DNA from: Klebsiella phage vB_KaeD_HazelMika
Length of the DNA stretch: 51,552 bases
Reading direction: 5' to 3' (one strand)
Sequence record: OL539457.1
The notes beneath the pieces are model-generated. The model was not told where the DNA came from, ran no database searches, and was given only the letters and a program-made list of their open reading frames with translations. How positions within the stretch are numbered: the first letter of the stretch is position 1; each line of letters begins with the position of its first letter. A program made the translations under genes and the position numbers. Positions 1 through 51,552 of this stretch are shown piece after piece.

Positions 1-7
1 AAACTAA

Positions 8-28
8 CCCGCTTCGGCGGGTTTTTTT
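8..28 (+). terminator. rho-independent terminator (cccgcTTCGgcggg + T7)
   Basis: GC stem with UUCG loop followed by a 7-T run. It probably terminates the gene ending at 51551 if the genome is circularly permuted or terminally redundant. Confidence 0.6.
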
Positions 29-40
29 ACGTCTGCAATC

Positions 41-49
41 TGGTATAAT
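41..49 (+). promoter_or_regulatory. extended -10 promoter TGGTATAAT
   Basis: TGnTATAAT immediately downstream of the terminator, with no good -35. The same terminator plus extended -10 arrangement occurs at 15757-15792. Confidence 0.5.
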
Positions 50-83
50 GCAACCCTATATTCACACACTGGAGGGCGGAACC

Positions 84-629
84 ATGTCACGCCATGAAGA
101 TGACGATCAGGACTACACGAGCAAGGCGCAGGAGAAAATTAAAACCGGAAACTTCAAAGCCCTGTACCTCAAGCAGTACGGCGACATTGCAAACCTCAAT
201 CACCGCCACAACTACACGCCGGAACAGGTGTTTAACCTTGCTGTGCGCTATTTTACGTGGGCTGAGGAAAACGCTATTAAGGCGGCGGAAACCGCAGCAT
301 TTCAGGGCATTGTTACTGAAAATTTAGTGCATAAAGTGCGAATCTTTACGATCAATGGCCTTTCTCTTTTCACGTCGATCTCAAAGGGCGCTTTCTTGAA
401 GTGGCGCAGTGAGCCTGGTTTTTGTGACGTGATGGAGTTTATCGACGGCGTGATCCATGAGCAGAAATTCCAGCTTGCCGCCAACGGCATCATTAACGCT
501 GGGTTTATCGGAAAAGATCTGGGAATCGACAAGCCAGCAGAGGTGAAGGTTGAAAACAACAACACCCTAAGCGCGGTTACTACCGAAGAAGTGAAAGACG
601 CTGTGCGGGATATCTTGGGGGAATTATGA
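84..629 (+). CDS. terminase small subunit (putative)
   Basis: Sits immediately upstream of the large terminase and overlaps it in ATGA fashion. RBS GGAGGG lies 7 nt before the ATG at 84. The ORF-track start at 48 lies inside the -10 element. Confidence 0.5.
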   Translation: MSRHEDDDQDYTSKAQEKIKTGNFKALYLKQYGDIANLNHRHNYTPEQVFNLAVRYFTWAEENAIKAAETAAFQGIVTENLVHKVRIFTINGLSLFTSISKGAFLKWRSEPGFCDVMEFIDGVIHEQKFQLAANGIINAGFIGKDLGIDKPAEVKVENNNTLSAVTTEEVKDAVRDILGEL

Positions 630-2212
630 TTTTGTGGGAAGAGTTGAATCCAGCGCAAAAGCTGGCAATCAAGGTGATGAGTGAATCATCTTTCGACAAG
701 CTAATTAAAATCTGGTTCCAGTTGATGCAGGGGCAGAAGTTCCAGGGTAACTGGCACTTTAGCTTGATGTGCTGGAAGGTTGAGCAGATCATCAGGGGTG
801 AGATTCAGAACGTGATTTTTAACGTCACGCCTGGCTCTGGTAAAACGGAAGTGTTTTCAATCCATACTCCGATTTACGGGATGATCAACAGCGACAAGGT
901 GCGAAACCTCAACCTTTCGTTTTCTGACAGCCTCGTTAAAGACAACGGCACGCGCACGCGTGAGATCGTAGGTTCAGACGAGTTCCAGGAGTTATGGCCT
1001 ACTAAGATCACCAAAGCCAGCGGCGGCGATATCACATCGCTAAACGACAAGGGCAAGGCATGGCTCACGCTAACATCACGAGCTATCGGCGGGCAGGTAA
1101 CAGGTAAGCGCGGCGGCTACATGGATGCACCAGGCAAGCCCTGGAAGTTCAGCGGAATGTTGATGCTTGATGACCCCGACAAGCCAAAAGATATGTATTC
1201 AGCAGTGAAGCGCAAGGCGGCGCACACCCTGCTAAAAAACACCGTTCGCTCACGTCGAATGAATGACCGCACGCCGTGCGTAGTTGTGCAGCAGCGCCTG
1301 CACGTCAACGATTCAACATGGTTTTTGATGAATGGCGGCTTAGGTGGCATTAAGTTTGAGCAAGTTGTGATCCCAGCGTTAGTTACGGAAGATTACGGCG
1401 ATACGCTTCCTGATTGGTTGAAAGAAGAGTTTGATCGCGACGTGCTATCGTCCGAGCCTGTTTACATTGACGGCGTGGCGCACTACTCTTTTTGGCCTGC
1501 AAAGGAAAGCGCAGAAAGCTTGCTGGCTCTTCGTGAGGCGGATTTGTACACCTTCGAATCACAGTACCAGCAGAAGCCGATCGCCCTGGGCGGCAACGCG
1601 TTTAAATCGGAATGGTTCCAGCATTACGGCGAGGGTGAGGGCGCAGACCTTCCGACGCCGGACAAGTTCGAATACCTGTTTACAACGGCTGACACCGCGC
1701 AGAAAACAGACGAGATTCACGATTACACTGTATTCTGCTTGTGGGGCAAGTACAAAAACCGCGTTTATTTCATTGATGGCATTCGCGGGAAGTGGGAGGC
1801 ACCAGACCTTGAAAAAATGGCGTTAGCATTCTATGCCGAATCATTCAGGAAAGCGAAGGAAATGAAGGTTGCGATCCGAAAGATTTACATTGAGGACAAG
1901 GCGAGCGGCACGGGCTTGATTCAGGCAATCAAAAAGAAATTGCCGATCGACATTACGCCAGTGCAGCGCGATAGCGACAAAGTAACTCGCGCGATGGATG
2001 CGGCACCAATCATGAAGGCTGGGCGTTGCGTATTCCCTGAATCGCACCCAATGCTCACCGAAATGGAAGCCGAGCTTGTGGCCTTCACGTTCGATGACAG
2101 TCACCCTCACGACGATATTGTTGATAACGTGGTTGATGCTGTTAACTTCGAAATGAACATGATTGATGATCCGGTTGAGCGCATGAAGCGGCTGGCGGGT
2201 ATGAAAAAATAG
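626..2212 (+). CDS. terminase large subunit
   Basis: 528 aa, position and size fit. The N-terminal half has ATPase-like motifs (VTPGSGKT) and the C-terminal half is nuclease-like with acidic residues. Confidence 0.8.
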   Translation: MILWEELNPAQKLAIKVMSESSFDKLIKIWFQLMQGQKFQGNWHFSLMCWKVEQIIRGEIQNVIFNVTPGSGKTEVFSIHTPIYGMINSDKVRNLNLSFSDSLVKDNGTRTREIVGSDEFQELWPTKITKASGGDITSLNDKGKAWLTLTSRAIGGQVTGKRGGYMDAPGKPWKFSGMLMLDDPDKPKDMYSAVKRKAAHTLLKNTVRSRRMNDRTPCVVVQQRLHVNDSTWFLMNGGLGGIKFEQVVIPALVTEDYGDTLPDWLKEEFDRDVLSSEPVYIDGVAHYSFWPAKESAESLLALREADLYTFESQYQQKPIALGGNAFKSEWFQHYGEGEGADLPTPDKFEYLFTTADTAQKTDEIHDYTVFCLWGKYKNRVYFIDGIRGKWEAPDLEKMALAFYAESFRKAKEMKVAIRKIYIEDKASGTGLIQAIKKKLPIDITPVQRDSDKVTRAMDAAPIMKAGRCVFPESHPMLTEMEAELVAFTFDDSHPHDDIVDNVVDAVNFEMNMIDDPVERMKRLAGMKK

Positions 2213-2221
2213 TTGTATACT

Positions 2222-2248
2222 GGCTGGGCTAATAACCCAGCCTTTTTT
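2222..2248 (+). terminator. stem-loop + T-run between terminase and portal
   Basis: ggctgggctaataacccagcc followed by TTTTTT. Confidence 0.5.
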
Positions 2249-2262
2249 ATGAGGAAAAAACA

Positions 2263-3585
2263 ATGAGTGCAAAAAACAAACAGCCCAACAAGGTTGTAAG
2301 GTCTGACTCATACGATCAGACGTTCAAGAGCGAGCAAACAGCAGGATCATCAATCCTTACCATGTACGATCTCACGCAGTTCTATATTGATGACCCGCTA
2401 GCGAGAAAGATTGTTGACGTAATCCCAGAGGAAATGGTTACGCCTGGCTTCGGGCTTGACGGCATCGCAGATGAGAAGGCCTTTAAATCAACGTGGGATT
2501 CCCTGCACCTCAACGAGAAAATCATTGAAGCGCTTTGTTGGTCGCGTCTGTATGGCGGTTCCGCTATCGTCGCCGTTGTTCGCGATAATCGCGCGCTGAC
2601 TTCACCGATCAGTGACGCAGGCGGCGTGCTTGAGTCGATCCGCGTTTACGAGAAAGACCAGGTAAAGGTTAAGTCGAAGGAGCAGAACGCACGAAACCCG
2701 CGCTTTGGTCTGCCGAAGATTTACACCATCAACCCTGGCGACGGCGTGAGCGAATACGACATTCATTATTCCCGCCTGTACGTGTTTGACGGCTCGCGAA
2801 TCCCTGATTCAATCCGCCGACAAAATAACGGTTGGGGCGTTACGGTCTTGAGCAAGAAGCTTGTTGAATCCATCCAGGATTACAACTATTGCGAAGAGTT
2901 GGCAACGCAGCTTTTGCGCCGTAAGCAGCAGGGCGTTTGGAAGGCTCGCGGCCTGGCGGATTTGTGCGATGATGATGAGGGGCGTTTCGCGGCTCGCATC
3001 CGGCTTGCGCAGGTTGACGATAACAGCGGCGTTGGGCGATCGATCGGGATTGATGCAACGGACGAGGAATACGAGGTTTTAAACTCCGACATTAGCGGCG
3101 TAGATACCTTCCTTGATAAGAAAATGGATCGCATCGTGAACTATTCCGGCATCCATGAAATCATCCTGAAAAACAAAAACGTTGGCGGTGTCTCCTCAAG
3201 CCAAAACACGGCACTTGAAACGTTTTACAAGCTGATTGACCGCCGACGCAACGAGATTTACCGCCCATTCCTTGAATGGATTATTCCATTTATTATTGCG
3301 GATAAGGAATGGAATATTCGCTTTGAGCCGCTATCGGTTCCGAGCGAGAAAGATCAGGCCGAAACCTTCGGCAAGTACGCCAGCGCAATCAAAGACCTTG
3401 TAACAGAGCAGGTGGTTGATCCTGACGAGGCGCGCAATACGCTTGAGGCAGTATCGGACGTGTTGAAATTGAAGGCCGGAAGCCCTAAACTACCGCCACG
3501 AGATCCGAAGGCAAACGAGCAGGGTAACGATCCTGCATCAATCACACCAGAAGGAAAAAACAATGAAGGTGAAACGGATAGTTAA
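2263..3585 (+). CDS. portal protein
   Basis: 440 aa immediately after TerL, with an acidic C-terminus, as expected for a lambda gpB-position portal. Confidence 0.75.
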   Translation: MSAKNKQPNKVVRSDSYDQTFKSEQTAGSSILTMYDLTQFYIDDPLARKIVDVIPEEMVTPGFGLDGIADEKAFKSTWDSLHLNEKIIEALCWSRLYGGSAIVAVVRDNRALTSPISDAGGVLESIRVYEKDQVKVKSKEQNARNPRFGLPKIYTINPGDGVSEYDIHYSRLYVFDGSRIPDSIRRQNNGWGVTVLSKKLVESIQDYNYCEELATQLLRRKQQGVWKARGLADLCDDDEGRFAARIRLAQVDDNSGVGRSIGIDATDEEYEVLNSDISGVDTFLDKKMDRIVNYSGIHEIILKNKNVGGVSSSQNTALETFYKLIDRRRNEIYRPFLEWIIPFIIADKEWNIRFEPLSVPSEKDQAETFGKYASAIKDLVTEQVVDPDEARNTLEAVSDVLKLKAGSPKLPPRDPKANEQGNDPASITPEGKNNEGETDS

Positions 3586-4318
3586 AGCGTGGCGCTATCC
3601 CGAAGCGAGTGAGCGGCAGTTAGGCCGCTCTCTTTCAGAGTTCGCGAGCGATCTTGTCGTATTCGCTCGTGACAAACTGGACGGGATGAGGTTCGACGCT
3701 TCCGACGCGGAAATCAACAATGCAGAGAAAGAGCTTGAAGATTACGCAGCAGAATTGCTGGCATCACTAGCAATGGCGCTTCCGGCGCTTGCGTTGCAGA
3801 TCTATAAGTTCAACTCAAAGCAATGGTATCTCGTGGCGGTATCGGCTGGCGGTGCGAAAAATGAAGCGGTTGCACTTCTGGATCTGTTAGGCGCGAGCGC
3901 TAACGAGACGTGGTATCAGGAGAAGCAGCAGCAATGGCTATCACTGACGGAAGCCAGTTACCGCAAATTAGCAAATGACATTATCGCTGATTGGTCGCAT
4001 AACGTAAGGCGTGCAAACATCCAGGCAAAAGGCCGTGACTATGTAGACGAAGTGATTGAGCAGCGTTACAAGGTTTACACTGGCTGGAGCTATAACAGAT
4101 CGCGCGGAATCGTCGCCACCTGGAACAGTATTCTAATGCGCCAGCGCCTTGATGATGCGGGCGTGACTCACTACCTATGGCGTGGTAAACTTGACGAGCG
4201 AGAGCGATTAAAGCACTTGCGATGGGAAGGCAAAAGAATTGGCGTTGATAGCGATCATATTTTCCCTGGCGAAGAATATGGTTGTAGATGCTGGGCGGAG
4301 CCGGACTTCACAACTTAA
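3563..4318 (+). CDS. head morphogenesis / minor capsid protein
   Basis: 251 aa, overlaps the portal 3' end. Its position is typical of SPP1 gp7 / Mu F-like head morphogenesis proteins. Confidence 0.5.
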   Translation: MKVKRIVKAWRYPEASERQLGRSLSEFASDLVVFARDKLDGMRFDASDAEINNAEKELEDYAAELLASLAMALPALALQIYKFNSKQWYLVAVSAGGAKNEAVALLDLLGASANETWYQEKQQQWLSLTEASYRKLANDIIADWSHNVRRANIQAKGRDYVDEVIEQRYKVYTGWSYNRSRGIVATWNSILMRQRLDDAGVTHYLWRGKLDERERLKHLRWEGKRIGVDSDHIFPGEEYGCRCWAEPDFTT

Positions 4319-4329
4319 AGGAATCAAAA

Positions 4330-5436
4330 ATGAAACAACGTTTCGATTATATCATGTTAAAGGCGCATAAGGATGAACACGGTTTTCTCGTTGACACTCC
4401 GGTTGTTGCCCGCGTTGGCCTGCAAGAATACACCTTGCCAGATGGCACAATTCAACGCGAATTCAGGCCGCGAAGTGAAGTTTTCGCCTGGGATTCACTG
4501 GAAAGCTATCGCGGAAAATCAATCACCCTGGGGCACGTTGTAGTAACCCCAGAGAACGCGAAGAAGGTTACGGTTGGTAACTGCTCCGGCGCGGCATTTG
4601 GTGAAGAGGCAGAAGGCAAGGTGCGTTGCCCTGTAACCATCATGGACGAAAAAGCCATTGATGCAGCGGAAAGCGGGAAGGCACCAGAACTTTCGGTTGG
4701 TTACACGGTTGTAGAAATCCATGAAAGCGGCTGGGGTTCGAACCAATCAGGGGACTACATCTTTAAGCGGGATATGCCGGATGATTATGTGATCCCGTCC
4801 GATTGGGTTGAGTTCGACGTACTGCAAACCCAGATCAGGGTTAACCATTTGGCAATGGTGAAAAAAGGTCGCGCAGGCGTTGCCAGATTAAACCTTGACG
4901 GCTCAGAGGAAATCAAATATGATGAGCCTGTCACTAATTCAAACGAAGAGGATAAACCAATGTTAGTTAAAATCAAGATCGACTCCGCAGAAGTGGAAGT
5001 GTCCAAAGACGTAGCAGACCACATCGCTAAACAGGACGCGGCAATTGCCACTCACACTGGCGCACTCGCAAAAGTTGAAGCAGAGCGCGACGCGTTGCAG
5101 GTTAGGGTTGACGGCATCCCCGCAGAAATCGAAAAAGCAGTTGCAGCAGAAAAAACCAAAGCTGACGAAGCCGCCGCGATCGTACTGATTGCCACGGAAG
5201 CTGGCATTAAGTGTGACGGCCTGGACAGCAAAGGCATTAAAGTTGCCTTCATCAAAGAAGTGCTGGGCATCGACGCTAAAGATAAATCTGACGCTTACGT
5301 TGATCAGTCGTTTGAAATCGCCAAAGATTCTGATAAGATGGCACAGAATCGCGCGAAAGTTCACGGCGACAGCGCAGAAGAGCGCAACGACGCGGCAAAC
5401 GATCTGCCAGATCCGCAAGCACGCTTCCGTAAGTAA
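4330..5436 (+). CDS. prohead protease/scaffold-like protein
   Basis: RBS AAGGA precedes the ATG at 4330. The C-terminal half is Ala/Glu/Lys-rich and coiled-coil-like, as in scaffolds. It occupies the lambda C/Nu3 position. Confidence 0.5.
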   Translation: MKQRFDYIMLKAHKDEHGFLVDTPVVARVGLQEYTLPDGTIQREFRPRSEVFAWDSLESYRGKSITLGHVVVTPENAKKVTVGNCSGAAFGEEAEGKVRCPVTIMDEKAIDAAESGKAPELSVGYTVVEIHESGWGSNQSGDYIFKRDMPDDYVIPSDWVEFDVLQTQIRVNHLAMVKKGRAGVARLNLDGSEEIKYDEPVTNSNEEDKPMLVKIKIDSAEVEVSKDVADHIAKQDAAIATHTGALAKVEAERDALQVRVDGIPAEIEKAVAAEKTKADEAAAIVLIATEAGIKCDGLDSKGIKVAFIKEVLGIDAKDKSDAYVDQSFEIAKDSDKMAQNRAKVHGDSAEERNDAANDLPDPQARFRK

Positions 5437-5446
5437 TATCGAAACC

Positions 5447-5470
5447 GCGCCTTTCGGGGCGCTTTAAAAT
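5447..5470 (+). terminator. stem-loop gcgccTTTCggggcgc + T-rich
   Basis: Hairpin followed by TTTAAAAT; weak terminator. Confidence 0.45.
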
Positions 5471-5495
5471 CTCTCAAGAAAAAGGAAATAACATC

Positions 5496-6029
5496 ATGGC
5501 ACTTATCAAAGCTTCCTGGACTGTACGCCGTTCCAAAGCCTATGCGGGCATGACTCCGGCTGATACCTCTCTTTATAACATCGACGGCACTTGTTGCTCT
5601 GGCGTGCCAAACCTGAAAGCAGGTGTAATCGTGGCGCTGGACGCAACGCAAAAAGTCGTTGACGGTCACAAAGTAGTTACCAACGTGATCGACACTGGCG
5701 CGGCAAATCCTAAGCTGGTTGGCGCAACAATCATGTCTCACGCGTACTCGCCGGAAGGTTTTTACGATGAAGGTTCGGCGGTTAACGTCATTACTCACGG
5801 TCGCGCCTGGGTTCTGTGTAAAAAAGACCTCACCGACGAAAACAAAGAGTTTGGCAACCAGGTCTTTGTTGACGCTGACGGCATCGTTTCAAACTCCGGC
5901 GCTGGCGTGATTGGTACTGTTTACACCGCAACTGGCGAATGGTTCAAAACTGACGATGCGAATTACGATATCGTCAAGATCCAGATCACCCAGGCGCAAT
6001 TCCAGCTACCAGCAGCGGGCGGCGCGTAA
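5496..6029 (+). CDS. head decoration-like structural protein (lambda gpD position)
   Basis: 177 aa between the scaffold and the major capsid gene. It is flanked by terminators on both sides, suggesting high expression, and has an RBS AAAGGAAAT. Confidence 0.4.
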   Translation: MALIKASWTVRRSKAYAGMTPADTSLYNIDGTCCSGVPNLKAGVIVALDATQKVVDGHKVVTNVIDTGAANPKLVGATIMSHAYSPEGFYDEGSAVNVITHGRAWVLCKKDLTDENKEFGNQVFVDADGIVSNSGAGVIGTVYTATGEWFKTDDANYDIVKIQITQAQFQLPAAGGA

Positions 6030-6036
6030 TCCGAAA

Positions 6037-6059
6037 GGAGCCGAAAGGCTCCTTTTTTA
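6037..6059 (+). terminator. rho-independent terminator ggagccgaaaggctcc + T6
   Basis: Perfect 6-bp stem with a GAAA loop and a T-run. Confidence 0.7.
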
Positions 6060-6079
6060 TTAGCTATCACAAAATCTTG

Positions 6080-6107
6080 TTGACCGTTTAGCAAAAAGTG
6101 CTATTAT
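6080..6107 (+). promoter_or_regulatory. sigma70-like promoter TTGACC-16-TATTAT for major capsid gene, overlapped by reversed TAGCA-N5-TGCTA palindrome
   Basis: Near-consensus hexamers. The spacer at 6087-6103 is the reverse complement of the conserved module motif, reading TAGCACTTTTTGCTAAA on the minus strand. Confidence 0.6.
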
Positions 6108-6149
6108 GAACGCGTGAACTAATCACTTCAAACAACAAAGGAAATCATC

Positions 6150-7103
6150 ATGACTATGAAACTTGATTCATTCGAGAAGAACGAAATCACCCACGGCCTC
6201 CGCAAAATGGGCGTTTCGGCAAGTAAGGCAGACGGCCTGGGCATCTGGACTGTAGAGCAGATGAAGCAGACCTTAAAGCGCCAGTACGAAGCCGCTTACC
6301 CTGAAACCTCCGCGCTGGCGTTGTTCCCTGTAACAACCGAGCTTGCGCCAACAACCCGAATCTTCGAATATATGAAATTCGATGGCGTGACGATGGCAAA
6401 GATTATCGCGGATTATACCGATGACCTGCCAACCGTTGACGCAACGCATAGCCTGGAAACTGGCCGCGTGCATCGCCTGGGTAACGCATGGTTGATTTCC
6501 ATCGACGAAATCAAAACAGGTCAAGCGCTGGGCACTAGCCTTTCCGACCGCAAAGCGTCACTGGCTCGCGAAGGCCATGAATCACTGGTTAATGAACTGG
6601 TGTTCCAGGGTTCCAAGCCTCACAAAATTCTGTCTGTATTTGATCACCCAAACATCACACGCGTAACCTCTGCGGCTGGCGCATGGGCTGACCCTGAGAA
6701 GGCATCAGACGAACTGGAAGATCTGATCGCGAAGATGGAAGAGCTTACCAAAGGCAAGCACAAGATCACCGACATCGTGATCCCGCCATCACAGCGTAAA
6801 TTGCTGGCAAAACGTATGCCTGAAACCACTATGTCATATTTGCAGTGGTTCGAGTCTCAAAACTCCGGCATCACGATTTCTTCAATCTCCGAGCTTGAAG
6901 ATATCGACGGCATCGGCACTAAAGCTGTACTGGCTTATGAAAAAGATCCGCTCAACATGAGCATTGAGATCCCAGAAGCCTTTAACATGCTGCCAATGCA
7001 GGCAAAAGATCTGCACTTTAAAGTGCCGTGTACTTCCAAGGCAACTGGCCTGATCGTATATCGCCCTCTGACGATTATCATGCTGGTTGGCGTAGGTAAG
7101 TAA
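6150..7103 (+). CDS. major capsid protein (lambda gpE-like position)
   Basis: 317 aa with a strong RBS AAAGGAAAT, preceded by a strong promoter and followed by a terminator. The gene order portal-protease/scaffold-decoration-MCP matches lambda. Confidence 0.65.
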   Translation: MTMKLDSFEKNEITHGLRKMGVSASKADGLGIWTVEQMKQTLKRQYEAAYPETSALALFPVTTELAPTTRIFEYMKFDGVTMAKIIADYTDDLPTVDATHSLETGRVHRLGNAWLISIDEIKTGQALGTSLSDRKASLAREGHESLVNELVFQGSKPHKILSVFDHPNITRVTSAAGAWADPEKASDELEDLIAKMEELTKGKHKITDIVIPPSQRKLLAKRMPETTMSYLQWFESQNSGITISSISELEDIDGIGTKAVLAYEKDPLNMSIEIPEAFNMLPMQAKDLHFKVPCTSKATGLIVYRPLTIIMLVGVGK

Positions 7104-7109
7104 TCCGAA

Positions 7110-7137
7110 GCCCCTGATTAATTTCAGGGGCTTTTTT
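7110..7137 (+). terminator. rho-independent terminator
   Basis: gcccctgattaatttcaggggc followed by TTTTTTG. Confidence 0.7.
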
Positions 7138-7138
7138 G

Positions 7139-7167
7139 TTGACACGAGCGGCACCAGAGATTATATT
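7139..7167 (+). promoter_or_regulatory. sigma70 promoter TTGACA-17-TATATT
   Basis: Consensus -35, 17-nt spacer and a good -10. It drives the 88-aa ORF at 7213. Confidence 0.65.
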
Positions 7168-7212
7168 GAAGCCCTCAAGCAGTTAATTAACCAACCAAAG
7201 GAAATCCAAATC

Positions 7213-7479
7213 ATGGCTACTGAAAAACTCATTAAGCTGGAAAACTGCGGCGCTTGCCTCATACGTATCGGCAAGGTTGACATTGCACCAGGGGGTAAAT
7301 TTGAAGTTACCGAAGAGCAGTTAAATTCCCAGGGTATCAAGTACCTCTTCAACCGCGAAGAAGTGCAGTTTGAGGATAACCCCAAACGAACCCGCGAATT
7401 CCTCGAGAAGATTCGCGAAAAGAAAAAGCCCGTCGTTGAAAAATCACTGGCAGAACGCGAAGAAGGCGGAATCGTCTAA
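7213..7479 (+). CDS. hypothetical protein, own transcription unit (moron-like)
   Basis: 88 aa with a CxxC motif, RBS AAAGGAAAT, flanked by a dedicated promoter and terminator. Confidence 0.5.
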   Translation: MATEKLIKLENCGACLIRIGKVDIAPGGKFEVTEEQLNSQGIKYLFNREEVQFEDNPKRTREFLEKIREKKKPVVEKSLAEREEGGIV

Positions 7480-7486
7480 AACCTTC

Positions 7487-7514
7487 CAGGGGCGCTTATG
7501 CGCTCCTTTTTTTA
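7487..7514 (+). terminator. rho-independent terminator
   Basis: ggggcgcttatgcgctcc followed by T7. Confidence 0.65.
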
Positions 7515-7530
7515 ACTTGAGGAATTAATT

Positions 7531-7941
7531 ATGAACGAAGAGCAATACGCAGCAGCGGAGTTTATGCGCAGCCTAGCGCCAGCATTAAAGGGCGTTGATG
7601 ATGTGACGATTATAGCATGGCTAACGCTTGCCGAAATGTTCGTTTGCCGGAACCGATTCAAGGCAGACTACCCGAAAGCGCTGGGGCTTTACGCAATGCA
7701 CCTGATGTTTCTTGATGGCGCAATGAAGAAGGAGGGCGAAAGCATTGAGAACTACTCACGCAGATTGACCAGCTACACTCTGATCGGTGAATTTTCTATG
7801 AGCTATGGCGCTGCAACTTCAAACACGGACGAGCGGCAGATTACCCAGACACCGTGGGGCAAGATGTACGATATTCTCAACAAGAAAAAAGGCGGCGGCT
7901 TCGGCCTGCTTTCCGGCATTAACAGAGGGTGCGGGCGATGA
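7531..7941 (+). CDS. head-tail connector / head completion protein (putative)
   Basis: 136 aa with RBS GAGGAAT. It is the first of four overlapping small genes between the capsid and major tail genes. Confidence 0.35.
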   Translation: MNEEQYAAAEFMRSLAPALKGVDDVTIIAWLTLAEMFVCRNRFKADYPKALGLYAMHLMFLDGAMKKEGESIENYSRRLTSYTLIGEFSMSYGAATSNTDERQITQTPWGKMYDILNKKKGGGFGLLSGINRGCGR

Positions 7942-8312
7942 TTGATTATAACGAAGTGCAGAGGCTCACCGATCAGGGAATCGAGGCTTTTTCCGGTGGC
8001 GGCTCATTTGAGATCATCATCACTGGAGCTGGAAAGAAGATTGTAAACGGTGAAGAGGTTGTGATCCAAGAGGTTCGCGGCACTGTTTACGGCGCTGTGC
8101 GGGCTATCAGTCAACGCTACGTTGACGGTGAAACAATCTTGCAGGGCGACAAGCGCGCCTTCTTCTCGAACGTCACGCCGATTGAAAACGGTATGATCAT
8201 AATCCTTGAGGGCAAGCACTGGCGAGTGATCGACAATCGACCAGTAAACCCAACTCAAGGCCACGTGATCGCATATCGTCCAATTCTGCGAAAGGTGGCA
8301 TCGCATGGCTAA
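7929..8312 (+). CDS. head-tail adaptor (putative)
   Basis: 127 aa, overlapping neighbours; position-based call. Confidence 0.3.
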   Translation: MRAMIDYNEVQRLTDQGIEAFSGGGSFEIIITGAGKKIVNGEEVVIQEVRGTVYGAVRAISQRYVDGETILQGDKRAFFSNVTPIENGMIIILEGKHWRVIDNRPVNPTQGHVIAYRPILRKVASHG

Positions 8313-8748
8313 CTACCAGATCAGAGAGTTTCATGATTCGGTGGCAAAGTGGATTAAGGCATCGCAATTGGGGCTGGAGGATGTTGTCAGGATCATGGTT
8401 GCCAACATCCACAAGGATTTAGTTTACGGCTCACCAGTTGACACGGGGCGCTTTCGTGCCAACTGGCAGATTACCGCCAACGTGCCGCCGTTCTACGCGC
8501 TCAACCAGTACGACAAAGACGGGAAGAAAACCATTGCAGAAGGTAAGCGAATCACAAACGCCATGCTCACCAGGGGCGCTGCAATAACCACGATTTACTT
8601 TTCCAATATGCTTATTTATGCCAATGCTCTTGAGTACGGGCATTCGAAGCAAGCGCCAGCAGGCGTGCTGGGAATCGTGGCAATCCGGTTGAGATCTTAC
8701 GTTAATAACGCAATTAAAGAGTCGAGGCTAAAAAATGGTGTTAGATGA
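8305..8748 (+). CDS. neck/tail completion protein (putative)
   Basis: 147 aa; position-based call. Confidence 0.3.
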   Translation: MANYQIREFHDSVAKWIKASQLGLEDVVRIMVANIHKDLVYGSPVDTGRFRANWQITANVPPFYALNQYDKDGKKTIAEGKRITNAMLTRGAAITTIYFSNMLIYANALEYGHSKQAPAGVLGIVAIRLRSYVNNAIKESRLKNGVR

Positions 8749-9163
8749 TTATGATGTTGAGGTTTCGGCGCGTAAGGCGCTTGCCTCTTTCGTTGGAGAG
8801 CGTTACCCGATCGCCTTTCCGAACTATGATTTCACCGAGCCGGATGATGGTTCAATGTGGTTAAAGTTCGACTACGTGCCAGTTGATAAGGTCTACAGGT
8901 CACTTGATCGCAAGTGCATTAGCCTGATATCTATGATTCAAATCGGCGTTATCTTCCAACCTGGAAGCGGTACGGACGACGCGCGCAAGCTGGCGAAAGA
9001 GCTTGTGAATTTTTTCGAAGATGGTAAAATCCTGAATGTGGGTTTTATTTTAAGCGGGGCGGAAACAAAGCCAACGCTAAAACACAATGCGGGCTGGCTA
9101 ATACCTATCCGCTTCACTGTCAGATATGACGAACACCCAGAACGGGAAAACAAAGGAGTTTAA
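8735..9163 (+). CDS. tail terminator-like protein (putative)
   Basis: 142 aa immediately upstream of the major tail protein. Confidence 0.3.
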   Translation: MVLDDYDVEVSARKALASFVGERYPIAFPNYDFTEPDDGSMWLKFDYVPVDKVYRSLDRKCISLISMIQIGVIFQPGSGTDDARKLAKELVNFFEDGKILNVGFILSGAETKPTLKHNAGWLIPIRFTVRYDEHPERENKGV

Positions 9164-9164
9164 T

Positions 9165-9839
9165 ATGTCTCTTCCAAATGGTTCAAAGGTATTTATCGAG
9201 CGCACCCGCGCGGCGCAGGAAATTACCGCAAGCGCGATCTCCAACGAAGAGAATCCGGTTGCAACCGTAAATTCAACAACTGGACTTGCCGTTGGTGATT
9301 TTGTGCTTGTCACGGAATCAGTATGGGCAGGCCTGAAAAACCGCGTGCTTCGTATCAAAACCGTAACCGCAGATACAAGCATCACGCTTGAAGGCGATAA
9401 GAGCACGAGCACGGTAAACCTGAACAAATACCCAGCGGGCGGCGCGTCAACTCTGGTTAAGATCACCTCCTGGATTGAAATTCCGTGCGTAAGTGATATC
9501 GCGAAATCCGGCGGCGAGCAGCAGTATTACACTAAACAGTGTTTGTCTGATGACCGCGAGCGCCAGATCCCAACCTTCAAATCTGCAACGTCGATCGCGT
9601 ACACCTTCGATTTCGACTACGCAAACCCCGTTACTGATTTGCTGATTGGTTACGATGAAGATGGGAAAACCCGCGCGCTTTACATGTTCGTGCCAAAGGC
9701 AAGCTTCCCGATCCGCGCCTTCTCCGGCGTGCCGTCATTCGATGACGTGCCGAACACGGTAATGAACGAGGATGAAACAACCATCCTGACAATCTCCCTG
9801 GACGGTAAATACGTTCACATGCAGGGCGAAGTTGACTAA
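9165..9839 (+). CDS. major tail protein
   Basis: 224 aa with RBS AAAGGAG, followed by a strong terminator. It lies upstream of the chaperone pair and the tape measure. Confidence 0.55.
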   Translation: MSLPNGSKVFIERTRAAQEITASAISNEENPVATVNSTTGLAVGDFVLVTESVWAGLKNRVLRIKTVTADTSITLEGDKSTSTVNLNKYPAGGASTLVKITSWIEIPCVSDIAKSGGEQQYYTKQCLSDDRERQIPTFKSATSIAYTFDFDYANPVTDLLIGYDEDGKTRALYMFVPKASFPIRAFSGVPSFDDVPNTVMNEDETTILTISLDGKYVHMQGEVD

Positions 9840-9845
9840 ACCGAA

Positions 9846-9873
9846 AGGGGGGCATTGCCTCCCTTTTTCTTTT
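9846..9873 (+). terminator. rho-independent terminator
   Basis: aggggggcattgcctccct followed by a T-run. Confidence 0.65.
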
Positions 9874-9913
9874 GTGATTTAATAGCGACTCAATCAAACA
9901 AGAGGATTAAACT

Positions 9914-10228
9914 ATGTCTTTCAAAGTTAAACTTTCTGAACGCCTGCCAGATTTCCCGCTTAACGTTAAATTCCAGTTACCCAACGGCGTTGAGGCTGAA
10001 ATTAAATACACCGTAAAGCACCTCAAGGCGAGTGAAATTCAAGAGCTTTACGCTCGTGAGAACGTAAAGGATCACGAGTTCATCACGGAAATTGCTTCCG
10101 GCTGGGATCTTGAGGATGAGTTTACCCCAGAGAATGCGCAAAAGCTGGTTGATAAATTCCCAGCGGCGGCGCTGGCACTGACCCAAAGTTACATGGCGGC
10201 TCTTGCTGGCGTGCGCGTAAAAAACTAA
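9914..10228 (+). CDS. tail assembly chaperone (lambda G-like)
   Basis: 104 aa, acidic, immediately upstream of the tape measure. It ends in the slippery heptamer A AAA AAC. Confidence 0.6.
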   Translation: MSFKVKLSERLPDFPLNVKFQLPNGVEAEIKYTVKHLKASEIQELYARENVKDHEFITEIASGWDLEDEFTPENAQKLVDKFPAAALALTQSYMAALAGVRVKN

Positions 10229-10245
10229 AGCGGGCTGTAACGCTG

Positions 10246-10545
10246 ATGTTCAAGCGACAGCCAACCGATCAGGAATTGGAGGATTACGGTTTAACCCGTG
10301 AGGATTACGATAATCAAGATCCTGAAATCCTCCTTTTCGATGAATCAATGTATCAGTCATGGGAAACCTTCTGTGCAATGCAAACCCAATGGCGATCGGC
10401 TGGCGCTGGTGCTTACGGCCTGGATTATAATGTGTTGCCTATGCTGTTTCGAATCTATAAAATAGATGATGAAGAAATGGCCTTAAATGATATTCGCGTT
10501 ATGGAAGGGGAAGCCCTAAAAGCAATGCGAAAACTTCAATCATAG
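10246..10545 (+). CDS. tail assembly chaperone frameshift extension (GT-like)
   Basis: The -1 frame from the AAAAAAC site at 10219-10225 runs open into this ORF with no intervening stop, as in lambda G/GT. Confidence 0.5.
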   Translation: MFKRQPTDQELEDYGLTREDYDNQDPEILLFDESMYQSWETFCAMQTQWRSAGAGAYGLDYNVLPMLFRIYKIDDEEMALNDIRVMEGEALKAMRKLQS

Positions 10546-10566
10546 CGCCTTCGGGCGCTTTTTTTA
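10544..10566 (+). terminator. rho-independent terminator
   Basis: agcgccTTCGggcgct followed by T7. Confidence 0.6.
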
Positions 10567-10578
10567 TATGGGGGTTTT

Positions 10579-13278
10579 ATGACCGACCAATACGCAGGTT
10601 TGACCCTGGGCGTTGACGTTTCCCAGGTAGACAAGGCGGTTAAATCTCTGGACGCATTCGCAGAGGCGAACGACAGAGCCGCTAAGGGCGTTGAGAGCTT
10701 CGTTGATGAGGAACAGGTTGCACGACAGAAGGCAAAAGAGTTCGGCAACGAATTGAAGAAGCAGGCCAAAGAGTTCAAAAACGTTGAGGCAGCTATTGAT
10801 CCCACCTTTGCCAAAATGCAGAAGTTGCGCGGCGCGGCGGAGCAATTAGACCAACTCTGGAAGGCGGGAGTTGTGCCAGATGAGAAATTCTTTATTCTGG
10901 GCGAAATCATCGAAAACCAGACCGTAGCACTCAATAAATCTCGCGCAGCGCTGACGGAAGAGGGTAAGGCAGCAGCAGAGAACGCCAGGAAGAAGGCTAC
11001 GGCTCAACGCGAAGCTGACAGCTTCATCAAGCAACTGACGGCGCAGGCCAACGCAGCAACGATGACCAAAAACGAACTTCTCGAACTTCGAGCGGCGGAG
11101 TTGGGAGTTACGGCGCAGGCGGCACCATTGATCGCATCGCTCAACAAGCAAACAAGTGCGCTGAATCTTTCCGGCCTTTCGGCTGGGCAGTATTCCCAGG
11201 CGATGCGAATGCTTCCGGCGCAGATCACGGACGTTGCAACATCACTTGCAGGCGGTATGCCGATTTGGTTAGTGGCAATCCAGCAGGGCGGGCAGATTAA
11301 GGACTCATTCGGCGGCGTGGCGAACACGTTCAAAGTTTTGTTGTCTTTCCTGAATCCGGTTAACGTTGGGATTGCGGCTACGGTTGGCGCGCTGGGCACG
11401 CTGATTTATGCGGTGGTCAAGGCCAAGAGCGAGATCACAGCGGCGCAAAAGGAAGTAACTGAAACGCTGGGAATGACAGGTGATTACGCTGATAAGCTGG
11501 CGTTAAACCTTCGCAACATTTCACAGGCAGCAGGTGAGACAACCGCCGAAACAGCAAAGACTTTCATCACCACGAAAGACAGCGCAGAGCAGGCGATTGA
11601 AAAGCTTATTGATGTTGGATTTAGTTACGACGAGGCGCGCCGGAAGGTTGAAACTTACAAAGGATCGTCTAACTTCACCAACATTAACGCCGACATTGAA
11701 GAGCACCGCTTACAGGTATTAGGCCTTAAAGACGCATGGAGTGACGCAGCGGAAGAGGTGAAAAACTACTACACTGGAGCGAAGGAGGGCAAGCAAAGTG
11801 TTGCTTTGGGTGGTGCGATTGATCCTATTATGCGCATTATCGAAAACGCAAAGAACTTGCAGAAGGAAACGAACCAGGCTCGAATTGAAGGTAACAAGAT
11901 TGTTAACGACACAATCAATTCAATTAACAAAGAGTACCTGGCATCGAACAAGATCGCAGCAGCGGAAAAGGCGATTGTAGACGCGAAGAAGCAGGCTAAA
12001 ATCATTTCACAATCCGGCAATGATGTTGCCATTAAGCAGGCCAACGAGCTTGTCAAGATTCGCGAGAAGGAATTGAAGCAGGCGCAGGACGCGGAAGCAA
12101 AACGCAACAAGCCAAAGAAAACATCAACTGGCGCGATCACAAAATCGCCAACCGAACAGCTTGATCGTGAGCTTTACACTCTGAAAGCGCAACTTGTGGT
12201 TATGCAGCAACACGCGAACATCAACGACAAGATCAGCAATCAGAGAAGGGCGCTATGGGCTACAGAGGCACAAATTACCGTGCTGAAAGATACCCAGGCC
12301 AAACGAGCGTTAACCAACGATGAAAAGGCGCTGTTAGCAAGTCAAGAGAAAGTGCTTGAACTTGCGAAGCAGAAAGCGGAGCTAGGCGATCAGATCTTGC
12401 AGCAGGAGCAGCTAAACGCGCTGAATGATCAATCGTTGAAGTTCGTCATGCAAATGAACGAAAGCACGAAGGCGCTGAATGACTCGCGAGCGATGGGCAA
12501 CCGTGAAGCAGAAAGGGCGGCAGAGCGTGCGAAAATCACCTCTGATTACCTGAAAAACGGCGGCGGAGCTAACGATGAGAATCTCAAGAAGATGATTCAA
12601 GCCCAGGATGAATACTACGCCGCAGAAGATGCCAAGCGTGCTGATTGGTTAGCTGGGGCGCAAAACGCCTTTGCCAACTATGGTGACGCGGCAACGGATA
12701 TGTATTCAAACGTAGGCAGCATCGCAACAAATGCTCTTAACGGAATGTCAGATATGATGACCGATTTCCTTATGACAGGGCAGGCCAACTTTGCAGACTT
12801 CGCGAAGTCAATAATTAGCCAGATCATTAAGATGATCACGCAGATGGTTATTTTCAACAGCATTTCCGGCATGATGGGCGGAGGCGGTGGTTTCTCATTC
12901 GCTAAAGGATCATACGCAACGGGCGGCTACACTGGCGACGGCGGAAAGTATGCGCCAGCGGGCGTGGTTCACCGTGGCGAGTTCGTTATGACGAAGGAGG
13001 CAACGAAGAGAATCGGCGTTGATAATCTTTACCGAATGATGCGCGGCTATGCTTCTGGCGGTTTGGTTGGTGGTTCTGGTTCCGGCGTTTCTGGCACCAA
13101 TCAGAGCAGCGGGCTTTTGTTGAACATTGGCAGCATTCCGGTTAACATCAATAACGGAAGCGATCCGGCAGGAATGGAGCAAGGGATCAGGATGATTGTT
13201 ACGCAGATGATGACGGAAGCTTGCGCGCAGGGTGGCGAAATCAATCGGTTTGTAAATGCTAAAATGGGGAACGGTTAA
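10579..13278 (+). CDS. tape measure protein
   Basis: 899 aa with a long coiled-coil-rich N-terminal two-thirds and a hydrophobic Gly-rich segment near the C-terminus. It follows the chaperone pair. Confidence 0.85.
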   Translation: MTDQYAGLTLGVDVSQVDKAVKSLDAFAEANDRAAKGVESFVDEEQVARQKAKEFGNELKKQAKEFKNVEAAIDPTFAKMQKLRGAAEQLDQLWKAGVVPDEKFFILGEIIENQTVALNKSRAALTEEGKAAAENARKKATAQREADSFIKQLTAQANAATMTKNELLELRAAELGVTAQAAPLIASLNKQTSALNLSGLSAGQYSQAMRMLPAQITDVATSLAGGMPIWLVAIQQGGQIKDSFGGVANTFKVLLSFLNPVNVGIAATVGALGTLIYAVVKAKSEITAAQKEVTETLGMTGDYADKLALNLRNISQAAGETTAETAKTFITTKDSAEQAIEKLIDVGFSYDEARRKVETYKGSSNFTNINADIEEHRLQVLGLKDAWSDAAEEVKNYYTGAKEGKQSVALGGAIDPIMRIIENAKNLQKETNQARIEGNKIVNDTINSINKEYLASNKIAAAEKAIVDAKKQAKIISQSGNDVAIKQANELVKIREKELKQAQDAEAKRNKPKKTSTGAITKSPTEQLDRELYTLKAQLVVMQQHANINDKISNQRRALWATEAQITVLKDTQAKRALTNDEKALLASQEKVLELAKQKAELGDQILQQEQLNALNDQSLKFVMQMNESTKALNDSRAMGNREAERAAERAKITSDYLKNGGGANDENLKKMIQAQDEYYAAEDAKRADWLAGAQNAFANYGDAATDMYSNVGSIATNALNGMSDMMTDFLMTGQANFADFAKSIISQIIKMITQMVIFNSISGMMGGGGGFSFAKGSYATGGYTGDGGKYAPAGVVHRGEFVMTKEATKRIGVDNLYRMMRGYASGGLVGGSGSGVSGTNQSSGLLLNIGSIPVNINNGSDPAGMEQGIRMIVTQMMTEACAQGGEINRFVNAKMGNG

Positions 13279-13280
13279 TC

Positions 13281-13628
13281 ATGGCACTTGATGTTTTTAA
13301 ATGGTGCGTGCAGGTGCAAAACGGTGGCGGCGTTATGTCCGTCACCAACAATGATCGTGAGGTGCAATTCGGTAATGGTTTTCGCCAGGTTGCATCTTCC
13401 GGCTTTAACACCGAGCGGCGCGAATACCAGATCACATACTTCGGCAAGGATTGGCAGGCGGTGCGAAAATTCCTACGGGATCACAGATTGAAGCCTTTCG
13501 CGTTTACGCCTCCGAGCGACACGATCGGCATCTTCCTTTTGAAGCCGGACACGTTAAGCACCTCACCGATCGCAAACGGTCAACTTGAAGTAAAATGCGC
13601 TATTGTGGAACAGTTCACAGCAGCGTAA
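13281..13628 (+). CDS. minor tail protein (lambda M-like)
   Basis: 115 aa immediately after the tape measure. Confidence 0.55.
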   Translation: MALDVFKWCVQVQNGGGVMSVTNNDREVQFGNGFRQVASSGFNTERREYQITYFGKDWQAVRKFLRDHRLKPFAFTPPSDTIGIFLLKPDTLSTSPIANGQLEVKCAIVEQFTAA

Positions 13629-13634
13629 AATAAA

Positions 13635-13657
13635 AGCCTCCTTATGGGGGCTTTTTT
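13635..13657 (+). terminator. stem-loop + T-run
   Basis: gcctccttatgggggc followed by TTTTTT. Confidence 0.5.
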
Positions 13658-13673
13658 ATTGGAGGTCAAAATC

Positions 13674-14435
13674 ATGGCTATGTCTCCCGCATTTGTTAAC
13701 TGCCTGCAATCACTTTACCCAGGCGAGATACTAACGCTTGTCGAAGTTGATGGCACCAAGTTTGGCGCGCAGGTCTACCGCTTCCACGGTGAAAATATCC
13801 AGTTCACGCCGGAAGAAATTCTTGCAGCAACGCAGGGCGGAACGCTGCAACCAAAAACAATCATGTTCCAGGGCAACGAATACGGCGCGCGCCCGTTCGG
13901 TATTTCTGGGATCAGCTTCAATGGCAACGGCAAGGCCGGAAAGCCGCAACTGACGCTATCGAATATTGACAGCCGCGTTTCTGCGCTCATCCGATCGTAT
14001 AACGGAATGATGCAAGCGAAGGTCAACATCTGGATTACCCAGCGCGAGCTATTGGGCGAAGATGGCAACGTTTCACCAGGCGACTTCCGAAAGCTGACGT
14101 ATTACATTGAGCGCCCCAACTTTGTTGATCCGAGCCTTGCCCGCTTCGATTTAACATCGCCTTACGATATGGATGGGATCATGATTCCGCCACGCATCAC
14201 GCAAAGCGTTTGTTTCTGGGCGCAGCGCGGCTGGTATCGTTCCGGCAGAGGTTGCGACTACAACGGCAATAAGTATTTCGACAAAGACAATAACCCTGTA
14301 AGCGATCCATCGCAGGACGTTTGCGCGGGCACTGTTACCGCCTGCAAGCTTCGCAACGGCGGTAAGAATGGCACAGAGTTTGAATTACCTTTCGGCGGCT
14401 GTGCGGTTGCTTCACTGATGAGGAAAAACCAATGA
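13674..14435 (+). CDS. minor tail protein (lambda L-like)
   Basis: RBS GGAGG precedes the start. A C-terminal cysteine cluster (CFWAQ..GCDYNG..CAGTVTAC..GGC) resembles the gpL Fe-S motif. Confidence 0.6.
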   Translation: MAMSPAFVNCLQSLYPGEILTLVEVDGTKFGAQVYRFHGENIQFTPEEILAATQGGTLQPKTIMFQGNEYGARPFGISGISFNGNGKAGKPQLTLSNIDSRVSALIRSYNGMMQAKVNIWITQRELLGEDGNVSPGDFRKLTYYIERPNFVDPSLARFDLTSPYDMDGIMIPPRITQSVCFWAQRGWYRSGRGCDYNGNKYFDKDNNPVSDPSQDVCAGTVTACKLRNGGKNGTEFELPFGGCAVASLMRKNQ

Positions 14436-15154
14436 TTCACCCTAAAATCAAGATGGCTATTTTTGAGCACGCCAAAGAAGAATATCCCCGCGAGTGTTGC
14501 GGGGTTGTCACCCAGAAAGGCCGAGTGCAGAAGTATTGGCGAGTAGATAACGTGAGTAAAGATCCCGAAAATCATTTTCAGATGGATGCAGTGCAGTACG
14601 CCAGCATTGAGGATGACGCGGAGTTAACCACGATCGCCATCGTTCACAGTCATTGCGGCGACGGCGCAACAACGCTACCCAGCGCGCATGACACCTGCAT
14701 AATGAATGAAATGCAAGTGCCCTGGGTTATCGTTAGTTTGCCGGAAGGGGATTTGCGGATTTGCGAGCCGAAAGATATCCCTCTGATTGGTCGCCCGTGG
14801 TCGCTGGGTTCGTATGATTGCTGGGGGTTGGTGATGGCGTGGCACAAAGAGCACGGCGTTGAATTGAACGACTTCCGAAAGCCTTACGAATGGTGGAAGC
14901 CGGAGCACGGCGAAAACCTTTACTTTGACAACTACATCAAAGAGGGCTTCATTGAAACTGGCAAGGCACCAGAGGCAGGCGATATGGTGATCTTTCAGCT
15001 ACAGGCCGAAGTTTGGAACCATGCAGGCATTTACGTTGGCGACAACCAAATCCTTCATCACGCCTTCGGTAAGCTGTCAAAGACGGATATTTATTCCGGC
15101 TGGTATCAAGAGCACACAAAAATGATTTGCCGACACAAGGATCTGAAACTATGA
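14432..15154 (+). CDS. tail tip protein (lambda K-like, MPN/JAB + NlpC/P60)
   Basis: JAB-type motif HSHCGDG..SAHD and a YDCWG cysteine-peptidase-like motif. Confidence 0.6.
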   Translation: MIHPKIKMAIFEHAKEEYPRECCGVVTQKGRVQKYWRVDNVSKDPENHFQMDAVQYASIEDDAELTTIAIVHSHCGDGATTLPSAHDTCIMNEMQVPWVIVSLPEGDLRICEPKDIPLIGRPWSLGSYDCWGLVMAWHKEHGVELNDFRKPYEWWKPEHGENLYFDNYIKEGFIETGKAPEAGDMVIFQLQAEVWNHAGIYVGDNQILHHAFGKLSKTDIYSGWYQEHTKMICRHKDLKL

Positions 15155-15750
15155 ACATTGTAAAAACAATCAAGCTTTCTGGCTCCCTGGGGAAACGCTT
15201 CGGCGTTTTCCACAAGTTAGCCGTTGACTCATACCCCGAAGCGATTCGGGCGCTATCCTCCCAGGTTGAAGGATTCAAAGAGTTTATGACGAGCGAGATC
15301 GGATCTCGCATGAACTTTGCAATTTTCGTTGATGGCAAAAACATTGGCGAACACGATGAGCAAAACTTTGCTTGCGCTCGTGAGGTTCGGATTATTCCAG
15401 TGCCAACGGGTTCGAAGAATGGCGGGCTTTTTCAAATTGTTGTTGGTGCAGTGATGATGGTTGCGGCATTCTACACTGGCGGCGCGTCGTTTGCGTTAAT
15501 GGGCACATTCGCAACGTCTGCCTTCATGATGGGCGGCGCGATGGTTCTGGGTGGTGTTATGCAGATGATTTCACCGCAGCAGGGCGGCGCAAAGATGGAA
15601 ATTCAGAGCAGCAAAAATAGGCCTTCTTATGCCTTCGGCGGCGCGGTGAATACCACGGCGGCTGGAAATCCGATCCCGTTACCATATGGGAAGCGAACGG
15701 TTGGCGGCGCTGTATTTTCGGCGGCGAGTATGGCAGAAGATATGGTGTAA
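15151..15750 (+). CDS. tail assembly protein (lambda I-like)
   Basis: ATGA overlap with the K-like gene. A hydrophobic Gly/Ala-rich segment is typical of gpI. Confidence 0.5.
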   Translation: MNIVKTIKLSGSLGKRFGVFHKLAVDSYPEAIRALSSQVEGFKEFMTSEIGSRMNFAIFVDGKNIGEHDEQNFACAREVRIIPVPTGSKNGGLFQIVVGAVMMVAAFYTGGASFALMGTFATSAFMMGGAMVLGGVMQMISPQQGGAKMEIQSSKNRPSYAFGGAVNTTAAGNPIPLPYGKRTVGGAVFSAASMAEDMV

Positions 15751-15756
15751 TTCAAA

Positions 15757-15779
15757 GCCCGCCTTGCGCGGGTTTTTTT
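15757..15779 (+). terminator. rho-independent terminator
   Basis: gcccgccttgcgcggg followed by T7. Confidence 0.65.
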
Positions 15780-15784
15780 ACGCC

Positions 15785-15792
15785 TGTATAAT
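15785..15792 (+). promoter_or_regulatory. extended -10 promoter TGTATAAT for J-like gene
   Basis: Same terminator plus extended -10 arrangement as at the window start. The leader at 15804-15826 contains a partial AAATAGCACGAA motif. Confidence 0.45.
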
Positions 15793-15827
15793 GAAACTTC
15801 ACTAAATAGCACGAAAGGTTAAGCACT

Positions 15828-18800
15828 ATGAAAAATAACATGATAGTGACAGGCCGGAAGGGTGGAAGCAGCAAGCCGAAAACCCCAAAGGAAATGGAAG
15901 ATAATTTAATCTCCATTAACAAAATCAAGGTATTGCTAGCCGTTTCAGATGGCGAGTGCGATCCAGATTTCTCGCTGAAAGATCTGTATTTGAATGACGT
16001 TCCGGTGATCGCGCCATCCGGCGAAGAGAACTACAAGGGAATCATTGCAGAGTTTCGCCCAGGTACGCAGACGCAGGATTACATTAAGGGCTTCACCGAC
16101 ACCGCCAGCGAAATTACAGTTTCGCGAGTGATTAAGGCCGATAACCCTTACATCATCGCCGTTACCAATAAAACGCTTTCGGCTATCAGAATCAAGATCC
16201 TTGCCCCGCGCATGGTATACACCGAATCCGATGGCGATATGGTTGGCACCAAAGTTGAATACGCGGTTGATATGGCGATTGATGGCGCAACTTATCAGCA
16301 GGTATTTAAAGACACGATCGACGGAAAAACAATGTCGGGTTACGACAGAAGCAAGCGCGTAGACCTGCCAGCTTTCAACGATCAAGTGTTGCTGCGAGTT
16401 CGCCGCATTACGGCTGATTCAACTGATGCGCGCCGCGTTGATGAAATCCAGGTTCAGTCTTACGCCGAAGTGATTGATGCCAAGTTCCGCTATCCCCTGA
16501 CGGGTTTAGTTTACGTTGAGTTTGATTCTGAAATGTTCCCGCAGATGCCGAACATTTCCGTTAAAAAGAAATGGAAACTTGTTAACGTTCCGAGCAACTA
16601 CAACCCTGTTTTGCGAGAATACGTTGGCACATGGGATGGCGTATTCAAAAAGGCGTGGACGAATAACCCAGCGTGGGTGCTGTACGATTTGATCACCAAT
16701 CAGCGCTACGGACTCGATCAAAGAGAGTTAGGCATCGCGGTTGATAAGTGGAGCCTTTACGACGCAGGCCGCTATTGCGATCAGATGGTTCCAGATGGCA
16801 AAGGTGGGATGGAGCCGCGTTATCTGTGTGATGTGGTTATTCAGTCGCAGATTGAAGCGTACAACCTCGTGCGTGATATTTGCTCAATCTTCCGAGGTAT
16901 GAGCTTTTGGAACGGTGAAAGCCTTTCCATCGTGATCGACAGGCCGCGCGAAGCGTCTTACATCTTCACGAATGATAACGTGGTTAACGGTTCATTCTCC
17001 TACACTTTCGCCAGTGAAAAGAGTATGTACACCACTTGCAACGTGACGTTTGACGATGAACAAAACATGTATCAACAGGACGTTGAAGGCGTTTTTGATC
17101 TGGAAGCCTCCGTGCGATTCGGGCACAACCCGACGAGCATCACGGCGATCGGATGCACCCGCCGAAGCGAAGCAAACCGCCGAGGGCGCTGGATTCTGAA
17201 AACGAACTTGCGCAGCACAACGGTTAACTTTGCAACTGGTCTGGAGGGGATGATTCCGATGATTGGCGACGTGATCGCAATTGAGGACAACCACTGGAGC
17301 AGCGGCAACAAGCTTTCTTTATCCGGTCGAGCGATGGAAGTTAGCGGCCTGCAAGTGTTTACTCACTTCCGAGTTGATGCGCGCCCAGGTGATTTCATCA
17401 TCGTAAACAAGCCTGATGGTAATCCGGTTCGCCGCACGATTTCGAACGTATCGGCAGACGGCAAAACGATTATGTTGAACGTTGGTTTCGGGTTTGATGT
17501 TAAGCCGAACGCAGTTTTCGCCATTGACCGCACAGACGTTACTTTGCAGCAGTACGTTGTTACGCAGATCAGCAAGGGCGATGGAAGCGATGAGTTTTGC
17601 TATTCAATCACGGCGGTTGAGTACGACCCGAACAAATACGACGAAATCGACTACGGCGTAAATATTGATGACCGACCGACAAGCATCGTTGATCCCGACA
17701 ACATGCAGCCGCCTAAAAACATTCGCGTGTCGTCTTACTCGCGAGTTGTCCAGGGCATGAGTGTTGAAACGATGGTTATCGGCTGGGATAAGGCACCGTA
17801 TGCGAGCACTTATGATGTGCAATGGCGCAAGGATAATGGCAACTGGAACAACGTTCCACGAACCGCAAACAGTGAAGTTGAGATCGAAGGAATTTACTCT
17901 GGAAACTATCACGTTCGCGTGCGGTCAATCTCAAGCGGCGATAACATGTCTCCGTGGTCTGAGGTTGTATCGGTTGGGTTGACGGGCAAGGTTGGTGAGC
18001 CAGCAACGCCAATTAACTTGACCGCAACGGATAACGAGGTGTTTGGGATTCGCGTTAAGTGGGGAATGCCTACTGGATCAGAGGACACGGCTTATATTGA
18101 GTTGCACCAATCGCCTGACGGCACGGCGCAGAATGCAAGCCTGTTAACTATGATTCCTTACCCGCAGTATGAATACTGGCACTCAATACTTCCGGCTGGC
18201 TTCGTTGATTGGTATCGAATCCGCAGTGTTGACAGGATCGGGAATGTTTCGCAATGGACAAAGTTTGTGCGCGGCATGGCCTCTGATGACGTTGATCAGA
18301 TCATGGACGTAATCAAGATTGACATTGAAAATTCCGAAGGGTTCAAGGAGCTTGCAGAAAGCACTATCGACAGCGCAAACAAGATTCGTGAGCAGGCGCA
18401 AACTGATATTCAGAACGCACTGGCTAACGATTACAATCTGATCTGGACTCGTAAGCAGAACGGCAACCGCAAGGCCGAATACGGCAAGGCAGTTGAGCTT
18501 ATCGCTACAGAAACAGAGGCGCGAGTTGCAGCAATCGAAGAGCTTAGGGCGAGCATTGGCGACGATATCCAGGGGCAGATCATCACGCTACGCGAGGCGA
18601 TCGCAACCGAGGAAGAGGCGCGAGTGAAAGCGGTTCAACAGCTTGATGTGAAATTCACAAACGGCCTGGCAAGTGCAAACGCTAACATCGGCAGGCTTGA
18701 TGAGGCGGTTGTTAACGAGCAGCAGGCGCGGGCGCAGGCGATCACCTCGCTTGATACGAAATTCACAAAACAGGTTGGCGATCTGCGAACTGAAACGCAA

Positions 18801-19430
18801 GCGGCTATCACCCGCGTTGACAAGGCAATTGCAGACGAGGCGAGCGCGCGAGCAACGGCGATCACTCAAGTTGAAGCCAAGACAACAATGGCGCAGAATA
18901 CCGCGAACAACGCTAACCAAGCGGCGGGAAATGCACAGAATACCGCTAACCAGGCGGCAGCAACGGCAAGCCAAAAGCTTGACTCCTGGGTTAATGGCAC
19001 GTCGATTGGCTCAAGCTATACGTTGAAGCTGGGCGTTAAGTACAATGGGGTTGACTACAACGCCGGAATGAATATGCAGTTGGTTGGAACGGCAGCGGCA
19101 CCGAAAGCGCAAATGCTGTTTGATGTTGACCGCTTCGCAGTGGGCAGAATCAGCGGCGGAACGCTGGCGCAATTCCCGTTTGTTATCGAAGGCGCGCAAG
19201 TATTCATGCAGTCTGTTTTCATCAAAGACGGCTCGATCACAAACGCGAAAATCGGTAATGTGATTCAGTCAAACAACTATGTTGCAGGTCAGACAGGTTG
19301 GAAGATTGACAAAAACGGTAACTTTGAGCTTAACGGCAAGGCTGGCACAGGCCGGATGGTAATTAGCAACAACATCATCCAGATCTATGACGCAAACAAC
19401 CGCCTTCGTGTTCGTATGGGATTGTGGTAA
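15828..19430 (+). CDS. host specificity / central tail fibre protein (lambda J-like)
   Basis: 1200 aa at the end of the tail tip module. The C-terminal third is coiled-coil and repeat-rich. Confidence 0.8.
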   Translation: MKNNMIVTGRKGGSSKPKTPKEMEDNLISINKIKVLLAVSDGECDPDFSLKDLYLNDVPVIAPSGEENYKGIIAEFRPGTQTQDYIKGFTDTASEITVSRVIKADNPYIIAVTNKTLSAIRIKILAPRMVYTESDGDMVGTKVEYAVDMAIDGATYQQVFKDTIDGKTMSGYDRSKRVDLPAFNDQVLLRVRRITADSTDARRVDEIQVQSYAEVIDAKFRYPLTGLVYVEFDSEMFPQMPNISVKKKWKLVNVPSNYNPVLREYVGTWDGVFKKAWTNNPAWVLYDLITNQRYGLDQRELGIAVDKWSLYDAGRYCDQMVPDGKGGMEPRYLCDVVIQSQIEAYNLVRDICSIFRGMSFWNGESLSIVIDRPREASYIFTNDNVVNGSFSYTFASEKSMYTTCNVTFDDEQNMYQQDVEGVFDLEASVRFGHNPTSITAIGCTRRSEANRRGRWILKTNLRSTTVNFATGLEGMIPMIGDVIAIEDNHWSSGNKLSLSGRAMEVSGLQVFTHFRVDARPGDFIIVNKPDGNPVRRTISNVSADGKTIMLNVGFGFDVKPNAVFAIDRTDVTLQQYVVTQISKGDGSDEFCYSITAVEYDPNKYDEIDYGVNIDDRPTSIVDPDNMQPPKNIRVSSYSRVVQGMSVETMVIGWDKAPYASTYDVQWRKDNGNWNNVPRTANSEVEIEGIYSGNYHVRVRSISSGDNMSPWSEVVSVGLTGKVGEPATPINLTATDNEVFGIRVKWGMPTGSEDTAYIELHQSPDGTAQNASLLTMIPYPQYEYWHSILPAGFVDWYRIRSVDRIGNVSQWTKFVRGMASDDVDQIMDVIKIDIENSEGFKELAESTIDSANKIREQAQTDIQNALANDYNLIWTRKQNGNRKAEYGKAVELIATETEARVAAIEELRASIGDDIQGQIITLREAIATEEEARVKAVQQLDVKFTNGLASANANIGRLDEAVVNEQQARAQAITSLDTKFTKQVGDLRTETQAAITRVDKAIADEASARATAITQVEAKTTMAQNTANNANQAAGNAQNTANQAAATASQKLDSWVNGTSIGSSYTLKLGVKYNGVDYNAGMNMQLVGTAAAPKAQMLFDVDRFAVGRISGGTLAQFPFVIEGAQVFMQSVFIKDGSITNAKIGNVIQSNNYVAGQTGWKIDKNGNFELNGKAGTGRMVISNNIIQIYDANNRLRVRMGLW

Positions 19431-19431
19431 T

Positions 19432-19462
19432 AAAAAAGGAGCCGAAAGGCTCCTTTTCTTTT
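19432..19462. terminator. bidirectional terminator
   Basis: An A-run, then aggagccgaaaggctcct, then a T-run, at a convergent gene junction. Confidence 0.7.
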
Positions 19463-19793
19463 AGATGATTTTGTTTGGATCAGGTAAGTAACGGGAAGTC
19501 TGTGATGCGATCATGTCATCGCGCCCCATCTTTCCTTTGCCAAAGGCGAACTTCATGGAGTACTTTCCCTGGTCTTTGTAGCACATCACGCTAACGTTTT
19601 TGAGAAGGTGCTTATCGAAAATCACGTTGCTTGATTCCTGAATGGTGATTTCTTTATTCTTGCAATCAAGATTAAAAGCAACCTCACCAGTTAGTGAGAG
19701 GCGGCTTGCGTCAACCGGATAGCCAATATTGATGTTTAAAGCCATAGCATTTAAAGGCAGCAGGAAGAGCGCAGAGAGCATGATTTTTTTCAT
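19461..19793 (-). CDS. Cor-like superinfection exclusion protein (secreted, putative)
   Basis: 110 aa with an N-terminal signal peptide, located directly downstream of the J-like gene on the opposite strand, as cor is in T1/phi80-type phages. Confidence 0.4.
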   Translation of the reverse strand: MKKIMLSALFLLPLNAMALNINIGYPVDASRLSLTGEVAFNLDCKNKEITIQESSNVIFDKHLLKNVSVMCYKDQGKYSMKFAFGKGKMGRDDMIASQTSRYLPDPNKII

Positions 19794-19824
19794 TGGTATT
19801 TCCTCGTTTCGTTAAGTTGAAATG

Positions 19825-19868
19825 AGTATAGCCCCATTTGCGGGGCTTGCTTTAGCAATTCGTGCGGT
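19825..19868 (-). promoter_or_regulatory. conserved module (minus): CGCACGAATTGCTAAA + 22 nt hairpin + TATACT
   Basis: The motif lacks the TAG half, reading cgCAC. Hairpin gccccgcaaatggggc, then a -10-like TATACT, then a CA-rich leader to the cor-like start. Confidence 0.5.
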
Positions 19869-20521
19869 TAGTTGTAACCCTGGAATTTCGCGTATGGTAT
19901 TTTGAGGTTTCCGCGCCCGTTAAAGATTTCAGAGAAAGAGCGCTGGTTTCTTCTGATCCAGTATGTCTGCAACTGCGATCCCGTCCAGCGCATGAGGTTG
20001 CCTGAATAACCCTGCGTTTCTCCGTCGTCGCTCCATTCACCGTAACAGGCATCCCAGAGAAAGAAGGGGTTAAAACCTGGAGTCACGGAGGCAACGTTAG
20101 CCTCAAGGTTGAATGACGGCGGAACGTCAATGAATCCCATTATTCGAGGCATTGTTGCGGCGCTAGCGGCAGTCCAAACAAGATTGCCGGAAGCGTCGAA
20201 TACGTCGAGGTAGCCGGACGCAAGCGCCTTGTTTCTCGAAGTCCTGATTATCCTGATTGCGTTAGTGCTGAACATATCCGCGCCAGGGTAGCCCCACTGG
20301 TTATTACCTGTAAACTGAATCCAGGTTAGAAAACCATCCTTGCGCTTATCACCATCGCGAAGATTGCCAAGGGCTTTAACGTCGCCAAATGGCGTGCTTA
20401 GGCTGTAAGCCCCAACGTCAATTAGCGGCTGCGGAGTGTAGACAGAATCAAAGATCGTATGCTTTTGATCGGAGTTGATCAGGACAACACCAGCGTTATT
20501 AAGTACCTCAAAGCCTGACAT
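19868..20521 (-). CDS. hypothetical protein (possibly fibre/adsorption-associated)
   Basis: 217 aa, beta-rich, shares a DASGNLV motif with the upstream 102-aa ORF. Confidence 0.45.
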   Translation of the reverse strand: MSGFEVLNNAGVVLINSDQKHTIFDSVYTPQPLIDVGAYSLSTPFGDVKALGNLRDGDKRKDGFLTWIQFTGNNQWGYPGADMFSTNAIRIIRTSRNKALASGYLDVFDASGNLVWTAASAATMPRIMGFIDVPPSFNLEANVASVTPGFNPFFLWDACYGEWSDDGETQGYSGNLMRWTGSQLQTYWIRRNQRSFSEIFNGRGNLKIPYAKFQGYN

Positions 20522-20529
20522 AAAGCCCC

Positions 20530-20838
20530 CTAGTTAAACACGTAAACTTCAATGGTAAGAGTCTGATCAACAAACGGGTTGCTTGTTGGCAGGTAAAGAA
20601 CATCAACGCCTCCGTTTTTCGTCACGGCTGCATAGCTGGCTTTATACACAGCGCCAGCAGATGCCACCATGACAACCGCGAACGAGTTGGCACCAGTCAG
20701 CCCAGCCACGTTGAAAGAAACCGCGCGAGTAGTTCGCGGGAATGATATGTTTTGCCGGACAACAAAGCGTGTGCTGAAATCGCCAAGATCGACAACCAGG
20801 TTTCCGCTTGCATCCCAGGCTTGCAGGCCAGCAGGCAT
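20530..20838 (-). CDS. hypothetical protein
   Basis: 102 aa, contains WDASGNLV. It is the first gene transcribed leftwards from the divergent control region. Confidence 0.45.
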   Translation of the reverse strand: MPAGLQAWDASGNLVVDLGDFSTRFVVRQNISFPRTTRAVSFNVAGLTGANSFAVVMVASAGAVYKASYAAVTKNGGVDVLYLPTSNPFVDQTLTIEVYVFN

Positions 20839-21278
20839 GGTGAATCCTCCATTCGTTTGATTAAGTCGAAATAATACACCAGGGCGCAGGAAGAATCAAA
20901 AATAACAGAGCGCCAGTTGTTCTATTTGTTATAGCTTGTTTCGAATTTACGCCGGACGGTGATTTGATCACTTTTTGCGCAGTGTCGCCAAGTAAGATAA
21001 TACAATAATATCTATATATAATAAGGGTTTAGTAATAATCATCATTATTATATTACTCTGTTTGTTATACTTGTTATCGTTGTTTCACTATCTTTCCGTG
21101 TATCTGCAAAAATATTACTTGAGTGTTTTGTGTGGGTATTGCGGCAGATGCAAACACACATACCCCTCCGCAGAAGGTGAAACATAGTGAACAAATAGAA
21201 CGGCGTTGATATTTAAGCATTTTTCTTGTTACACTCTAGCTATAACAAGAAATAACACTTATAACAGAATAAATAACA
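20839..21278. promoter_or_regulatory. divergent control region R1 (AT-rich, conserved blocks shared with 40532-41263)
   Basis: Contains tgtttgttatacttgttat, GTTTCAC (21082-21088) and ATACCCCTCCGCA (21160-21172), matching blocks in R2. Ends with a sigma70 promoter. Confidence 0.5.
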
Positions 21279-21306
21279 TTGACGAATCAAACCAATCGCG
21301 TATACT
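21279..21306 (+). promoter_or_regulatory. sigma70 promoter TTGACG-16-TATACT for recombination operon
   Basis: Good hexamers followed by a CA-rich leader. Confidence 0.6.
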
Positions 21307-21338
21307 CCACCACATCAACCACAAGCGAGGATTTACAG

Positions 21339-22397
21339 ATGACACCTACCAAACCGCAAGCGGATTTCTTCTGGTTCACAAACGACGAAATGCCGAACGA
21401 CTTTTATCACGATAAAGAAGCCTGGACGTTCGACTATGTTTCCGGTTCAAGCCTGGGTAAGATTCACTCATCATGCCTGGCAAAGTGGCGCTTCGAAGAG
21501 AATGAGCCAACGGCGGCGCTGGAGTTCGGCACGCAGGCGCACACCAACTTTGAAAGCAACGAGCTATTCGCATCAACCTACCGCCGCGCTCCGTTCGTTG
21601 AAGATTTCAAGGATGCGATCACGTCGCAAGCAGCATTCGCGGCTAAATTGAAAAGCTTCGGCCTGACAGGTACAAGCGGGAAGCAATATCCAGAGCTTTG
21701 CAAAATATACGCTGATTGCGGTGAAGATCTTAACGTAATGTGGATTGAAGATCTGATCGCGCAATCAAAGGCGGCGCGCGATGGCGTTGAGTTGGTAAAG
21801 GCCGAAGATTATGATGCCTGCGTTTCAATGCGTAAGGTGCTGGAGTCTATACCGGAATACGCACAACTAATGAACGATCCGGCAGCGATGCACGAGCTTT
21901 CATTGTTCGGAAAAATCAACGGCGTGAACGTCAAAGTTCGCCTGGACTACTGCGCAACAATCAGCGATCCTGAAATGATTAAGTTGCTGGGCTATAACCC
22001 AGAGATTCACCCAGAGATTGTGCTGATTCTTGACTATAAGACAACGACCAGCGCCAACCCTCACGAGTTCGATCGCAAGGCGTTTGATCTGGGCTATTAC
22101 TTGAAGATGGCTTTGCAGCGTGATTTGTTTGTCAAGGTGTTTGAAGAAACGCGCCCCGTCGCAGTTGTCCTACTAACCCAGGAAAAGAAAGCGCCATTCT
22201 TGCCTCTGGCTCGACCAATGACGAAAGAGCAGATCATTCACGGGCGCAAGCAGTACATGAGCGTTATTCACCAGTACGAGATCAGCAGCCGTGATGACGT
22301 TTGGCCTTCATACGCAAACGGCGCTCCATTCGTTCACCTGCAAACGCCGGATTACATCAAGCGCCAACATCCTGATATTTACGGCGAAAACAAATAG
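21339..22397 (+). CDS. PD-(D/E)XK recombination exonuclease (RecE/exoVIII-like)
   Basis: 352 aa with RBS GAGG before the ATG at 21339. Carries an ILDYKT nuclease-type motif and lies upstream of erf and ssb. The track start at 21279 is a TTG artefact inside the promoter. Confidence 0.55.
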   Translation: MTPTKPQADFFWFTNDEMPNDFYHDKEAWTFDYVSGSSLGKIHSSCLAKWRFEENEPTAALEFGTQAHTNFESNELFASTYRRAPFVEDFKDAITSQAAFAAKLKSFGLTGTSGKQYPELCKIYADCGEDLNVMWIEDLIAQSKAARDGVELVKAEDYDACVSMRKVLESIPEYAQLMNDPAAMHELSLFGKINGVNVKVRLDYCATISDPEMIKLLGYNPEIHPEIVLILDYKTTTSANPHEFDRKAFDLGYYLKMALQRDLFVKVFEETRPVAVVLLTQEKKAPFLPLARPMTKEQIIHGRKQYMSVIHQYEISSRDDVWPSYANGAPFVHLQTPDYIKRQHPDIYGENK

Positions 22398-22437
22398 CAC
22401 TAAAAGCTAAAAAAAAAGAGGCTCATACGGTATAATG
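22392..22437 (+). promoter_or_regulatory. conserved module: AAATAGCACTAAAAGCTAAAAA + hairpin containing TATAAT
   Basis: The hairpin gaggctcat/atgagcctc encloses TATAAT in its loop. It precedes erf. Confidence 0.5.
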
Positions 22438-22465
22438 AGCCTCAATCAAACAAACAAAGAAGGTA

Positions 22466-23149
22466 ATGAAAATGCGCACATCAGAAACTTTTTCCACGGT
22501 AGCGAAGGCGCTCATTGCGGCGAAGGCTGATTTTGCACTTGCCAGAAAGTCTGGGCATAACAAACACCTGGGCAACAACTACGCCAACCTTGATGACGTG
22601 TTAGAGGCGATCACTCCGTCAATGAAAGAAAATAAATTGATGGTTATTCAATCAACGCTAGATCGCAGCACTGAAAAGTTGATGTACATCGAAACGATGA
22701 TTCTCCACGAGTCCGGCGAGTTTATGGCGTTTGAATACCAGATGCCGATCGAAGGTACGAAGGCGCAGCAGTACGGATCAACAACGTCATACGGTCGCCG
22801 CTATGCACTTTGTGCAGTGCTGGGAATTAGCCAGGCAGATGACGACGCAGAAATTGCAAAACGCACCGCGTCTGATTACAAAAAGCTGGTTGAAGCCTGC
22901 ACCGATCTTGAAAAACTTAGCACTATTCACCAGGACGCACGAAGCAAGTTGAGCGCGGCGGAATGGAAGATTGCGGAAGGTCACTTGCAGAAGCGTAAGG
23001 CAGAATTGACGGCGGGCGAGCGCCGAGGATTCCCAGGAAACACGCAGAAGAAGGATCAGCAGACGGAGCCGCAGCCAGAAAAACAAGAGCCTAGCCAACC
23101 AGAGAAAAAGGTTGTAAACTCCGGTTCTGAAATCGAAAACTTCGGTTAA
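22466..23149 (+). CDS. erf: Erf-family single-strand annealing protein
   Basis: 227 aa with P22 Erf-like N-terminal features and a low-complexity acidic/Q-rich tail. Sits between the exonuclease and SSB. Confidence 0.6.
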   Translation: MKMRTSETFSTVAKALIAAKADFALARKSGHNKHLGNNYANLDDVLEAITPSMKENKLMVIQSTLDRSTEKLMYIETMILHESGEFMAFEYQMPIEGTKAQQYGSTTSYGRRYALCAVLGISQADDDAEIAKRTASDYKKLVEACTDLEKLSTIHQDARSKLSAAEWKIAEGHLQKRKAELTAGERRGFPGNTQKKDQQTEPQPEKQEPSQPEKKVVNSGSEIENFG

Positions 23150-23192
23150 ATATTAACGGGGGCGAAAGCCCCCAATCACAGAGGAAAAAATT

Positions 23193-23660
23193 ATGCCGCA
23201 TACTATCACTGGCGAGATTCGAAAGGCTCCCTACACCAAAGACGGAAACAACAACAATGGGCGCTGGAAGATGTACGCCGTTGACCTTTCCGAGCGAATG
23301 AAGGTTAAGGTTGAAGGGCAGGAGCAGACTGTTTACACCAACTACCGCGCCGTATTCTTCGCTAACGAAAATATGCTTTCCTGGTACGATGAGGCATTCC
23401 AGTTGGGCAAGGTTGTTTCAATCTCCTGCGACACGCTGAACATCACCAGCCGAGACAGCAACGGAACGGTATACACCACCGCCGAAATGATCCGCCCGCA
23501 ACTGGTATTCAGTCAGCGAGGCGCGCAGCAGCAAAGCGGAGGAAACCAGCAGAGCGGAAATCAGCAGCAACAAGGCTGGGGGCAACCGCAACAACCGAAT
23601 CAGCAAAACAACCCGCCACCGAATCGCGGCAATCAGTTTGATGACGACATCCCATTCTGA
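23193..23660 (+). CDS. ssb: single-stranded DNA-binding protein
   Basis: 155 aa with an OB-fold-sized N-terminus, a Gln/Gly-rich linker and the canonical acidic C-terminal tail DDDIPF. Confidence 0.8.
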   Translation: MPHTITGEIRKAPYTKDGNNNNGRWKMYAVDLSERMKVKVEGQEQTVYTNYRAVFFANENMLSWYDEAFQLGKVVSISCDTLNITSRDSNGTVYTTAEMIRPQLVFSQRGAQQQSGGNQQSGNQQQQGWGQPQQPNQQNNPPPNRGNQFDDDIPF

Positions 23661-23667
23661 TTGGTGC

Positions 23668-23698
23668 AAAAAAAAGGAGCCTTTCGGCTCCTTTTTTT
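23668..23698. terminator. bidirectional terminator
   Basis: A8, then aggagcctttcggctcct, then T7, at a convergent junction. Confidence 0.75.
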
Positions 23699-26114
23699 AT
23701 TCCTCTTCACAACCTGTTTCGTGTGCCTTGCTCCATGCTTGCTGGGCGGCGTAGCTTGCAACATCCCTTTCCATTTTGTCGATCTCCTTGTTGTAAATGC
23801 TATCCTCTGGCATTTGCACGCGAACACTAACGAAAGTGTCGCTAGGGATATCGATAGGATCGCCATTCGAATAACCATCAATGTTATTCTGTGCAAACTT
23901 AGGCGCGCTTTCATGCGTGCGATGGTAAGTCTTGAGGACTAAGCTACCGTCAAAATCAACAGAGTAATCAACCCACAAAAGCGGCTGTTTGTTGATATCA
24001 ACAGGAATCTCAATACCACCACTAACTCCACCCCAGGCAAGATCCGCATTCAGGCCAATGCAACCATAAATCTTATAAACGCCAACATCAATGCGTTCAA
24101 CGGTGCAACCTTCCGATTCTTCGTTAGTCTCAAACGAAGAGGCCATAACCTTGATGACTGGTGATGCACGCTTGATAAACCCGTTAGCGTCAACAGTTGT
24201 GTTCTTAGTTCCCCACAAAGCGTTAACCTGAACCGTACCAGAGTTTACGCCACCATTGTTACCACCAGATACATAAAGGTTTGCGTTTCGGTAATCAACA
24301 GTAATCATTCCAAAACAGTCACCAGCATTCATGTAAAAGTTGGCGTTATACTGGTAATTAGCGCCACCAGTATTGATAGGCTGATCGTTTCGAATAACCC
24401 TAGAACCGCCAGAATCACGCATACCTCGAATCCATGACACAAGGTTGCCATCATTGATAGTTTTCCCTGTGCCAATAACCATTGCGTTATTGGCGCCCTC
24501 AATAATGATGCGGTCGGAATATGTAAGGTTCCCATTGTTGTTCAACTGCAACGCCTTGCCAGACTGAGTGTTAGTGAAATAAACATCTGCACCACCAACG
24601 CCAATATATGCGGTTTGCGAATAGTCAGGGCGAGACATTGTGATCCCATAAGTGATGGTAGGGCTAACAGAAGTTACAACCTCTTTCCACGGATTATAGT
24701 TGCCGTTGTTCATGTTTCTGAACATCAACCTACCACCGCTTGAGTAAGATCCCGCAAGCTGGAATTTGTAGTTATTACCCTGCGTACAGTTGAAGTTAAG
24801 CACACCCAGGAATTGACCATTACCAATGCCGAAAGGAGCGCCAACGTAATCGCCATTCACAGTGTAAAACCCGTTCGCAAGTCCAGTGCTTGAGCCTTCC
24901 TCAGTGCTATTAATAAGGCCGGAGCTTGTGCTTAAACCCAAACCGAATTTATCGATCTCAAGATTGGTTCTTGCCCCAGCCGCATCCTTTGCACCAGTGC
25001 CGCCAGCATTAAGCCCAAGAGCCAGATACCCTGAAATATCAGTATTCCAACACCCCCAAACGCCATTTTTAACAGATAAGTAAGTTTTACCATCTGGGCT
25101 GTACATGATTGTTTCAAGGCCAGTTTGAAGAATTTTATCAATCTGTAAATTCTGCCTTGCGGTTGTCATGTTCGCCACGTCAGAAAGGTTATTGGCCTTT
25201 TTCAACTGATTGTCAGGGTTGGCAGTAGCAGCCCGATCCGCTTCCGTTTTTGCCCGATCCGCTTGCTGAGTTGCCGTGGTAGCCGAAGCTGCCGCAGCGG
25301 TTTTGCTTGATGCCGCATTAGTCTCTGACGTTTTGGCGTTTGTCTCAGATGTTTTCGCCGCCGTCGCTGAGGTCGCCGCCGCGCTTGCAGATCCAGCCGC
25401 CGCAGTTTGTGAAGCCGCCGCAGCAACCTTGCTGGAGTTAGCGTTAGTCTCTGACGTTTTGGCGTTAGTCTCTGACGTTTTAGCAGCAGTTGCAGATCCA
25501 GAAGCCGCACTTGCTGAACCAGCCGCCGCAGTTGCAGAAGATGCAGCCGCAGTCTGCGAGTTCTTAGCCGCAGTTTCAGAAGCTTTGGCGTTAGTCTCCG
25601 AGGTCTTAGCCGCCGTCTGTGATGCCGCCGCCGCCGTCTGTGATGCCTTAGCCGCATTCTCTGACGCTTTCGAGTTGGTTTCAGAGGTTTTGGCGTTGGT
25701 CGCAGCGGTGCTGGCTGTTTGCGCGTCTGCCTTAACCTGGTTGCCAACTGCAACGATACGCTCCCAATCGAAATTCTGGAAAAACTCGATCGCATCTTCG
25801 ATTACGGTTTCTTTGCTTTGGTAGTAACGTAGCGTTTCCGCCACATCCTGCGCCAGCCCGTCAACTGTGATGGAATCGTGCAACAAGATCACATACTTCG
25901 TGCCAGCCGCCACAACTGCGCCATCCGTAGCAGTTGCCCGCATTTCGGTTGGGCTAACGATTGATGAGATAGTGCAGATCGTTAGCGGTGCAGTTTGAAA
26001 AATCATGGTTGCGCCAACTCGAACAAGAGAAAGCTTATCCTGCCAGTTGGTTCCAACCCCCACAATAACGCCCTGGGCATTTAGCGAGGCTGTTCCCGTT
26101 CTGTAAATAGCCAT
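23697..26114 (-). CDS. side tail fibre protein
   Basis: About 805 aa. RBS GAAGGG lies 8 nt before the ATG at 26114. It has an Ala/Thr/Ser-rich repeat region (KTSETNA units) and a beta-rich Gly/Asn-rich C-terminal domain. Confidence 0.7.
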   Translation of the reverse strand: MAIYRTGTASLNAQGVIVGVGTNWQDKLSLVRVGATMIFQTAPLTICTISSIVSPTEMRATATDGAVVAAGTKYVILLHDSITVDGLAQDVAETLRYYQSKETVIEDAIEFFQNFDWERIVAVGNQVKADAQTASTAATNAKTSETNSKASENAAKASQTAAAASQTAAKTSETNAKASETAAKNSQTAAASSATAAAGSASAASGSATAAKTSETNAKTSETNANSSKVAAAASQTAAAGSASAAATSATAAKTSETNAKTSETNAASSKTAAAASATTATQQADRAKTEADRAATANPDNQLKKANNLSDVANMTTARQNLQIDKILQTGLETIMYSPDGKTYLSVKNGVWGCWNTDISGYLALGLNAGGTGAKDAAGARTNLEIDKFGLGLSTSSGLINSTEEGSSTGLANGFYTVNGDYVGAPFGIGNGQFLGVLNFNCTQGNNYKFQLAGSYSSGGRLMFRNMNNGNYNPWKEVVTSVSPTITYGITMSRPDYSQTAYIGVGGADVYFTNTQSGKALQLNNNGNLTYSDRIIIEGANNAMVIGTGKTINDGNLVSWIRGMRDSGGSRVIRNDQPINTGGANYQYNANFYMNAGDCFGMITVDYRNANLYVSGGNNGGVNSGTVQVNALWGTKNTTVDANGFIKRASPVIKVMASSFETNEESEGCTVERIDVGVYKIYGCIGLNADLAWGGVSGGIEIPVDINKQPLLWVDYSVDFDGSLVLKTYHRTHESAPKFAQNNIDGYSNGDPIDIPSDTFVSVRVQMPEDSIYNKEIDKMERDVASYAAQQAWSKAHETGCEEE
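25290..25560 (-). repeat. tandem intragenic repeats in fibre gene (about 123-nt unit x2 with 18-21-nt subrepeats)
   Basis: Direct DNA repeats such as gttagtctctgacgttttggc x2. The protein repeat SATAAKTSETNAKTSETNA..SSK.AAAAS occurs twice. These repeats generate the spurious antisense ORFs. Confidence 0.7.
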
Positions 26115-26137
26115 TATGTCAACCCTTCTGTTTGTTA

Positions 26138-26155
26138 ATAGCACGAATTGCTAAA
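26138..26155 (+). promoter_or_regulatory. TAGCACGAATTGCTAAA palindrome copy upstream of fibre gene start
   Basis: Full consensus copy about 25 nt upstream of the minus-strand fibre ATG. On the fibre strand it reads GTGCTATTAA, abutting a -10-like hexamer. Confidence 0.5.
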
Positions 26156-26181
26156 TGCCATTGTAGCAATGTTTCAGGCAC

Positions 26182-26208
26182 AAAAAAACCCTCCTAAGAG
26201 GGTTTAAA
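26182..26208. terminator. bidirectional terminator
   Basis: A7, then ccctcctaagaggg, then T-rich, after the primase gene. Confidence 0.6.
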
Positions 26209-26209
26209 T

Positions 26210-27145
26210 TCACTCCGCCGAATCAATAAGATCCTGCGCGTTAAATAGTTGCCGCCGCATCCCTGTTTTGAAGTCCGATCCGTTCGGCACGATAACTTTC
26301 AACTCCCGATCATCTGCCATGTAAAGCGTTTGTAGGTCATCAGCAAGGCACGCAACGCGCAATTCCCGCTCTCCCTTGTAACGATACGCCACGATCTCAA
26401 GGTTGCTTGCATCAGTACAAACCCAGACTTCCTGATTGGTTGCGAAGTTCACCCGCTCGCCATCAGCCCAATCATTCACCAGGTAGATCGCGCCCTCACT
26501 CTCTCCGACTTTTATCACCGCTCCCCGCGTGTAATCCTTTGCAAGAAACGATCGGCTTCCATCCTCGAAGGAAAACATTATGTTGCACATTTCATCATCA
26601 AGGCCGTCATCATGCACCATATGGCACGGCAACGCGTGGATAAACTCATCAGACCCATCAGGACGCGATTTAACTCCTACGCTGTACGATTCGCCGTATA
26701 AACCTTCAAAGACCGTTAGAGGCGTGCTTGAGCGCAATTCTGTGCGGCTCATTACTTCAATGCAGGCCTCGTGATCAATCTGTTTCCCAAACGTGTAGCC
26801 GTTGTCTCTGGTTGCCCGCTTATTTGCCTTAACGCGATACTCTTGCGGAACCTTACCCAGAAAGCGCCCCAAGATGTTAATCACTTCACTGTACGGCTCG
26901 CCAGTTAAGCGCATCATCCAGCCAATGCCCTTGTCCGCTCCGCAACTGTTACAGTAAGCGCCGCCGTCGCCAGGCTCTTCAAGTTTATCAGTCCAGCGGA
27001 ATCTGTCTTTACCGCCGCATGACGGGCAACTCTGGTGTTTTTTGTTGAACACGATTGATGGCACGCCGCAAACAGACTGCAAAGCCTCGCGCCAAAGGCC
27101 TTTCATGTACGGCAATACTTCTTCTTTCTGAAACATTTCATTCAT
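26210..27145 (-). CDS. DNA primase (zinc-ribbon type)
   Basis: 311 aa with an N-terminal CPSCGG..17..CNSCG zinc ribbon typical of phage/plasmid primases. Adjacent to the helicase. Confidence 0.55.
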   Translation of the reverse strand: MNEMFQKEEVLPYMKGLWREALQSVCGVPSIVFNKKHQSCPSCGGKDRFRWTDKLEEPGDGGAYCNSCGADKGIGWMMRLTGEPYSEVINILGRFLGKVPQEYRVKANKRATRDNGYTFGKQIDHEACIEVMSRTELRSSTPLTVFEGLYGESYSVGVKSRPDGSDEFIHALPCHMVHDDGLDDEMCNIMFSFEDGSRSFLAKDYTRGAVIKVGESEGAIYLVNDWADGERVNFATNQEVWVCTDASNLEIVAYRYKGERELRVACLADDLQTLYMADDRELKVIVPNGSDFKTGMRRQLFNAQDLIDSAE

Positions 27146-27160
27146 TGCTTTTGCTCCGGC

Positions 27161-27194
27161 AATAAAAAAGGTTGCACCGATTATGGCACAACCT
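27161..27194 (-). terminator. stem-loop + T-run (minus strand) after HTH gene
   Basis: aggttgtgccataatcggtgcaacct followed by T7 on the minus strand. Confidence 0.5.
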
Positions 27195-27199
27195 CTGGC

Positions 27200-27676
27200 T
27201 TATTCTTTAGCTTTTAGTGCTGCCTCACGCTCGCGCTTAATCCGTTTCCATGATGGTTGTTCCGGCTTGTGGGCTAACTCATCCTCACGAACCACACGCA
27301 TCATTTCACGCTTTTTGCATCGCACTGTTAATGGCTTGCCGTTGCCGTCGAAGGTGAGATCTGGTCGGCACCATGTAGCGCGAAAGCCCTTAGCCCCATT
27401 TCGCTTATATGCGTTGTGCGCCTTCTGCGCCCCGCGCGCGGAAATCATGCCGTTTTTAATCCAGGTGGTGAGCAGTGAGTTTGAGATCTTCAACTCACGG
27501 CAAACGTTGGCCTTCGAGCCGTAAAACTCGATAAGCATTTCAAGGCGGGCACGCAATCCGGCCTTTACTTCATCTTTCAGAACGTAGTAGCCTGTAGGCC
27601 GCTTGCGCTTCTTCTTGTCTGCGCCGCGCTGAGTTCCGTTGTTCCCGTTAATGGTTCTCTTGTCAACTTCAATCAT
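27200..27676 (-). CDS. HTH DNA-binding protein (putative transcriptional regulator)
   Basis: 158 aa, very basic, with a helix-turn-helix-like segment ANVCRELKISNSLLTTWIKNG. RBS GGGGGA. The conserved palindrome lies 11 nt upstream of its start codon. Confidence 0.5.
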   Translation of the reverse strand: MIEVDKRTINGNNGTQRGADKKKRKRPTGYYVLKDEVKAGLRARLEMLIEFYGSKANVCRELKISNSLLTTWIKNGMISARGAQKAHNAYKRNGAKGFRATWCRPDLTFDGNGKPLTVRCKKREMMRVVREDELAHKPEQPSWKRIKREREAALKAKE

Positions 27677-27686
27677 AAATCCCCCG

Positions 27687-27729
27687 ATAGCACTTTTTGT
27701 TAAACATTCTATTCGATAGCGTGTATTAT
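27687..27729 (+). promoter_or_regulatory. conserved module: ATAGCACTTTTTGTTAAAC + 21 nt + TATTAT
   Basis: Precedes the helicase and overlaps the divergent 5' UTR of the HTH gene. Confidence 0.5.
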
Positions 27730-27767
27730 AGCCGTAATCGAACGAACCTCAAAGGCATTTAATCACC

Positions 27768-29843
27768 ATGAAAATTAAGAGCATCAAGAAACAAATTGCA
27801 GAGTTGGGCGAAGCCAAAATAAAGGAAATTCAAGAGGCCTACACCTTCAACGGCGTTGTGCCTTATGCGTATCAATGCGTGATGTTTGACGAGATCGGGA
27901 AGCGGATCGGAAAGTATCAGCACCCATTCTTTGTTAAAGCCTCCGTATCGGCTGGCAAAACGATTGGCTTCGCGATGGTCTGCAAGCGCCTTAGCCAGAT
28001 GATCAGTGATAAATTCCCAAAGGGGTTGCCCGCGATGATTCTTGCGCGCCAGGGCGACATTGTGGCTCAGGATAGCGAAGAGATCACAAACTTCGGCGTT
28101 CCAAATAGCGTTTACTGCGCAGGCCTAAACACAAAATCGGCATATTTCCCCATTATCGTTGGTTCAGAGGGAACCGTTGCGAATGGTCTGTTTAAGGCGC
28201 TGGGCGATTTCGTTCCATTCGTTCTGGGCATTGATGAATGCCACCAGGTTGATTGGGAAGATCTTGCAGATTCGATCGACAAGAAAGAAAGCTATGAAGA
28301 AATGAGCCGCCCGAAGGATGAGGCATACATGATTAACGGCGAAGTATGTGAGCCAGGAATCAAGATTTCAAGCCTGCTTGAGCAGATGAATACCGTTGCA
28401 CCAGGCGCAGGCCGCGCGCAGTACACCGTAATCATTCGCACCCTGCAAGAGCGCTGCAAGCGCGTGCATGGTAAAGAGCTTCGCATCTTCGGAATGACGG
28501 GATCGGAGTTCAGGGGAACAACCCCCATTCTGGTTGAGAACATGAAACTGCCTGGCTTCTGGCGTGAACAGGTAACGAACATCGACACGAATTATCTGAT
28601 CGAGTTCGGTTCGGTTGTTCCCACTGTGTTTGGCGGTACGGAAGGCCTGGGCTATGACTTAAGCGAGTTTAAGGCATCAGGTCAGGATGGTACGGCAGAC
28701 TTTAGCGCCGCCGAAATGAAGAAGATGGAAAAGAAAATTCACGATAACGCCAGCATGACAAAGCGGATCATTGAAGCGGTTGTGAAGGAGGCTCAAAACA
28801 GAAACGGCGTGCTAATCACTTGCTCTGGGCAACGCCACTGCAAAGAGGCCGCAAGCTATCTTCCACCGGATGCAACTTACGCCATCATCACGGAAAAGAC
28901 CGGAACAAAGCAGCGCCAGCAGATTTTAGAGGATGCCAACAAGGGCAAGATAAAGTACATTTTCCAGGTTGTGGCGCTAACAACTGGCGTGAACGTTCCA
29001 TTCTGGGATTTCTCTGTCATACTCCGCAAGATCGGAAGCCTCACCCTTCTGATTCAGTTGCTGGGGCGCGGGATGCGATTGTTGAAGCCGTGGCAGAAGT
29101 TGCCGCCTTACAACATGGTTAAGGAAGATCACCTTGTTTGGGATTTTGCCGGAACTATGGACGAATTAGGCCAACTTTACTTTGATCCGATCTTGGAGGA
29201 AGCGCAGTATCAACGCCGATTCGATTCGAAGAAAGAGCCGAAGAAATGCCCGATTTGCGGAACTGAAAACAGTTTCTTTGCCCGTCGCTGCATCAAGAAG
29301 GATGGGAACGGAAACCGCTGTGAGCACTTCTGGAAGTCTCGCGAGTGTGAAGATCAGATCGATAACCGCACAGGCGAAGTGCTTGTGAAGGGCTGCGGCA
29401 CGCAAAATGACATTGTAGCGCGAATCTGTAGGCATTGTGATGTTAGCTTGAAAGATCCTAACGAGAATTTAACAGGCAAGGCGTACACTAAAAACGATTG
29501 GTGCGAAGTGCTTGATTTCAGTGTTGGTCTAACCAGAAATCAAACGGGCATCATCTACACTTACAGGCTGCGTGACAATATGGGCGTTGAGTTCACGGCA
29601 TATGAGAAGTTTTTCCCAGAGTCACAGGCGCAGATTTGCGGCACACTCTGGAAGAAGAAAGGCGTTGAGCCTCACGTTGCAGACAGTAGGATCTCAAAGT
29701 TAATGGGGGCTTACCGAAGCGCGCGGCTCATCATGCAAAACGTGCATCACATCATGAAGCCAGTGCGCGTGACACATCGCAAGAATGGCAAGGGCGAGGA
29801 TATAATTTCCCGCAAAGACTTTGGGATTGAGGTAAACGTATGA
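27768..29843 (+). CDS. SF2 DNA helicase with C-terminal zinc fingers
   Basis: 691 aa with a Walker A-like SVSAGKT, a DECH box and C-terminal CPICG..C / CRHC cysteine clusters. Confidence 0.7.
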   Translation: MKIKSIKKQIAELGEAKIKEIQEAYTFNGVVPYAYQCVMFDEIGKRIGKYQHPFFVKASVSAGKTIGFAMVCKRLSQMISDKFPKGLPAMILARQGDIVAQDSEEITNFGVPNSVYCAGLNTKSAYFPIIVGSEGTVANGLFKALGDFVPFVLGIDECHQVDWEDLADSIDKKESYEEMSRPKDEAYMINGEVCEPGIKISSLLEQMNTVAPGAGRAQYTVIIRTLQERCKRVHGKELRIFGMTGSEFRGTTPILVENMKLPGFWREQVTNIDTNYLIEFGSVVPTVFGGTEGLGYDLSEFKASGQDGTADFSAAEMKKMEKKIHDNASMTKRIIEAVVKEAQNRNGVLITCSGQRHCKEAASYLPPDATYAIITEKTGTKQRQQILEDANKGKIKYIFQVVALTTGVNVPFWDFSVILRKIGSLTLLIQLLGRGMRLLKPWQKLPPYNMVKEDHLVWDFAGTMDELGQLYFDPILEEAQYQRRFDSKKEPKKCPICGTENSFFARRCIKKDGNGNRCEHFWKSRECEDQIDNRTGEVLVKGCGTQNDIVARICRHCDVSLKDPNENLTGKAYTKNDWCEVLDFSVGLTRNQTGIIYTYRLRDNMGVEFTAYEKFFPESQAQICGTLWKKKGVEPHVADSRISKLMGAYRSARLIMQNVHHIMKPVRVTHRKNGKGEDIISRKDFGIEVNV

Positions 29844-30259
29844 TCACCGATAAAGGCGAATATCTTGAGTATTACCAGGCCAACCCCCTGGACACGTGGA
29901 AAGAGGAAAAACACCAGGTTGATTGCGTGGCATGGCTGCGCTATCACTACCCGAACCTTTTATTCTGGCACACAGTCAACGAAGGGAAAAAGCATATCAA
30001 TTCCGCCCTTCGTGATGAGCAGGCGGGTCTAAAAAAGGGCGTAAGCGACTTCGTAATCCTGATTGGTCATAACGATCGCAAGTACGCATTTGCGGCGATT
30101 GAGTTGAAGAGAACCAACAAGAGCGGCAAGGCCAAAGCATCGCCAGTTAGCAAAGAGCAGAAAGCTTTCTTGCTTGACGTGCGCGAGCGCGGAGGATTCG
30201 CGGCGGTTGCATACGGTCTGGATCAGTTTAAATTAGCGATCGAAGATATGTTGAAATAG
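29840..30259 (+). CDS. VRR-NUC domain nuclease
   Basis: 139 aa with a PD-(D/E)XK-type motif SDFVILIG..AIELKR. Overlaps the helicase stop. Confidence 0.55.
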   Translation: MITDKGEYLEYYQANPLDTWKEEKHQVDCVAWLRYHYPNLLFWHTVNEGKKHINSALRDEQAGLKKGVSDFVILIGHNDRKYAFAAIELKRTNKSGKAKASPVSKEQKAFLLDVRERGGFAAVAYGLDQFKLAIEDMLK

Positions 30260-30299
30260 CACGAATTGCTAAACACGTGCCGGAGCAATCCTGCATAAT
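30254..30299 (+). promoter_or_regulatory. conserved module: AAATAGCACGAATTGCTAAAC + 22 nt hairpin (GCAA loop) + CATAAT
   Basis: The TAG inside the motif is the stop of the VRR-NUC gene. Precedes dam. Confidence 0.55.
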
Positions 30300-30329
30300 C
30301 TCCACATCGAAACCAAATGAGATAAGAAT

Positions 30330-31058
30330 ATGAAAGACGTTGCAGACAAAGACACTCATGACGCGTTTGTTACCTTCGAACAAATCGAGCGTGAGAACTT
30401 CATCACAAACGCGCTAGTTCCAGGTTGCGGGCATTATTCGGCGGTCAAGCCGGACACGTTCTACCAGGTGACTGGCAACCGTTATGCCGGAAGCAAGACG
30501 CCGGATGTTGTGCGCGATTTGTGGGCTACCGATCGCGAGCTTATCGGCTGGATGGAAAAGCGTTACGGCAAGTATGACATTGACGCGGCGGCGAGCGAAA
30601 ACAACGCAGTGTGTGAAAAGTTCTACGACGAAAAGCGCAACTGTTTGAAAATCTGGTGGGGCAAAGACAAGCACATCTGGCTCAATCCTCCGTACTCACA
30701 TCCCGATCCTTTCGTTAAAAAGGCGATTGAGCAGATGGAGCACGGCAACCAGATTGATATGCTTCTTCCTGGCGACAACTCAACGGCATGGTTTGCCGAA
30801 GCGCGAGCAAACGCGGCGGAGGTCATCTGGATTGAGGCAGAGATCACAGAGATTGACCAGCAGGAATACTGCCGAACCGGACGCCTGGCCTTTATCTCTG
30901 GGCTAACCGGAAAACCAGTTGACGGCAACAACAAAGGCAGCGTGATTTTCATCATGCGCGAACTGAAAGAAGGCGAGACACAACAAACGCATTACGTTTC
31001 CGTAAGCGAGATTTGCCCAGGTGTTAGCCGCAAGAAACCACGCAAGCGGAGTGTTTAA
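30330..31058 (+). CDS. dam: DNA N6-adenine methyltransferase (phage Dam-like)
   Basis: 242 aa with a catalytic NPPYS motif and an AdoMet-binding region. Confidence 0.75.
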   Translation: MKDVADKDTHDAFVTFEQIERENFITNALVPGCGHYSAVKPDTFYQVTGNRYAGSKTPDVVRDLWATDRELIGWMEKRYGKYDIDAAASENNAVCEKFYDEKRNCLKIWWGKDKHIWLNPPYSHPDPFVKKAIEQMEHGNQIDMLLPGDNSTAWFAEARANAAEVIWIEAEITEIDQQEYCRTGRLAFISGLTGKPVDGNNKGSVIFIMRELKEGETQQTHYVSVSEICPGVSRKKPRKRSV

Positions 31059-31059
31059 G

Positions 31060-31290
31060 ATGCAAGATCGCAACGTTAGACTGAATGAGATCGGCCTGAA
31101 ATGTTTGTTTGTTGGCCTTGTTTGCGCACAGCTTGAAATTGCTGGATTCACTGGAGATGCCTTCAAGCTGGCAAACTCTCTTGATATGAGCTTTGAAGAG
31201 ATAGCGCCGAAGGATATCATTGAATGGGGCGCGCTAATCGCCAAAGACCTTGAAGAGTTCAAGGCTGAAAACCCCGAAGAGTTCGAATAG
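31060..31290 (+). CDS. hypothetical protein
   Basis: 76 aa, acidic. Ends at the TAG inside the next module. Confidence 0.4.
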   Translation: MQDRNVRLNEIGLKCLFVGLVCAQLEIAGFTGDAFKLANSLDMSFEEIAPKDIIEWGALIAKDLEEFKAENPEEFE

Positions 31291-31330
31291 CACTAATTGC
31301 TAAACATACCCGCCTCCGTGCGGGTATACT
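31286..31330 (+). promoter_or_regulatory. conserved module: AATAGCACTAATTGCTAAAC + 22 nt hairpin + TATACT
   Basis: Hairpin acccgcctccgtgcgggt. Confidence 0.55.
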
Positions 31331-31361
31331 TCTTTCTATACCAACTGAACTGGAGCAGAAA

Positions 31362-31616
31362 ATGAAACGCACTTTCGATTACTCAAAGACCGTTAGCACC
31401 TACAATTTCACCGAATCACGCGGCAAAATCTTGATGCCTCACCTTCTGCGCCTCGCTCAATCATGCGCGCGCGAAGCAATCGCCCTGGGTGATAATGGAG
31501 GGTTTGACGAGGCGATCGCGGTTGTTTATCTTCGCGCCGCATATGGTCATGAACCAGTTGGCACGCTTGAGCAAATGGCTACGGCCTTCAACCTGCATGA
31601 CGGCACATTATGTTAA
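31362..31616 (+). CDS. hypothetical protein
   Basis: 84 aa with an RBS. Confidence 0.45.
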   Translation: MKRTFDYSKTVSTYNFTESRGKILMPHLLRLAQSCAREAIALGDNGGFDEAIAVVYLRAAYGHEPVGTLEQMATAFNLHDGTLC

Positions 31617-31846
31617 TCGTTGAGCAGGGCAAGCGAGCCGTTTGGGAGCACATGAAAGAAGCTGGAATGGGCGAGGATATCGCCCTGATCGCCAAATACT
31701 TCGACATTAAAGATGTGTGCCTGATCTACAACGGCAAGATGACTTTCATCGAAGAGAGGCCGCGCAAGTCAACCAGGATCGCAGTTGCAACGCAGCCATC
31801 GAAATCACTGGCGGAATATCTGAAAGACGCACGAGGAAAGAAATGA
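31610..31846 (+). CDS. hypothetical protein
   Basis: 78 aa, overlapping its neighbours. Confidence 0.45.
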   Translation: MLIVEQGKRAVWEHMKEAGMGEDIALIAKYFDIKDVCLIYNGKMTFIEERPRKSTRIAVATQPSKSLAEYLKDARGKK

Positions 31847-32100
31847 ACTTACCAGGCTTGAACTTTGACCCATTCCAGTATGCAGAGGTTGAGGGCATAA
31901 CGGATGGTGATTACAGAAAAATTCCCTTCTCTGATTGGTTGCCACCTGATTTTGAAGATGTGCTTTGCTCGCGCGGAGGAGGATATAAGTTGATGTATTT
32001 CAGCCCCGCTACTGGTATGATGGTTCCAGCTGAAACCGAAACGGCTGGCGAGGCCATAGAGCCGAAAGATCTTGATCACTGGTTGAAAAAGGTGGCATGA
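31843..32100 (+). CDS. hypothetical protein
   Basis: 85 aa with ATGA coupling and RBS GAGGAAAG. Confidence 0.45.
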   Translation: MNLPGLNFDPFQYAEVEGITDGDYRKIPFSDWLPPDFEDVLCSRGGGYKLMYFSPATGMMVPAETETAGEAIEPKDLDHWLKKVA

Positions 32101-32168
32101 AACTAATTTTATCTGTATTATTGCCGCCCGTAATCGGTTTTGTTTTAATGTACTTTATTGTTATGTAA
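32097..32168 (+). CDS. micro-ORF, 23-aa hydrophobic peptide (putative)
   Basis: MKLILSVLLPPVIGFVLMYFIVM, ATGA-coupled to the upstream gene. Below the 60-aa track threshold. Confidence 0.25.
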   Translation: MKLILSVLLPPVIGFVLMYFIVM

Positions 32169-32177
32169 GGATTAAAA

Positions 32178-33329
32178 ATGCAACGCAAAATTTCAGATGA
32201 GCAGTTAATCGCAGAGCGCGAATCAGGCAAAACACAGCGCCAGATCGCGGAAGAGTACGGCATGAATCAGCGCACAGTTGAGCAGCGTTGCGCACGCCTG
32301 GCGAAGAAAGGCCACGGGCACGGTAACAGCACTGTTAGCCGCCATGTGCCGGACGGGTTCGCAGTAAAGGGCACGTCAACCATGATTCGCGCGAATGGCG
32401 AAGAGGTGATCCGATGGGTTAAGACCGATCAGGATCGCGAGAAGTTAGCAGCCATGATGGATGCGGCTATTGATGCGTTTTGCGAAGAGTTGCCGCGAGC
32501 AGCAGCACAGCCAGCCCCACTTGTTCATAACTGGAAAGAAGATCAGCTTGCTCTTTATCCTGTCTTTGACCTGCACATTGGCGCTATGGCTCATAAGCAC
32601 GAGTGCGGCGAAAACTACAGCACTGATATTTCAGAAAAGGTGCTGGGAGACTTCTTCAACTACGCCGTAAACGTAGCGCCGGAAGCGAAAAAAGCAGTTC
32701 TGTTAATCGGCGGTGACTTCCTTCACTCTGACGGCCTGGACGCTGTAACACCTGCAAGCGGTCACGTTCTGGATCAGGACTCACGCTACGCTAAACTTGT
32801 GCATGTTGCGATCCGCTCCACTCGCCGCGCAGTTGCAAAAATGCTGGACAAGCACGCAGAGGTTGAGATCCAGATCATCGAGGGGAACCATGACCAGGCT
32901 GGCATGATTTGGCTTCGTGCTGCAATGGCTGCATTCTATGAAGATGAGCCGCGCGTCACCGTTGACGTTAGCCCAATGATTCTGCACCGGACGAAGTGGG
33001 GCAAAACGCTGTTAGGCTACACTCACGGGCACACGATGAAGAAAGCAGAAACACGCCTTGCGGCGATGGCTACGGACTTCCGCGAAGAGTTCGGCACCAG
33101 CAAATACATTTACACCCACTCTGGGCACTGGCACCACCAGACGATCACAGAGGGCACTTTAGGGATTGACGAAGTGCATGGGCAGTTAGGCGCAAAAGAT
33201 GCCTACGCCGCGCGCGGCGGCTGGCGCTCATATCGTCAAGCGGCGGTGATCGTCTACTCCAAAGAGTTTGGCGAAATCGGGCGTTTCGTGTATCGTCCAG
33301 AAATGGCAGAAAATAGCACGAAAAGCTAA
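32178..33329 (+). CDS. HTH domain + calcineurin-like metallophosphoesterase
   Basis: 383 aa with an N-terminal HTH (GKTQRQIAEEYGMNQRTVEQ) and phosphoesterase motifs GGDFLHSDG, GNHD and GH..H. Confidence 0.5.
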   Translation: MQRKISDEQLIAERESGKTQRQIAEEYGMNQRTVEQRCARLAKKGHGHGNSTVSRHVPDGFAVKGTSTMIRANGEEVIRWVKTDQDREKLAAMMDAAIDAFCEELPRAAAQPAPLVHNWKEDQLALYPVFDLHIGAMAHKHECGENYSTDISEKVLGDFFNYAVNVAPEAKKAVLLIGGDFLHSDGLDAVTPASGHVLDQDSRYAKLVHVAIRSTRRAVAKMLDKHAEVEIQIIEGNHDQAGMIWLRAAMAAFYEDEPRVTVDVSPMILHRTKWGKTLLGYTHGHTMKKAETRLAAMATDFREEFGTSKYIYTHSGHWHHQTITEGTLGIDEVHGQLGAKDAYAARGGWRSYRQAAVIVYSKEFGEIGRFVYRPEMAENSTKS

Positions 33330-33356
33330 ACAATTGCCGGAGTAATCCGGCATACT
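33311..33356 (+). promoter_or_regulatory. conserved module: AAATAGCACGAAAAGCTAAAC + 22 nt hairpin (GTAA loop) + CATACT
   Basis: Contains the TAA stop of the upstream gene. Followed by a CA-rich leader. Confidence 0.55.
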
Positions 33357-33386
33357 CCAGCTATACCAACCAAAGAGGAAAACATT

Positions 33387-33494
33387 ATGAAAAAGTTTGT
33401 TTTAGGCTACGTAATCCCTTTCGTTATGGGCGCTGTAGTCACAGCCGCTTTACTTTCCGTCATTCACCTGGCATCAAATTTTAAAGGGTTCTAA
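33387..33494 (+). CDS. small membrane protein (35 aa)
   Basis: Strong RBS AAAGAGGAAAA. The sequence MKKFVLGYVIPFVMGAVVTAALLSVIHLASNFKGF is a single predicted transmembrane segment. Confidence 0.4.
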   Translation: MKKFVLGYVIPFVMGAVVTAALLSVIHLASNFKGF

Positions 33495-33495
33495 A

Positions 33496-33672
33496 ATGAA
33501 AGTTCGCTGCATTCGGAATGATTCAAAATCACTGCCTTACTATGTCGGAGCAGTATATCGCGCGGTTGATATCGGCGGTATGTATGAGATCCGCGATGGT
33601 CAAGGCTCCGCAATTCACGCGCCGCTTGAAGGTCACTATCTTGAATTTATTCCGATAGAAGAAAAGAAATAG
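33496..33672 (+). CDS. hypothetical protein (58 aa)
   Basis: Immediately follows the previous ORF with RBS AAGGG. Below the track threshold. Confidence 0.35.
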   Translation: MKVRCIRNDSKSLPYYVGAVYRAVDIGGMYEIRDGQGSAIHAPLEGHYLEFIPIEEKK

Positions 33673-33691
33673 AATCATCACCTTACCCAAT

Positions 33692-33717
33692 AGGAGCCTT
33701 TCGAGGCTCCTTTTTTG
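33692..33717 (+). terminator. rho-independent terminator
   Basis: ggagcctttcgaggctcc followed by T6. Confidence 0.7.
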
Positions 33718-33730
33718 TGCTTCTAGTTTG

Positions 33731-33749
33731 TCAAAAAGTGCTGTATTAT
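33731..33749 (+). promoter_or_regulatory. reversed palindrome half-motif abutting -10 (CAAAAAGTGCTGTATTAT) before lysis cassette
   Basis: Same arrangement as at the major-capsid promoter (GTGC followed by TATTAT). Confidence 0.4.
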
Positions 33750-33797
33750 TGGCCTTACTTAATTAAATCATTGACAACTATTTCAAAGGGGGATCTC

Positions 33798-34013
33798 ATG
33801 CGCGAGGTCATTAACGCTATCACTTCCGGCGCTGGCGGCGCTACATTCACCGGAGTTGCAACGGGGCAGCTAGCCATTGCGTTCGCAACCTTCGTATTTT
33901 TCGTCCTGTTTGGCTTCTGGGGCGCATACTGGAAATACAAAGACAGCAAGGCGATCCGCCAGGCAATTGACGCAGGCGACTTGCAAACGGCGATAAAAAT
34001 CAGGGGTAAATGA
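33798..34013 (+). CDS. holin
   Basis: 71 aa with RBS AAGGGGG, one or two predicted transmembrane segments and a charged C-terminus. Sits immediately upstream of and overlapping the endolysin. Confidence 0.6.
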
Positions 34014-34501
34014 CGATGAAGAAGATCGCAAGCATGGCATTTGGCGCAGCGCTTGCCGCAACGGTTCCGTTAATCGAGAAGTTTGAGGATGTCAAATACG
34101 ATGTTTATTACGATATCGCTGGCATCCCTACTGTTTGCGCAGGCATCACAGGATCAGACGTTATCATTGGTAAGCGGTACACGAAACGCGAGTGTGACGC
34201 ATTGCTAATGAAGAATTTAGCGGTTGCGAAGGCGGAAGTTGACAAGCAAATCAAAGTTGATGTGCCTGACTCTTTCCGCGCGGCAATGTACAGCTTCACC
34301 TACAACGCAGGCACGGGCGCTTATCGTAAATCAACCATGCTGAAACTCACCAACGCTGGCGATCTCAAAGGCGCGTGTAATCAGTTGTGGTCATGGGTTT
34401 ACTTCTACAACCCGAAAACGGGCAAAAAAGAGAAGTCGAAAGGCCTTAAAAATCGCCGTGGCTTCGAATATGAATATTGCATGAAGGATCTGAAAAAATG
34501 A
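34010..34501 (+). CDS. SAR endolysin (T4 lysozyme-like muramidase)
   Basis: 163 aa with an N-terminal signal-anchor [20 protein letters not shown], then the E-8aa-D-5aa-T catalytic triad ([19 protein letters not shown]). Confidence 0.75.
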
Positions 34502-34917
34502 AAAGGCTTTACAAATTAATCAAGTGGATTTTCATCGGGTTAAGCGCAATTGTCATTTGTGGTTGTTCGGCAACGTCTGCCCTGACTGGTTTAATCGGCA
34601 GCAAGCCAGAAATCAGCGCGCAGGCTGGCGCGGAAAACACGAAACAGACGGTTGGGATCAATGGCAAGGTTGACCAATCCAGCGAGGTTGAGACAACCAT
34701 CAAAGATTCAACCGTTGGCAAGGTTGACACGTCTAACGGAAAGAAAACCAGCGCCTCAAGCATAACGGCTGACACCATCAAGGCCGATAAGATTGAGATC
34801 AGGAATCAGGAAGGCGGCGATGTTGCCGGGTGGATTGCGCTATCTGGCGTTGTTGGTCTGTTTATTTTGCTGGGCGCGGCTGCGCTACGGAAACGACGAT
34901 ATGAGAAAGGAGCCTAA
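34498..34917 (+). CDS. unimolecular spanin (u-spanin)
   Basis: N-terminal lipoprotein signal with Cys (..VICGCS) and a C-terminal transmembrane segment [23 protein letters not shown]-coupled to the endolysin, as in T1 gp11. Confidence 0.6.
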
Positions 34918-34931
34918 CGGCTCCTTTTTTT
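34905..34931. terminator. bidirectional terminator
   Basis: aggagcctaacggctcct followed by T7, at a convergent junction. Confidence 0.7.
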
Positions 34932-35127
34932 ATTTGAATCTCTGCACGAGCAAGATCAATTCCCCATCCTGGTTGCATAACGTGTGCTCCATCTTCTTAC
35001 CCGCCCGCATTGAGGTATTGATCAGAGACAGGAGCGCGGCGTTTAACTGATCTTCAGTCAACCCATGCTCCGCGCTGTACCGGATTACCTCGTTAATTAG
35101 CCCTTGCCTTTCCGAATAATTCCTCAT
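34930..35127 (-). CDS. hypothetical protein
   Basis: 65 aa, last gene of the leftward operon. Confidence 0.3.
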   Translation of the reverse strand: MRNYSERQGLINEVIRYSAEHGLTEDQLNAALLSLINTSMRAGKKMEHTLCNQDGELILLVQRFK

Positions 35128-35443
35128 CGCTCAATTTCTCAATGCTCATCATTTCCCAGGTGTATCGGTCTTTCTCTCCACCGTAGCACCTGAAATCAAA
35201 TTCAAAGGGGCGTTTCTGCGCTCCCTTTGCCCCATACCAGCGATTTTCACCCCACAAGTAACCCAACCCCATCATCCTTGCGCAAAACTCCTTAGAAGCG
35301 CTTGAGGCGAAGAATCTGGGCGTTACGCCAGCGGCGCGGGCTAATCGCTCGCACTCACGATGTTTGAAGATAAAAACCGCCAAATGCTGACGGTTGAATT
35401 TTTCGTAAGACTCACAAAAGCGGTAAATGTCAAGAAGAAACAT
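35093..35443 (-). CDS. hypothetical protein
   Basis: About 117 aa from an internal Met, directly after the DUF3987-like gene stop. Confidence 0.4.
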   Translation of the reverse strand: MFLLDIYRFCESYEKFNRQHLAVFIFKHRECERLARAAGVTPRFFASSASKEFCARMMGLGYLWGENRWYGAKGAQKRPFEFDFRCYGGEKDRYTWEMMSIEKLSDEELFGKARAN

Positions 35444-35447
35444 ATCA

Positions 35448-37040
35448 TCATCCCAGGAGGCGAGGGTTAACGTAAACTTTATCACCAATCACGCAGCAAT
35501 AGCCCTTTTCCTCAAGTTGAGGTAGGAGGTGATCTTTGATGCGCGTCATGGTTCCGGCCTGACCTTCGAACGGCTTCACCTTACGCGCCGCCTCATACAG
35601 AGAACGGACGTTAACAACACCTTTAGGCGATCCGCTTTTGGCGCTGCGGCTCATGATGTCCAACAACTTATTCATTTCCGCGTTATCACCAGCGTGCCCA
35701 GCGGCGTTGGCGGAAGATAAATACGTCTTGCTCAACTCGTGGAACATAATGATCGCCTCTTGCATCGTGTCAAGTTCGATCTCACGAGACTTTGTCGCCG
35801 CTCCTTTCTCGCTAAACCAGTTACGCACAGTGTGCAGGACGGAAGCGATTCGGATCACCTGCTTATCAAACTTACCCAGGGCACCGCGTAACATGGTGTG
35901 GGAATACTTTCCGCCGTCTGCAAGGTGAGGCTCCATTTCCTGACGCGCTTTGTTCAGATAGCGCATACCGGACGGGCTAACGGTCAACTTCACATCAACT
36001 TCGCTCATGATGGCATGGATCAACTTGAAGTAATCAGCCTTTAAACCTCCATCAATCGGCTCGTAAGTCGATTCGCCTTTGTCGTCAACGAACTGGCGAC
36101 GGCCTAAGAATGATTCCTCACGCACCAGCAAGAAACGCTCAGAAACACCGATACCTCGCGCGCCTGCATTCATGATGGCGTTGATTGTCTCATCCTGGGC
36201 TATAACCGAAATGCAGCCCAGCGCAACGAATGACATATTGTTATCCGCGTTAGCACGAGCGATCGACACGTTGCCCGCATCCCACGCCTTGAGCACTAAC
36301 TCACTGTTTGTTTTCTTCGAGCCGTCGCCGTAGGTCATACCCAGAAGAGAGTTAACGCTTGTCGCTTCGTCCGATATCACAGCGAAGTTGCCTTGACGGT
36401 TGTTAATGCGCGCCAGGCCTTCTGGTGTGGTATCAGATACCGGAAACACGATATCACAAAGGCGCTCAAGCTTCTCTTCTAACTCTTCCTTCTCTTCGAA
36501 CAGCGCCGCCATATCTGACGGTGATTTCTCCTGCTTCATTTCCTTCGCCAGAGCCGAAAGCTTCGCCATGATCTTCTTGCGATCACGCTTGCGGATCTCG
36601 TTTAGTCGCTCAGTCTCCGAAATCATCGGAGCCAGGGAAAGTGAGTTGATGGCAGATTTACCCGTTGACGGCGGCTGACTGGTGACAACGTAGAGCGCCG
36701 TTGGTTGTTGCGTGCCGTGATACTCAACCGTAAAGCGACCCAGCATAGCGGCAGAAACGCAGCCCAGGAAATGAATATAGGCCGATGACTCTGGGAACTG
36801 CACAGATCGCGCAGCGTTACGCGAAAGCTTGCCCACAACGTCAACATCATTTCCAAGAGAGATTACAGGATATTTTTCATTCCCGTTGTCGATTTCGGTT
36901 GGCTCGTTCCAGAACGATTGCGAATGGCGATAGCCATTAGCATTGATCGCAACACGGATGGGGTTCAACCCTTCTTTGTTGGCGATCTCCACGATCTGCT
37001 GTGCTGTGAGCGTGTTTGTGTTGAAACCTAAATCAAACAT
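35448..37040 (-). CDS. DUF3987-like P-loop ATPase (primase/helicase-associated)
   Basis: 530 aa with a Walker A motif VTSQPPSTGKS. RBS AAAGGAG. It has its own module upstream. Confidence 0.5.
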   Translation of the reverse strand: MFDLGFNTNTLTAQQIVEIANKEGLNPIRVAINANGYRHSQSFWNEPTEIDNGNEKYPVISLGNDVDVVGKLSRNAARSVQFPESSAYIHFLGCVSAAMLGRFTVEYHGTQQPTALYVVTSQPPSTGKSAINSLSLAPMISETERLNEIRKRDRKKIMAKLSALAKEMKQEKSPSDMAALFEEKEELEEKLERLCDIVFPVSDTTPEGLARINNRQGNFAVISDEATSVNSLLGMTYGDGSKKTNSELVLKAWDAGNVSIARANADNNMSFVALGCISVIAQDETINAIMNAGARGIGVSERFLLVREESFLGRRQFVDDKGESTYEPIDGGLKADYFKLIHAIMSEVDVKLTVSPSGMRYLNKARQEMEPHLADGGKYSHTMLRGALGKFDKQVIRIASVLHTVRNWFSEKGAATKSREIELDTMQEAIIMFHELSKTYLSSANAAGHAGDNAEMNKLLDIMSRSAKSGSPKGVVNVRSLYEAARKVKPFEGQAGTMTRIKDHLLPQLEEKGYCCVIGDKVYVNPRLLG

Positions 37041-37066
37041 TAAAAACTCCTTTGTTGGTTCCGGCT

Positions 37067-37110
37067 AATGTACCGGAACCATGATACAGACGTTATGCAA
37101 AAAGTGCTAT
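37067..37110 (-). promoter_or_regulatory. conserved module (minus): ATAGCACTTTTTGCAT + 22 nt hairpin + TACATT
   Basis: Precedes the DUF3987 gene. The spacer contains the hairpin ggttccggtacattagccggaacc. Confidence 0.5.
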
Positions 37111-37113
37111 TGA

Positions 37114-37530
37114 TTAGAGATATTTCGCTTCAAAGGTTGTGCCATCTGCGATCGAGAAGCCAACCTCTTCACGGTAAAGGCTCCAGCGGCAACCGTCATT
37201 ATCGAAGATGTAACCAGCAACGCCGCCCAACGCGCGACCCGTTTCCACCTGGTAACGCTTGCCAACCGTGAAAGACTTCTTCACAGGGTTTTTGTGGTCA
37301 AGCGCCATGCACTTGAGGGTTTTCGTTTTCAACTCAACGAAGCGGGCAAAAACAGAGCCATCACCATTGGCACCGAAGATTTCGCCGCTAACGCCAACCG
37401 AAAGAAAGATTTTGCTCTTTCCGGTTCCGGTAGAAATGTTACCCTCATCATCAACGCGAGCCTTGATCAGAGTGTTGGCGGTAAATGATTTAGTTGATGT
37501 TTCGGTTACTTTCAGCTTGATAGTTTTCAT
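37114..37530 (-). CDS. hypothetical protein
   Basis: 138 aa, beta-rich, with an RBS. Confidence 0.45.
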   Translation of the reverse strand: MKTIKLKVTETSTKSFTANTLIKARVDDEGNISTGTGKSKIFLSVGVSGEIFGANGDGSVFARFVELKTKTLKCMALDHKNPVKKSFTVGKRYQVETGRALGGVAGYIFDNDGCRWSLYREEVGFSIADGTTFEAKYL

Positions 37531-37566
37531 TATGAGATCCTTTGTTGTCTCGTTTGGTGTAAAATG

Positions 37567-37610
37567 AATATAACAAAACCCGCCGAAGCGGGTTTAACAA
37601 AAAGTGCTAT
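37567..37610 (-). promoter_or_regulatory. conserved module (minus): ATAGCACTTTTTGTTAAA + 22 nt terminator-like hairpin (cccgcTTCGgcggg) + TATATT
   Basis: The hairpin is identical to the one at window positions 8-21. Confidence 0.55.
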
Positions 37611-38296
37611 TTTGCGTTAGCCTGGAAAACTGCACGGGCAAAGCCGCGAGGCGTGAGCGATCTGAGTTGCTTAGTCTTTGCAGACTTGCCACCGAGAAAC
37701 TTCCAGCCCCAGAAAAAGTGAATGCCTTCATCATCCGGTAATTCCATCTTCTTCGGTTGCTCGAATCCCTCGCCGCACCAGATACAAGTTTTCTTCGTGT
37801 AGCCATCGCGCAGCGGCATTTTTGGATGCCATGAGCCTTCATCGGCGTTGACGTAATACCCAAAATCGCGAGGGTGAAAATAGAAGTTCGGCTTGCCCAT
37901 CATATCTGGATTTGACAGCTTGCCTACCGGATTTTCAATCATCCACGGCACGCCGAACGATTCGCCAAGAGCCTTCACGATCTTTGCATTCTCCAGGGCG
38001 TAAGCTAGCTCATCCTCTTCGCGGAAGTGCTTCGCGCCGGAGTGGGCAAACAGCGTGCAATCTGGGAATCCGAAGATGATCCCAGGTTCAGGGATGCCCA
38101 GCAATCCGCACTTAATCTGGAAATCCTTGTCAATCCACATGTTTACGTAATGCAGATTTTCGTGCTTCATCTTCACTTCATACTCGCCATGATTGCCGGA
38201 ATCAGCGTTGAAGCAGTAAACCTGATAACCAGCAGTCGCCCAGGGTAAGCCCATGATTCCTGAACCGTCAAACAGTGACCAAACAACCTTTTTCAT
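37607..38296 (-). CDS. compact C5-cytosine methyltransferase-like protein
   Basis: 229 aa with motif I LFDGSGIMG (FxGxG), a motif IV-like GFPDCTLFAHSG and a motif VI-like MIENPVG (ENV). It is far shorter than standard C5-MTases. Confidence 0.4.
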   Translation of the reverse strand: MKKVVWSLFDGSGIMGLPWATAGYQVYCFNADSGNHGEYEVKMKHENLHYVNMWIDKDFQIKCGLLGIPEPGIIFGFPDCTLFAHSGAKHFREEDELAYALENAKIVKALGESFGVPWMIENPVGKLSNPDMMGKPNFYFHPRDFGYYVNADEGSWHPKMPLRDGYTKKTCIWCGEGFEQPKKMELPDDEGIHFFWGWKFLGGKSAKTKQLRSLTPRGFARAVFQANAK

Positions 38297-38514
38297 TCTG
38301 CAACCTCTTCAAATTTAGCAACTCCAAGAATCACCCATCCTGACGGGTAAGCCGTCACAGCCTGCCAACTGCTAGACCCGTTCCGGCGCTTCTCATCACC
38401 AATCACGATGGCATCGGCTCCAGCGCGTTCGGCCTCGTAAACCTTCCCCTTCGTGAAGTGGGGCTTTTGCTTCTTATCGGTTGGCGACACCGCGCCAGTG
38501 CATTTGAGTTTCAT
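38293..38514 (-). CDS. hypothetical protein
   Basis: 73 aa, ATGA-coupled to the downstream gene. Confidence 0.4.
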   Translation of the reverse strand: MKLKCTGAVSPTDKKQKPHFTKGKVYEAERAGADAIVIGDEKRRNGSSSWQAVTAYPSGWVILGVAKFEEVAE

Positions 38515-38524
38515 ACTTCACCTT

Positions 38525-38758
38525 TTAAAACGGTATTTCATTTATGCAGTTATTGCAAACCGCGTCAATGGTGCATGTGCAGTGATGCACGTAAACAGCA
38601 GGCTCGTTGCCGGATGGTGTGCTTTCCGCGTCCATATCCATCGCACCAAGAGCCGCATCTAATTCAACGCACCCGTAAGCAACCTTTAGCGCCCACTCTT
38701 CGTTAAGCCCCGCATCAATCGCCGCGCGGTGACGGCTCCAGAAATTATTTTGTTGCAT
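38525..38758 (-). CDS. hypothetical protein
   Basis: 77 aa with several Cys residues. Confidence 0.4.
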   Translation of the reverse strand: MQQNNFWSRHRAAIDAGLNEEWALKVAYGCVELDAALGAMDMDAESTPSGNEPAVYVHHCTCTIDAVCNNCINEIPF

Positions 38759-39108
38759 GTTTGTTAAACTCCCGAAGTTTTGCCGCGCATGACTTGCTGC
38801 ATGTTTTGCCCCAGCCTCGCGCGAGGTCTGCTTTTTTCACTGCGTAAACTCGCGGGCACCCAGGAGCCTCGCAGCACTTCATTGCATTGCTTTTGCCGTA
38901 GCCGATAGGCTTCCCGCCACCTAACGCGATGTGACTTTCTCGCGGCGTTTCATCCTTCTTAGTTTGCCAGAACTGCTGCACGCTGGCGATCACTTCCCCA
39001 TCTTCCGATAGCAGGATCAGAACCGCCTTTTCGCCAGATTCTACAACGTGGCACATGTGCTGATCGTTGTCACCGAACTTAATGAGAACGCGATCGCCAG
39101 CTTTCATG
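38745..39108 (-). CDS. hypothetical protein with C-terminal zinc-ribbon-like Cys cluster
   Basis: About 120 aa from the Met at 39108, RBS GGGGG. Cys clusters CCEAPGCPR..KTCSKSC. Confidence 0.4.
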
Positions 39109-39337
39109 TTAGCCCCCGAAAGAAACGATGAAGATATTGTGAGTATCAAGCGCCGCGATCACTTCCGCTTCTGTGTAGCGAGTGAGGCCTGAGCCTGGAG
39201 TTTTCCCGACCACAAACGAACCATCACGGCGGGCAGTAACGCACAGTTGAGTGATGCCGGATGCGCGATCCATTCTGACTTTTACTGCGCCAGTTTTCGC
39301 CAGGTGAGCCATGATATTTGCGGTTTTAGTTTTCATT
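39109..39337 (-). CDS. hypothetical protein
   Basis: 76 aa from the internal Met with a good RBS, preceded by a module. Confidence 0.4.
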
Positions 39338-39367
39338 TCAGTTTCCTTGTTTGGTTGGTGTGAAAGC

Positions 39368-39411
39368 ATTATGACAAATCACACCGGATCAGTTTTAACA
39401 AAAAGTGCTAT
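39368..39411 (-). promoter_or_regulatory. conserved module (minus): ATAGCACTTTTTGTTAAAAC + 22 nt + CATAAT
   Basis: Followed by the leader gctttcacaccaaccaaacaagg. Confidence 0.55.
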
Positions 39412-39644
39412 TTCAATTTTATTTCGTTGTAGGCGCAGAACTCGATCACGTACTCGCATTCGCTGGGCGACTCACTACCTCGAAGCACATCACAGCCGCC
39501 ATGACTACCAAGAAACGCTGGGCAGGTGATGCAAAACTCACCTCCGCATTTAGATTCAACGATTGACAACCCGTTACACCTCCCGCCGCCGAATCGGTGC
39601 GGGAAGTCATAGGCCATGCAATCGCAGGTAACTTGCTTCCGCAT
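39408..39644 (-). CDS. Cys-rich small protein
   Basis: 78 aa with 11 Cys (CDC..C..C..CxxC..C..C). Confidence 0.4.
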   Translation of the reverse strand: MRKQVTCDCMAYDFPHRFGGGRCNGLSIVESKCGGEFCITCPAFLGSHGGCDVLRGSESPSECEYVIEFCAYNEIKLK

Positions 39645-39653
39645 GGCTCCCCC

Positions 39654-39932
39654 TTACGCGGTTTTCTTTGCGATCTTCCAGGCTTCTTTAAACGCTGGCA
39701 CGTCATCGATCTCAATCCAGAAGCCAGAACTAATGCCTTCTTCGTACAGCGGGCAAAGATCGCAGTATGAGTGCCAGGTTTTTTCTTCGCCGCCGATTGA
39801 AAAGCCAGTGCTCATTGCGCAAAGTGCATCTTCAACACGTTCCAGGCGCTCTGCGTCGTTGTCGTGAATTACGAAGTTCCATTTGCCGTTATACTCGCTA
39901 CCCAGCTTGATTGATTCGCGTACCAGTTTCAT
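39654..39932 (-). CDS. hypothetical protein
   Basis: 92 aa from the internal Met, preceded by a module. Confidence 0.4.
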   Translation of the reverse strand: MKLVRESIKLGSEYNGKWNFVIHDNDAERLERVEDALCAMSTGFSIGGEEKTWHSYCDLCPLYEEGISSGFWIEIDDVPAFKEAWKIAKKTA

Positions 39933-39969
39933 TTTGTTGCCCTTTTGTGTGCTTCGTTTCGATGGAGTA

Positions 39970-40014
39970 ATAATAACAAAAGCACGAACCGCCGTTTTAG
40001 CAATTCGTGCTATT
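39970..40014 (-). promoter_or_regulatory. conserved module (minus): AATAGCACGAATTGCTAAAAC + 22 nt + TATTAT
   Basis: Full consensus motif. Confidence 0.55.
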
Positions 40015-40067
40015 TGATTAAGATCGCGCGCGAAACTTCCGCACCTGGGCAGTTGGCCTTTGACCAA

Positions 40068-40261
40068 TCAGCGCGTCAATTGCTTTTCGTATCGGTTAAG
40101 CTTGATCCAGATCTCACCGTACTTGCGCGCCCACTTGTTCGCACCAGGCCGAAAGAGCGCCTCTGTATCGTACAGGTGAGAATAAACCCACTTCATGCAG
40201 GCTATATGCCGGAGCATCCCCTTGCACTTGCCGCGATTTGTCCAGCGCTTGATAATTTTCA
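40068..40261 (-). CDS. hypothetical protein
   Basis: 64 aa, basic, ATGA-coupled. Confidence 0.35.
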
Positions 40262-40519
40262 TGATTTCACCGTTAAAAATTGAACCGCCTTTTCGATGCA
40301 CTCACCCTGCGATCCGTAGAACACAGAGAAACCACGCTGGCAGATTGTCCAGGTACGCGATCCCTTTCTGGTCTGCTTAATCTCAACGTGTCCGTAAGGA
40401 TTCCTACGCACGCACTTGAACGCCCCGACCTTCTCACCCTTGCGCTTCGTGCTGTATTTGTCCGTAACGACAATCCCGCTATCAGTTGCCATGTCGATTG
40501 CTTCGTTGATTGTAATCAT
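40259..40519 (-). CDS. hypothetical protein
   Basis: 86 aa, first gene of the leftward early operon. Confidence 0.4.
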   Translation of the reverse strand: MITINEAIDMATDSGIVVTDKYSTKRKGEKVGAFKCVRRNPYGHVEIKQTRKGSRTWTICQRGFSVFYGSQGECIEKAVQFLTVKS

Positions 40520-40547
40520 GTTTTGCCCCATTCGTTTCGATGAAATG

Positions 40548-40593
40548 ATAGTAACCCATCGCCCCTGATCGGTTTTAGCAAAAAGTGCTATTT
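40548..40593 (-). promoter_or_regulatory. conserved module (minus): ATAGCACTTTTTGCTAAAAC + 22 nt + TACTAT
   Basis: Spacer hairpin cgatcaggggcgatgggt. Confidence 0.55.
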
Positions 40594-40610
40594 ATTCGAT
40601 TGCCCTCCAT

Positions 40611-40667
40611 TATTCCAGTTATTCCAATTATTCCGAATATTCCATTCCATCGGAATAACTATTCCAG
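40611..40667. repeat. iteron-like array TATTCC(A/G) x6 (one copy inverted)
   Basis: Copies of tattcca/ttattcca at 40611, 40619, 40630, 40638, 40645 and 40660, with an inverted cggaata at 40651. Confidence 0.7.
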
Positions 40668-40743
40668 ATCTCCTTGCAGATCAGATCCGATCGCGATGAT
40701 TCGATGCCGCTCCTTTCGTGATTAGATTTGACGAGTTTTGATT

Positions 40744-40793
40744 GTGATGTGATGAATGATGATGATTGATGACACTAGACCGATTGGTCTAAT
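40744..40793. repeat. GATGA/TGATG short repeats plus inverted repeat TAGACC-N4-GGTCTA
   Basis: gtgatgtgatgaatgatgatgattgatgac, then tagaccgattggtcta at 40776-40791. Confidence 0.6.
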
Positions 40794-41203
40794 CATTTTT
40801 TTCGCACCGCACTTTTTGCGCTTGTTATTGTTGTTACCCTGTGTTTCAATTTCACGCCCTCCGTGGAATCCGAAACGGAATAGTTGTTAATTAACAAAAA
40901 TAACACTATATCCCTTTATAGTAAGTAATTAATATATATAGGTTTTTTATATTATATAAATATTGTTGTTATAGATTGTTCTATGTGTTTCACCATTCAC
41001 GGGAGATATGTATACATTTTCCGAAAGGAATGGGCATATGATATTGCGCTTCCATTTGGACGGCGTGACGTAGGTATACATATACCCCTCCGCAAATAGC
41101 GGAACAAGGGCAACATCCGATAACATTCGTCGCTAACAAGCGGTGCGCCTGCTCTCGCCTCGCGAAAAGTGTTATAAGGCCGATTATTAACAGCGGGTAA
41201 CAG

Positions 41204-41232
41204 TTGACAACAACCGCGCCACCAGGCACAAT
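41204..41232 (+). promoter_or_regulatory. sigma70 promoter TTGACA-17-CACAAT (rightward early promoter)
   Basis: Consensus -35 with a 17-nt spacer. The track ORF start at 41204 is a TTG artefact. Confidence 0.6.
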
Positions 41233-41263
41233 GCAGCCATCCACAACCAAAGGAGAAATAACC

Positions 41264-41770
41264 ATGTCAGAGAGAACGTTAGCAAATATCGTGCGCCACA
41301 TCGCAACCCAGGCCCTGGCTCATGAAGAGCAGGTGTTGGCTGTGTCATTGCAAGCCATCGTGCAAAACCTCGACCCAGACGGCGCGCCGATGCCAGGTAG
41401 CGAGGAAATGGATGCAGCCGTTGCCGCGCTCAAAAAGAAGATGACCAAATCTTACATCACGATCACCATCAATCGCATGAAGGATGTGCAGGCCGCCAAT
41501 AAGTCAGCCGTTGCCCGATTCTTCACGTGTGACGATCGCGGCGTTGCAATGCTGGAAGTCGGATTTAAGGAAGGCAACACGACACGCGAGCGGGGCGCAA
41601 TCCAGGCAGACCGCACGCAGTACAAGCGCGGATATCATGACGGGTTAGACAAGGCGATCGCCTTTGTTCCAGACTTCGTGGATTACTCCGACGAGGAAAC
41701 GCTCATCGCTCGCCGCCTCCTGGTGGAAATGCGCGCTCACCTGGCGACGCTCAAGGAAGGTGCAGAATGA
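41264..41770 (+). CDS. hypothetical protein
   Basis: 168 aa with RBS AAAGGAG, first rightward early gene. Confidence 0.45.
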   Translation: MSERTLANIVRHIATQALAHEEQVLAVSLQAIVQNLDPDGAPMPGSEEMDAAVAALKKKMTKSYITITINRMKDVQAANKSAVARFFTCDDRGVAMLEVGFKEGNTTRERGAIQADRTQYKRGYHDGLDKAIAFVPDFVDYSDEETLIARRLLVEMRAHLATLKEGAE

Positions 41771-41973
41771 AAAAGCACAGAATCGTTTTAGTCGATACGG
41801 TCACGGCGTTTGGCGATCAGGTTAAGTGGTATGCCGTCCAGGTGCGGGTTGCCTTCTTCTGGTGGATTACGATTCATCATTTCTCGCAGTTGCGCGATGC
41901 GCGTTACTGGCTGCACAAGAGCGGCGCACCAACCAGGCCGGAAAAAGTTTTGAAGATTATCGAGAGGGGTTGA
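41767..41973 (+). CDS. hypothetical protein (paralog of next gene)
   Basis: 68 aa with a YAVQVRVAFFWW..HKSG pattern. Confidence 0.45.
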   Translation: MKKHRIVLVDTVTAFGDQVKWYAVQVRVAFFWWITIHHFSQLRDARYWLHKSGAPTRPEKVLKIIERG

Positions 41974-41977
41974 GGTT

Positions 41978-42193
41978 ATGAACAATTATCGAGTAGTGCA
42001 CATCAAAGAGTATGATGCGGAAGGTTATACGAGCGCCTCATATTACGCGGTTGAGCGTAGGGTGCGATTCATCCCCTGGCTCTGGCGACACGTCAAGTTC
42101 TACGATCGCAGTGAAGAGGCTTTCTTCCACAAGTCAAGGCTGGACAGGGTGAAGGGTAAGCGAAAAGAGCGAATCATCATCAGCAACGAATAG
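41978..42193 (+). CDS. hypothetical protein (paralog of previous gene)
   Basis: 71 aa with a YAVERRVRFIPW..HKSR pattern. Confidence 0.45.
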   Translation: MNNYRVVHIKEYDAEGYTSASYYAVERRVRFIPWLWRHVKFYDRSEEAFFHKSRLDRVKGKRKERIIISNE

Positions 42194-42233
42194 CACGAAT
42201 TGCTAAACATTAGCCGGAGCAATCCGGCATAAT
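42189..42233 (+). promoter_or_regulatory. conserved module: AATAGCACGAATTGCTAAAC + 22 nt hairpin + CATAAT
   Basis: The extended hairpin cattagccggaGCAAtccggcataatg pairs the -10 hexamer into the stem. Confidence 0.55.
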
Positions 42234-42265
42234 GCTTTCACACCAAACGAAACGAGGCAATGAAC

Positions 42266-42712
42266 ATGAGCAACCAGGCAAAGGCAATCAAACTTATCGC
42301 ACGCATCGAATCTGCAAACCGTTACATCTTCTCTGGCAACTATGATGCCGATGAGCTTGCAAAGGCAACAGCCGATCGTAATGCGATGGTTGCCGAATAT
42401 CTGGATCTGATTGACAGCATCGCCAAAGAAAACGAAATGGTAGATTTTGCAGAGCAGGTGGCAAAGGTTGCCGAAGATGATGGCGTGCAACTCCGTTACG
42501 CGGCTTTCATGGTTTCAACGTGTGACCGTTCAGTCAAAGGCCGTGGTGCTGAGTTCATGTCGTTTATCTCTGATGTCAAGGCTCTTTACATGCGAGCGCA
42601 TCCAGAGCAAATCTATTGCGGCGGTCACATTGGTTGTCATGACCATTTCACAAGCTACATCATTTCGGGCGAATGGCTTGAGGCAACGCGAGCGGTTCAT
42701 GCGGCAAAATAG
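42266..42712 (+). CDS. hypothetical protein
   Basis: 148 aa with RBS GAGG. Confidence 0.45.
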   Translation: MSNQAKAIKLIARIESANRYIFSGNYDADELAKATADRNAMVAEYLDLIDSIAKENEMVDFAEQVAKVAEDDGVQLRYAAFMVSTCDRSVKGRGAEFMSFISDVKALYMRAHPEQIYCGGHIGCHDHFTSYIISGEWLEATRAVHAAK

Positions 42713-42752
42713 CACGAATAGCTAAAACCACAATCAGGGGATATGCCATAAT
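42707..42752 (+). promoter_or_regulatory. conserved module: AAATAGCACGAATAGCTAAAAC + 22 nt hairpin + CATAAT
   Basis: A ggggatatgc/atagcccc stem with the -10 in the loop. Confidence 0.55.
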
Positions 42753-42780
42753 AGCCCCACACCAAACGAGAGGAAATATC

Positions 42781-43077
42781 ATGCAGACAGAATGCAAGAT
42801 TAACGCTGGCATCTTTGTTGGCGCAAATCCACCAATCCGCCAAACCGTCACGGTCAAGGGAGTTATGTTCATCAAGGTTGAGGCGATGCCACTGGATGCC
42901 AAAATCATCGGCGTTGTGCAAGGTGACGAGGTGATCGACTTTGTGTTTAAGCCCAACCGCATCGAGGTACACGACGACTTGATCACATTCCTGGATTCGC
43001 ACCGCAACAGCGATAACGGATTCACGGCTGAGGTGAGTTTTAAGCGTGGCGCAATCCTGAAAGTTGAGGTGAAGTAA
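42781..43077 (+). CDS. hypothetical protein
   Basis: 98 aa. Confidence 0.45.
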   Translation: MQTECKINAGIFVGANPPIRQTVTVKGVMFIKVEAMPLDAKIIGVVQGDEVIDFVFKPNRIEVHDDLITFLDSHRNSDNGFTAEVSFKRGAILKVEVK

Positions 43078-43388
43078 TGAAAAGGTTTAAAATACTGGCT
43101 CCGATTGCACTACTGACAGCGCTTGCGCTCACTGGCTGCGATGATTCAACCAGGGTTCCCCGTGAGCAGCGAGGAAAAGTGCAGGTCACAACGGCAGAAT
43201 CAGGCCGCGTACAGGTGCGCAAAATCAGTGAATTTCGCGATGACCTGGCTTATGACGATTATCGCGGCGTGTACATCATCACGGACACCGAAACGGGGCA
43301 AGAGTTCATCGGCGTTAGCGGCGTGGGCATCAGCGCGATCGGGCAGCACAATTGCGGTAAAAGTTGCTGGCGGAAAGACGAACGATAG
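43077..43388 (+). CDS. lipoprotein
   Basis: 103 aa with signal peptide and lipobox LTGC. Confidence 0.5.
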   Translation: MKRFKILAPIALLTALALTGCDDSTRVPREQRGKVQVTTAESGRVQVRKISEFRDDLAYDDYRGVYIITDTETGQEFIGVSGVGISAIGQHNCGKSCWRKDER

Positions 43389-43428
43389 CACTTTTTGTTA
43401 AAACGGATGCGCTCTGATTGGTTATGAT
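43385..43428 (+). promoter_or_regulatory. conserved module: ATAGCACTTTTTGTTAAAAC + 22 nt hairpin + TATGAT
   Basis: An atgcgc/gcgcat stem encloses TGATTGGTTATGAT. Confidence 0.55.
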
Positions 43429-43458
43429 GGGCGCATACCAACAAGCGAGGAAATAACG

Positions 43459-44088
43459 ATGTCACAATTTGATCTGGTTTATAACGACATGGGATCGCCG
43501 GAGGGTTCGATCTCACTGGTTGCTAACGATGGTCGCAGTTGGGAAATTCCAGAAAATACAGCTTGCATTTGCTTTGATAGCGATGGCGAGATTTACGCCT
43601 TTGAATCTGGCGACGTGGCAACCAATGAGCATGGAGCCTGGATTGATAAATCCGTTGATGGTTTTTGCGTCAAGGTTGGCAAGGTTCATCACGCTGAGGT
43701 TTCCGACTCGTGGCAACAGCCAATCTGGTTGAAATCTGAGCCGAAAAAGAAATCAAGCGCACAGGTAGCGGCGGATAATGCAGAAAAGGCAATGCAAGCG
43801 CTGATGACCGCCGAATCAAAGCCAGCAAAACCAATCCTTGACGGCGGCAAGCTGCGCGCCCGTGTAACTGAAATCCTGGACAAGAGAATCAAGGATGGCA
43901 AGCCAGGCGCGCGCCGCGCTCGAACCGGATTGAAAGATCTGGGTTCTGCTGGGTTTGACTTCACCAATTACTCAACGATGGCGCTCTTTACTTTCCTGCT
44001 TGATATTGGGTATGACTTCCGTTTGCATCGTGATTACACCGTGATTGAGGCTATCGATTCGGCTGTTGTGGAGGCTCGTGCAGAATGA
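43459..44088 (+). CDS. hypothetical protein
   Basis: 209 aa with RBS GAGGAAAT. Confidence 0.45.
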   Translation: MSQFDLVYNDMGSPEGSISLVANDGRSWEIPENTACICFDSDGEIYAFESGDVATNEHGAWIDKSVDGFCVKVGKVHHAEVSDSWQQPIWLKSEPKKKSSAQVAADNAEKAMQALMTAESKPAKPILDGGKLRARVTEILDKRIKDGKPGARRARTGLKDLGSAGFDFTNYSTMALFTFLLDIGYDFRLHRDYTVIEAIDSAVVEARAE

Positions 44089-44276
44089 AAACTTTCGAAT
44101 CCGTAACGTATTACGACGAGGACGGCGACGGCTTGCAGGTAGATTGCCACGACACGCACGTTGAGTTAACAGCATGGCACGATAGCGGCTGTTGGGTTGG
44201 TGAAGATCCGAAAGCGCTGCGAGAAATTGCCGCACAACTGATTCGCGGCGCTGAAATCCTGGAAGGTGGAAAATGA
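44085..44276 (+). CDS. hypothetical protein
   Basis: 63 aa, acidic, ATGA-coupled. Confidence 0.4.
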   Translation: MKTFESVTYYDEDGDGLQVDCHDTHVELTAWHDSGCWVGEDPKALREIAAQLIRGAEILEGGK

Positions 44277-44395
44277 GCAAGCTTGAAACAATCATCGTCG
44301 TAACTGCTGGGCTGGCGCTGGCTTGTCTCATCGTCGAGCAACTAATTTACACGGCGTTAGCGATCCGGCAGCGCAACAAAGACAAAAAGCACTAA
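44273..44395 (+). CDS. small membrane protein (40 aa)
   Basis: MSKLETIIVVTAGLALACLIVEQLIYTALAIRQRNKDKKH, ATGA-coupled. Its stop codon sits at the start of the next module. Confidence 0.35.
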   Translation: MSKLETIIVVTAGLALACLIVEQLIYTALAIRQRNKDKKH

Positions 44396-44429
44396 TTGCT
44401 AAAACGGGATGCGCTCTGAGTGGTATCAT
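44385..44429 (+). promoter_or_regulatory. conserved module: AAAAGCACTAATTGCTAAAAC + 22 nt + TATCAT
   Basis: Contains TGAGTGGTATCAT, an extended -10-like element. Confidence 0.55.
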
Positions 44430-44456
44430 CTTTCCACACCAACAAGGAGCGCAACC

Positions 44457-44645
44457 ATGAAAGCAAACGTTATTTATCAGAGCAAGTACACACAACGCCA
44501 GTGGCGCAAGGTGGATGGAAAGCTTGAAACCCGCCACTCATTCGCCCCGTATTGGCACAAGGCCGGATGGCCTGAGCCTGAAATGACAGAGCGCGATCTT
44601 GATTTCTACATTGAGCGCGGCGATTTCACCGAAGTAACCGACTAA
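44457..44645 (+). CDS. hypothetical protein
   Basis: 62 aa with RBS AAGGAG. Confidence 0.4.
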   Translation: MKANVIYQSKYTQRQWRKVDGKLETRHSFAPYWHKAGWPEPEMTERDLDFYIERGDFTEVTD

Positions 44646-44683
44646 CCAATCATGGGGAGCAATCCCCCAACAAGGAAATCACC

Positions 44684-45061
44684 ATGAAAGTATTATGCAT
44701 CAGTTCAGATCGATTCATTGCCGACTACTACAAGCCAGGTAATGTGTACAACCTCGAAGTGACAAAAGAGCACGTGCACGCACGCAAAACTCGCGAAGTC
44801 CAAAGCGATCGAGATATTTCTTTGCATGTGGCGCGGGTTGCTGGAGATAAGCACCGTTACTTTGTTGCCGGATACGAGGGAACCGTTTTCGACGCTATGC
44901 CGCATCGCTTCCGCAAGGTAAACCGTAGCGCAGCAATTGGTCAGGTTGAGATCGACTATTCACGATGCAAGCGCAGCATTCGCAACCAGGCGCGCAACAT
45001 TGCGAAAGAGATTCCATCATGCGGCAATCTTGAAAAGATCGCGCGGGGCTATAAGCGATGA
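44684..45061 (+). CDS. hypothetical protein
   Basis: 125 aa, basic, with an RBS. Confidence 0.45.
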   Translation: MKVLCISSDRFIADYYKPGNVYNLEVTKEHVHARKTREVQSDRDISLHVARVAGDKHRYFVAGYEGTVFDAMPHRFRKVNRSAAIGQVEIDYSRCKRSIRNQARNIAKEIPSCGNLEKIARGYKR

Positions 45062-45141
45062 ATGAGCCTGGAAAGTTCGCAATCGGTATTTTGATTTGGC
45101 TTGCGGCGATCTTCTGGCTTGCGTGCATTATTGCCGGATAG
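45058..45141 (+). CDS. micro-ORF, 27-aa hydrophobic peptide (putative)
   Basis: MNEPGKFAIGILIWLAAIFWLACIIAG, ATGA-coupled. Its stop is the TAG of the next module. Confidence 0.3.
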   Translation: MNEPGKFAIGILIWLAAIFWLACIIAG

Positions 45142-45181
45142 CACTTTTTGTTAAAACTTCCGCAAGGCCATTTGATATAGT
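45138..45181 (+). promoter_or_regulatory. conserved module: ATAGCACTTTTTGTTAAAAC + 22 nt hairpin + TATAGT
   Basis: An aaggcca/tggcctt stem encloses the -10. Confidence 0.55.
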
Positions 45182-45223
45182 GGCCTTATTGAAGCAGGGC
45201 AACCAATCACAGAGGATTAAATC

Positions 45224-45595
45224 ATGAAAAATTTACAGCTCGTGCGTTTACTCAACCCGTCAATCTACGCGTCAAGAGATCCGAAGGTATTCCGCAAGGG
45301 AGATCTTGACGATCAGTCGGTCTATCCGGTTGTTGTTGAGGCGGATGTGTTTAAAGCAGAATCATTCTCATTCGCAGCTGTGAGTGCAAAGGAGCTTGAT
45401 CGAGTATTCCCGATAATGTCTTGCAATGGCGAGCAGTACGAGCGCTCAGGCTCACTACACTTCTGGAACGATCCGGAAACTGTAGGCGAGAACATCCAGC
45501 GAGTATCATGGGAGCCAGTAACGCCGTTCGACTACTGGAACAAGTTGAAGTCATCGCGTCCAGTTGGTGATGTGGTTCCGCAGGGGTACTTATGA
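45224..45595 (+). CDS. hypothetical protein
   Basis: 123 aa with RBS AGAGGAT. Confidence 0.45.
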   Translation: MKNLQLVRLLNPSIYASRDPKVFRKGDLDDQSVYPVVVEADVFKAESFSFAAVSAKELDRVFPIMSCNGEQYERSGSLHFWNDPETVGENIQRVSWEPVTPFDYWNKLKSSRPVGDVVPQGYL

Positions 45596-45834
45596 GAAAG
45601 CTAACCCGCGATGAGGAGCGTTTTAAATCGTGCCTCAAGAAGAGCAAGAGCAAAACCATTCACCTTTCAACGAATGGATCACAGCTCTTCTGGTACTTCA
45701 AGGATGTTGAGCAGACGGGCTGGCATCCTGAAACCGTCACGGATCTGATCCGCGATGACTTGATAGAAATCCGGCTCATGGTTGGCGGTGGCGCTGGTGT
45801 CGCCTACTACCAGGGCATAACGTGGAGTAAGTGA
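45592..45834 (+). CDS. hypothetical protein
   Basis: 80 aa, ATGA-coupled. Confidence 0.4.
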   Translation: MRKLTRDEERFKSCLKKSKSKTIHLSTNGSQLFWYFKDVEQTGWHPETVTDLIRDDLIEIRLMVGGGAGVAYYQGITWSK

Positions 45835-45835
45835 A

Positions 45836-46021
45836 ATGCAGATTTACAAATCACCAGGCGGCGCGCGTTACGTTGTGATAAACGGCTTCGTGTACTGCAA
45901 GCCAGTTGAGGGAATGGTTTTCCTTTCCTCGATGAGCGTTGAGCGATTTCTTGCTCTTATCGCTGGTGGCCTGCTTACTTTTGAAAAGCTGATACCGCCA
46001 ATCATTCTGAAAAAGCACTAA
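45836..46021 (+). CDS. hypothetical protein
   Basis: 61 aa. Confidence 0.35.
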   Translation: MQIYKSPGGARYVVINGFVYCKPVEGMVFLSSMSVERFLALIAGGLLTFEKLIPPIILKKH

Positions 46022-46055
46022 TTGCTAAAACTTGCCCAGGGGCATTTGATAGAAT
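46011..46055 (+). promoter_or_regulatory. conserved module: AAAAGCACTAATTGCTAAAAC + 22 nt hairpin + TAGAAT
   Basis: A ggcat/atgcc stem. Confidence 0.5.
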
Positions 46056-46095
46056 GCCTCTCATCAAGTTAACGCAACCAACAAGCGAGGCAGTC

Positions 46096-46692
46096 ATGAC
46101 TATCCAACGATACAGGCCGAAACTGGCAGGCGAAGGCCGCAACAAGCGCGCCGTAATGACCACTGACACGCACGGCGTGTATGTAACCCACGCATCACAT
46201 CAGGAAGAAATGGACCGCTTAAAACGCGAATTAGACGCCTTAAAAGACGGCTTAAAACGTCAAATTTTTGCGCCGCTTGAAAAAGCCATGATGAATGCGC
46301 TTATTAAAACGGCGATGCAGGCAACGCAGACCGTCTACACCGTCAACCCATGCGACAAGCTGACTTCCGAGCGCGTGCGTGAAATTATGGATGCGCAGAT
46401 CGGATGCGGAGTGATTCAGATCAGTGAGGAGTTGAGCAACGCCGAATCAGGATTCATGACGCGCCACGTTTTAGCCATGCCTGAGCCGAAAGTGCTGTTG
46501 TGCATCAAGTCAGAAGCGACCAGCTTTGTTGCTGGAAATCGGTACGAATACGAAATGAAAGACGGCGCTTTGTTCGTTGCGCAAGATGAATTCGTTTCCG
46601 ATCTTCATGAAGAGGATTTCTGGCACGTAACGGACGGCGGCGCGTATTACATCGTTGAAACGGTGGCGGGTAACGCGTACTTTAAGAAATAG
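46096..46692 (+). CDS. hypothetical protein
   Basis: 198 aa with RBS GCGAGG. Confidence 0.45.
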   Translation: MTIQRYRPKLAGEGRNKRAVMTTDTHGVYVTHASHQEEMDRLKRELDALKDGLKRQIFAPLEKAMMNALIKTAMQATQTVYTVNPCDKLTSERVREIMDAQIGCGVIQISEELSNAESGFMTRHVLAMPEPKVLLCIKSEATSFVAGNRYEYEMKDGALFVAQDEFVSDLHEEDFWHVTDGGAYYIVETVAGNAYFKK

Positions 46693-46732
46693 CACTTTTT
46701 GTTAAGCGGAATCGTGCGCTGATTGGTATGAT
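46687..46732 (+). promoter_or_regulatory. conserved module: AAATAGCACTTTTTGTTAAG + 22 nt hairpin + TATGAT
   Basis: An 8-bp stem gcggaatc/gattccgc encloses TGATTGGTATGAT. Confidence 0.55.
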
Positions 46733-46756
46733 TCCGCAATCACTAACAACGGAGCA

Positions 46757-46921
46757 ATGCAGATGAACCCGAAAGACATTAAGCAAGACAAAAAGACATA
46801 CTCAAAAGGCGCAAGAGCAAAGCGCCGGATCGAGTGGCGCGATCACTTTATCGGAATGGGTCACAGCAGAAAGGTTGCGATTGACCTGGCGAAATGGGCA
46901 GAAAAACAGGGGCGTTGGTAA
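46757..46921 (+). CDS. small basic protein (about 52-54 aa)
   Basis: RBS GGAG. ATGA-coupled to the HAD phosphatase gene. Below the track threshold. Confidence 0.35.
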   Translation: MQMNPKDIKQDKKTYSKGARAKRRIEWRDHFIGMGHSRKVAIDLAKWAEKQGRW

Positions 46922-47541
46922 TGAATGCACTTTACAACCACATCAAGAACCACATCGAGCGCAAAGGCGTTAACAGTCCAGTATTCATCTTTGATTATGA
47001 TGGCACGCTTTCGAACGGCGAGCACCGATTGCACGCACTGCCAACCGAAAACCTCCACCTTACGGAATCGTGGCAAGAATTCAACGCGCTTTCTGAATTT
47101 GATGCGCCGTTTGAGGACACCATTCAGGTGATGAGGGCTTGTTATCAGGCCGGAACCGTAATCATCTTAACGGGGCGCAGCGATTCGGTTATTGATATCT
47201 CTGTCAAATGGCTGGTTGATAACGGAGCAGATCATTATGATTTCCTGGTAATGCGTGAGGCATCCGACAACCGGAAAGACACCGTAATCAAAGAGGAGTT
47301 TTTGCGCTTCATTGGCTTGCATCGCATTACGGCGGCGTGGGATGATAGCCCGAAAGTGATTGAGCACTTCCGTAGCCTGGGCATCACAACTTACCAGGTG
47401 TGTGACTACGGCGACAAGACGCACGCACATTTGCAGTCACGCGGCGTTAAGGAGAAGGGCGCAGAGTGCGATCACATTTGGGAAATGAGCGACTATCACA
47501 AAACCTGCGAATCATGCGGGAAACAAGAGGACTTCGAATAA
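46921..47541 (+). CDS. HAD-superfamily phosphatase (nucleotidase/polynucleotide phosphatase-like)
   Basis: 206 aa with motif I FDYDGTLS (DxDGT), motif II ILTGRS and distal K/DD motifs. Confidence 0.55.
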   Translation: MNALYNHIKNHIERKGVNSPVFIFDYDGTLSNGEHRLHALPTENLHLTESWQEFNALSEFDAPFEDTIQVMRACYQAGTVIILTGRSDSVIDISVKWLVDNGADHYDFLVMREASDNRKDTVIKEEFLRFIGLHRITAAWDDSPKVIEHFRSLGITTYQVCDYGDKTHAHLQSRGVKEKGAECDHIWEMSDYHKTCESCGKQEDFE

Positions 47542-48149
47542 TGGCAACTATTATCATTTTGAACGCACCGCCGCGCGCGGGTAAAGACACGATCGCCAAA
47601 CACATTGACGAGCAATACGGTTTGCCAGTGGTGAGCTTTAAAACTCCGATGTTCAACATTGCGCGGGGCATCCTGGGCGAGGCTGATTTTAAAGAGTTCA
47701 TGGCGGTTTACGAAAGCGATCGCAAAGACACACAAGAGCTTTCCATCCTGGGCGGGATGACTTGCCGACAGTTCATGATTTGGATCAGCGAGGACGTGAT
47801 CAAGCCAAAATTCGGCAAGAAGCATTTCGGCTGGCTGATGGCGGATCTGCTTTCTGAAATGGAGGATGATGTTGATCTCACCATTTGCAGCGATGGCGGT
47901 TTCCCAGATGAGGTGGAGGCTCTTATTGACTTCGGGCACAAGGTGAAACTGGTCAGGATGCACCGCGATGGTTTCGACTTCTCGAAGGATAGCCGCGATT
48001 ATATTTACCTTTCCGACGAGTACAAGAGCAAGCCTGGCGTTGTTGAGTTTGATATGACATTGCAGGACGGTTGCCCACAAGATGCGGCTGATTTGATTGC
48101 TTCATTGTTCATTCTCAATCATCAACCAGATGACGTAATTCCCTGGTAA
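47541..48149 (+). CDS. P-loop nucleotide kinase (T4 gp1 dNMP kinase-like)
   Basis: 202 aa with a Walker A-type motif NAPPRAGKDT, similar to the GKDT motif of phage dNMP kinases. Coupled to the upstream phosphatase by a TAATG overlap. Confidence 0.5.
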   Translation: MATIIILNAPPRAGKDTIAKHIDEQYGLPVVSFKTPMFNIARGILGEADFKEFMAVYESDRKDTQELSILGGMTCRQFMIWISEDVIKPKFGKKHFGWLMADLLSEMEDDVDLTICSDGGFPDEVEALIDFGHKVKLVRMHRDGFDFSKDSRDYIYLSDEYKSKPGVVEFDMTLQDGCPQDAADLIASLFILNHQPDDVIPW

Positions 48150-48193
48150 ATAGCACGAATTGCTAAACCCGCTCCGGCGGGTTTTGTTATAGT
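48149..48193 (+). promoter_or_regulatory. conserved module: AAATAGCACGAATTGCTAAAC + 22 nt terminator-like hairpin + TATAGT
   Basis: Hairpin cccgctccggcggg followed by TTTTGT. Confidence 0.55.
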
Positions 48194-48224
48194 TACTCCA
48201 CACCAAACAACAGAGGCATTAACC

Positions 48225-48515
48225 ATGACCATGAACGCAATCGCAAACATCACCGTTGACCTGAAAGCAAAGATTCAGTACACGATCCCAGAATCAGGCA
48301 CTTTCCTTTTCGCATGGGCTTACCGCGATCAGCCGTTCGCCGCAACTTATCAATGGCGCTCTGGTGAGCTTGCCGTGATGACGGATTCCGGTTACGAGAT
48401 CGCAGGCGTTGGCGTGGCGGAAGAGTATTACCCGCTCCCAGATCTCAAGCGCATCGTTGCTGGCGAAGATACCGCATCAAAATTCATCGCTATCGTGGTG
48501 ATTGATGCAGCATGA
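48225..48515 (+). CDS. hypothetical protein
   Basis: 96 aa with RBS AGAGG. Confidence 0.45.
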   Translation: MTMNAIANITVDLKAKIQYTIPESGTFLFAWAYRDQPFAATYQWRSGELAVMTDSGYEIAGVGVAEEYYPLPDLKRIVAGEDTASKFIAIVVIDAA

Positions 48516-48622
48516 AAAGGCCAACATTCCACGAAGCAATGATTATTGCTTTACTTATGCTTACGAGCGCGGCGGCATTACGCGCAATCTTATTCTTCGC
48601 ATTCATACAGGGCGCAAAATGA
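48512..48622 (+). CDS. micro-ORF, 36-aa membrane peptide (putative)
   Basis: MKRPTFHEAMIIALLMLTSAAALRAILFFAFIQGAK, with an ATGA overlap at both ends. Confidence 0.3.
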   Translation: MKRPTFHEAMIIALLMLTSAAALRAILFFAFIQGAK

Positions 48623-48783
48623 AAACTTTCCTGATCTTCATGGCTGGCTCAATCATGCTAGCAGCAACAACCGAAGGCGTAACGCCGTTAATCGCAGGCG
48701 GCCTTATCGCCTGGGCTTATTACCGCTGCGGGCACGATGACGGATTCAAGGCCGGAAAGCGAAACATCTTAACTGGCAAATAG
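48619..48783 (+). CDS. small membrane protein (54 aa)
   Basis: MKTFLIFMAGSIMLAATTEGVTPLIAGGLIAWAYY..., ATGA-coupled. The alternative is the 93-aa track ORF 48502-48783 in the same frame. Confidence 0.35.
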   Translation: MKTFLIFMAGSIMLAATTEGVTPLIAGGLIAWAYYRCGHDDGFKAGKRNILTGK

Positions 48784-48823
48784 CACGATTTGTTAAAAGG
48801 GCATTCATCCTGATTGGTATGAT
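48778..48823 (+). promoter_or_regulatory. conserved module: AAATAGCACGATTTGTTAAAAG + 22 nt hairpin + TATGAT
   Basis: A gggcat/atgccc stem encloses TGATTGGTATGAT. Confidence 0.55.
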
Positions 48824-48853
48824 GCCCACATCAACCACACAGAGGAATAAATA

Positions 48854-49315
48854 ATGAAACAATTTGCAATTTGTACTCACTCCATATCACGTGCTTTCGT
48901 TGTTGGCGAAGCGTATGAAATCGAGCCGAAAAAAGGCGGTCGCGGCTTTCACGTTGGCGGAAACTTTACGGGCTACGCATACGATAGCAAAACCCCTGAT
49001 TTAATCGACGTGCGCGGCGTTAACAGGACTATTGCCAGCTTCAATAAGGGAATCGCACGCAAGAAAAAAAGCCTTCTCAAAATGCTTGTGCGTGCGCATG
49101 TGGTGTATGCAAAATCGCGCGGCTGGGGAGATAGCAAAAACGGCGCTCATAAATCCTGGAGCGCCACTTGGTACAAGAGCGCTAACGATTGGGCGCGTTG
49201 CTTCGCCTTGGGCTATGATATCGAAGCCATTGAGCTTGAGGCGGCAGAGGAAGGGGTTAAAGTCGATCAGGAGTATCTTAACTGGTTCGTTGATGAGCAG
49301 ATGAGTTATTATTGA
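48854..49315 (+). CDS. hypothetical protein
   Basis: 153 aa with RBS AGAGGAAT. Confidence 0.45.
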   Translation: MKQFAICTHSISRAFVVGEAYEIEPKKGGRGFHVGGNFTGYAYDSKTPDLIDVRGVNRTIASFNKGIARKKKSLLKMLVRAHVVYAKSRGWGDSKNGAHKSWSATWYKSANDWARCFALGYDIEAIELEAAEEGVKVDQEYLNWFVDEQMSYY

Positions 49316-49340
49316 TTGCTGGCGCGAAGTCCTGCATAAT
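49312..49340 (+). promoter_or_regulatory. sigma70-like promoter TTGATT-17-CATAAT
   Basis: Conventional 17-nt spacing with no palindrome motif. The spacer and -10 lie in a hairpin gcggggc. Confidence 0.45.
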
Positions 49341-49386
49341 GCGGGGCTTCATTCAAGCAACCACAAACAAATCAGAGGAAATCACC

Positions 49387-49821
49387 ATGAAATTACGTTG
49401 CCTTTTTGTCTCAACCTCACTGTATTCAGCCGTAGCCTCTCGCATGTTTGATATTGGCTCGGAGTACCTGGGAGCACGCCGCAAGGGTAGCTCAATTGAT
49501 GCTTTCGATATAGTTGTTGAAGATCCTGTGTTTAAGGGGAAAACCTTCGTGCTAACCGGATATGAAAACAAAGAAACTGGAAACGTCGATATACTCACAG
49601 AGGCTGGAGTGATCGCCAGCTTCACGAAGCCTAAGCAATCTCGCCTGGTTAAGTCAGAAAAGCGAGTGCCACACAAAGCAGACGGCACAGGGCAAACTGA
49701 CAAGCGCCGATTCCGCCGCGTTTGCCGCCAGTATTGCAAGCTACGCTTCATCAATCCTGCGTTTACGTGCCCAGAGTCACACCGCCAAATGCAAAAGCTG
49801 GCGCGCTTCCACCGCCGATAA
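49387..49821 (+). CDS. hypothetical protein (possible signal peptide)
   Basis: 144 aa with RBS CAGAGGAAAT and a hydrophobic N-terminus. Confidence 0.45.
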   Translation: MKLRCLFVSTSLYSAVASRMFDIGSEYLGARRKGSSIDAFDIVVEDPVFKGKTFVLTGYENKETGNVDILTEAGVIASFTKPKQSRLVKSEKRVPHKADGTGQTDKRRFRRVCRQYCKLRFINPAFTCPESHRQMQKLARFHRR

Positions 49822-49865
49822 ATAGCACGAATTGCTAAAACAAGCCTGGGGTAAGCTGTTATAGT
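49820..49865 (+). promoter_or_regulatory. conserved module: AAATAGCACGAATTGCTAAAAC + 22 nt hairpin + TATAGT
   Basis: A ggggtaa/ttacccc stem encloses the -10. Confidence 0.55.
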
Positions 49866-49897
49866 TACCCCATCGAAACGCAACGGAGCTAAACGAA

Positions 49898-50131
49898 ATG
49901 ATTAACAAGCCGAAGTATCTGAAAATCAAAATCACCGCTAACCAGAGTCGCTTTGATGCAGATTCATTAACCCTGGAAGAGTGCGGAGTTAAGCTGGATG
50001 AAGTTTTTTACGCTGATGTTTTCAGCGCTGGGCACGCCAATATCCGAGCCAAACGAGACAATGAAGATAAATCCATTCTCGCTGGCGACAACTTGAGCGT
50101 TGAGCGTGGAGAGTACGAGGTGATCGAATGA
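49898..50131 (+). CDS. hypothetical protein
   Basis: 77 aa with RBS GGAG. Confidence 0.4.
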   Translation: MINKPKYLKIKITANQSRFDADSLTLEECGVKLDEVFYADVFSAGHANIRAKRDNEDKSILAGDNLSVERGEYEVIE

Positions 50132-50436
50132 TCTGGATTCACACCTACGGGATCGGCAAGTTCGGGCGCAAGATCCGAAAGAGCATTCACACCAGCGAAC
50201 AAGAGGCGCTGGATTCGAAAAAGGTTTTAGGCGGAACCGTAGAGCGCTTCCATAGTGATGAGGATGTGGCTATTAACAACTACCACGCTGCAAACGCACT
50301 GCGCCAGGAAATGAGCGATATTATCGACGATTTCAGCAAGCACGATCCGGTGTTTTACGGCTCCACTGGCTGGGATGCTAAAAAGCTGAAAGCGTGCAAC
50401 ATGGTTAGCCAGATTATCGAAGAGGGGGATTATTGA
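50128..50436 (+). CDS. hypothetical protein
   Basis: 102 aa, ATGA-coupled. Confidence 0.4.
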   Translation: MIWIHTYGIGKFGRKIRKSIHTSEQEALDSKKVLGGTVERFHSDEDVAINNYHAANALRQEMSDIIDDFSKHDPVFYGSTGWDAKKLKACNMVSQIIEEGDY

Positions 50437-50670
50437 ATGTTCGGACTTAGTGAAGCGCACTGGAACATTGTGAAAAGCCAGGCTCGAAAGCTGAATGAAG
50501 CGGTTAAGGCAATGCCTGAGAAAGACCGCAAAAATGATCGCCTAATGATTGAGGTGATCAGCAAGCACCACGAGCCGATCGCAACACTGATCGAGCGTTT
50601 AAAGTTCACCTGGACGGCTGGCTATCTTGCTGGGCGAGTTGGAAACAAAACAAATGGAGATTATGAGTAA
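50437..50670 (+). CDS. hypothetical protein
   Basis: 77 aa. Confidence 0.4.
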   Translation: MFGLSEAHWNIVKSQARKLNEAVKAMPEKDRKNDRLMIEVISKHHEPIATLIERLKFTWTAGYLAGRVGNKTNGDYE

Positions 50671-50876
50671 TGTTCACTCACTTACCGAAGAAGGGCGAAA
50701 TCATCCGTTGTGATTCAGTTGTTGGGGCAGCGCCGTTTATGGTTGGCGTGGAGTACACCGTTGAGCACATAGATCGCAAGTTGGGGCACGTTTACGTATA
50801 CGGCGACGAGGGTAACTTAGAAGCGATCGATTACACTCATGACTCGGTACACGGAAAGTTTTCAAAAGTTAGTTGA
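50670..50876 (+). CDS. hypothetical protein
   Basis: 68 aa. Confidence 0.4.
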   Translation: MFTHLPKKGEIIRCDSVVGAAPFMVGVEYTVEHIDRKLGHVYVYGDEGNLEAIDYTHDSVHGKFSKVS

Positions 50877-50882
50877 CGGCAT

Positions 50883-50911
50883 CGGCTCTGATTGGTACAT
50901 TAGAACCGTAG
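50883..50911 (+). promoter_or_regulatory. sigma70 promoter TTGACG-17-TACATT (with TGATTGG element) upstream of tRNA
   Basis: Good spacing. An untranslated tract of about 120 nt follows before the tRNA. Confidence 0.5.
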
Positions 50912-51037
50912 ACGAAAGAGGCGCTTAGGCGTAACGGGCAGCACGATTGCTGCACTACAATTTACAGCGTCATTGATGGCGCTTTCATTCGGGGCATAGT
51001 GGTAAGCCCGCCGTAGACCCGTAAGCGGCACAAATTC

Positions 51038-51125
51038 GGAAGGATGGCAGAGAGGACGATTGCGCGCGGTTGCTAACCGTGAAGCCGGAAACGGCTCAAG
51101 GGTTCGAATCCCTTTCTTTCCACCA
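51038..51125 (+). tRNA. tRNA-Ser (anticodon GCU)
   Basis: Manual cloverleaf fold. Acceptor stem GGAAGGA/TCTTTCC, D-arm with GG, anticodon loop TT-GCT-AA (GCT at 51072-51074). Long variable arm AGCCG-GAAA-CGGCT, T-loop GGTTCGAATCC, encoded CCA. Total 88 nt. Confidence 0.8.
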
Positions 51126-51139
51126 ATCAGAGGGGTGCA

Positions 51140-51327
51140 TGATGGTTTATTCTGTGAAGCTTACGATCCTGTTAATGGGCAGGACTTGCGCATCATGCAA
51201 GCAAGAATTCAGTTGCAGCGTTGAGGCCGAAAGCGAGCAAGACGCAGTGACGAAAGCAAAGGCACTTTCTGGAGCCGATCCAGATTTCAATAAATTTCTC
51301 GTTAACTATGTAAGGGCTAAAAAATGA
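51140..51327 (+). CDS. hypothetical protein
   Basis: 62 aa (MMVYSVKLTILLMGRTCASCKQEF...) with RBS AGAGGGG. The track ORF start at 51070 lies inside the tRNA. Confidence 0.4.
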
Positions 51328-51551
51328 ACGTAGCATTCTTCGTTTTCGGTTTTATCGTGGCGGTTGTCCTGGTGATGTGGCGATCCTTCAAGTGGGTTAA
51401 GGCCAAAGCCAGTAAGGGCGAATATGCCTCTGTTATCTACGATCCAGTAAAGAAAGAGTATCGCGTAACCGGACAGTATGCCGGACTATCGCAAAAGCTG
51501 GCAGATATCAGGGCAGGCCGACAGCCTGGCGCTATTAAGTACGTTGATTGA
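51324..51551 (+). CDS. membrane protein
   Basis: 75 aa with an N-terminal transmembrane segment FFVFGFIVAVVLVMW. ATGA-coupled, TGA stop at 51549-51551. Confidence 0.45.
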   Translation: MNVAFFVFGFIVAVVLVMWRSFKWVKAKASKGEYASVIYDPVKKEYRVTGQYAGLSQKLADIRAGRQPGAIKYVD

Positions 51552-51552
51552 T

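Follow-up and report, generated by a model that had tools for sequence, protein, structure and literature searches.

Marbox-like elements at early, middle and late promoters of a T1-family Klebsiella phage, with an inverted copy in the capsid promoter

The stretch of DNA analysed here (the window; 51,552 nucleotides) is the complete genome of Klebsiella phage vB_KaeD_HazelMika, a member of the Drexlerviridae—the T1 family—and of genus Vilniusvirus. In the capsid region the window is 99.7% identical to KLB19 and 98.5% identical to vB_EcoS_NBD2. For comparison we used LF82-10, Ec_L1, TH30 and T1, which belong to other genera and have 76-79% identity or less in the same region; references to five genera below mean these four genomes together with the window.

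The major capsid protein gene is preceded by an intrinsic terminator (-16.5 kcal/mol over positions 6030-6066 by RNAfold) that ends the upstream head-gene transcript, and the capsid gene therefore needs a promoter of its own. The near-consensus promoter that had been proposed for it, TTGACC-16-TATTAT, was confirmed: it scores 10 of 12 in a consensus scan and is among the three best matches in the first 20 kb, with a 16-nt spacer, TATTAT at 6102-6107 and, in addition, a TG at 6099-6100. The original prediction also held that the spacer is the reverse complement of a motif recurring elsewhere in the genome, and this is so: the minus strand of 6087-6103 reads TAGCACTTTTTGCTAAA, with no mismatches. 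The first three bases (ATA) of the inverted 20-bp element at this position are the TAT of the -10 hexamer, with the overlap running from -12 to -10. The inverted copy is kept together with its -35 and -10 across the five genera, and 16 nt of it, CAAAAAGTGCTATTAT, are invariant in the window, LF82-10, Ec_L1, T1 and TH30, while the flanks diverge. The coordinates of all features are given in Table 1.

Table 1. Putative marboxes, promoter elements and associated genes in the window. The value d is the number of nucleotides from the TAAA end of the marbox to the -10 hexamer; 20/20 denotes a full match to the marbox consensus AYNGCACNNWNNRYYAAAYN.
Feature	Coordinates	Strand	Details
Intrinsic terminator hairpin	6033..6056	+	GGAGCC-GAAA-GGCTCC, extended, then T-run; ends upstream head-gene transcript
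Capsid -35 hexamer	6080..6085	+	TTGACC; TTG invariant in five genera
Capsid marbox, inverted, 20 bp	6085..6104	-	ATAGCACTTTTTGCTAAACG; 20/20; fills spacer
Capsid extended -10	6099..6107	+	TGcTATTAT; TG from marbox GCAC end
Major capsid protein gene	6150..7103	+	
J (tip attachment) gene promoter, extended -10	15785..15792	+	TGTATAAT; downstream of terminator
J-leader marbox-like site, forward	15806..15825	+	ATAGCACGAAAGGTTAAGCA; 1 mismatch; overlaps Shine-Dalgarno
Class II-type module	19825..19868	-	forward marbox, 20 nt, -10 TATACT
Class II-type module, recombinase gene	22394..22436	+	d=19; TATAAT
Fibre marbox	26138..26157	+	ATAGCACGAATTGCTAAATG; 20/20; inverted relative to minus-strand tail-fibre gene
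Fibre extended -10	26160..26168	-	TGcTACAAT; likelier fibre promoter; counterparts in relatives
Class II-type module, primase gene	27180..27223	-	degenerate marbox; CATAAT
Phage 'transcriptional regulator', PHROG_2856	27200..27676	-	Cro-type single HTH; rival candidate binder
Class II-type module, helicase gene	27687..27729	+	20/20 marbox; d=19; TGTATTAT
Class II-type module, dam methylase gene	30256..30299	+	20/20 marbox
Class II-type module	31287..31330	+	20/20 marbox
Class II-type module	33313..33356	+	20/20 marbox
Holin marbox-like site, inverted	33725..33744	-	ACAGCACTTTTTGACAAACT; 15-mer core perfect, 1 mismatch to 20-mer
Class II-type module	37067..37110	-	degenerate RE2 (GCATAA)
Class II-type module	37567..37610	-	20/20 marbox; terminator hairpin fills spacer
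Class II-type module	39368..39411	-	
Class II-type module	39970..40013	-	
Class II-type module	40548..40591	-	17-mer identical to capsid copy
Class II-type module	42190..42233	+	20/20 marbox
Class II-type module	42709..42752	+	
Class II-type module	43385..43428	+	
Class II-type module	44386..44429	+	
Class II-type module	45138..45181	+	
Class II-type module	46012..46055	+	
Class II-type module	46689..46732	+	
Class II-type module	48150..48193	+	20/20 marbox; terminator hairpin fills spacer
Class II-type module	48780..48823	+	
Class II-type module	49822..49865	+	

The motif occurs in the window far more often than expected. TAGCA-N5-TGCTA with no more than one mismatch is found 22 times against an expectation of 1.2, and the 17-mer with no more than three mismatches 20 times against 0.25; there are about 25 copies in all. 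All of the copies were aligned together with their flanks, and in a profile of 123 modules from the five genomes the conserved stretch is about 19-20 bp long and asymmetric: A-2, T-1, A0, G1 C2 A3 C4, W6 W7, T8 T9 G10, Y11 T12 and A13 A14 A15. Two-fold symmetry is confined to 5+5 bp (TAGCA/TG(C/T)TA), and the pairs A-2/A14, A-3/A15 and C4/T8 are conserved and non-complementary. What had been described as a palindrome is thus an oriented, asymmetric 20-bp element.

[quoted passage not shown] Consensus forms of the marbox were taken from PMC12052159 and PMC2064960, the latter giving AYNGCACNNWNNRYYAAAYN. Nine 20-mers in the window match this form perfectly and 26 with one mismatch, where 0 and 0.8 are expected, and perfect gcannwwntgnnaaa 15-mers number 20 against 0.38 expected. 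Both the capsid copy and the fibre copy, the latter discussed below, match in 20 of 20 positions, and the marbox of E. coli marRAB (TTTAGCAAAACGTGGCAT, K-12 sequence) is nearly the same as the capsid spacer. The opposite strand of every module reads GTGCTATT; because the conserved left flank of the motif, aaATAGCAC, becomes GTGCTATtt when reversed, GTGC followed by TATT is not in itself independent evidence of a -10 hexamer.

Other readings of the motif were tried and rejected. A dimeric HTH operator—a palindrome of the Cro/cI type—does not fit, with A-2, C4, T8, A14 and A15 breaking the dyad. TTGCTA cannot be a -35 hexamer, since in all modules 22 nt separate it from the -10, and the IHF, Fis and UP-element readings fail on spacing or invariant bases when set against the textbook consensus. 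The sigma54 consensus is TGGCAC-N5-TTGCW, with an invariant GG and a fixed spacing. As a sigma54 -24/-12 promoter the motif, TAGCAC-N3-TTGC, has AG for GG and is 2 bp short, and the sigma70-type -10 found at a fixed distance 3' of it also speaks against this reading. An uninformative pattern scan of viral contigs returned one locus.

Most copies of the element stand at early and middle promoters, and the claim that the motif recurs there centred near -42 is borne out in 22 modules, with the marbox in the forward orientation in every one. The TAAA end of the marbox lies 20 nt from the -10 hexamer in 20 of the 22 and 19 nt in the other two; with the hexamer set at -12 to -7, GCAC begins at -47. 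The -35 position reads (T)AAA(A/C)(C/A) and even the best example, TAAACA, has 4 of 6 consensus bases, so that there is no recognisable -35; the -10 hexamers are of TATAAT type and are preceded by TGn in 13 of 22. T1, TH30, Ec_L1 and LF82-10 have the same architecture, each genome with 20-27 modules. Nowhere in the genome do canonical -35/-10 promoters exceed their frequency in shuffled sequence, and the class II-type cassettes therefore constitute the main promoter type of the phage. The cassettes are compact: they begin at the upstream stop codon, and the terminator hairpin of the upstream gene often lies inside the spacer. A possible analogue of modules with a hairpin in the spacer is provided by the promoter-early stem-loop (PeSL) cassettes of T4-type phages.

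This arrangement is a familiar one in enterobacteria. At E. coli micF, the model class II promoter, GCACTGAATGTCAAA is followed after exactly 20 nt by TAGAAT and by the annotated RNA 5' end, and the phage modules share this AAA-to-hexamer spacing of 20 nt. MarA/SoxS/Rob/RamA-dependent class II promoters of Enterobacteriaceae, among them micF, fumC, inaA and lpxC P2, resemble the phage modules in having a forward 20-bp marbox that overlaps the -35 position at about -41/-42, no -35 and a good -10; the phage modules differ in their number (about 22 in a 51.5-kb genome) and in having marboxes that are near-ideal rather than degenerate. Class II sites are described as forward, near -41 and overlapping the -35 position of promoters with no recognisable -35, with the activator displacing sigma70 region 4 from the -35 (PMC10268841; PMC8811837; PMC9178005).

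Good marboxes outside the class II position all lie in, or just after, the promoters of structural or lysis genes. The marbox of the helicase module, which also lies in the leader of a regulator gene, is an exception to this late-gene pattern. Upstream of the minus-strand fibre gene we find GTGCTATTAAC, and a copy is present at the same gene in LF82-10, Ec_L1, T1 and TH30. A GTGC-TATTA(A/T) arrangement had been proposed for this gene and the sequence is indeed there, but the hexamer adjoining the marbox (TATTAA or TATTTA) lacks a T at -7, and a better extended -10 lies just upstream (Table 1), with the counterparts TGaTATAAT in LF82-10, TGgTACAAT in Ec_L1 and TGaTAAAAT in T1. This conserved extended -10 stands 4-5 nt upstream of the adjoining TATTAA/TATTTA, which places the fibre marbox at about +1 to +20. 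The partial copy foreseen in the leader of the J gene also exists—the site carries ATAGCACGAAAGGTTAAG—and it is conserved in LF82-10, T1, TH30 and the window, representing four genera.

The variant proposed at the holin gene is likewise present as sequence, with TTTGTCAAAAAGTGCtgTATTAT found before the gene. It lies 2 bp upstream of TATTAT (33744-33749), that is, 2 bp further than the capsid copy; the hexamer has no TG at -15/-14, and the copy is absent from LF82-10, Ec_L1 and T1 and is genus-specific. T1 has two late copies found in T1 only, one at terS (forward, overlapping the promoter -10 and start site) and one at the gene for the tape-measure chaperone (inverted, abutting TATCAA upstream). 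That different lineages have independently gained different extra late copies—at terS and the chaperone gene in T1, at the holin gene here—favours a function. Two strong late promoters, TTGACA-17-TATATT (7139-7167) and TGgTATAAT (41-49), are without a copy, which rules the site out as a universal late switch and as a mark of late promoters as a class. Nor are several of the late promoters with a copy near-consensus, as had been supposed: among them the capsid promoter is the only one.

The original prediction named two phage HTH proteins as candidate binders, and neither is now favoured. The gene at 32178-33329 encodes an exonuclease whose N-terminal HTH is only weak. The phage regulator PHROG_2856, the one recognisable dedicated regulator of these phages, does provide a Cro-type HTH: its homologues carry P22_Cro/YdaS domains (PF14549/PF15943), and the fold of its structure model (pLDDT 86) matches Xfaso1 and N15 Cro and is not a double HTH, so it would be predicted to bind a dyad as a dimer. 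The regulator promoter, TTGAGG-16-TATAAT (27752-27725, minus strand), has a TATAAT that overlaps the helicase -10 on the opposite strand, which puts the helicase marbox in the regulator leader. The intergenic region between regulator and helicase has no conserved element besides this marbox, and for that reason the regulator stays a rival binder. Searches of six genomes in all six frames with a MarA/SoxS/Rob profile and phmmer gave no AraC/XylS homologue (best E-value 0.17; the MarA query was validated by a full-length match to PDB 1BL0), and 34 non-structural ORFs included no match to the HTH_18/AraC or MerR-family Pfam models.

The reading that we favour, with a probability of roughly 0.6, takes the element for a marbox to which MarA, SoxS and Rob (RamA in Klebsiella), host proteins of the AraC/XylS family, would bind as monomers, with the consequences for early and late genes set out below. 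The case is drawn wholly from sequence and geometry, and what appear here are putative binding sites. An unlikely competitor has the phage Cro-type regulator binding TAGCA-N5-TGCTA as a dimer, activating from about -42 and repressing from a spacer or leader, with the likeness to the marbox a matter of coincidence or mimicry. The regulator is indeed conserved at the same locus in all of the relatives, as an HTH of Cro/P22_Cro/YdaS type; a site in the leader of its own gene is a typical autoregulatory layout, the spacing of the half-sites is 10 bp, and lambda cI at PRM shows that activation from -42 is open to a dimer as well. The site, however, is asymmetric and fixed in orientation, with just 5+5 bp of symmetry, conserved bases that break the dyad (those listed above) and a single orientation in 22 of 22 modules; the 23-bit match to the marbox consensus, and with it a spacing identical to that of micF, would have to have arisen by accident. 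Early promoters have to work at a time when no phage protein has yet been made, whereas under the Cro-type regulator early genes would wait for its synthesis, and as it accumulated it would repress the late promoters more and more strongly, the wrong direction for a delay. For these reasons we rank a host monomer of the MarA/SoxS/Rob/RamA type as the likeliest binder, ahead of the phage HTH proteins.

If the element is a marbox, a host protein present at infection would activate the class II cassettes, with the bound protein standing in for the contact between sigma70 region 4 and the -35. Rob is constitutive and abundant. Bound to the inverted capsid site, the host protein would stand in the way of RNA polymerase, with a like effect probable at the fibre and J promoters; in E. 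coli, MarA, SoxS and Rob act in this manner on pbpG and rob. The effect of a single factor on early genes would then be the opposite of its effect on late ones. The proposal that a single factor serves both gene classes with opposite outcomes according to position is thus supported architecturally—the site is shared, there are precedents for opposite outcomes, and the capsid and fibre copies are kept in five genera—although not in the form first given to it, with a palindrome and a phage HTH protein. A constant host factor alone does not give timing, and relief of repression late in infection might, speculatively, come from titration by replicating phage DNA, from a host factor that is lost or inactivated, or from the phage Cro-like protein as a competitor. 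When the cell is not stressed, most Rob is inactive or sequestered and there is little MarA or SoxS (PMC9178005). The rapid growth of T1-like phages in plain broth thus weighs against the host-factor model.

The capsid site overlaps the -35/-10 spacer of a putatively factor-independent promoter, as a core-promoter marbox does, and the closest parallels are at E. coli rob and pbpG. The sequence upstream of rob, AGCAAAAAATGCTATTAT, is identical in 17 of 18 positions to the capsid spacer plus -10, AGCAAAAAGTGCTATTAT. In 2006 Schneiders and Levy reportedly located the binding of MarA, SoxS and Rob to the interval from the rob -35 to the -10 and found that it blocks formation of the open complex, and their studies of 2004 and 2006 are said to describe marboxes in the core promoter, with repression, at rob, purA and hdeA. 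At pbpG the marbox lies in a sigma70 spacer as at the capsid promoter (TTGACG-atcGCACTTTTTGCTcgt-TATGAT, spacer GCACTTTTTGCT), but there the site is forward and the capsid copy is inverted; both pbpG and rob have poor RE2 halves, in contrast to the 20/20 capsid site. MarA and SoxS both repress pbpG in vivo, and for SoxS repression is seen in vitro as well (PMC12052159). We nevertheless give repression at the inverted capsid copy only about even odds, because MarA, bound inside the sigma28 promoter flgBP2, distorts neighbouring base pairs and so activates it (PMC12781870), and because a reverse site covering the -35 lets MarA activate yadG (PMC10268841).

The inverted capsid copy could accordingly be positive or neutral, either by giving the promoter its extended -10 TG and an A-tract spacer or through a bound MarA-type protein that aids opening of the -10 as at flgBP2; we regard this as decidedly unlikely. 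The GCAC end does supply TGc directly before TATTAT, and a boost is plausible for a protein needed in large amounts. The flgBP2 marbox, like the capsid copy, is reverse and lies between the promoter elements near the -10, and MarA bound there distorts bases about 5 bp from its site (PMC12781870). An extended -10, though, needs the TG alone, yet 15-20 bp of marbox are invariant in five genera. The flgBP2 mechanism, for its part, rescues a melting-deficient promoter of another sigma factor in a different register relative to -11, whereas the capsid promoter is a near-consensus sigma70 promoter whose site abuts the -10 three bp closer, and the sigma70 examples with a spacer marbox, pbpG and rob, are repressed. 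It is very improbable that the inverted copy instead forms a divergent class II promoter, from which a short leftward RNA would be made, antisense to the terminator of the upstream head gene or to the 3' end of that gene. In all five genera the minus strand does have TGnTA at a distance of exactly 20 nt past the marbox (TGaTAGCTA, TGgTAGACA, TGtTATCAG, TGtTAAGCG and TGtTATACA), corresponding to an invariant TAnCAnAAA that precedes the capsid -35; a T at -7, however, is missing from each of the five hexamers, the start would fall in or beside the terminator hairpin, the conserved A-rich block might just as well serve the capsid promoter as an UP element, and the fibre copy has no such downstream hexamer. 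A MerR-type activator, also suggested originally, would bind the capsid spacer and realign the -35 and -10, and a site centred in the spacer is what such a mechanism calls for. MerR-type promoters are defined by a 19-20-bp spacer. The capsid spacer of 16 bp excludes that mechanism, the site has no MerR-type dyad and no MerR-family Pfam match was found in the phage, so that we find this proposal barely credible.

The marbox and both promoter architectures are of known kinds; what appear to be new are the wholesale use of marboxes by a virulent phage family and the inverted capsid copy. A literature search on the motif sequence, on T1-family promoters, on marbox and phage, and on MarA/SoxS/Rob with T1-like phages or Drexlerviridae revealed no description of the link, though older T1 papers may have noticed the motif; the T1-like genome papers rely on generic promoter predictions of the BPROM type. 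To our knowledge, gene timing in T1-type phages, which are without an RNA polymerase or sigma factor of their own, has never been explained, and the marbox reading makes the question open to simple experiments. Were that reading true, early phage expression would be tied to multidrug-resistance regulators that respond to bile, salicylate, oxidants and antibiotics, with a bearing on phage-antibiotic combinations and gut phage ecology; it would also show clearly a single host transcription factor serving a lytic phage as activator and repressor alike, and the compact marbox cassettes could be taken as they are for factor-responsive promoter parts. A bolder extension, which we consider rather doubtful, is that the Drexlerviridae, T1 included, may have no early activator of their own and borrow Rob, MarA, SoxS or RamA through some 20-25 marboxes per genome, while capsid, fibre and J expression is kept low by that protein from inverted or downstream sites, and titration by replicating DNA, with its thousands of high-affinity marboxes, or decay of labile factors after host shut-off, acts as the switch. 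Phage development would then be tuned by the bile salts, oxidants and antibiotics that activate those regulators.

Among phages, lambda cI at OR2, Mor and C of Mu, and MotA/AsiA of T4 offer a general likeness, in that one factor at about -42 or -30 of promoters without a -35 runs the temporal programme of the phage. Lambda cI also has opposite effects according to position, as in the scheme proposed here, activating PRM from -42 and repressing PR. These factors—cI, Mor, C and MotA—are, however, encoded by the phages; the targets of cI, Mor and C are dyads bound by dimers, and the MotA box lies at -30, whereas the site in the present phage is asymmetric and matches that of a host regulator.

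The same bases (window 27723-27731) provide both the helicase -10, TATTATA, and, on the opposite strand, the regulator-gene -10, TATAATA, an arrangement present in five of five genomes. Because the two -10s lie on identical bases, these divergent promoters must compete for RNA polymerase, a contest that the marbox (the oriented 20-bp site of host MarA/SoxS/Rob/RamA) would tip towards the helicase.

The class II-type cassettes, in which a forward marbox is followed by a -10 with no -35, usually have the upstream gene's stop codon as their starting point, and this codon is often the TAG within TAGCAC. In many of them the 20-nt stretch from marbox to -10 is a G+C-rich hairpin, and sometimes this is a complete intrinsic terminator, so that a terminator and a promoter are nested within about 45 bp. 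One such terminator reads CCCGCTTCGGCGGG followed by TTTTGT, the T-run providing the TG of the extended -10. The hairpins tabulated are examples, and further cassettes show the same layout. A common leader sequence, cACACCAAAC-GA or cATCGAAACGA, lies 5' of the Shine-Dalgarno sequence in the modules and is found likewise in T1, TH30, Ec_L1 and LF82-10, relatives belonging to other genera.

Coordinates of the accessory features (window unless stated)
Feature	Location	Strand or orientation	Remark
Cassette spacer hairpin	37576-37595	-	
Cassette spacer hairpin	48165-48184	+	
Cassette spacer hairpin	31306-31327	+	
Cassette spacer hairpin	42213-42228		
Cassette spacer hairpin	33336-33361		
Conserved module leader sequence	e.g. 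42240-42255, 37545-37560		7-30 nt downstream of -10
Capsid leader stem-loop	6112-6126; orthologous positions in the four relatives		directly 3' of capsid -10
TTATTCC/GGAATAA repeats	40600-40665	direct and inverted	clustered
rob upstream region	E. coli K-12 NC_000913.3, about 4635350-4635400		
T1 terS marbox		forward	overlaps -10 and start site
T1 tape-measure chaperone gene marbox		inverted	abuts TATCAA

The stem-loop in the capsid leader is maintained through compensatory changes between the window and the four relatives: the window has the arms GCGTGA..TCAC, Ec_L1 has GAGCCGTG..ACGGCTC, and T1 has GCCGTGA..TCACGG with a T-run 3' of the stem-loop. Possible roles for this element are 5' stabiliser and attenuator. 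On the other side of the promoter, 5' of the -35, the block TAnCAnAAA (6061-6073, plus strand) is invariant across five genera. Read on the minus strand it gives TGnTA exactly 20 nt past the capsid marbox, the class II promoter spacing, but the minus-strand hexamers there lack T at -7; an UP element and a weak antisense promoter are both possible readings of the block.

The promoter region of E. coli K-12 rob contains a micF-like forward marbox, ACACTGAATGCTAAA, as well as the string AGCAAAAAATGC, which adjoins TATTAT and is near-identical to the phage capsid spacer.

T1 carries marboxes at two additional late promoters, those of terS and the tape-measure chaperone gene (T1 8355-8385 and 18833-18852); both marboxes are missing from the window. 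The TTATTCC/GGAATAA cluster, directly 5' of the leftward module at 40548-40591, has a counterpart in a similar cluster at the equivalent site in T1 and LF82-10, and may be another protein-binding array heading an early region.

Follow-up and report, generated by a model that had tools for sequence, protein, structure and literature searches.

What reads the short module that recurs in front of gene starts in Klebsiella phage vB_KaeD_HazelMika (OL539457.1), and to what end? We analysed a stretch of 51,552 nt of this T1-family phage (the window), which shares about 98% identity with Escherichia phage vB_EcoS_NBD2 (Drexlerviridae). A first-pass annotation had described a TAGCA-N5-TGCTA palindrome followed at a fixed distance by a -10-like hexamer.

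Composition and layout of the modules

We found 22 TAGCA-N5-TGCTA sites with at most one mismatch in the window, against 1.2 expected (100 dinucleotide shuffles, maximum 5). Twenty-two modules are co-oriented with the gene that they precede, 15 on the plus strand and seven on the minus strand, and 19825–49865 is the exact span between the outermost ones. All 21 modules previously listed before gene starts were recovered. The order of elements is a box of 20 bp, 18 bp, the -10 hexamer, an A at +1, a CA-rich leader, a Shine–Dalgarno sequence and the ATG, which lies 66–86 nt from the start of the box (median of about 75 in the 22 modules). They are the following.

19825–19868, minus strand: gene start 19793; box ACCGCACGAATTGCTAAAGC, 18 nt, TATACT; both hairpin arms within the spacer
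22394–22437, plus strand: Erf-like gene (ATG 22466/22472); the box TAG closes a 372-aa exonuclease ORF; hairpin arms on either side of the -10 (z = -7.5)
27180–27223, minus strand: primase gene (ATG 27145), added here; box GCAGCACTAAAAGCTAAAGA, 18 nt, TGc-CATAAT; box inside the 3' end of gp53; -10 within a terminator hairpin (12 bp, T-run), in its loop
27687–27730, plus strand: helicase gene (ATG 27768); box in the gp53 5' leader, transcribed divergently; -10 complementary to TATAAT in the gp53 promoter
30256–30299, plus strand: Dam methylase gene (ATG 30330); the box TAG closes the upstream ORF
31287–31330, plus strand: gene start 31362; box includes GCACTAATTGCTAAA, 15/15 against the published consensus marbox
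33313–33356, plus strand: gene start 33387; a TAA within the box (GCTAAA) closes a 383-aa exonuclease ORF
37067–37110, minus strand: second helicase gene (ATG 37040); degenerate module, ATAGCACTTTTTGCATAACG, 18 nt, TACATT; hairpin arms flank the -10; orthologous modules in LF82-40 and T1
37567–37610, minus strand: gene start 37530; -10 is TGt-TATATT; spacer hairpin cccgcTTCGgcggg plus TTTTGT, terminator-like
39368–39411, minus strand: gene start 39337
39970–40013, minus strand: gene start 39932
40548–40591, minus strand: gene start 40519; first unit of the leftward cluster
42190–42233, plus strand: gene start 42260/42266
42709–42752, plus strand: gene start 42781
43385–43428, plus strand: gene start 43459
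44386–44429, plus strand: gene start 44457; box core 15/15 against the consensus marbox
45138–45181, plus strand: gene start 45224
46012–46055, plus strand: gene start 46096; box core 15/15 against the consensus marbox
46689–46732, plus strand: gene start 46757
48150–48193, plus strand: gene start 48225; spacer hairpin plus TTTTGT, terminator-like
48780–48823, plus strand: gene start 48854
49822–49865, plus strand: gene start 49898

The 22nd module, before the primase gene (box 27223–27204, minus strand), was absent from the earlier list. Nearby, gp53, a conserved helix-turn-helix (HTH) protein, adjoins a box in a switch-like divergent promoter, a point that weighs against a host reader.

The spacing is fixed in general: the -10 hexamer stands 22 nt after TTGCTA or TTGTTA, i.e. 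18 nt past the end of the box. A single exception had been claimed, at 27687, but 22394 is another, and both have a better hexamer 1 nt closer than in the other units. The information profile revealed a conserved A 7 nt past the hexamer and bore out the common downstream leader. Moreover, 13 of the 22 units have a TGn extended -10, a feature previously missed. The -35 is poor: the sole resemblance, and the only -35-like hexamer picked by the promoter scanner, is TAAACA at the 3' end of the box. The scan showed no enrichment of ordinary sigma70 promoters (22 found where 20.6 were expected, and 15 where 16.0 were). As first described, the modules form a compact, cassette-like layout, and upstream genes tend to end in the next module: the stop codon of the upstream ORF falls within or touches the box in about 15 of the 22 units, and in 10 the TAG at box positions 2–4 terminates an ORF of 45 codons or more.

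Hairpins had been reported in nearly every spacer. They are real on average, since the 46-nt segment folds with a mean of -12.2 kcal/mol compared with -7.8 for random genome windows (mean z = -3.1 relative to shuffles), but this folding test gave none for the units at 44386 and 40013. The hairpin of the Dam module is conserved, being 100% paired in eight orthologues (at most 45% in slid registers), with compensatory changes in two of five pairs and G-U pairs that are valid on the sense strand only. Its covariation score is 0.64 versus 0.33, a value reached by none of 500 shuffles.

The same box occurs in about 20 copies in each of T1 and LF82-40. This presence in T1-like relatives, which the first-pass annotation had proposed to check, rules out a recent selfish repeat. 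The repeat itself is not new, as it was published for TLS in 2024: German et al. (PMC11447400) described "18 intergenic 21-nt repeats aaATAGCACnnnTTGnTAAAA" of unknown function in TLS, reported the repeat also in T1, Rtp and Rogue1, and suggested stoperators, enhancer sites or UP elements.

Box sequence and the marbox

The consensus of the 20-bp box is A-T-A-G-C-A-C-N4-T-G-Y-T-A-A-A-A/C-C. The E. coli marbox AYNGCACNNWNNRYYAAAYN has nine exact matches in the window, compared with 0.03 expected from shuffles, and 26 with at most one mismatch, compared with 1.0. The consensus GCAHWWWWTGYYAAA (PMC6900184) has 10 exact matches against 0.13, and the ChIP-seq consensus gcactaattgctaaa (PMC5684230) has 15 with at most two mismatches against 0.14 expected; three copies match it at 15 of 15 positions. 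Phage lambda, a natural control, has no marbox match, while T1, LF82-40 and NBD2 have 21–25.

A palindromic operator for a dimeric protein is not the best description of the box. In 49 aligned modules from three phages, symmetric partners are missing for A1 and C7 (left) and for A17-A18 (right). The left half is invariant, the right half degenerates (TGCTA/TGTTA/AGCTA), and 22 of the 26 box copies are oriented with transcription. This is the pattern of the E. coli marbox, bound by monomers of the host stress regulators MarA, SoxS or Rob, a likeness that the first-pass annotation had not drawn. The variation of the box tracks marbox degeneracy, since positions 8–12 are N/W and positions 13–15 are R-Y-Y (GCT, GTT), whereas GCAC and AAA are fixed. 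The phage consensus is tighter than that of the marbox: position 3 is always A and position 2 almost always T. A different reader could account for this, as could the role of TAG as a stop. At the sequence level, the box is a near-consensus marbox.

As it also lies at the right distance from the -10, the phage probably borrows host activators for its promoters. We thus lean, with some reserve, towards host MarA/SoxS/Rob as activators of the modules, read as class II promoters with an extended -10. The earlier interpretation survives in part: a dedicated protein recognition site near -41/-42 of -10 promoters, the geometry of class II activators, is supported, while the palindromic dimer operator is not.

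Three to four further boxes, reverse or otherwise placed, had not been noted before. In addition to one at 33725–33744, they are:

6080–6107, plus strand: major-capsid promoter (TTGACC, 16 nt, TGc-TATTAT), whose entire spacer is occupied by the reverse box 6085–6104 (box on the minus strand), an arrangement also present in LF82-40 and T1
26138–26157, plus strand: box, reverse relative to the minus-strand tail-fibre gene; the complement gives TGc-TATTAA about 25 nt before the ATG; equivalents in T1 (34902) and LF82-40 (23007)
15806–15825: forward box directly on the ribosome-binding site (RBS) of the large tail gene, and so unable to serve that gene as a promoter element

From the two reverse positions we predict repression of the strong capsid promoter and of the tail-fibre promoter. 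The host offers a precedent, as pbpG is repressed by MarA and SoxS via a marbox in the promoter spacer (PMC12052159; a section heading of that paper credits the repression to MarA, SoxS and Rob).

Candidate readers of the box

The box might instead be the operator of a phage-encoded regulator, which we regard as unlikely. The obvious candidate is gp53:

27200–27676, minus strand: gp53 ('transcriptional regulator'), Cro-like with a single HTH

Conserved in 824 Drexlerviridae records, gp53 is the one clear DNA-binding regulator of the phage and has a confident structure model (pLDDT 88.5) whose top fold matches are Cro-like but weak (best E 0.09, none at or below 0.001). In this scheme, gp53 would be made first, from a good box-free sigma70-type promoter of its own (TTGAGG at 27752–27747, 16 nt, TATAAT at 27730–27725). 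It would then activate the 22 modules from about -41, control its own expression via the box that lies at about +10 to +30 in its leader, and repress both the capsid promoter and that of the tail fibre. The 5-bp inverted repeat TAGCA/TGCTA, with half-sites 10 bp apart, suits such an operator, and the box-free sigma70-like promoters in both large non-coding regions make a cascade possible. However, the consensus has unequal half-sites, lacks symmetry and keeps a strict orientation, and the recognition helix of gp53 (residues 66–71) is among its least conserved parts (NSLLTT in the window, LQVVYE in LF82-40, NQTVQG in T1) in phages whose box does not vary. It is also very unlikely that a phage operator would equal the host marbox by chance in orientation and 18-bp spacing, given a consensus of about 22 bits and 0.03 matches expected, and a factor present throughout infection leaves the late relief of the capsid promoter unexplained. 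The first-pass annotation had put forward gp53 and the product of 32178–33329 for binding tests. The latter is the conserved 'DNA repair exonuclease', whose HTH hits all stay sub-threshold, and neither makes a good candidate. A phage AraC/XylS protein was found neither by Pfam over the 64 ORFs of the window nor by tblastn with MarA and SoxS.

It is also rather unlikely that the box is read by RNA polymerase itself, at a UP-element-like alpha-CTD site, by a small phage protein comparable to MotA/AsiA of T4, or as a 'stoperator', i.e. a roadblock attenuating read-through. The TLS authors proposed ideas of this kind, the phage has many small ORFs without known function, the boxes are intergenic and co-oriented with transcription, as are L5 stoperators, and the box on the tail-gene RBS has no promoter role for that gene. 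Yet GCAC, the invariant core, does not suit a UP element, which consists of A/T only, and the MotA box is centred at -30, not at -41. The annotations of NBD2 and T1 and the Pfam scan of the 64 ORFs gave no repressor, integrase or lysogeny module, and the fixed 18 bp to a -10 with TGn, together with the conserved +1, point to initiation rather than a roadblock. Finally, the modules could be mainly substrates of recombination or mobility (PeSL-like shuffling junctions or a selfish repeat) with no dedicated binding protein. The cassette-like layout with stops inside the box, the small variable genes between modules and the varying gene content upstream of dam among relatives would fit. We nevertheless find this very improbable, as the window, LF82-40 and T1 share orthologous module positions in front of the helicase, dam, erf and capsid genes at an identity of only about 75%, T1 being further removed again. 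Furthermore, flanks and hairpin stems have diverged, with compensation, around an unchanging box, which keeps a strict geometry with respect to the -10 and +1. Recombination at these sites may still take place as a side effect.

Host activators and known marbox promoters

In the reading that we favour, activation by host MarA/SoxS/Rob, each module would be a composite boundary between transcription units. The box would be read by these AraC/XylS-type proteins as monomers (and by RamA in Klebsiella). A forward box at about -50 to -31 would overlap a non-functional -35 and end 18 bp before the -10, with the conserved A as the presumed start site; the literature yielded no study of transcription start sites for any T1-like phage. 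The activator would touch sigma70 region 4 and the alpha-CTD, replacing the -35 contact. Some 22 early and middle promoters would thus be served by host RNA polymerase aided by the pre-existing pool of MarA/SoxS/Rob, of which Rob is the constitutive member. The G+C-rich hairpins sit where alone the module is sequence-free, in the 18-bp spacer or in spacer plus discriminator, and would act in RNA read through from the upstream gene, which often ends inside the box, presumably as weak or strong terminators or 3'-end stabilisers. At the reverse boxes, the same factor would repress late genes while it is available.

Such reliance of a virulent phage on MarA/SoxS/Rob for about 22 promoters is unexpected, because unstressed cells contain little MarA and SoxS, and Rob is described as largely sequestered (PMC5684230). 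The extended -10 may make many module promoters activator-independent. Resistance to T1 is classically described as arising at the receptor, and with three redundant activators a phenotype of any one regulator would be masked.

In class II marbox promoters, a forward site overlaps the -35 with its centre at about -41 (PMC6900184). We measured E. coli K-12 micF as ACAGCACTGAATGTCAAAAC, 18 bp and TAGAAT, with the annotated 5' end 8 nt past the hexamer, and fumC as ATGGCACGAAAGACCAAACA, 18 bp and ATAATA. The phage modules resemble both of these class II promoters, with equal orientation and the same distance of 18 bp from the box to the -10.

Putative promoter modules of the early and middle region

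Between positions 26000 and 34000, the window is 98-99% identical to Klebsiella phage vB_KM5a1_KLB19 and Escherichia phage vB_EcoS_NBD2 (Drexlerviridae, Vilniusvirus). We used the NBD2 annotation to draw a gene map. It places the structural genes at 1-19430, and the replication, recombination and lysis genes, together with many small genes of unknown function, in the region that carries the repeated modules. We found 22 matches to TAGCA-N5-TGCTA with at most one mismatch, when 1.2 are expected. The first-pass annotation had described a repeated unit before 21 gene starts, and the aligned copies bear this out at every one of them: a box, a constant gap, a -10-like hexamer, a CA-rich leader, a Shine-Dalgarno sequence and the ATG. 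One of these copies is degenerate, and we identified an additional module before the primase gene:

Degenerate module before the gene start at 37040: ATAGCACTTTTTGCATAACG, 18 nt, TACATT
22nd module, before the primase gene: box within the 3' end of the gene of the Cro-like protein gp53, with a strong terminator hairpin whose loop holds CATAAT

The box starts 66-86 nt before the ATG (median approx. 75), and its distance to the hexamer is 18 bp in 20 of the 22 modules and 17 bp in the other two. The upstream gene often terminates inside the module, as noted previously, with an ORF ending within the box or abutting it in about 15 of the 22 units. The profile built from the modules of the window, LF82-40 and T1 reads aAATAGCAC...TTGyTAAAac, followed by a conserved tG.TAtaaT. 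On the 3' side of the hexamer it shows a conserved cA, whose A lies exactly 7 nt past the hexamer, and then cAAc.aa. The extended -10 element TGn is present in 13 modules. The conservation of tG.TAtaaT and of the A at 7 nt suggests that these are promoters with an extended -10 and a predicted +1 at this A.

Part of this was already known. In phage TLS, 21-nt intergenic direct repeats with the consensus aaATAGCACnnnTTGnTAAAA occur approximately 76 nt 5' of start codons, along the direction of transcription, with A, T and G subtypes of the central bases; the authors note that T1, Rtp and Rogue1 carry them as well (German et al. 2024, PMC11447400). They found just three sigma70-like intergenic promoters in TLS, speculated that the repeats are stoperators, enhancers or UP elements, and listed their function as an open question; MarA, SoxS, Rob and the marbox are not mentioned (PMC11447400). 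The TLS repeat is the same element as our box, with which it shares the consensus, the intergenic position and the co-orientation. A check of other T1-like genomes, suggested at the first pass, recovered 17-23 copies of the box, identically arranged, in T1 and in LF82-40. The repeat itself, as an observation, is thus already known: the initial description is correct, yet previously published. In contrast with the present analysis, the TLS paper does not include the fixed distance to the -10 and TGn, the reverse copies in late promoters or the covariation of the hairpins. We found no transcription start or transcriptome study of Drexlerviridae in the literature searched.

The window also has two large AT-rich non-coding regions (20880-21290 and 40800-41215) at points of divergent transcription. 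They are paralogous, contain internal repeats and have in common the blocks CTTGTTnT..TTGTTA, GTGTTTCA and ATACCCCTCCGCA. They contain box-free sigma70-like promoters (for example TTGACA-17-CACAAT at 41204 and TTGACG-16-TATACT at 21279) and are candidate immediate-early promoter or origin regions. The only Rfam match in the window is a tRNA gene at 51038-51122 (RF00005, 50.6 bits), the counterpart of a tRNA-Ser in the NBD2 and LF82-40 annotations.

Identity of the box and its possible readers

We compared the box with the marbox, the site of the host regulators MarA, SoxS and Rob. The 20-mer A-TAGCAC-NNNN-TG(C/T)TA-AA(A/C)N agrees with the E. coli marbox consensus at each position. The window has 9 exact matches to AYNGCACNNWNNRYYAAAYN and 26 with at most one mismatch (0.03 and 1.0 in shuffled sequences), and 10 exact matches to GCAHWWWWTGYYAAA, a consensus from PMC6900184 (0.13 expected). 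The marbox consensus derived from ChIP-seq, gcactaattgctaaa (Sharma et al. 2017, PMC5684230), is matched at 15 of 15 positions by three modules (31287, 44386 and 46012), and with at most two mismatches by 15 sites, when 0.14 are expected. At one mismatch, the 20-mer gives 21-25 matches in T1, LF82-40 and NBD2. Phage lambda, used as a control, had no marbox matches. The variants that break the palindrome (TTGTTA, AAGCTA, TAGCTA, and GAAT, TTTT or TAAT at the centre) do so exactly at the positions where the marbox is degenerate (N, W, R-Y-Y). The positions that do not vary are GCAC and AAA, the elements that MarA contacts with its pair of helix-turn-helix (HTH) motifs. The conserved C7 and the flanking A's lack symmetric partners, and the left half is invariant when the right half is not. 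This asymmetry and the orientation of the copies, 22 out of 26 of which point towards the gene, indicate an oriented site, as for a monomeric reader.

The geometry of the modules is also that of known targets of these regulators. In class II marbox promoters, a forward box (GCAC distal and AAA proximal to the promoter) overlaps the -35 with its centre near -41; in micF it is CACT-7N-AAA, read towards the gene. We measured two of these promoters in E. coli K-12. In micF, ACAGCACTGAATGTCAAAAC is followed by 18 bp and TAGAAT, the annotated 5' end being 8 nt past the hexamer. In fumC, ATGGCACGAAAGACCAAACA is followed by 18 bp and ATAATA, and the published start puts the centre of the 15-mer at -39. 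In the phage modules, 18 bp separate box and hexamer, and the 15-mer is centred at -40 from the conserved A (the predicted start). All 22 have GCAC...AAA towards the gene, and the box ends at about -31. The sole -35-like hexamer is TAAACA, which is the box's own 3' end, and canonical sigma70 promoters are not enriched in the module region. Forward orientation, overlap with the -35 and distance to the -10 are therefore those of the known members (18-19 bp; centre at approx. -41), the phage start being a predicted one. We left out inaA as a third comparison (its box is approx. 26 nt from the -10), as well as the genome-wide marbox count of a 2025 PLoS Genetics study, which is not comparable with the counts made here. 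Judged by its sequence, the box qualifies as an asymmetric consensus site of class II marbox type. We found no link between marboxes and phage promoters in the literature searched, including by a search with sequence strings, and the marbox identity of the box is new as far as this literature shows.

The first-pass annotation had interpreted the palindrome as an operator placed near -42, where class II activators bind, and had proposed phage proteins as its readers. The activator site stands in outline, but a palindrome read by a phage protein does not fit an asymmetric and oriented box. A dimeric operator of the Cro/cI type would be palindromic, and here only the inner 5 bp are symmetric: the conserved A1, C7 and A17-18 face bases that are not complementary, the left half does not vary and the right one is degenerate, and 22 of 26 copies are co-oriented where orientation independence is expected. 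The recognition helix of a cognate phage HTH protein is expected to be conserved along with the operator, and residues 66-71 of gp53 are not. The UP element suggested for TLS is an A/T-rich site at -40 to -60 bound by alpha-CTD, whereas the invariant GCAC and TG(C/T) of the box are not A/T-rich. In an ordinary sigma70 promoter TTGCTA would be the -35; the 22-nt spacer is incompatible with this, and no hexamer is conserved 17 nt downstream. In mycobacteriophage L5, which is temperate and encodes the repressor, stoperators are asymmetric binding sites of that repressor that run in the direction of transcription; the box, too, is asymmetric and co-oriented. We saw no repressor or integrase in the annotations of NBD2 and T1 or in a Pfam scan of 64 ORFs of the window, and the fixed spacing between box and -10 argues for a role in initiation.

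If the box is a marbox, its reader could be encoded by the phage. The Pfam scan of the 64 ORFs revealed no AraC/XylS domain (HTH_18/AraC), and no tblastn match of MarA or SoxS to the window fell below E = 3, which speaks against a phage-encoded MarA-like activator. The only evident regulator is gp53, annotated as a transcriptional regulator (27200-27676, minus strand), of which 824 phage records carry a homologue (protein search, Drexlerviridae). Its AlphaFold model (pLDDT 88.5) has one Cro-like HTH and extra segments, with Xfaso-1 and N15 Cro as its top PDB matches (weak by E-value). As modelled, with a single Cro-like HTH, gp53 is unlikely to be a MarA-like protein with two HTH motifs. The start of its recognition helix (residues 66-71) reads NSLLTT, LQVVYE and NQTVQG in three phages sharing the invariant box, and varies widely across 57 homologues in which other segments are nearly invariant. 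A protein of the Cro/cI type that reads an invariant 20-bp site would not be expected to have a variable recognition helix. Hence, gp53 is not the expected reader of the box. The most conserved parts of gp53 lie outside the HTH: a basic N-terminal DKRTxNGNNGTxRGxDKKxRKRP and a C-terminal GFRAxxCRPDLxFDxNGK.

We prefer the host proteins MarA, SoxS and Rob (RamA in Klebsiella) as the putative readers, with slightly better than even confidence, because they recognise precisely this sequence and are conserved among the bacteria that these phages infect. The 824 matches to gp53 provide no clean out-group of homologues in phages whose hosts lack MarA or Rob: all are T1-like phages with enterobacteria as listed hosts, except for 20 'Campylobacter phage' records. 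The latter have the look of T1-like coliphages for which Campylobacter was entered as the host. The homologue in one of those listed (e.g. the A120 record) is approximately 63% identical to gp53, the same as the coliphage matches.

The promoter of gp53 is box-free (TTGAGG-16-TATAAT, with the TATAAT at 27730-27725 on the minus strand). It lies back to back with the helicase promoter and overlaps it (27677-27767), such that the TATAAT of gp53 complements the ATTATA of the helicase module and the helicase box falls within the gp53 leader, at about +10 to +30. This arrangement looks like a small genetic switch, and is compatible with either a host factor or gp53 as the reader.

Spacer hairpins and box copies outside the modules

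The segment from the end of the box to just past the -10 folds beyond chance (mean z of -3.1; -12.2 versus -7.8 kcal/mol). Some hairpins have both arms within the 18-nt spacer, while others have one arm in the spacer and one in the discriminator, leaving the -10 in the loop. The module of dam has a 5-bp stem that extends to the -10's first base and pairs at 100% in eight distinct orthologues, two pairs showing double (compensatory) changes. Its covariation score is 0.64 versus 0.33, a value reached by none of 500 shuffles, in a small sample of approximately 3-4 lineages; pairing in slid registers is at most 45%. Several of the pairs are G-U, so that pairing occurs on the sense strand only, which points to a structure selected in the sense RNA. 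Such a hairpin would act in read-through transcripts of the upstream gene. Intrinsic terminators combine a G+C-rich stem-loop with a U-tract immediately after it on the sense strand, and a scan for terminators was passed by five modules:

27196-27167: module hairpin passing the terminator scan
31306-31327: module hairpin passing the terminator scan
37595-37576: module hairpin passing the terminator scan
40011-39981: module hairpin passing the terminator scan
48165-48184: module hairpin passing the terminator scan

The remaining hairpins are followed just by a U-rich -10 (CAUAAU, UAUAGU) or by the CA-rich leader. The GenBank record of T1 annotates the orthologous hairpins as rho-independent terminators. 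We infer that they serve as terminators or 3' stabilisers, fitted into the only stretches of the promoter that are free of constraint, and that the U-rich -10 also serves as a poor U-tract.

Some copies of the box lie elsewhere, in forward or in reverse orientation relative to the gene:

Major-capsid promoter, near-consensus (A-tract, TTGACC, 16 bp, TGc-TATTAT): window 6080-6107; LF82-40 approx. 3020-3050; T1 approx. 15062-15092
Tail-fibre reverse box, 3' of the primase terminator, gene on the minus strand: window 26138-26157 (plus strand); T1 34902-34921; LF82-40 23007-23026
Forward box that stops 2 nt short of the ATG of the J-like large tail gene: window 15806-15825; LF82-40 12706-12725; T1 25021-25040
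Reverse box ACAGCACTTTTTGACAAACT with one mismatch, 3' of a terminator and approx. 55 nt upstream of the holin start (approx. 33798): window 33725-33744 (minus strand)

The capsid promoter has the same organisation in the window, LF82-40 and T1 (TTGAC(C/G), 16 bp, TGc-TATTAT), and its spacer is the reverse box. The complement of the tail-fibre box yields an extended -10-like TGc-TATT(A/T)A (TGcTATTAA in the window), approximately 25 nt before the ATG. At pbpG, MarA and SoxS repress through a marbox located in the spacer, and the heading of the paper adds Rob to them (PMC12052159). The likeness is that the marbox overlaps the promoter spacer there and that, in the three phages, the reverse box takes up the entire 16-bp spacer in front of the capsid gene. 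Repression from a marbox in the core promoter also takes place at rob, purA and hdeA. Our analysis leads to the prediction that the same factor activates the early and middle units and represses the late promoters of capsid and tail fibre. In the window, LF82-40 and T1 alike, the box of the J-like gene overlaps the ribosome-binding site. This box is excluded as a promoter element of the gene itself, and might be a roadblock or a translational feature. We saw no equivalent of the reverse box upstream of the holin gene in LF82-40 or T1.

A possible timer and comparison with known systems

The predicted activation and repression by one factor suggest, speculatively, a timer based on the decay or titration of this factor. 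We regard it as possible, though improbable, that T1-family phages run their temporal programme on the mar/sox/rob activators of the host, without a phage-encoded regulator. The pre-existing pool of MarA, SoxS and Rob would turn on the approximately 22 early and middle promoters through their consensus class II marboxes, and would keep the strong capsid and tail-fibre promoters off through reverse boxes in the promoter cores. When host synthesis stops, the short-lived MarA and SoxS would decay, and hundreds of replicated genomes with some 25 high-affinity sites each would titrate Rob. Early promoters would then fade and late promoters be released.

If such a timer exists, infection efficiency would be coupled to host stress signals (bile salts, salicylate, redox drugs, antibiotics). 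If the boxes are read by host regulators of stress and antibiotic resistance, most promoters of a large family of virulent enterobacterial phages would hinge on these proteins. Among the 824 Drexlerviridae records from the gp53 search alone are many phages of Klebsiella and E. coli that are candidates for therapy. Inducers of mar/sox/rob (salicylate, bile, paraquat, some antibiotics) should then alter phage yield, and so should the marR and ramR resistance mutations common in clinical isolates, with a bearing on phage-antibiotic combinations. Phage genomes would also be strong sinks for MarA, SoxS and Rob during infection. As a practical by-product, the modules offer a compact collection, supplied by nature, of putative promoters with near-consensus marboxes and probable built-in terminators. 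The marbox identification makes the question of the function of the repeat directly testable.

Two phage systems resemble the modules. In the PeSL cassettes of T4-type phages, a promoter and a stem-loop are repeated between small genes in a modular, shufflable layout. The analogy, made at the first pass, comes from this layout, not from the sequences: PeSL cassettes have ordinary strong sigma70 early promoters, whereas the modules have a putative activator box at -41 and the stem-loop within the promoter. The middle promoters of T4 have a MotA box centred at -30, read by the phage protein MotA with AsiA. They are likewise a phage-wide class with a conserved upstream activator box, no -35 and a -10 often preceded by TGn. 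However, the box of the window is centred at about -41 and equals a host site, and our Pfam scan found no MotA/AsiA-like protein in the window.

The modules also resemble the class II MarA/SoxS/Rob promoters of E. coli (micF, fumC, lpxC P2, lpxL P1 and rfaY P1). They share the same asymmetric 20-bp box in forward orientation, overlapping a poor -35, 18 bp from the -10 and centred at about -40/-41. The resemblance extends in fumC to the fumA terminator on its 5' side, which makes it also a terminator-marbox-promoter unit. The host sites are scattered and degenerate members of a regulon, whereas the phage has 22 near-consensus copies within 30 kb of a virulent genome. Furthermore, the phage modules differ from the E. 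coli promoters in having the upstream gene's stop codon inside the box, a hairpin that is built into the 18-bp spacer or surrounds the -10, a frequent extended -10 and a conserved initial transcribed leader.

Follow-up and report, generated by a model that had tools for sequence, protein, structure and literature searches.

A candidate composite early-control and packaging region in the Vilniusvirus Klebsiella phage vB_KaeD_HazelMika

Elements of the intergenic region

The window analysed in this study is the whole 51,552-nt sequence of Klebsiella phage vB_KaeD_HazelMika (OL539457.1), a T1-like phage belonging to Vilniusvirus (Drexlerviridae). It is about 96% identical to Klebsiella phage KLB19 and Escherichia phage vB_EcoS_NBD2, and these two were the only matches to a megablast query covering 40300-41500 (~96% identity). 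Its gene order is collinear with those of T1 and TLS, with core proteins that are 50-65% identical. The region of interest separates two divergent early genes, is 96-97% identical among the window, KLB19 and NBD2, and has all of its features present in all three. These features, and three others elsewhere in the genome that bear on them, are as follows.

40259-40531, minus strand: first leftward gene, start codon at 40531
40532-41263: divergent intergenic region, 733 bp, between 40259-40531 (minus) and 41264-41770 (plus)
40548-40591, minus strand: predicted leftward early promoter P_L, with box ATAGCACTTTTTGCTAAAAC at 40572-40591, an 18-bp spacer and TACTAT at 40548-40553
40611-40666, plus strand: TATTCC hexamer array, six hexamers in 56 nt, presumed protein-binding sites
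40667-40692: GATC (Dam) cluster, four sites in 26 bp
40718-40773, plus strand: C-poor TGAT/TGATG-rich zone including GATTAGATTTGA (40720-40731); predicted pac zone, first headful rightward
40776-40791: palindrome TAGACCGATTGGTCTA (TAGACC-N4-GGTCTA), followed by a T run
40806-41094, plus strand: AT-tract module, made up of a box, flanking repeats, AT tract, inverted repeat and 13-mer
40810-40821: degenerate box CACTTTTTGCGC of the AT-tract module
40822-40848 and 40966-40992: 27-nt direct repeats flanking the AT tract (~40884-40965)
41001-41015 and 41074-41088: arms of a long imperfect inverted repeat in the AT-tract module
41082-41094: 13-mer ATACCCCTCCGCA of the AT-tract module
41204-41232, plus strand: sigma-70-type rightward promoter (TTGACA, 17 bp, CACAAT) before the DUF7174 gene
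41264-41770, plus strand: first rightward gene, DUF7174
48-629: small terminase, matching GP3_package of the P22 gp3 family (Pfam PF16677, E = 3.8e-10)
20910-21172: paralogous AT module in the divergent gap between 20530-20838 (minus) and the recE-like gene 21279-22397, upstream of recombination genes
30330-31058: Dam homologue encoded by the phage

A sequence-only reading of the window had placed this region between leftward and rightward early promoters, and the positions of P_L (40548-40591) and the rightward promoter (41204-41232) agree with that. The same reading put it 13 kb from the primase and helicase genes, which holds for the primase gene (26210-27145; 13.4 kb) but not for the DUF3987 helicase gene (35448-37040), which is 3.5 kb away. 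The GC skew has a local minimum at ~41 kb, but transcription changes direction at the same point, so that the minimum carries no information, and an Rfam scan of the whole window found a tRNA alone.

The significance of the repeats was assessed with 300 dinucleotide-preserving shuffles of the whole window. TATTCCA occurs at 40611, 40620, 40638 and 40660, TATTCCG at 40629 and the inverted GGAATA at 40652-40657, so that all six previously reported copies, including the inverted one, can be read directly. There are 27 copies of TATTCC/GGAATA in 51.5 kb, six of them in one 60-nt stretch, a density that none of the 300 shuffles reached (maximum 3). The heptamer TATTCCA is at chance level genome-wide (8 found vs 4.5 expected), with four of the eight inside the array. 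The spacing had been given as 7-9 bp, but the first four copies (40611, 40620, 40629 and 40638) form a strict tandem with a 9-bp period and gaps of 2 nt. One further copy, TATTCCG in inverted orientation, borders the AT tract at 40876-40882.

Right of the array, TGATG/CATCA occurs five times in 40 nt at 40745 (0/300 shuffles), whereas four copies of GATGA/TCATC in 40 nt were matched by 9 of 300 shuffles, which is weak. Both had been listed together, at 40744-40772. The inverted repeat TAGACC-N4-GGTCTA was correctly located at 40776-40791 and is followed by a T run; TAGACCGATTGGTCTA is probably a protein-binding site and possibly a weak terminator as well. The GATC cluster had gone unlisted; its density of four sites per 30 nt was reached by 3 of 300 shuffles. 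Over the whole 51.5 kb there are 348 GATC sites where ~200 would be expected, by simple arithmetic from length at near 50% GC. The 49.9-kb genome of TLS has 254 GATC sites, more than 200 of which are stated to be adenine-methylated (PMC11447400).

The three Vilniusvirus genomes differ in the genes beside the leftward promoter (window 40259-40531; KLB19, locus L001 2960-3488; NBD2, locus L002 2960-3461), and KLB19 and NBD2 have ~265 and ~200 extra bases there, respectively. The NBD2_87 ORF annotated inside the NBD2 intergenic region is probably spurious.

Early promoters and a duplicated AT-rich module

On the minus strand, 40573-40591 of the P_L box match aaATAGCACnnnTTGnTAAAA exactly, and the match lies 41 nt upstream of the first leftward start codon (40531). 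aaATAGCACnnnTTGnTAAAA is the consensus of a 21-nt direct repeat of the T1 family that was reported in TLS, T1 and Rtp, and whose function was left open by the TLS authors (PMC11447400). In the window this dispersed element, ATAGCAC-N3-TTG-N-TAA, is present in 26 copies compared to about one expected, and nearly all are oriented along local transcription. It also accounts for the result of a sensitive blastn search with the intergenic region, in which 393 Drexlerviridae records matched, all of them only over 40532-40645. A -10-like hexamer lies exactly 18 bp past the 20-bp box in 16 of the 26 copies (random positions, 4.5%), which marks the dispersed boxes as promoter elements. The 18-bp distance from box to -10 is the geometry of class II marbox promoters. 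From the positions of the P_L box and TACTAT, the hexamer array falls at about -70 to -126, that is, 70-126 bp upstream of the inferred P_L start, and ~215 bp from the AT tract. Equivalents of the rightward promoter were read by eye in TLS and LF82-10.

The boxes also fit the MarA/SoxS/Rob consensus AYnGCACnnWnnRYYAAAY (PMC3709825), with 26 sites at one mismatch or fewer compared to 0.98 expected, 10 of them perfect (examples are 6086-6104 and 40573-40591 on the minus strand and 30256-30274, 42190-42208 and 49822-49840 on the plus strand). A search of the literature for a link between marboxes and T1-like phages found none. It may be that host Rob/MarA/SoxS serve this phage, or that a functional mimic does. 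Several of the dispersed promoters, among them those at 37560-37610 (minus), 48150-48200 (plus) and 42190-42235 (plus), have an 18-bp spacer that itself forms a GC-rich hairpin with a T run behind it, as in CCCGCTTCGGCGGGTTTTGTTATATT. The terminator of one transcription unit is thereby nested in the promoter of the next.

The AT tract, earlier described as very AT-rich at 40900-40985, proved to be the AT maximum of the genome (86% AT in the 80 nt that start at 40888). The second-highest value, 82.5% at 20998, falls in the paralogous module at 20910-21172, which has the CACTTTTTGCGC box, a TTGTTATAGNTTGTT repeat and an exact copy of the 13-mer ATACCCCTCCGCA, and each of these three sequences occurs in the genome only at the two modules. 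AT tracts are found at the same place as that of the window in every related locus examined, and T1 has a second tract (29990-30090) at the site equivalent to the paralogue. The paralogous module at 21 kb has no array, and on these data the tract is uncoupled from the hexamers. The two modules could be strong bidirectional early promoters, or promoter-plus-unwinding origins of the T4/T7 kind.

A conserved leader RNA to the right of the tract was considered and dropped, since the paralogous segment does not fold well. The segment 41001-41104, with the inverted repeat and a small hairpin, has a predicted fold of -41.2 kcal/mol (z = -4.1; 0/200 shuffles as good), but z is -1.05 for the paralogous segment 21085-21205 and intermediate (-2.3) for that of LF82-10. 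In the Eclunavirus-type phage Phc (locus L004 2730-3290) and in loci L052 and L055, about 10 copies of CGGAGGATT in both orientations surround the AT tract. The AT tracts of the window and of other lineages are flanked by a CCCTCCG / CCTCCGCA motif, which CGGAGGATT resembles.

Layout and packaging ends in related phages

The region was compared with those of T1, TLS, LF82-10, Phc, YP10S2, SU57 and more than 40 distinct IMG/VR loci, the latter retrieved with the DUF3987 helicase, large terminase and dNMP kinase as anchors. All have their elements in one order: first the box and a variable element, next a TGAT-rich zone poor in C and a palindrome or hairpin, and then an extreme AT tract, a long leader and the rightward promoter. 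The variable slot is occupied by TATTCC, usually as two direct and two inverted copies, in T1, Vilniusvirus, LF82-10, Phc, YP10S2 and several groups of IMG/VR contigs, in a patchy distribution across the family. It holds ATTGCAATGATT-type repeats in Rtp-like phages and SU57, two TAGACCGATTGGTCTA copies in TLS-type phages and TGTCA-N3-TGACA in other lineages. Where TATTCC is present (T1, LF82-10, Phc, YP10S2 and many IMG/VR contigs), the hexamer core is kept while flanks, copy number and orientation vary, and this conservation of the exact hexamer argues for protein binding.

The T1 junction (NC_005833, 48675-48836 joined to 1-538), which holds the pac end, has the same element order as the window: the dispersed box, four TATTCC, a GATC pair, a TGATG-rich zone, a palindrome, a second box, the AT tract and the rightward promoter. 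The flanking divergent early genes and the overall gene order are also the same. The two differ in that the T1 hexamers are two direct and two inverted copies at offsets 0, 21, 36 and 45, the first abutting the box as in other T1-type phages, whereas the window has four tandem copies at 9 bp and two more, 20 bp from the box. The palindrome and tract-flanking repeats also differ in sequence, and the proteins are 50-65% identical.

TLS shares with the window a pac intergenic region, the dispersed box, a TGAT zone with GATTAGATTTGA, a GATC cluster and an identical TAGACCGATTGGTCTA. In contrast to the window it has no TATTCC array, and at that position TLS and loci L057 and L065 have the identical 16-mer TAGACCGATTGGTCTA as two overlapping tandem copies. 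The authors of the TLS study reported no iterons anywhere in that genome (PMC11447400). The TLS copies of TAGACCGATTGGTCTA lie at 469-504 of locus L009 (49768-49803 of the record), and the 16-mer is identical in the window and TLS even in its non-palindromic centre, in genomes whose proteins are otherwise only 50-70% identical. Locus L063, whose small terminase is 99% identical to that of TLS, is without TAGACCGATTGGTCTA. A partner of the TAGACC palindrome was sought among the rightward early genes in a comparison of TLS-type phages, and none was found.

The depletion of C on the top strand of the TGAT zone is family-wide: the minimum C per 50 nt averages 2.2, compared to 5.4 for G. A GATTAGATTTGA-like 12-mer with two or fewer mismatches was present in 23 of 59 distinct modules. 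GATC clusters like that of the window occur in TLS-type phages, but the count across 41 distinct modules (59 observed vs 61 expected) gives no family-wide enrichment and rules out the cluster as a family feature.

Packaging ends of three relatives fall in this part of the layout. The T1 record (NC_005833) is linear, and its position 1, where a 2800-bp terminal-repeat feature begins, falls within the TGATG zone, 39 nt to the right of the final GGAATA. The pac of TLS was mapped via a submolar HindIII fragment in restriction digests, and its record was opened in the TGAT zone at a position refined by resemblance to the pac of P22 (PMC11447400). For SU57, the authors chose the end from PhageTerm and an abrupt change in read coverage, and they place the pac of T1-like phages in this untranslated region; the record begins after the repeat zone and before the AT tract. 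All three ends thus lie between the variable slot and the AT tract, in the equivalent of the TGAT-rich zone, although it should be noted that the T1 and TLS positions are partly author judgement. The NBD2 record was opened simply in front of its first gene.

The agreement among T1, TLS and SU57 predicts a packaging start at 40700-40800 of the window, and by homology this supports the alternative offered in the earlier reading, that the region is a pac region. The terminase of the window is of the headful type, with a P22 gp3-family small subunit and a large subunit 65% identical to that of T1. The first-headful end itself is mapped at this site in the relatives T1, TLS and SU57 only, and extending it to this phage, which would cut where its relatives do (~40700-40800), relies on the shared layout. 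P22 and Sf6 likewise combine a gp3-type small terminase with headful packaging, and the window has, at 40723-40728, the AGATTT core to which the TLS authors drew attention. However, the pac of P22 lies inside the small-terminase gene and that of the window would be non-coding and ~11 kb upstream of it, and a match of the two at 10 of 22 positions (manual count) is not significant.

Proposed function of the region and candidate readers of the hexamers

On balance, the locus is best explained as a composite early-control and packaging region of T1-like phages, comprising P_L, an operator-like hexamer array, a pac zone and an AT module. Repeat clustering beyond chance, a family-wide layout, the ends of three relatives in the TGAT zone and a genome-wide promoter geometry are established by the comparisons above. 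In the proposed arrangement, the box and -10 at 40548-40591 would form the leftward early promoter, and the TATTCC array upstream of it would offer operator-like binding sites for a sequence-specific protein. Terminase would make its first cut in the C-poor TGAT-rich stretch (~40700-40800), and the headful series would then proceed rightward. The AT-rich module, present in two copies in the genome, would serve promoter or DNA-opening functions and would not be the partner of the hexamers. The protein bound to the hexamers would modulate P_L and/or the architecture of the packaging complex, though simple repressors do not usually act from -70 to -126, which counts against this reading.

That pac lies in this untranslated region is already known in the T1-like field, and the present result is for the most part the recovery of a known region from a new Vilniusvirus genome. 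What is added is the base-level anatomy of the region across the family, a concrete prediction of the cut zone at 40700-40800, evidence that the hexamer array is a swappable cassette tied to neither terminase nor replication genes, and the finding that the AT tract is duplicated. No description of the hexamer cassette or the duplicated AT module was found in the literature searched, and both are details within a known kind of region. The anatomy makes questions about T1 testable, namely the locations of pac and the origin and the control of early transcription, and it is relevant to engineering or rebooting Drexlerviridae genomes.

The primary claim of the sequence-only reading was that iterons lie here beside an AT-rich unwinding element. 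In an origin of this type, a phage initiator (the primase, the DUF3987 helicase or another protein) would bind TATTCC and melt the AT tract. Repeats and the genome AT maximum do occur in one intergenic region, much as the iteron origins of plasmids and lambda have short repeats and an AT-rich stretch in one non-coding region; an inverted TATTCCG marks the edge of the tract, and T1-like phages have no established replication origin. However, the array ends at 40666 and the tract starts at ~40884, about 215 bp away, and the GATC cluster, the TGAT packaging zone, the palindrome and a promoter-like box separate the two. Each unit has a 6-bp core (7-9 bp with flanks), the period is 9 bp and one unit is inverted; these are not iterons of 17-22 bp. 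No DnaA box (TTWTNCACA) is present in 40532-41263, the three matches in the genome being elsewhere. In unit length, spacing, distance to AT-rich DNA and the absence of DnaA boxes and a cognate initiator gene, the locus differs from plasmid and lambda origins. Moreover, the array is absent or replaced in relatives with the same replication genes (Rtp-like phages and the relatives of loci L020 and L039), no initiator type co-varies with it among replication proteins and early ORF clusters, T1-type phages do not conserve the hexamer that borders the tract, and the AT module is duplicated at 21 kb without the array. Taken together, these observations leave the claim unsupported and make an iteron origin very unlikely. 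An origin independent of the hexamers is a less remote prospect, although still a doubtful one: the AT modules at 40.9 and 21.0 kb would be transcription-primed origins of the T4 oriF or T7 primary-origin kind. In each of two paralogous modules a sequence resembling the promoter box adjoins one of the two AT-richest stretches in the genome, T1 has its second tract at the equivalent place, and T1-like phages encode a primase, helicases and recombinases with no recognised initiator. Lineage-specific repeats also flank the tract (about 10 copies of CGGAGGATT in Phc, L052 and L055, three of GATTAACAC in T1, and GTGAACA in TLS). This support is purely architectural, however, and box orientation differs between lineages, flanking repeats vary among close relatives, the segment right of the tract folds in one copy but not in the paralogue, and both modules sit where divergent early promoters would be expected anyway.

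Two other explanations concern packaging. The TATTCC array could be the recognition site of the small terminase, like pacL of SPP1 or cosB of lambda, with the cut made in the adjoining TGAT zone. It is 36-100 bp from the T1 end position, the motif is clustered at this locus only in the genome, and clusters of small terminases (at least 90% identity) each have a mostly uniform left module. Across the compared loci, however, presence of the array did not co-vary with small-terminase similarity, and across small-terminase clusters the site pattern is equally explained by vertical descent. TLS and loci L063 and L365 have small terminases 99% identical, yet the element at the array position is swapped and the TGAT zone kept; the zone is similarly kept among TLS-type phages in general, whose small terminases are 91-99% identical. 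The small terminase of the window is 55-62% identical to those of Rtp-like phages, which have no TATTCC, and 54% identical to that of T1, which does. Loci L332 and L337 differ in the whole left module, with small terminases 77% and large terminases 92.5% identical, which favours a terminase site, but the 77% is within the spread of the other proteins of that pair. Recognition in the P22 gp3 family is by a single asymmetric site of ~22 bp, a precedent that is not an array. A terminase site at the hexamers is accordingly considered improbable. Packaging could also be started under Dam control in the manner of P1, the four GATC sites having to be fully methylated before terminase cuts. Four sites in 26 bp do lie beside the predicted cut zone, the phage encodes a Dam methylase, and TLS-type phages keep three spaced GATC at the same place. 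Against this, GATC is not enriched across the modules, many of which have none (among them that of L054, a close relative of T1), and the window has sites on one side only, unlike P1, whose pac has two flanking sets. We give Dam control little credence.

Candidate phage readers of the hexamers were tested by co-variation with the array. No family of the primase, DUF3987 helicase, SNF2-type helicase, annotated regulator or Dam separates by array class, and the array is present in loci L020 and L039 but missing from the loci nearest to them in primase, regulator and both helicases. Binding of the array by the DUF3987 ATPase, as had been suggested, is contradicted because Rtp-like phages have no TATTCC with a protein 81-85% identical, whereas T1 has the array with one only 56% identical. 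The first leftward gene was suspected because loci L039 and L028 differ in just that gene and the left module, but it was rejected: loci with and without the array occur together in its families, and NBD2 and the window combine the same array with different genes at this place. In phyletic profiling of early ORFs of at least 30 aa from 21 loci, no cluster was present in all array-bearing loci and absent elsewhere. Among the phage early genes, then, no cognate regulator linked to or co-occurring with the array was found. The annotated regulator (27200-27676) gave no fold assignment in sequence searches of Pfam, PHROGs and PDB.

The binder could be encoded by the host, or it could be a conserved phage protein that can do without the array. 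A bolder reading, to which we attach a low probability, holds that the TATTCC array is one of several interchangeable recognition cassettes (the others being TAGACCGATTGGTCTA, TGTCA-N3-TGACA and ATTGCAATGATT) occupying a fixed slot between P_L and the packaging start, each read by a different factor that is not encoded adjacent to it and is perhaps host-encoded. This reading fits with the canonical MarA/SoxS/Rob boxes carried by the 26 dispersed promoters; if true, such a factor could link host physiology to early transcription or to the start of packaging. When viral and bacterial collections were scanned for three tandem TATTCC units, no Enterobacterales were among the bacterial matches listed. 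The matches listed included NBD2 and one 51-kb contig from a Drexlerviridae-rich metagenome, the others being not recognisably related. In an informal comparison with the consensus sites for NarL, RcsAB, ArgR, Fur, CytR and low-affinity DnaA binding, none convincingly fits TATTCC.

Ribbon-helix-helix regulators bind arrays of short repeats, such as the omega heptads of pSM19035 and the MetJ boxes. The array of the window differs from these in lying upstream of its promoter without overlapping it, and in having no co-occurring candidate regulator gene. It resembles them in its contiguous short units of 7-9 bp, in the presence of both direct and inverted units, in a copy number that varies among relatives and in its position next to a promoter.
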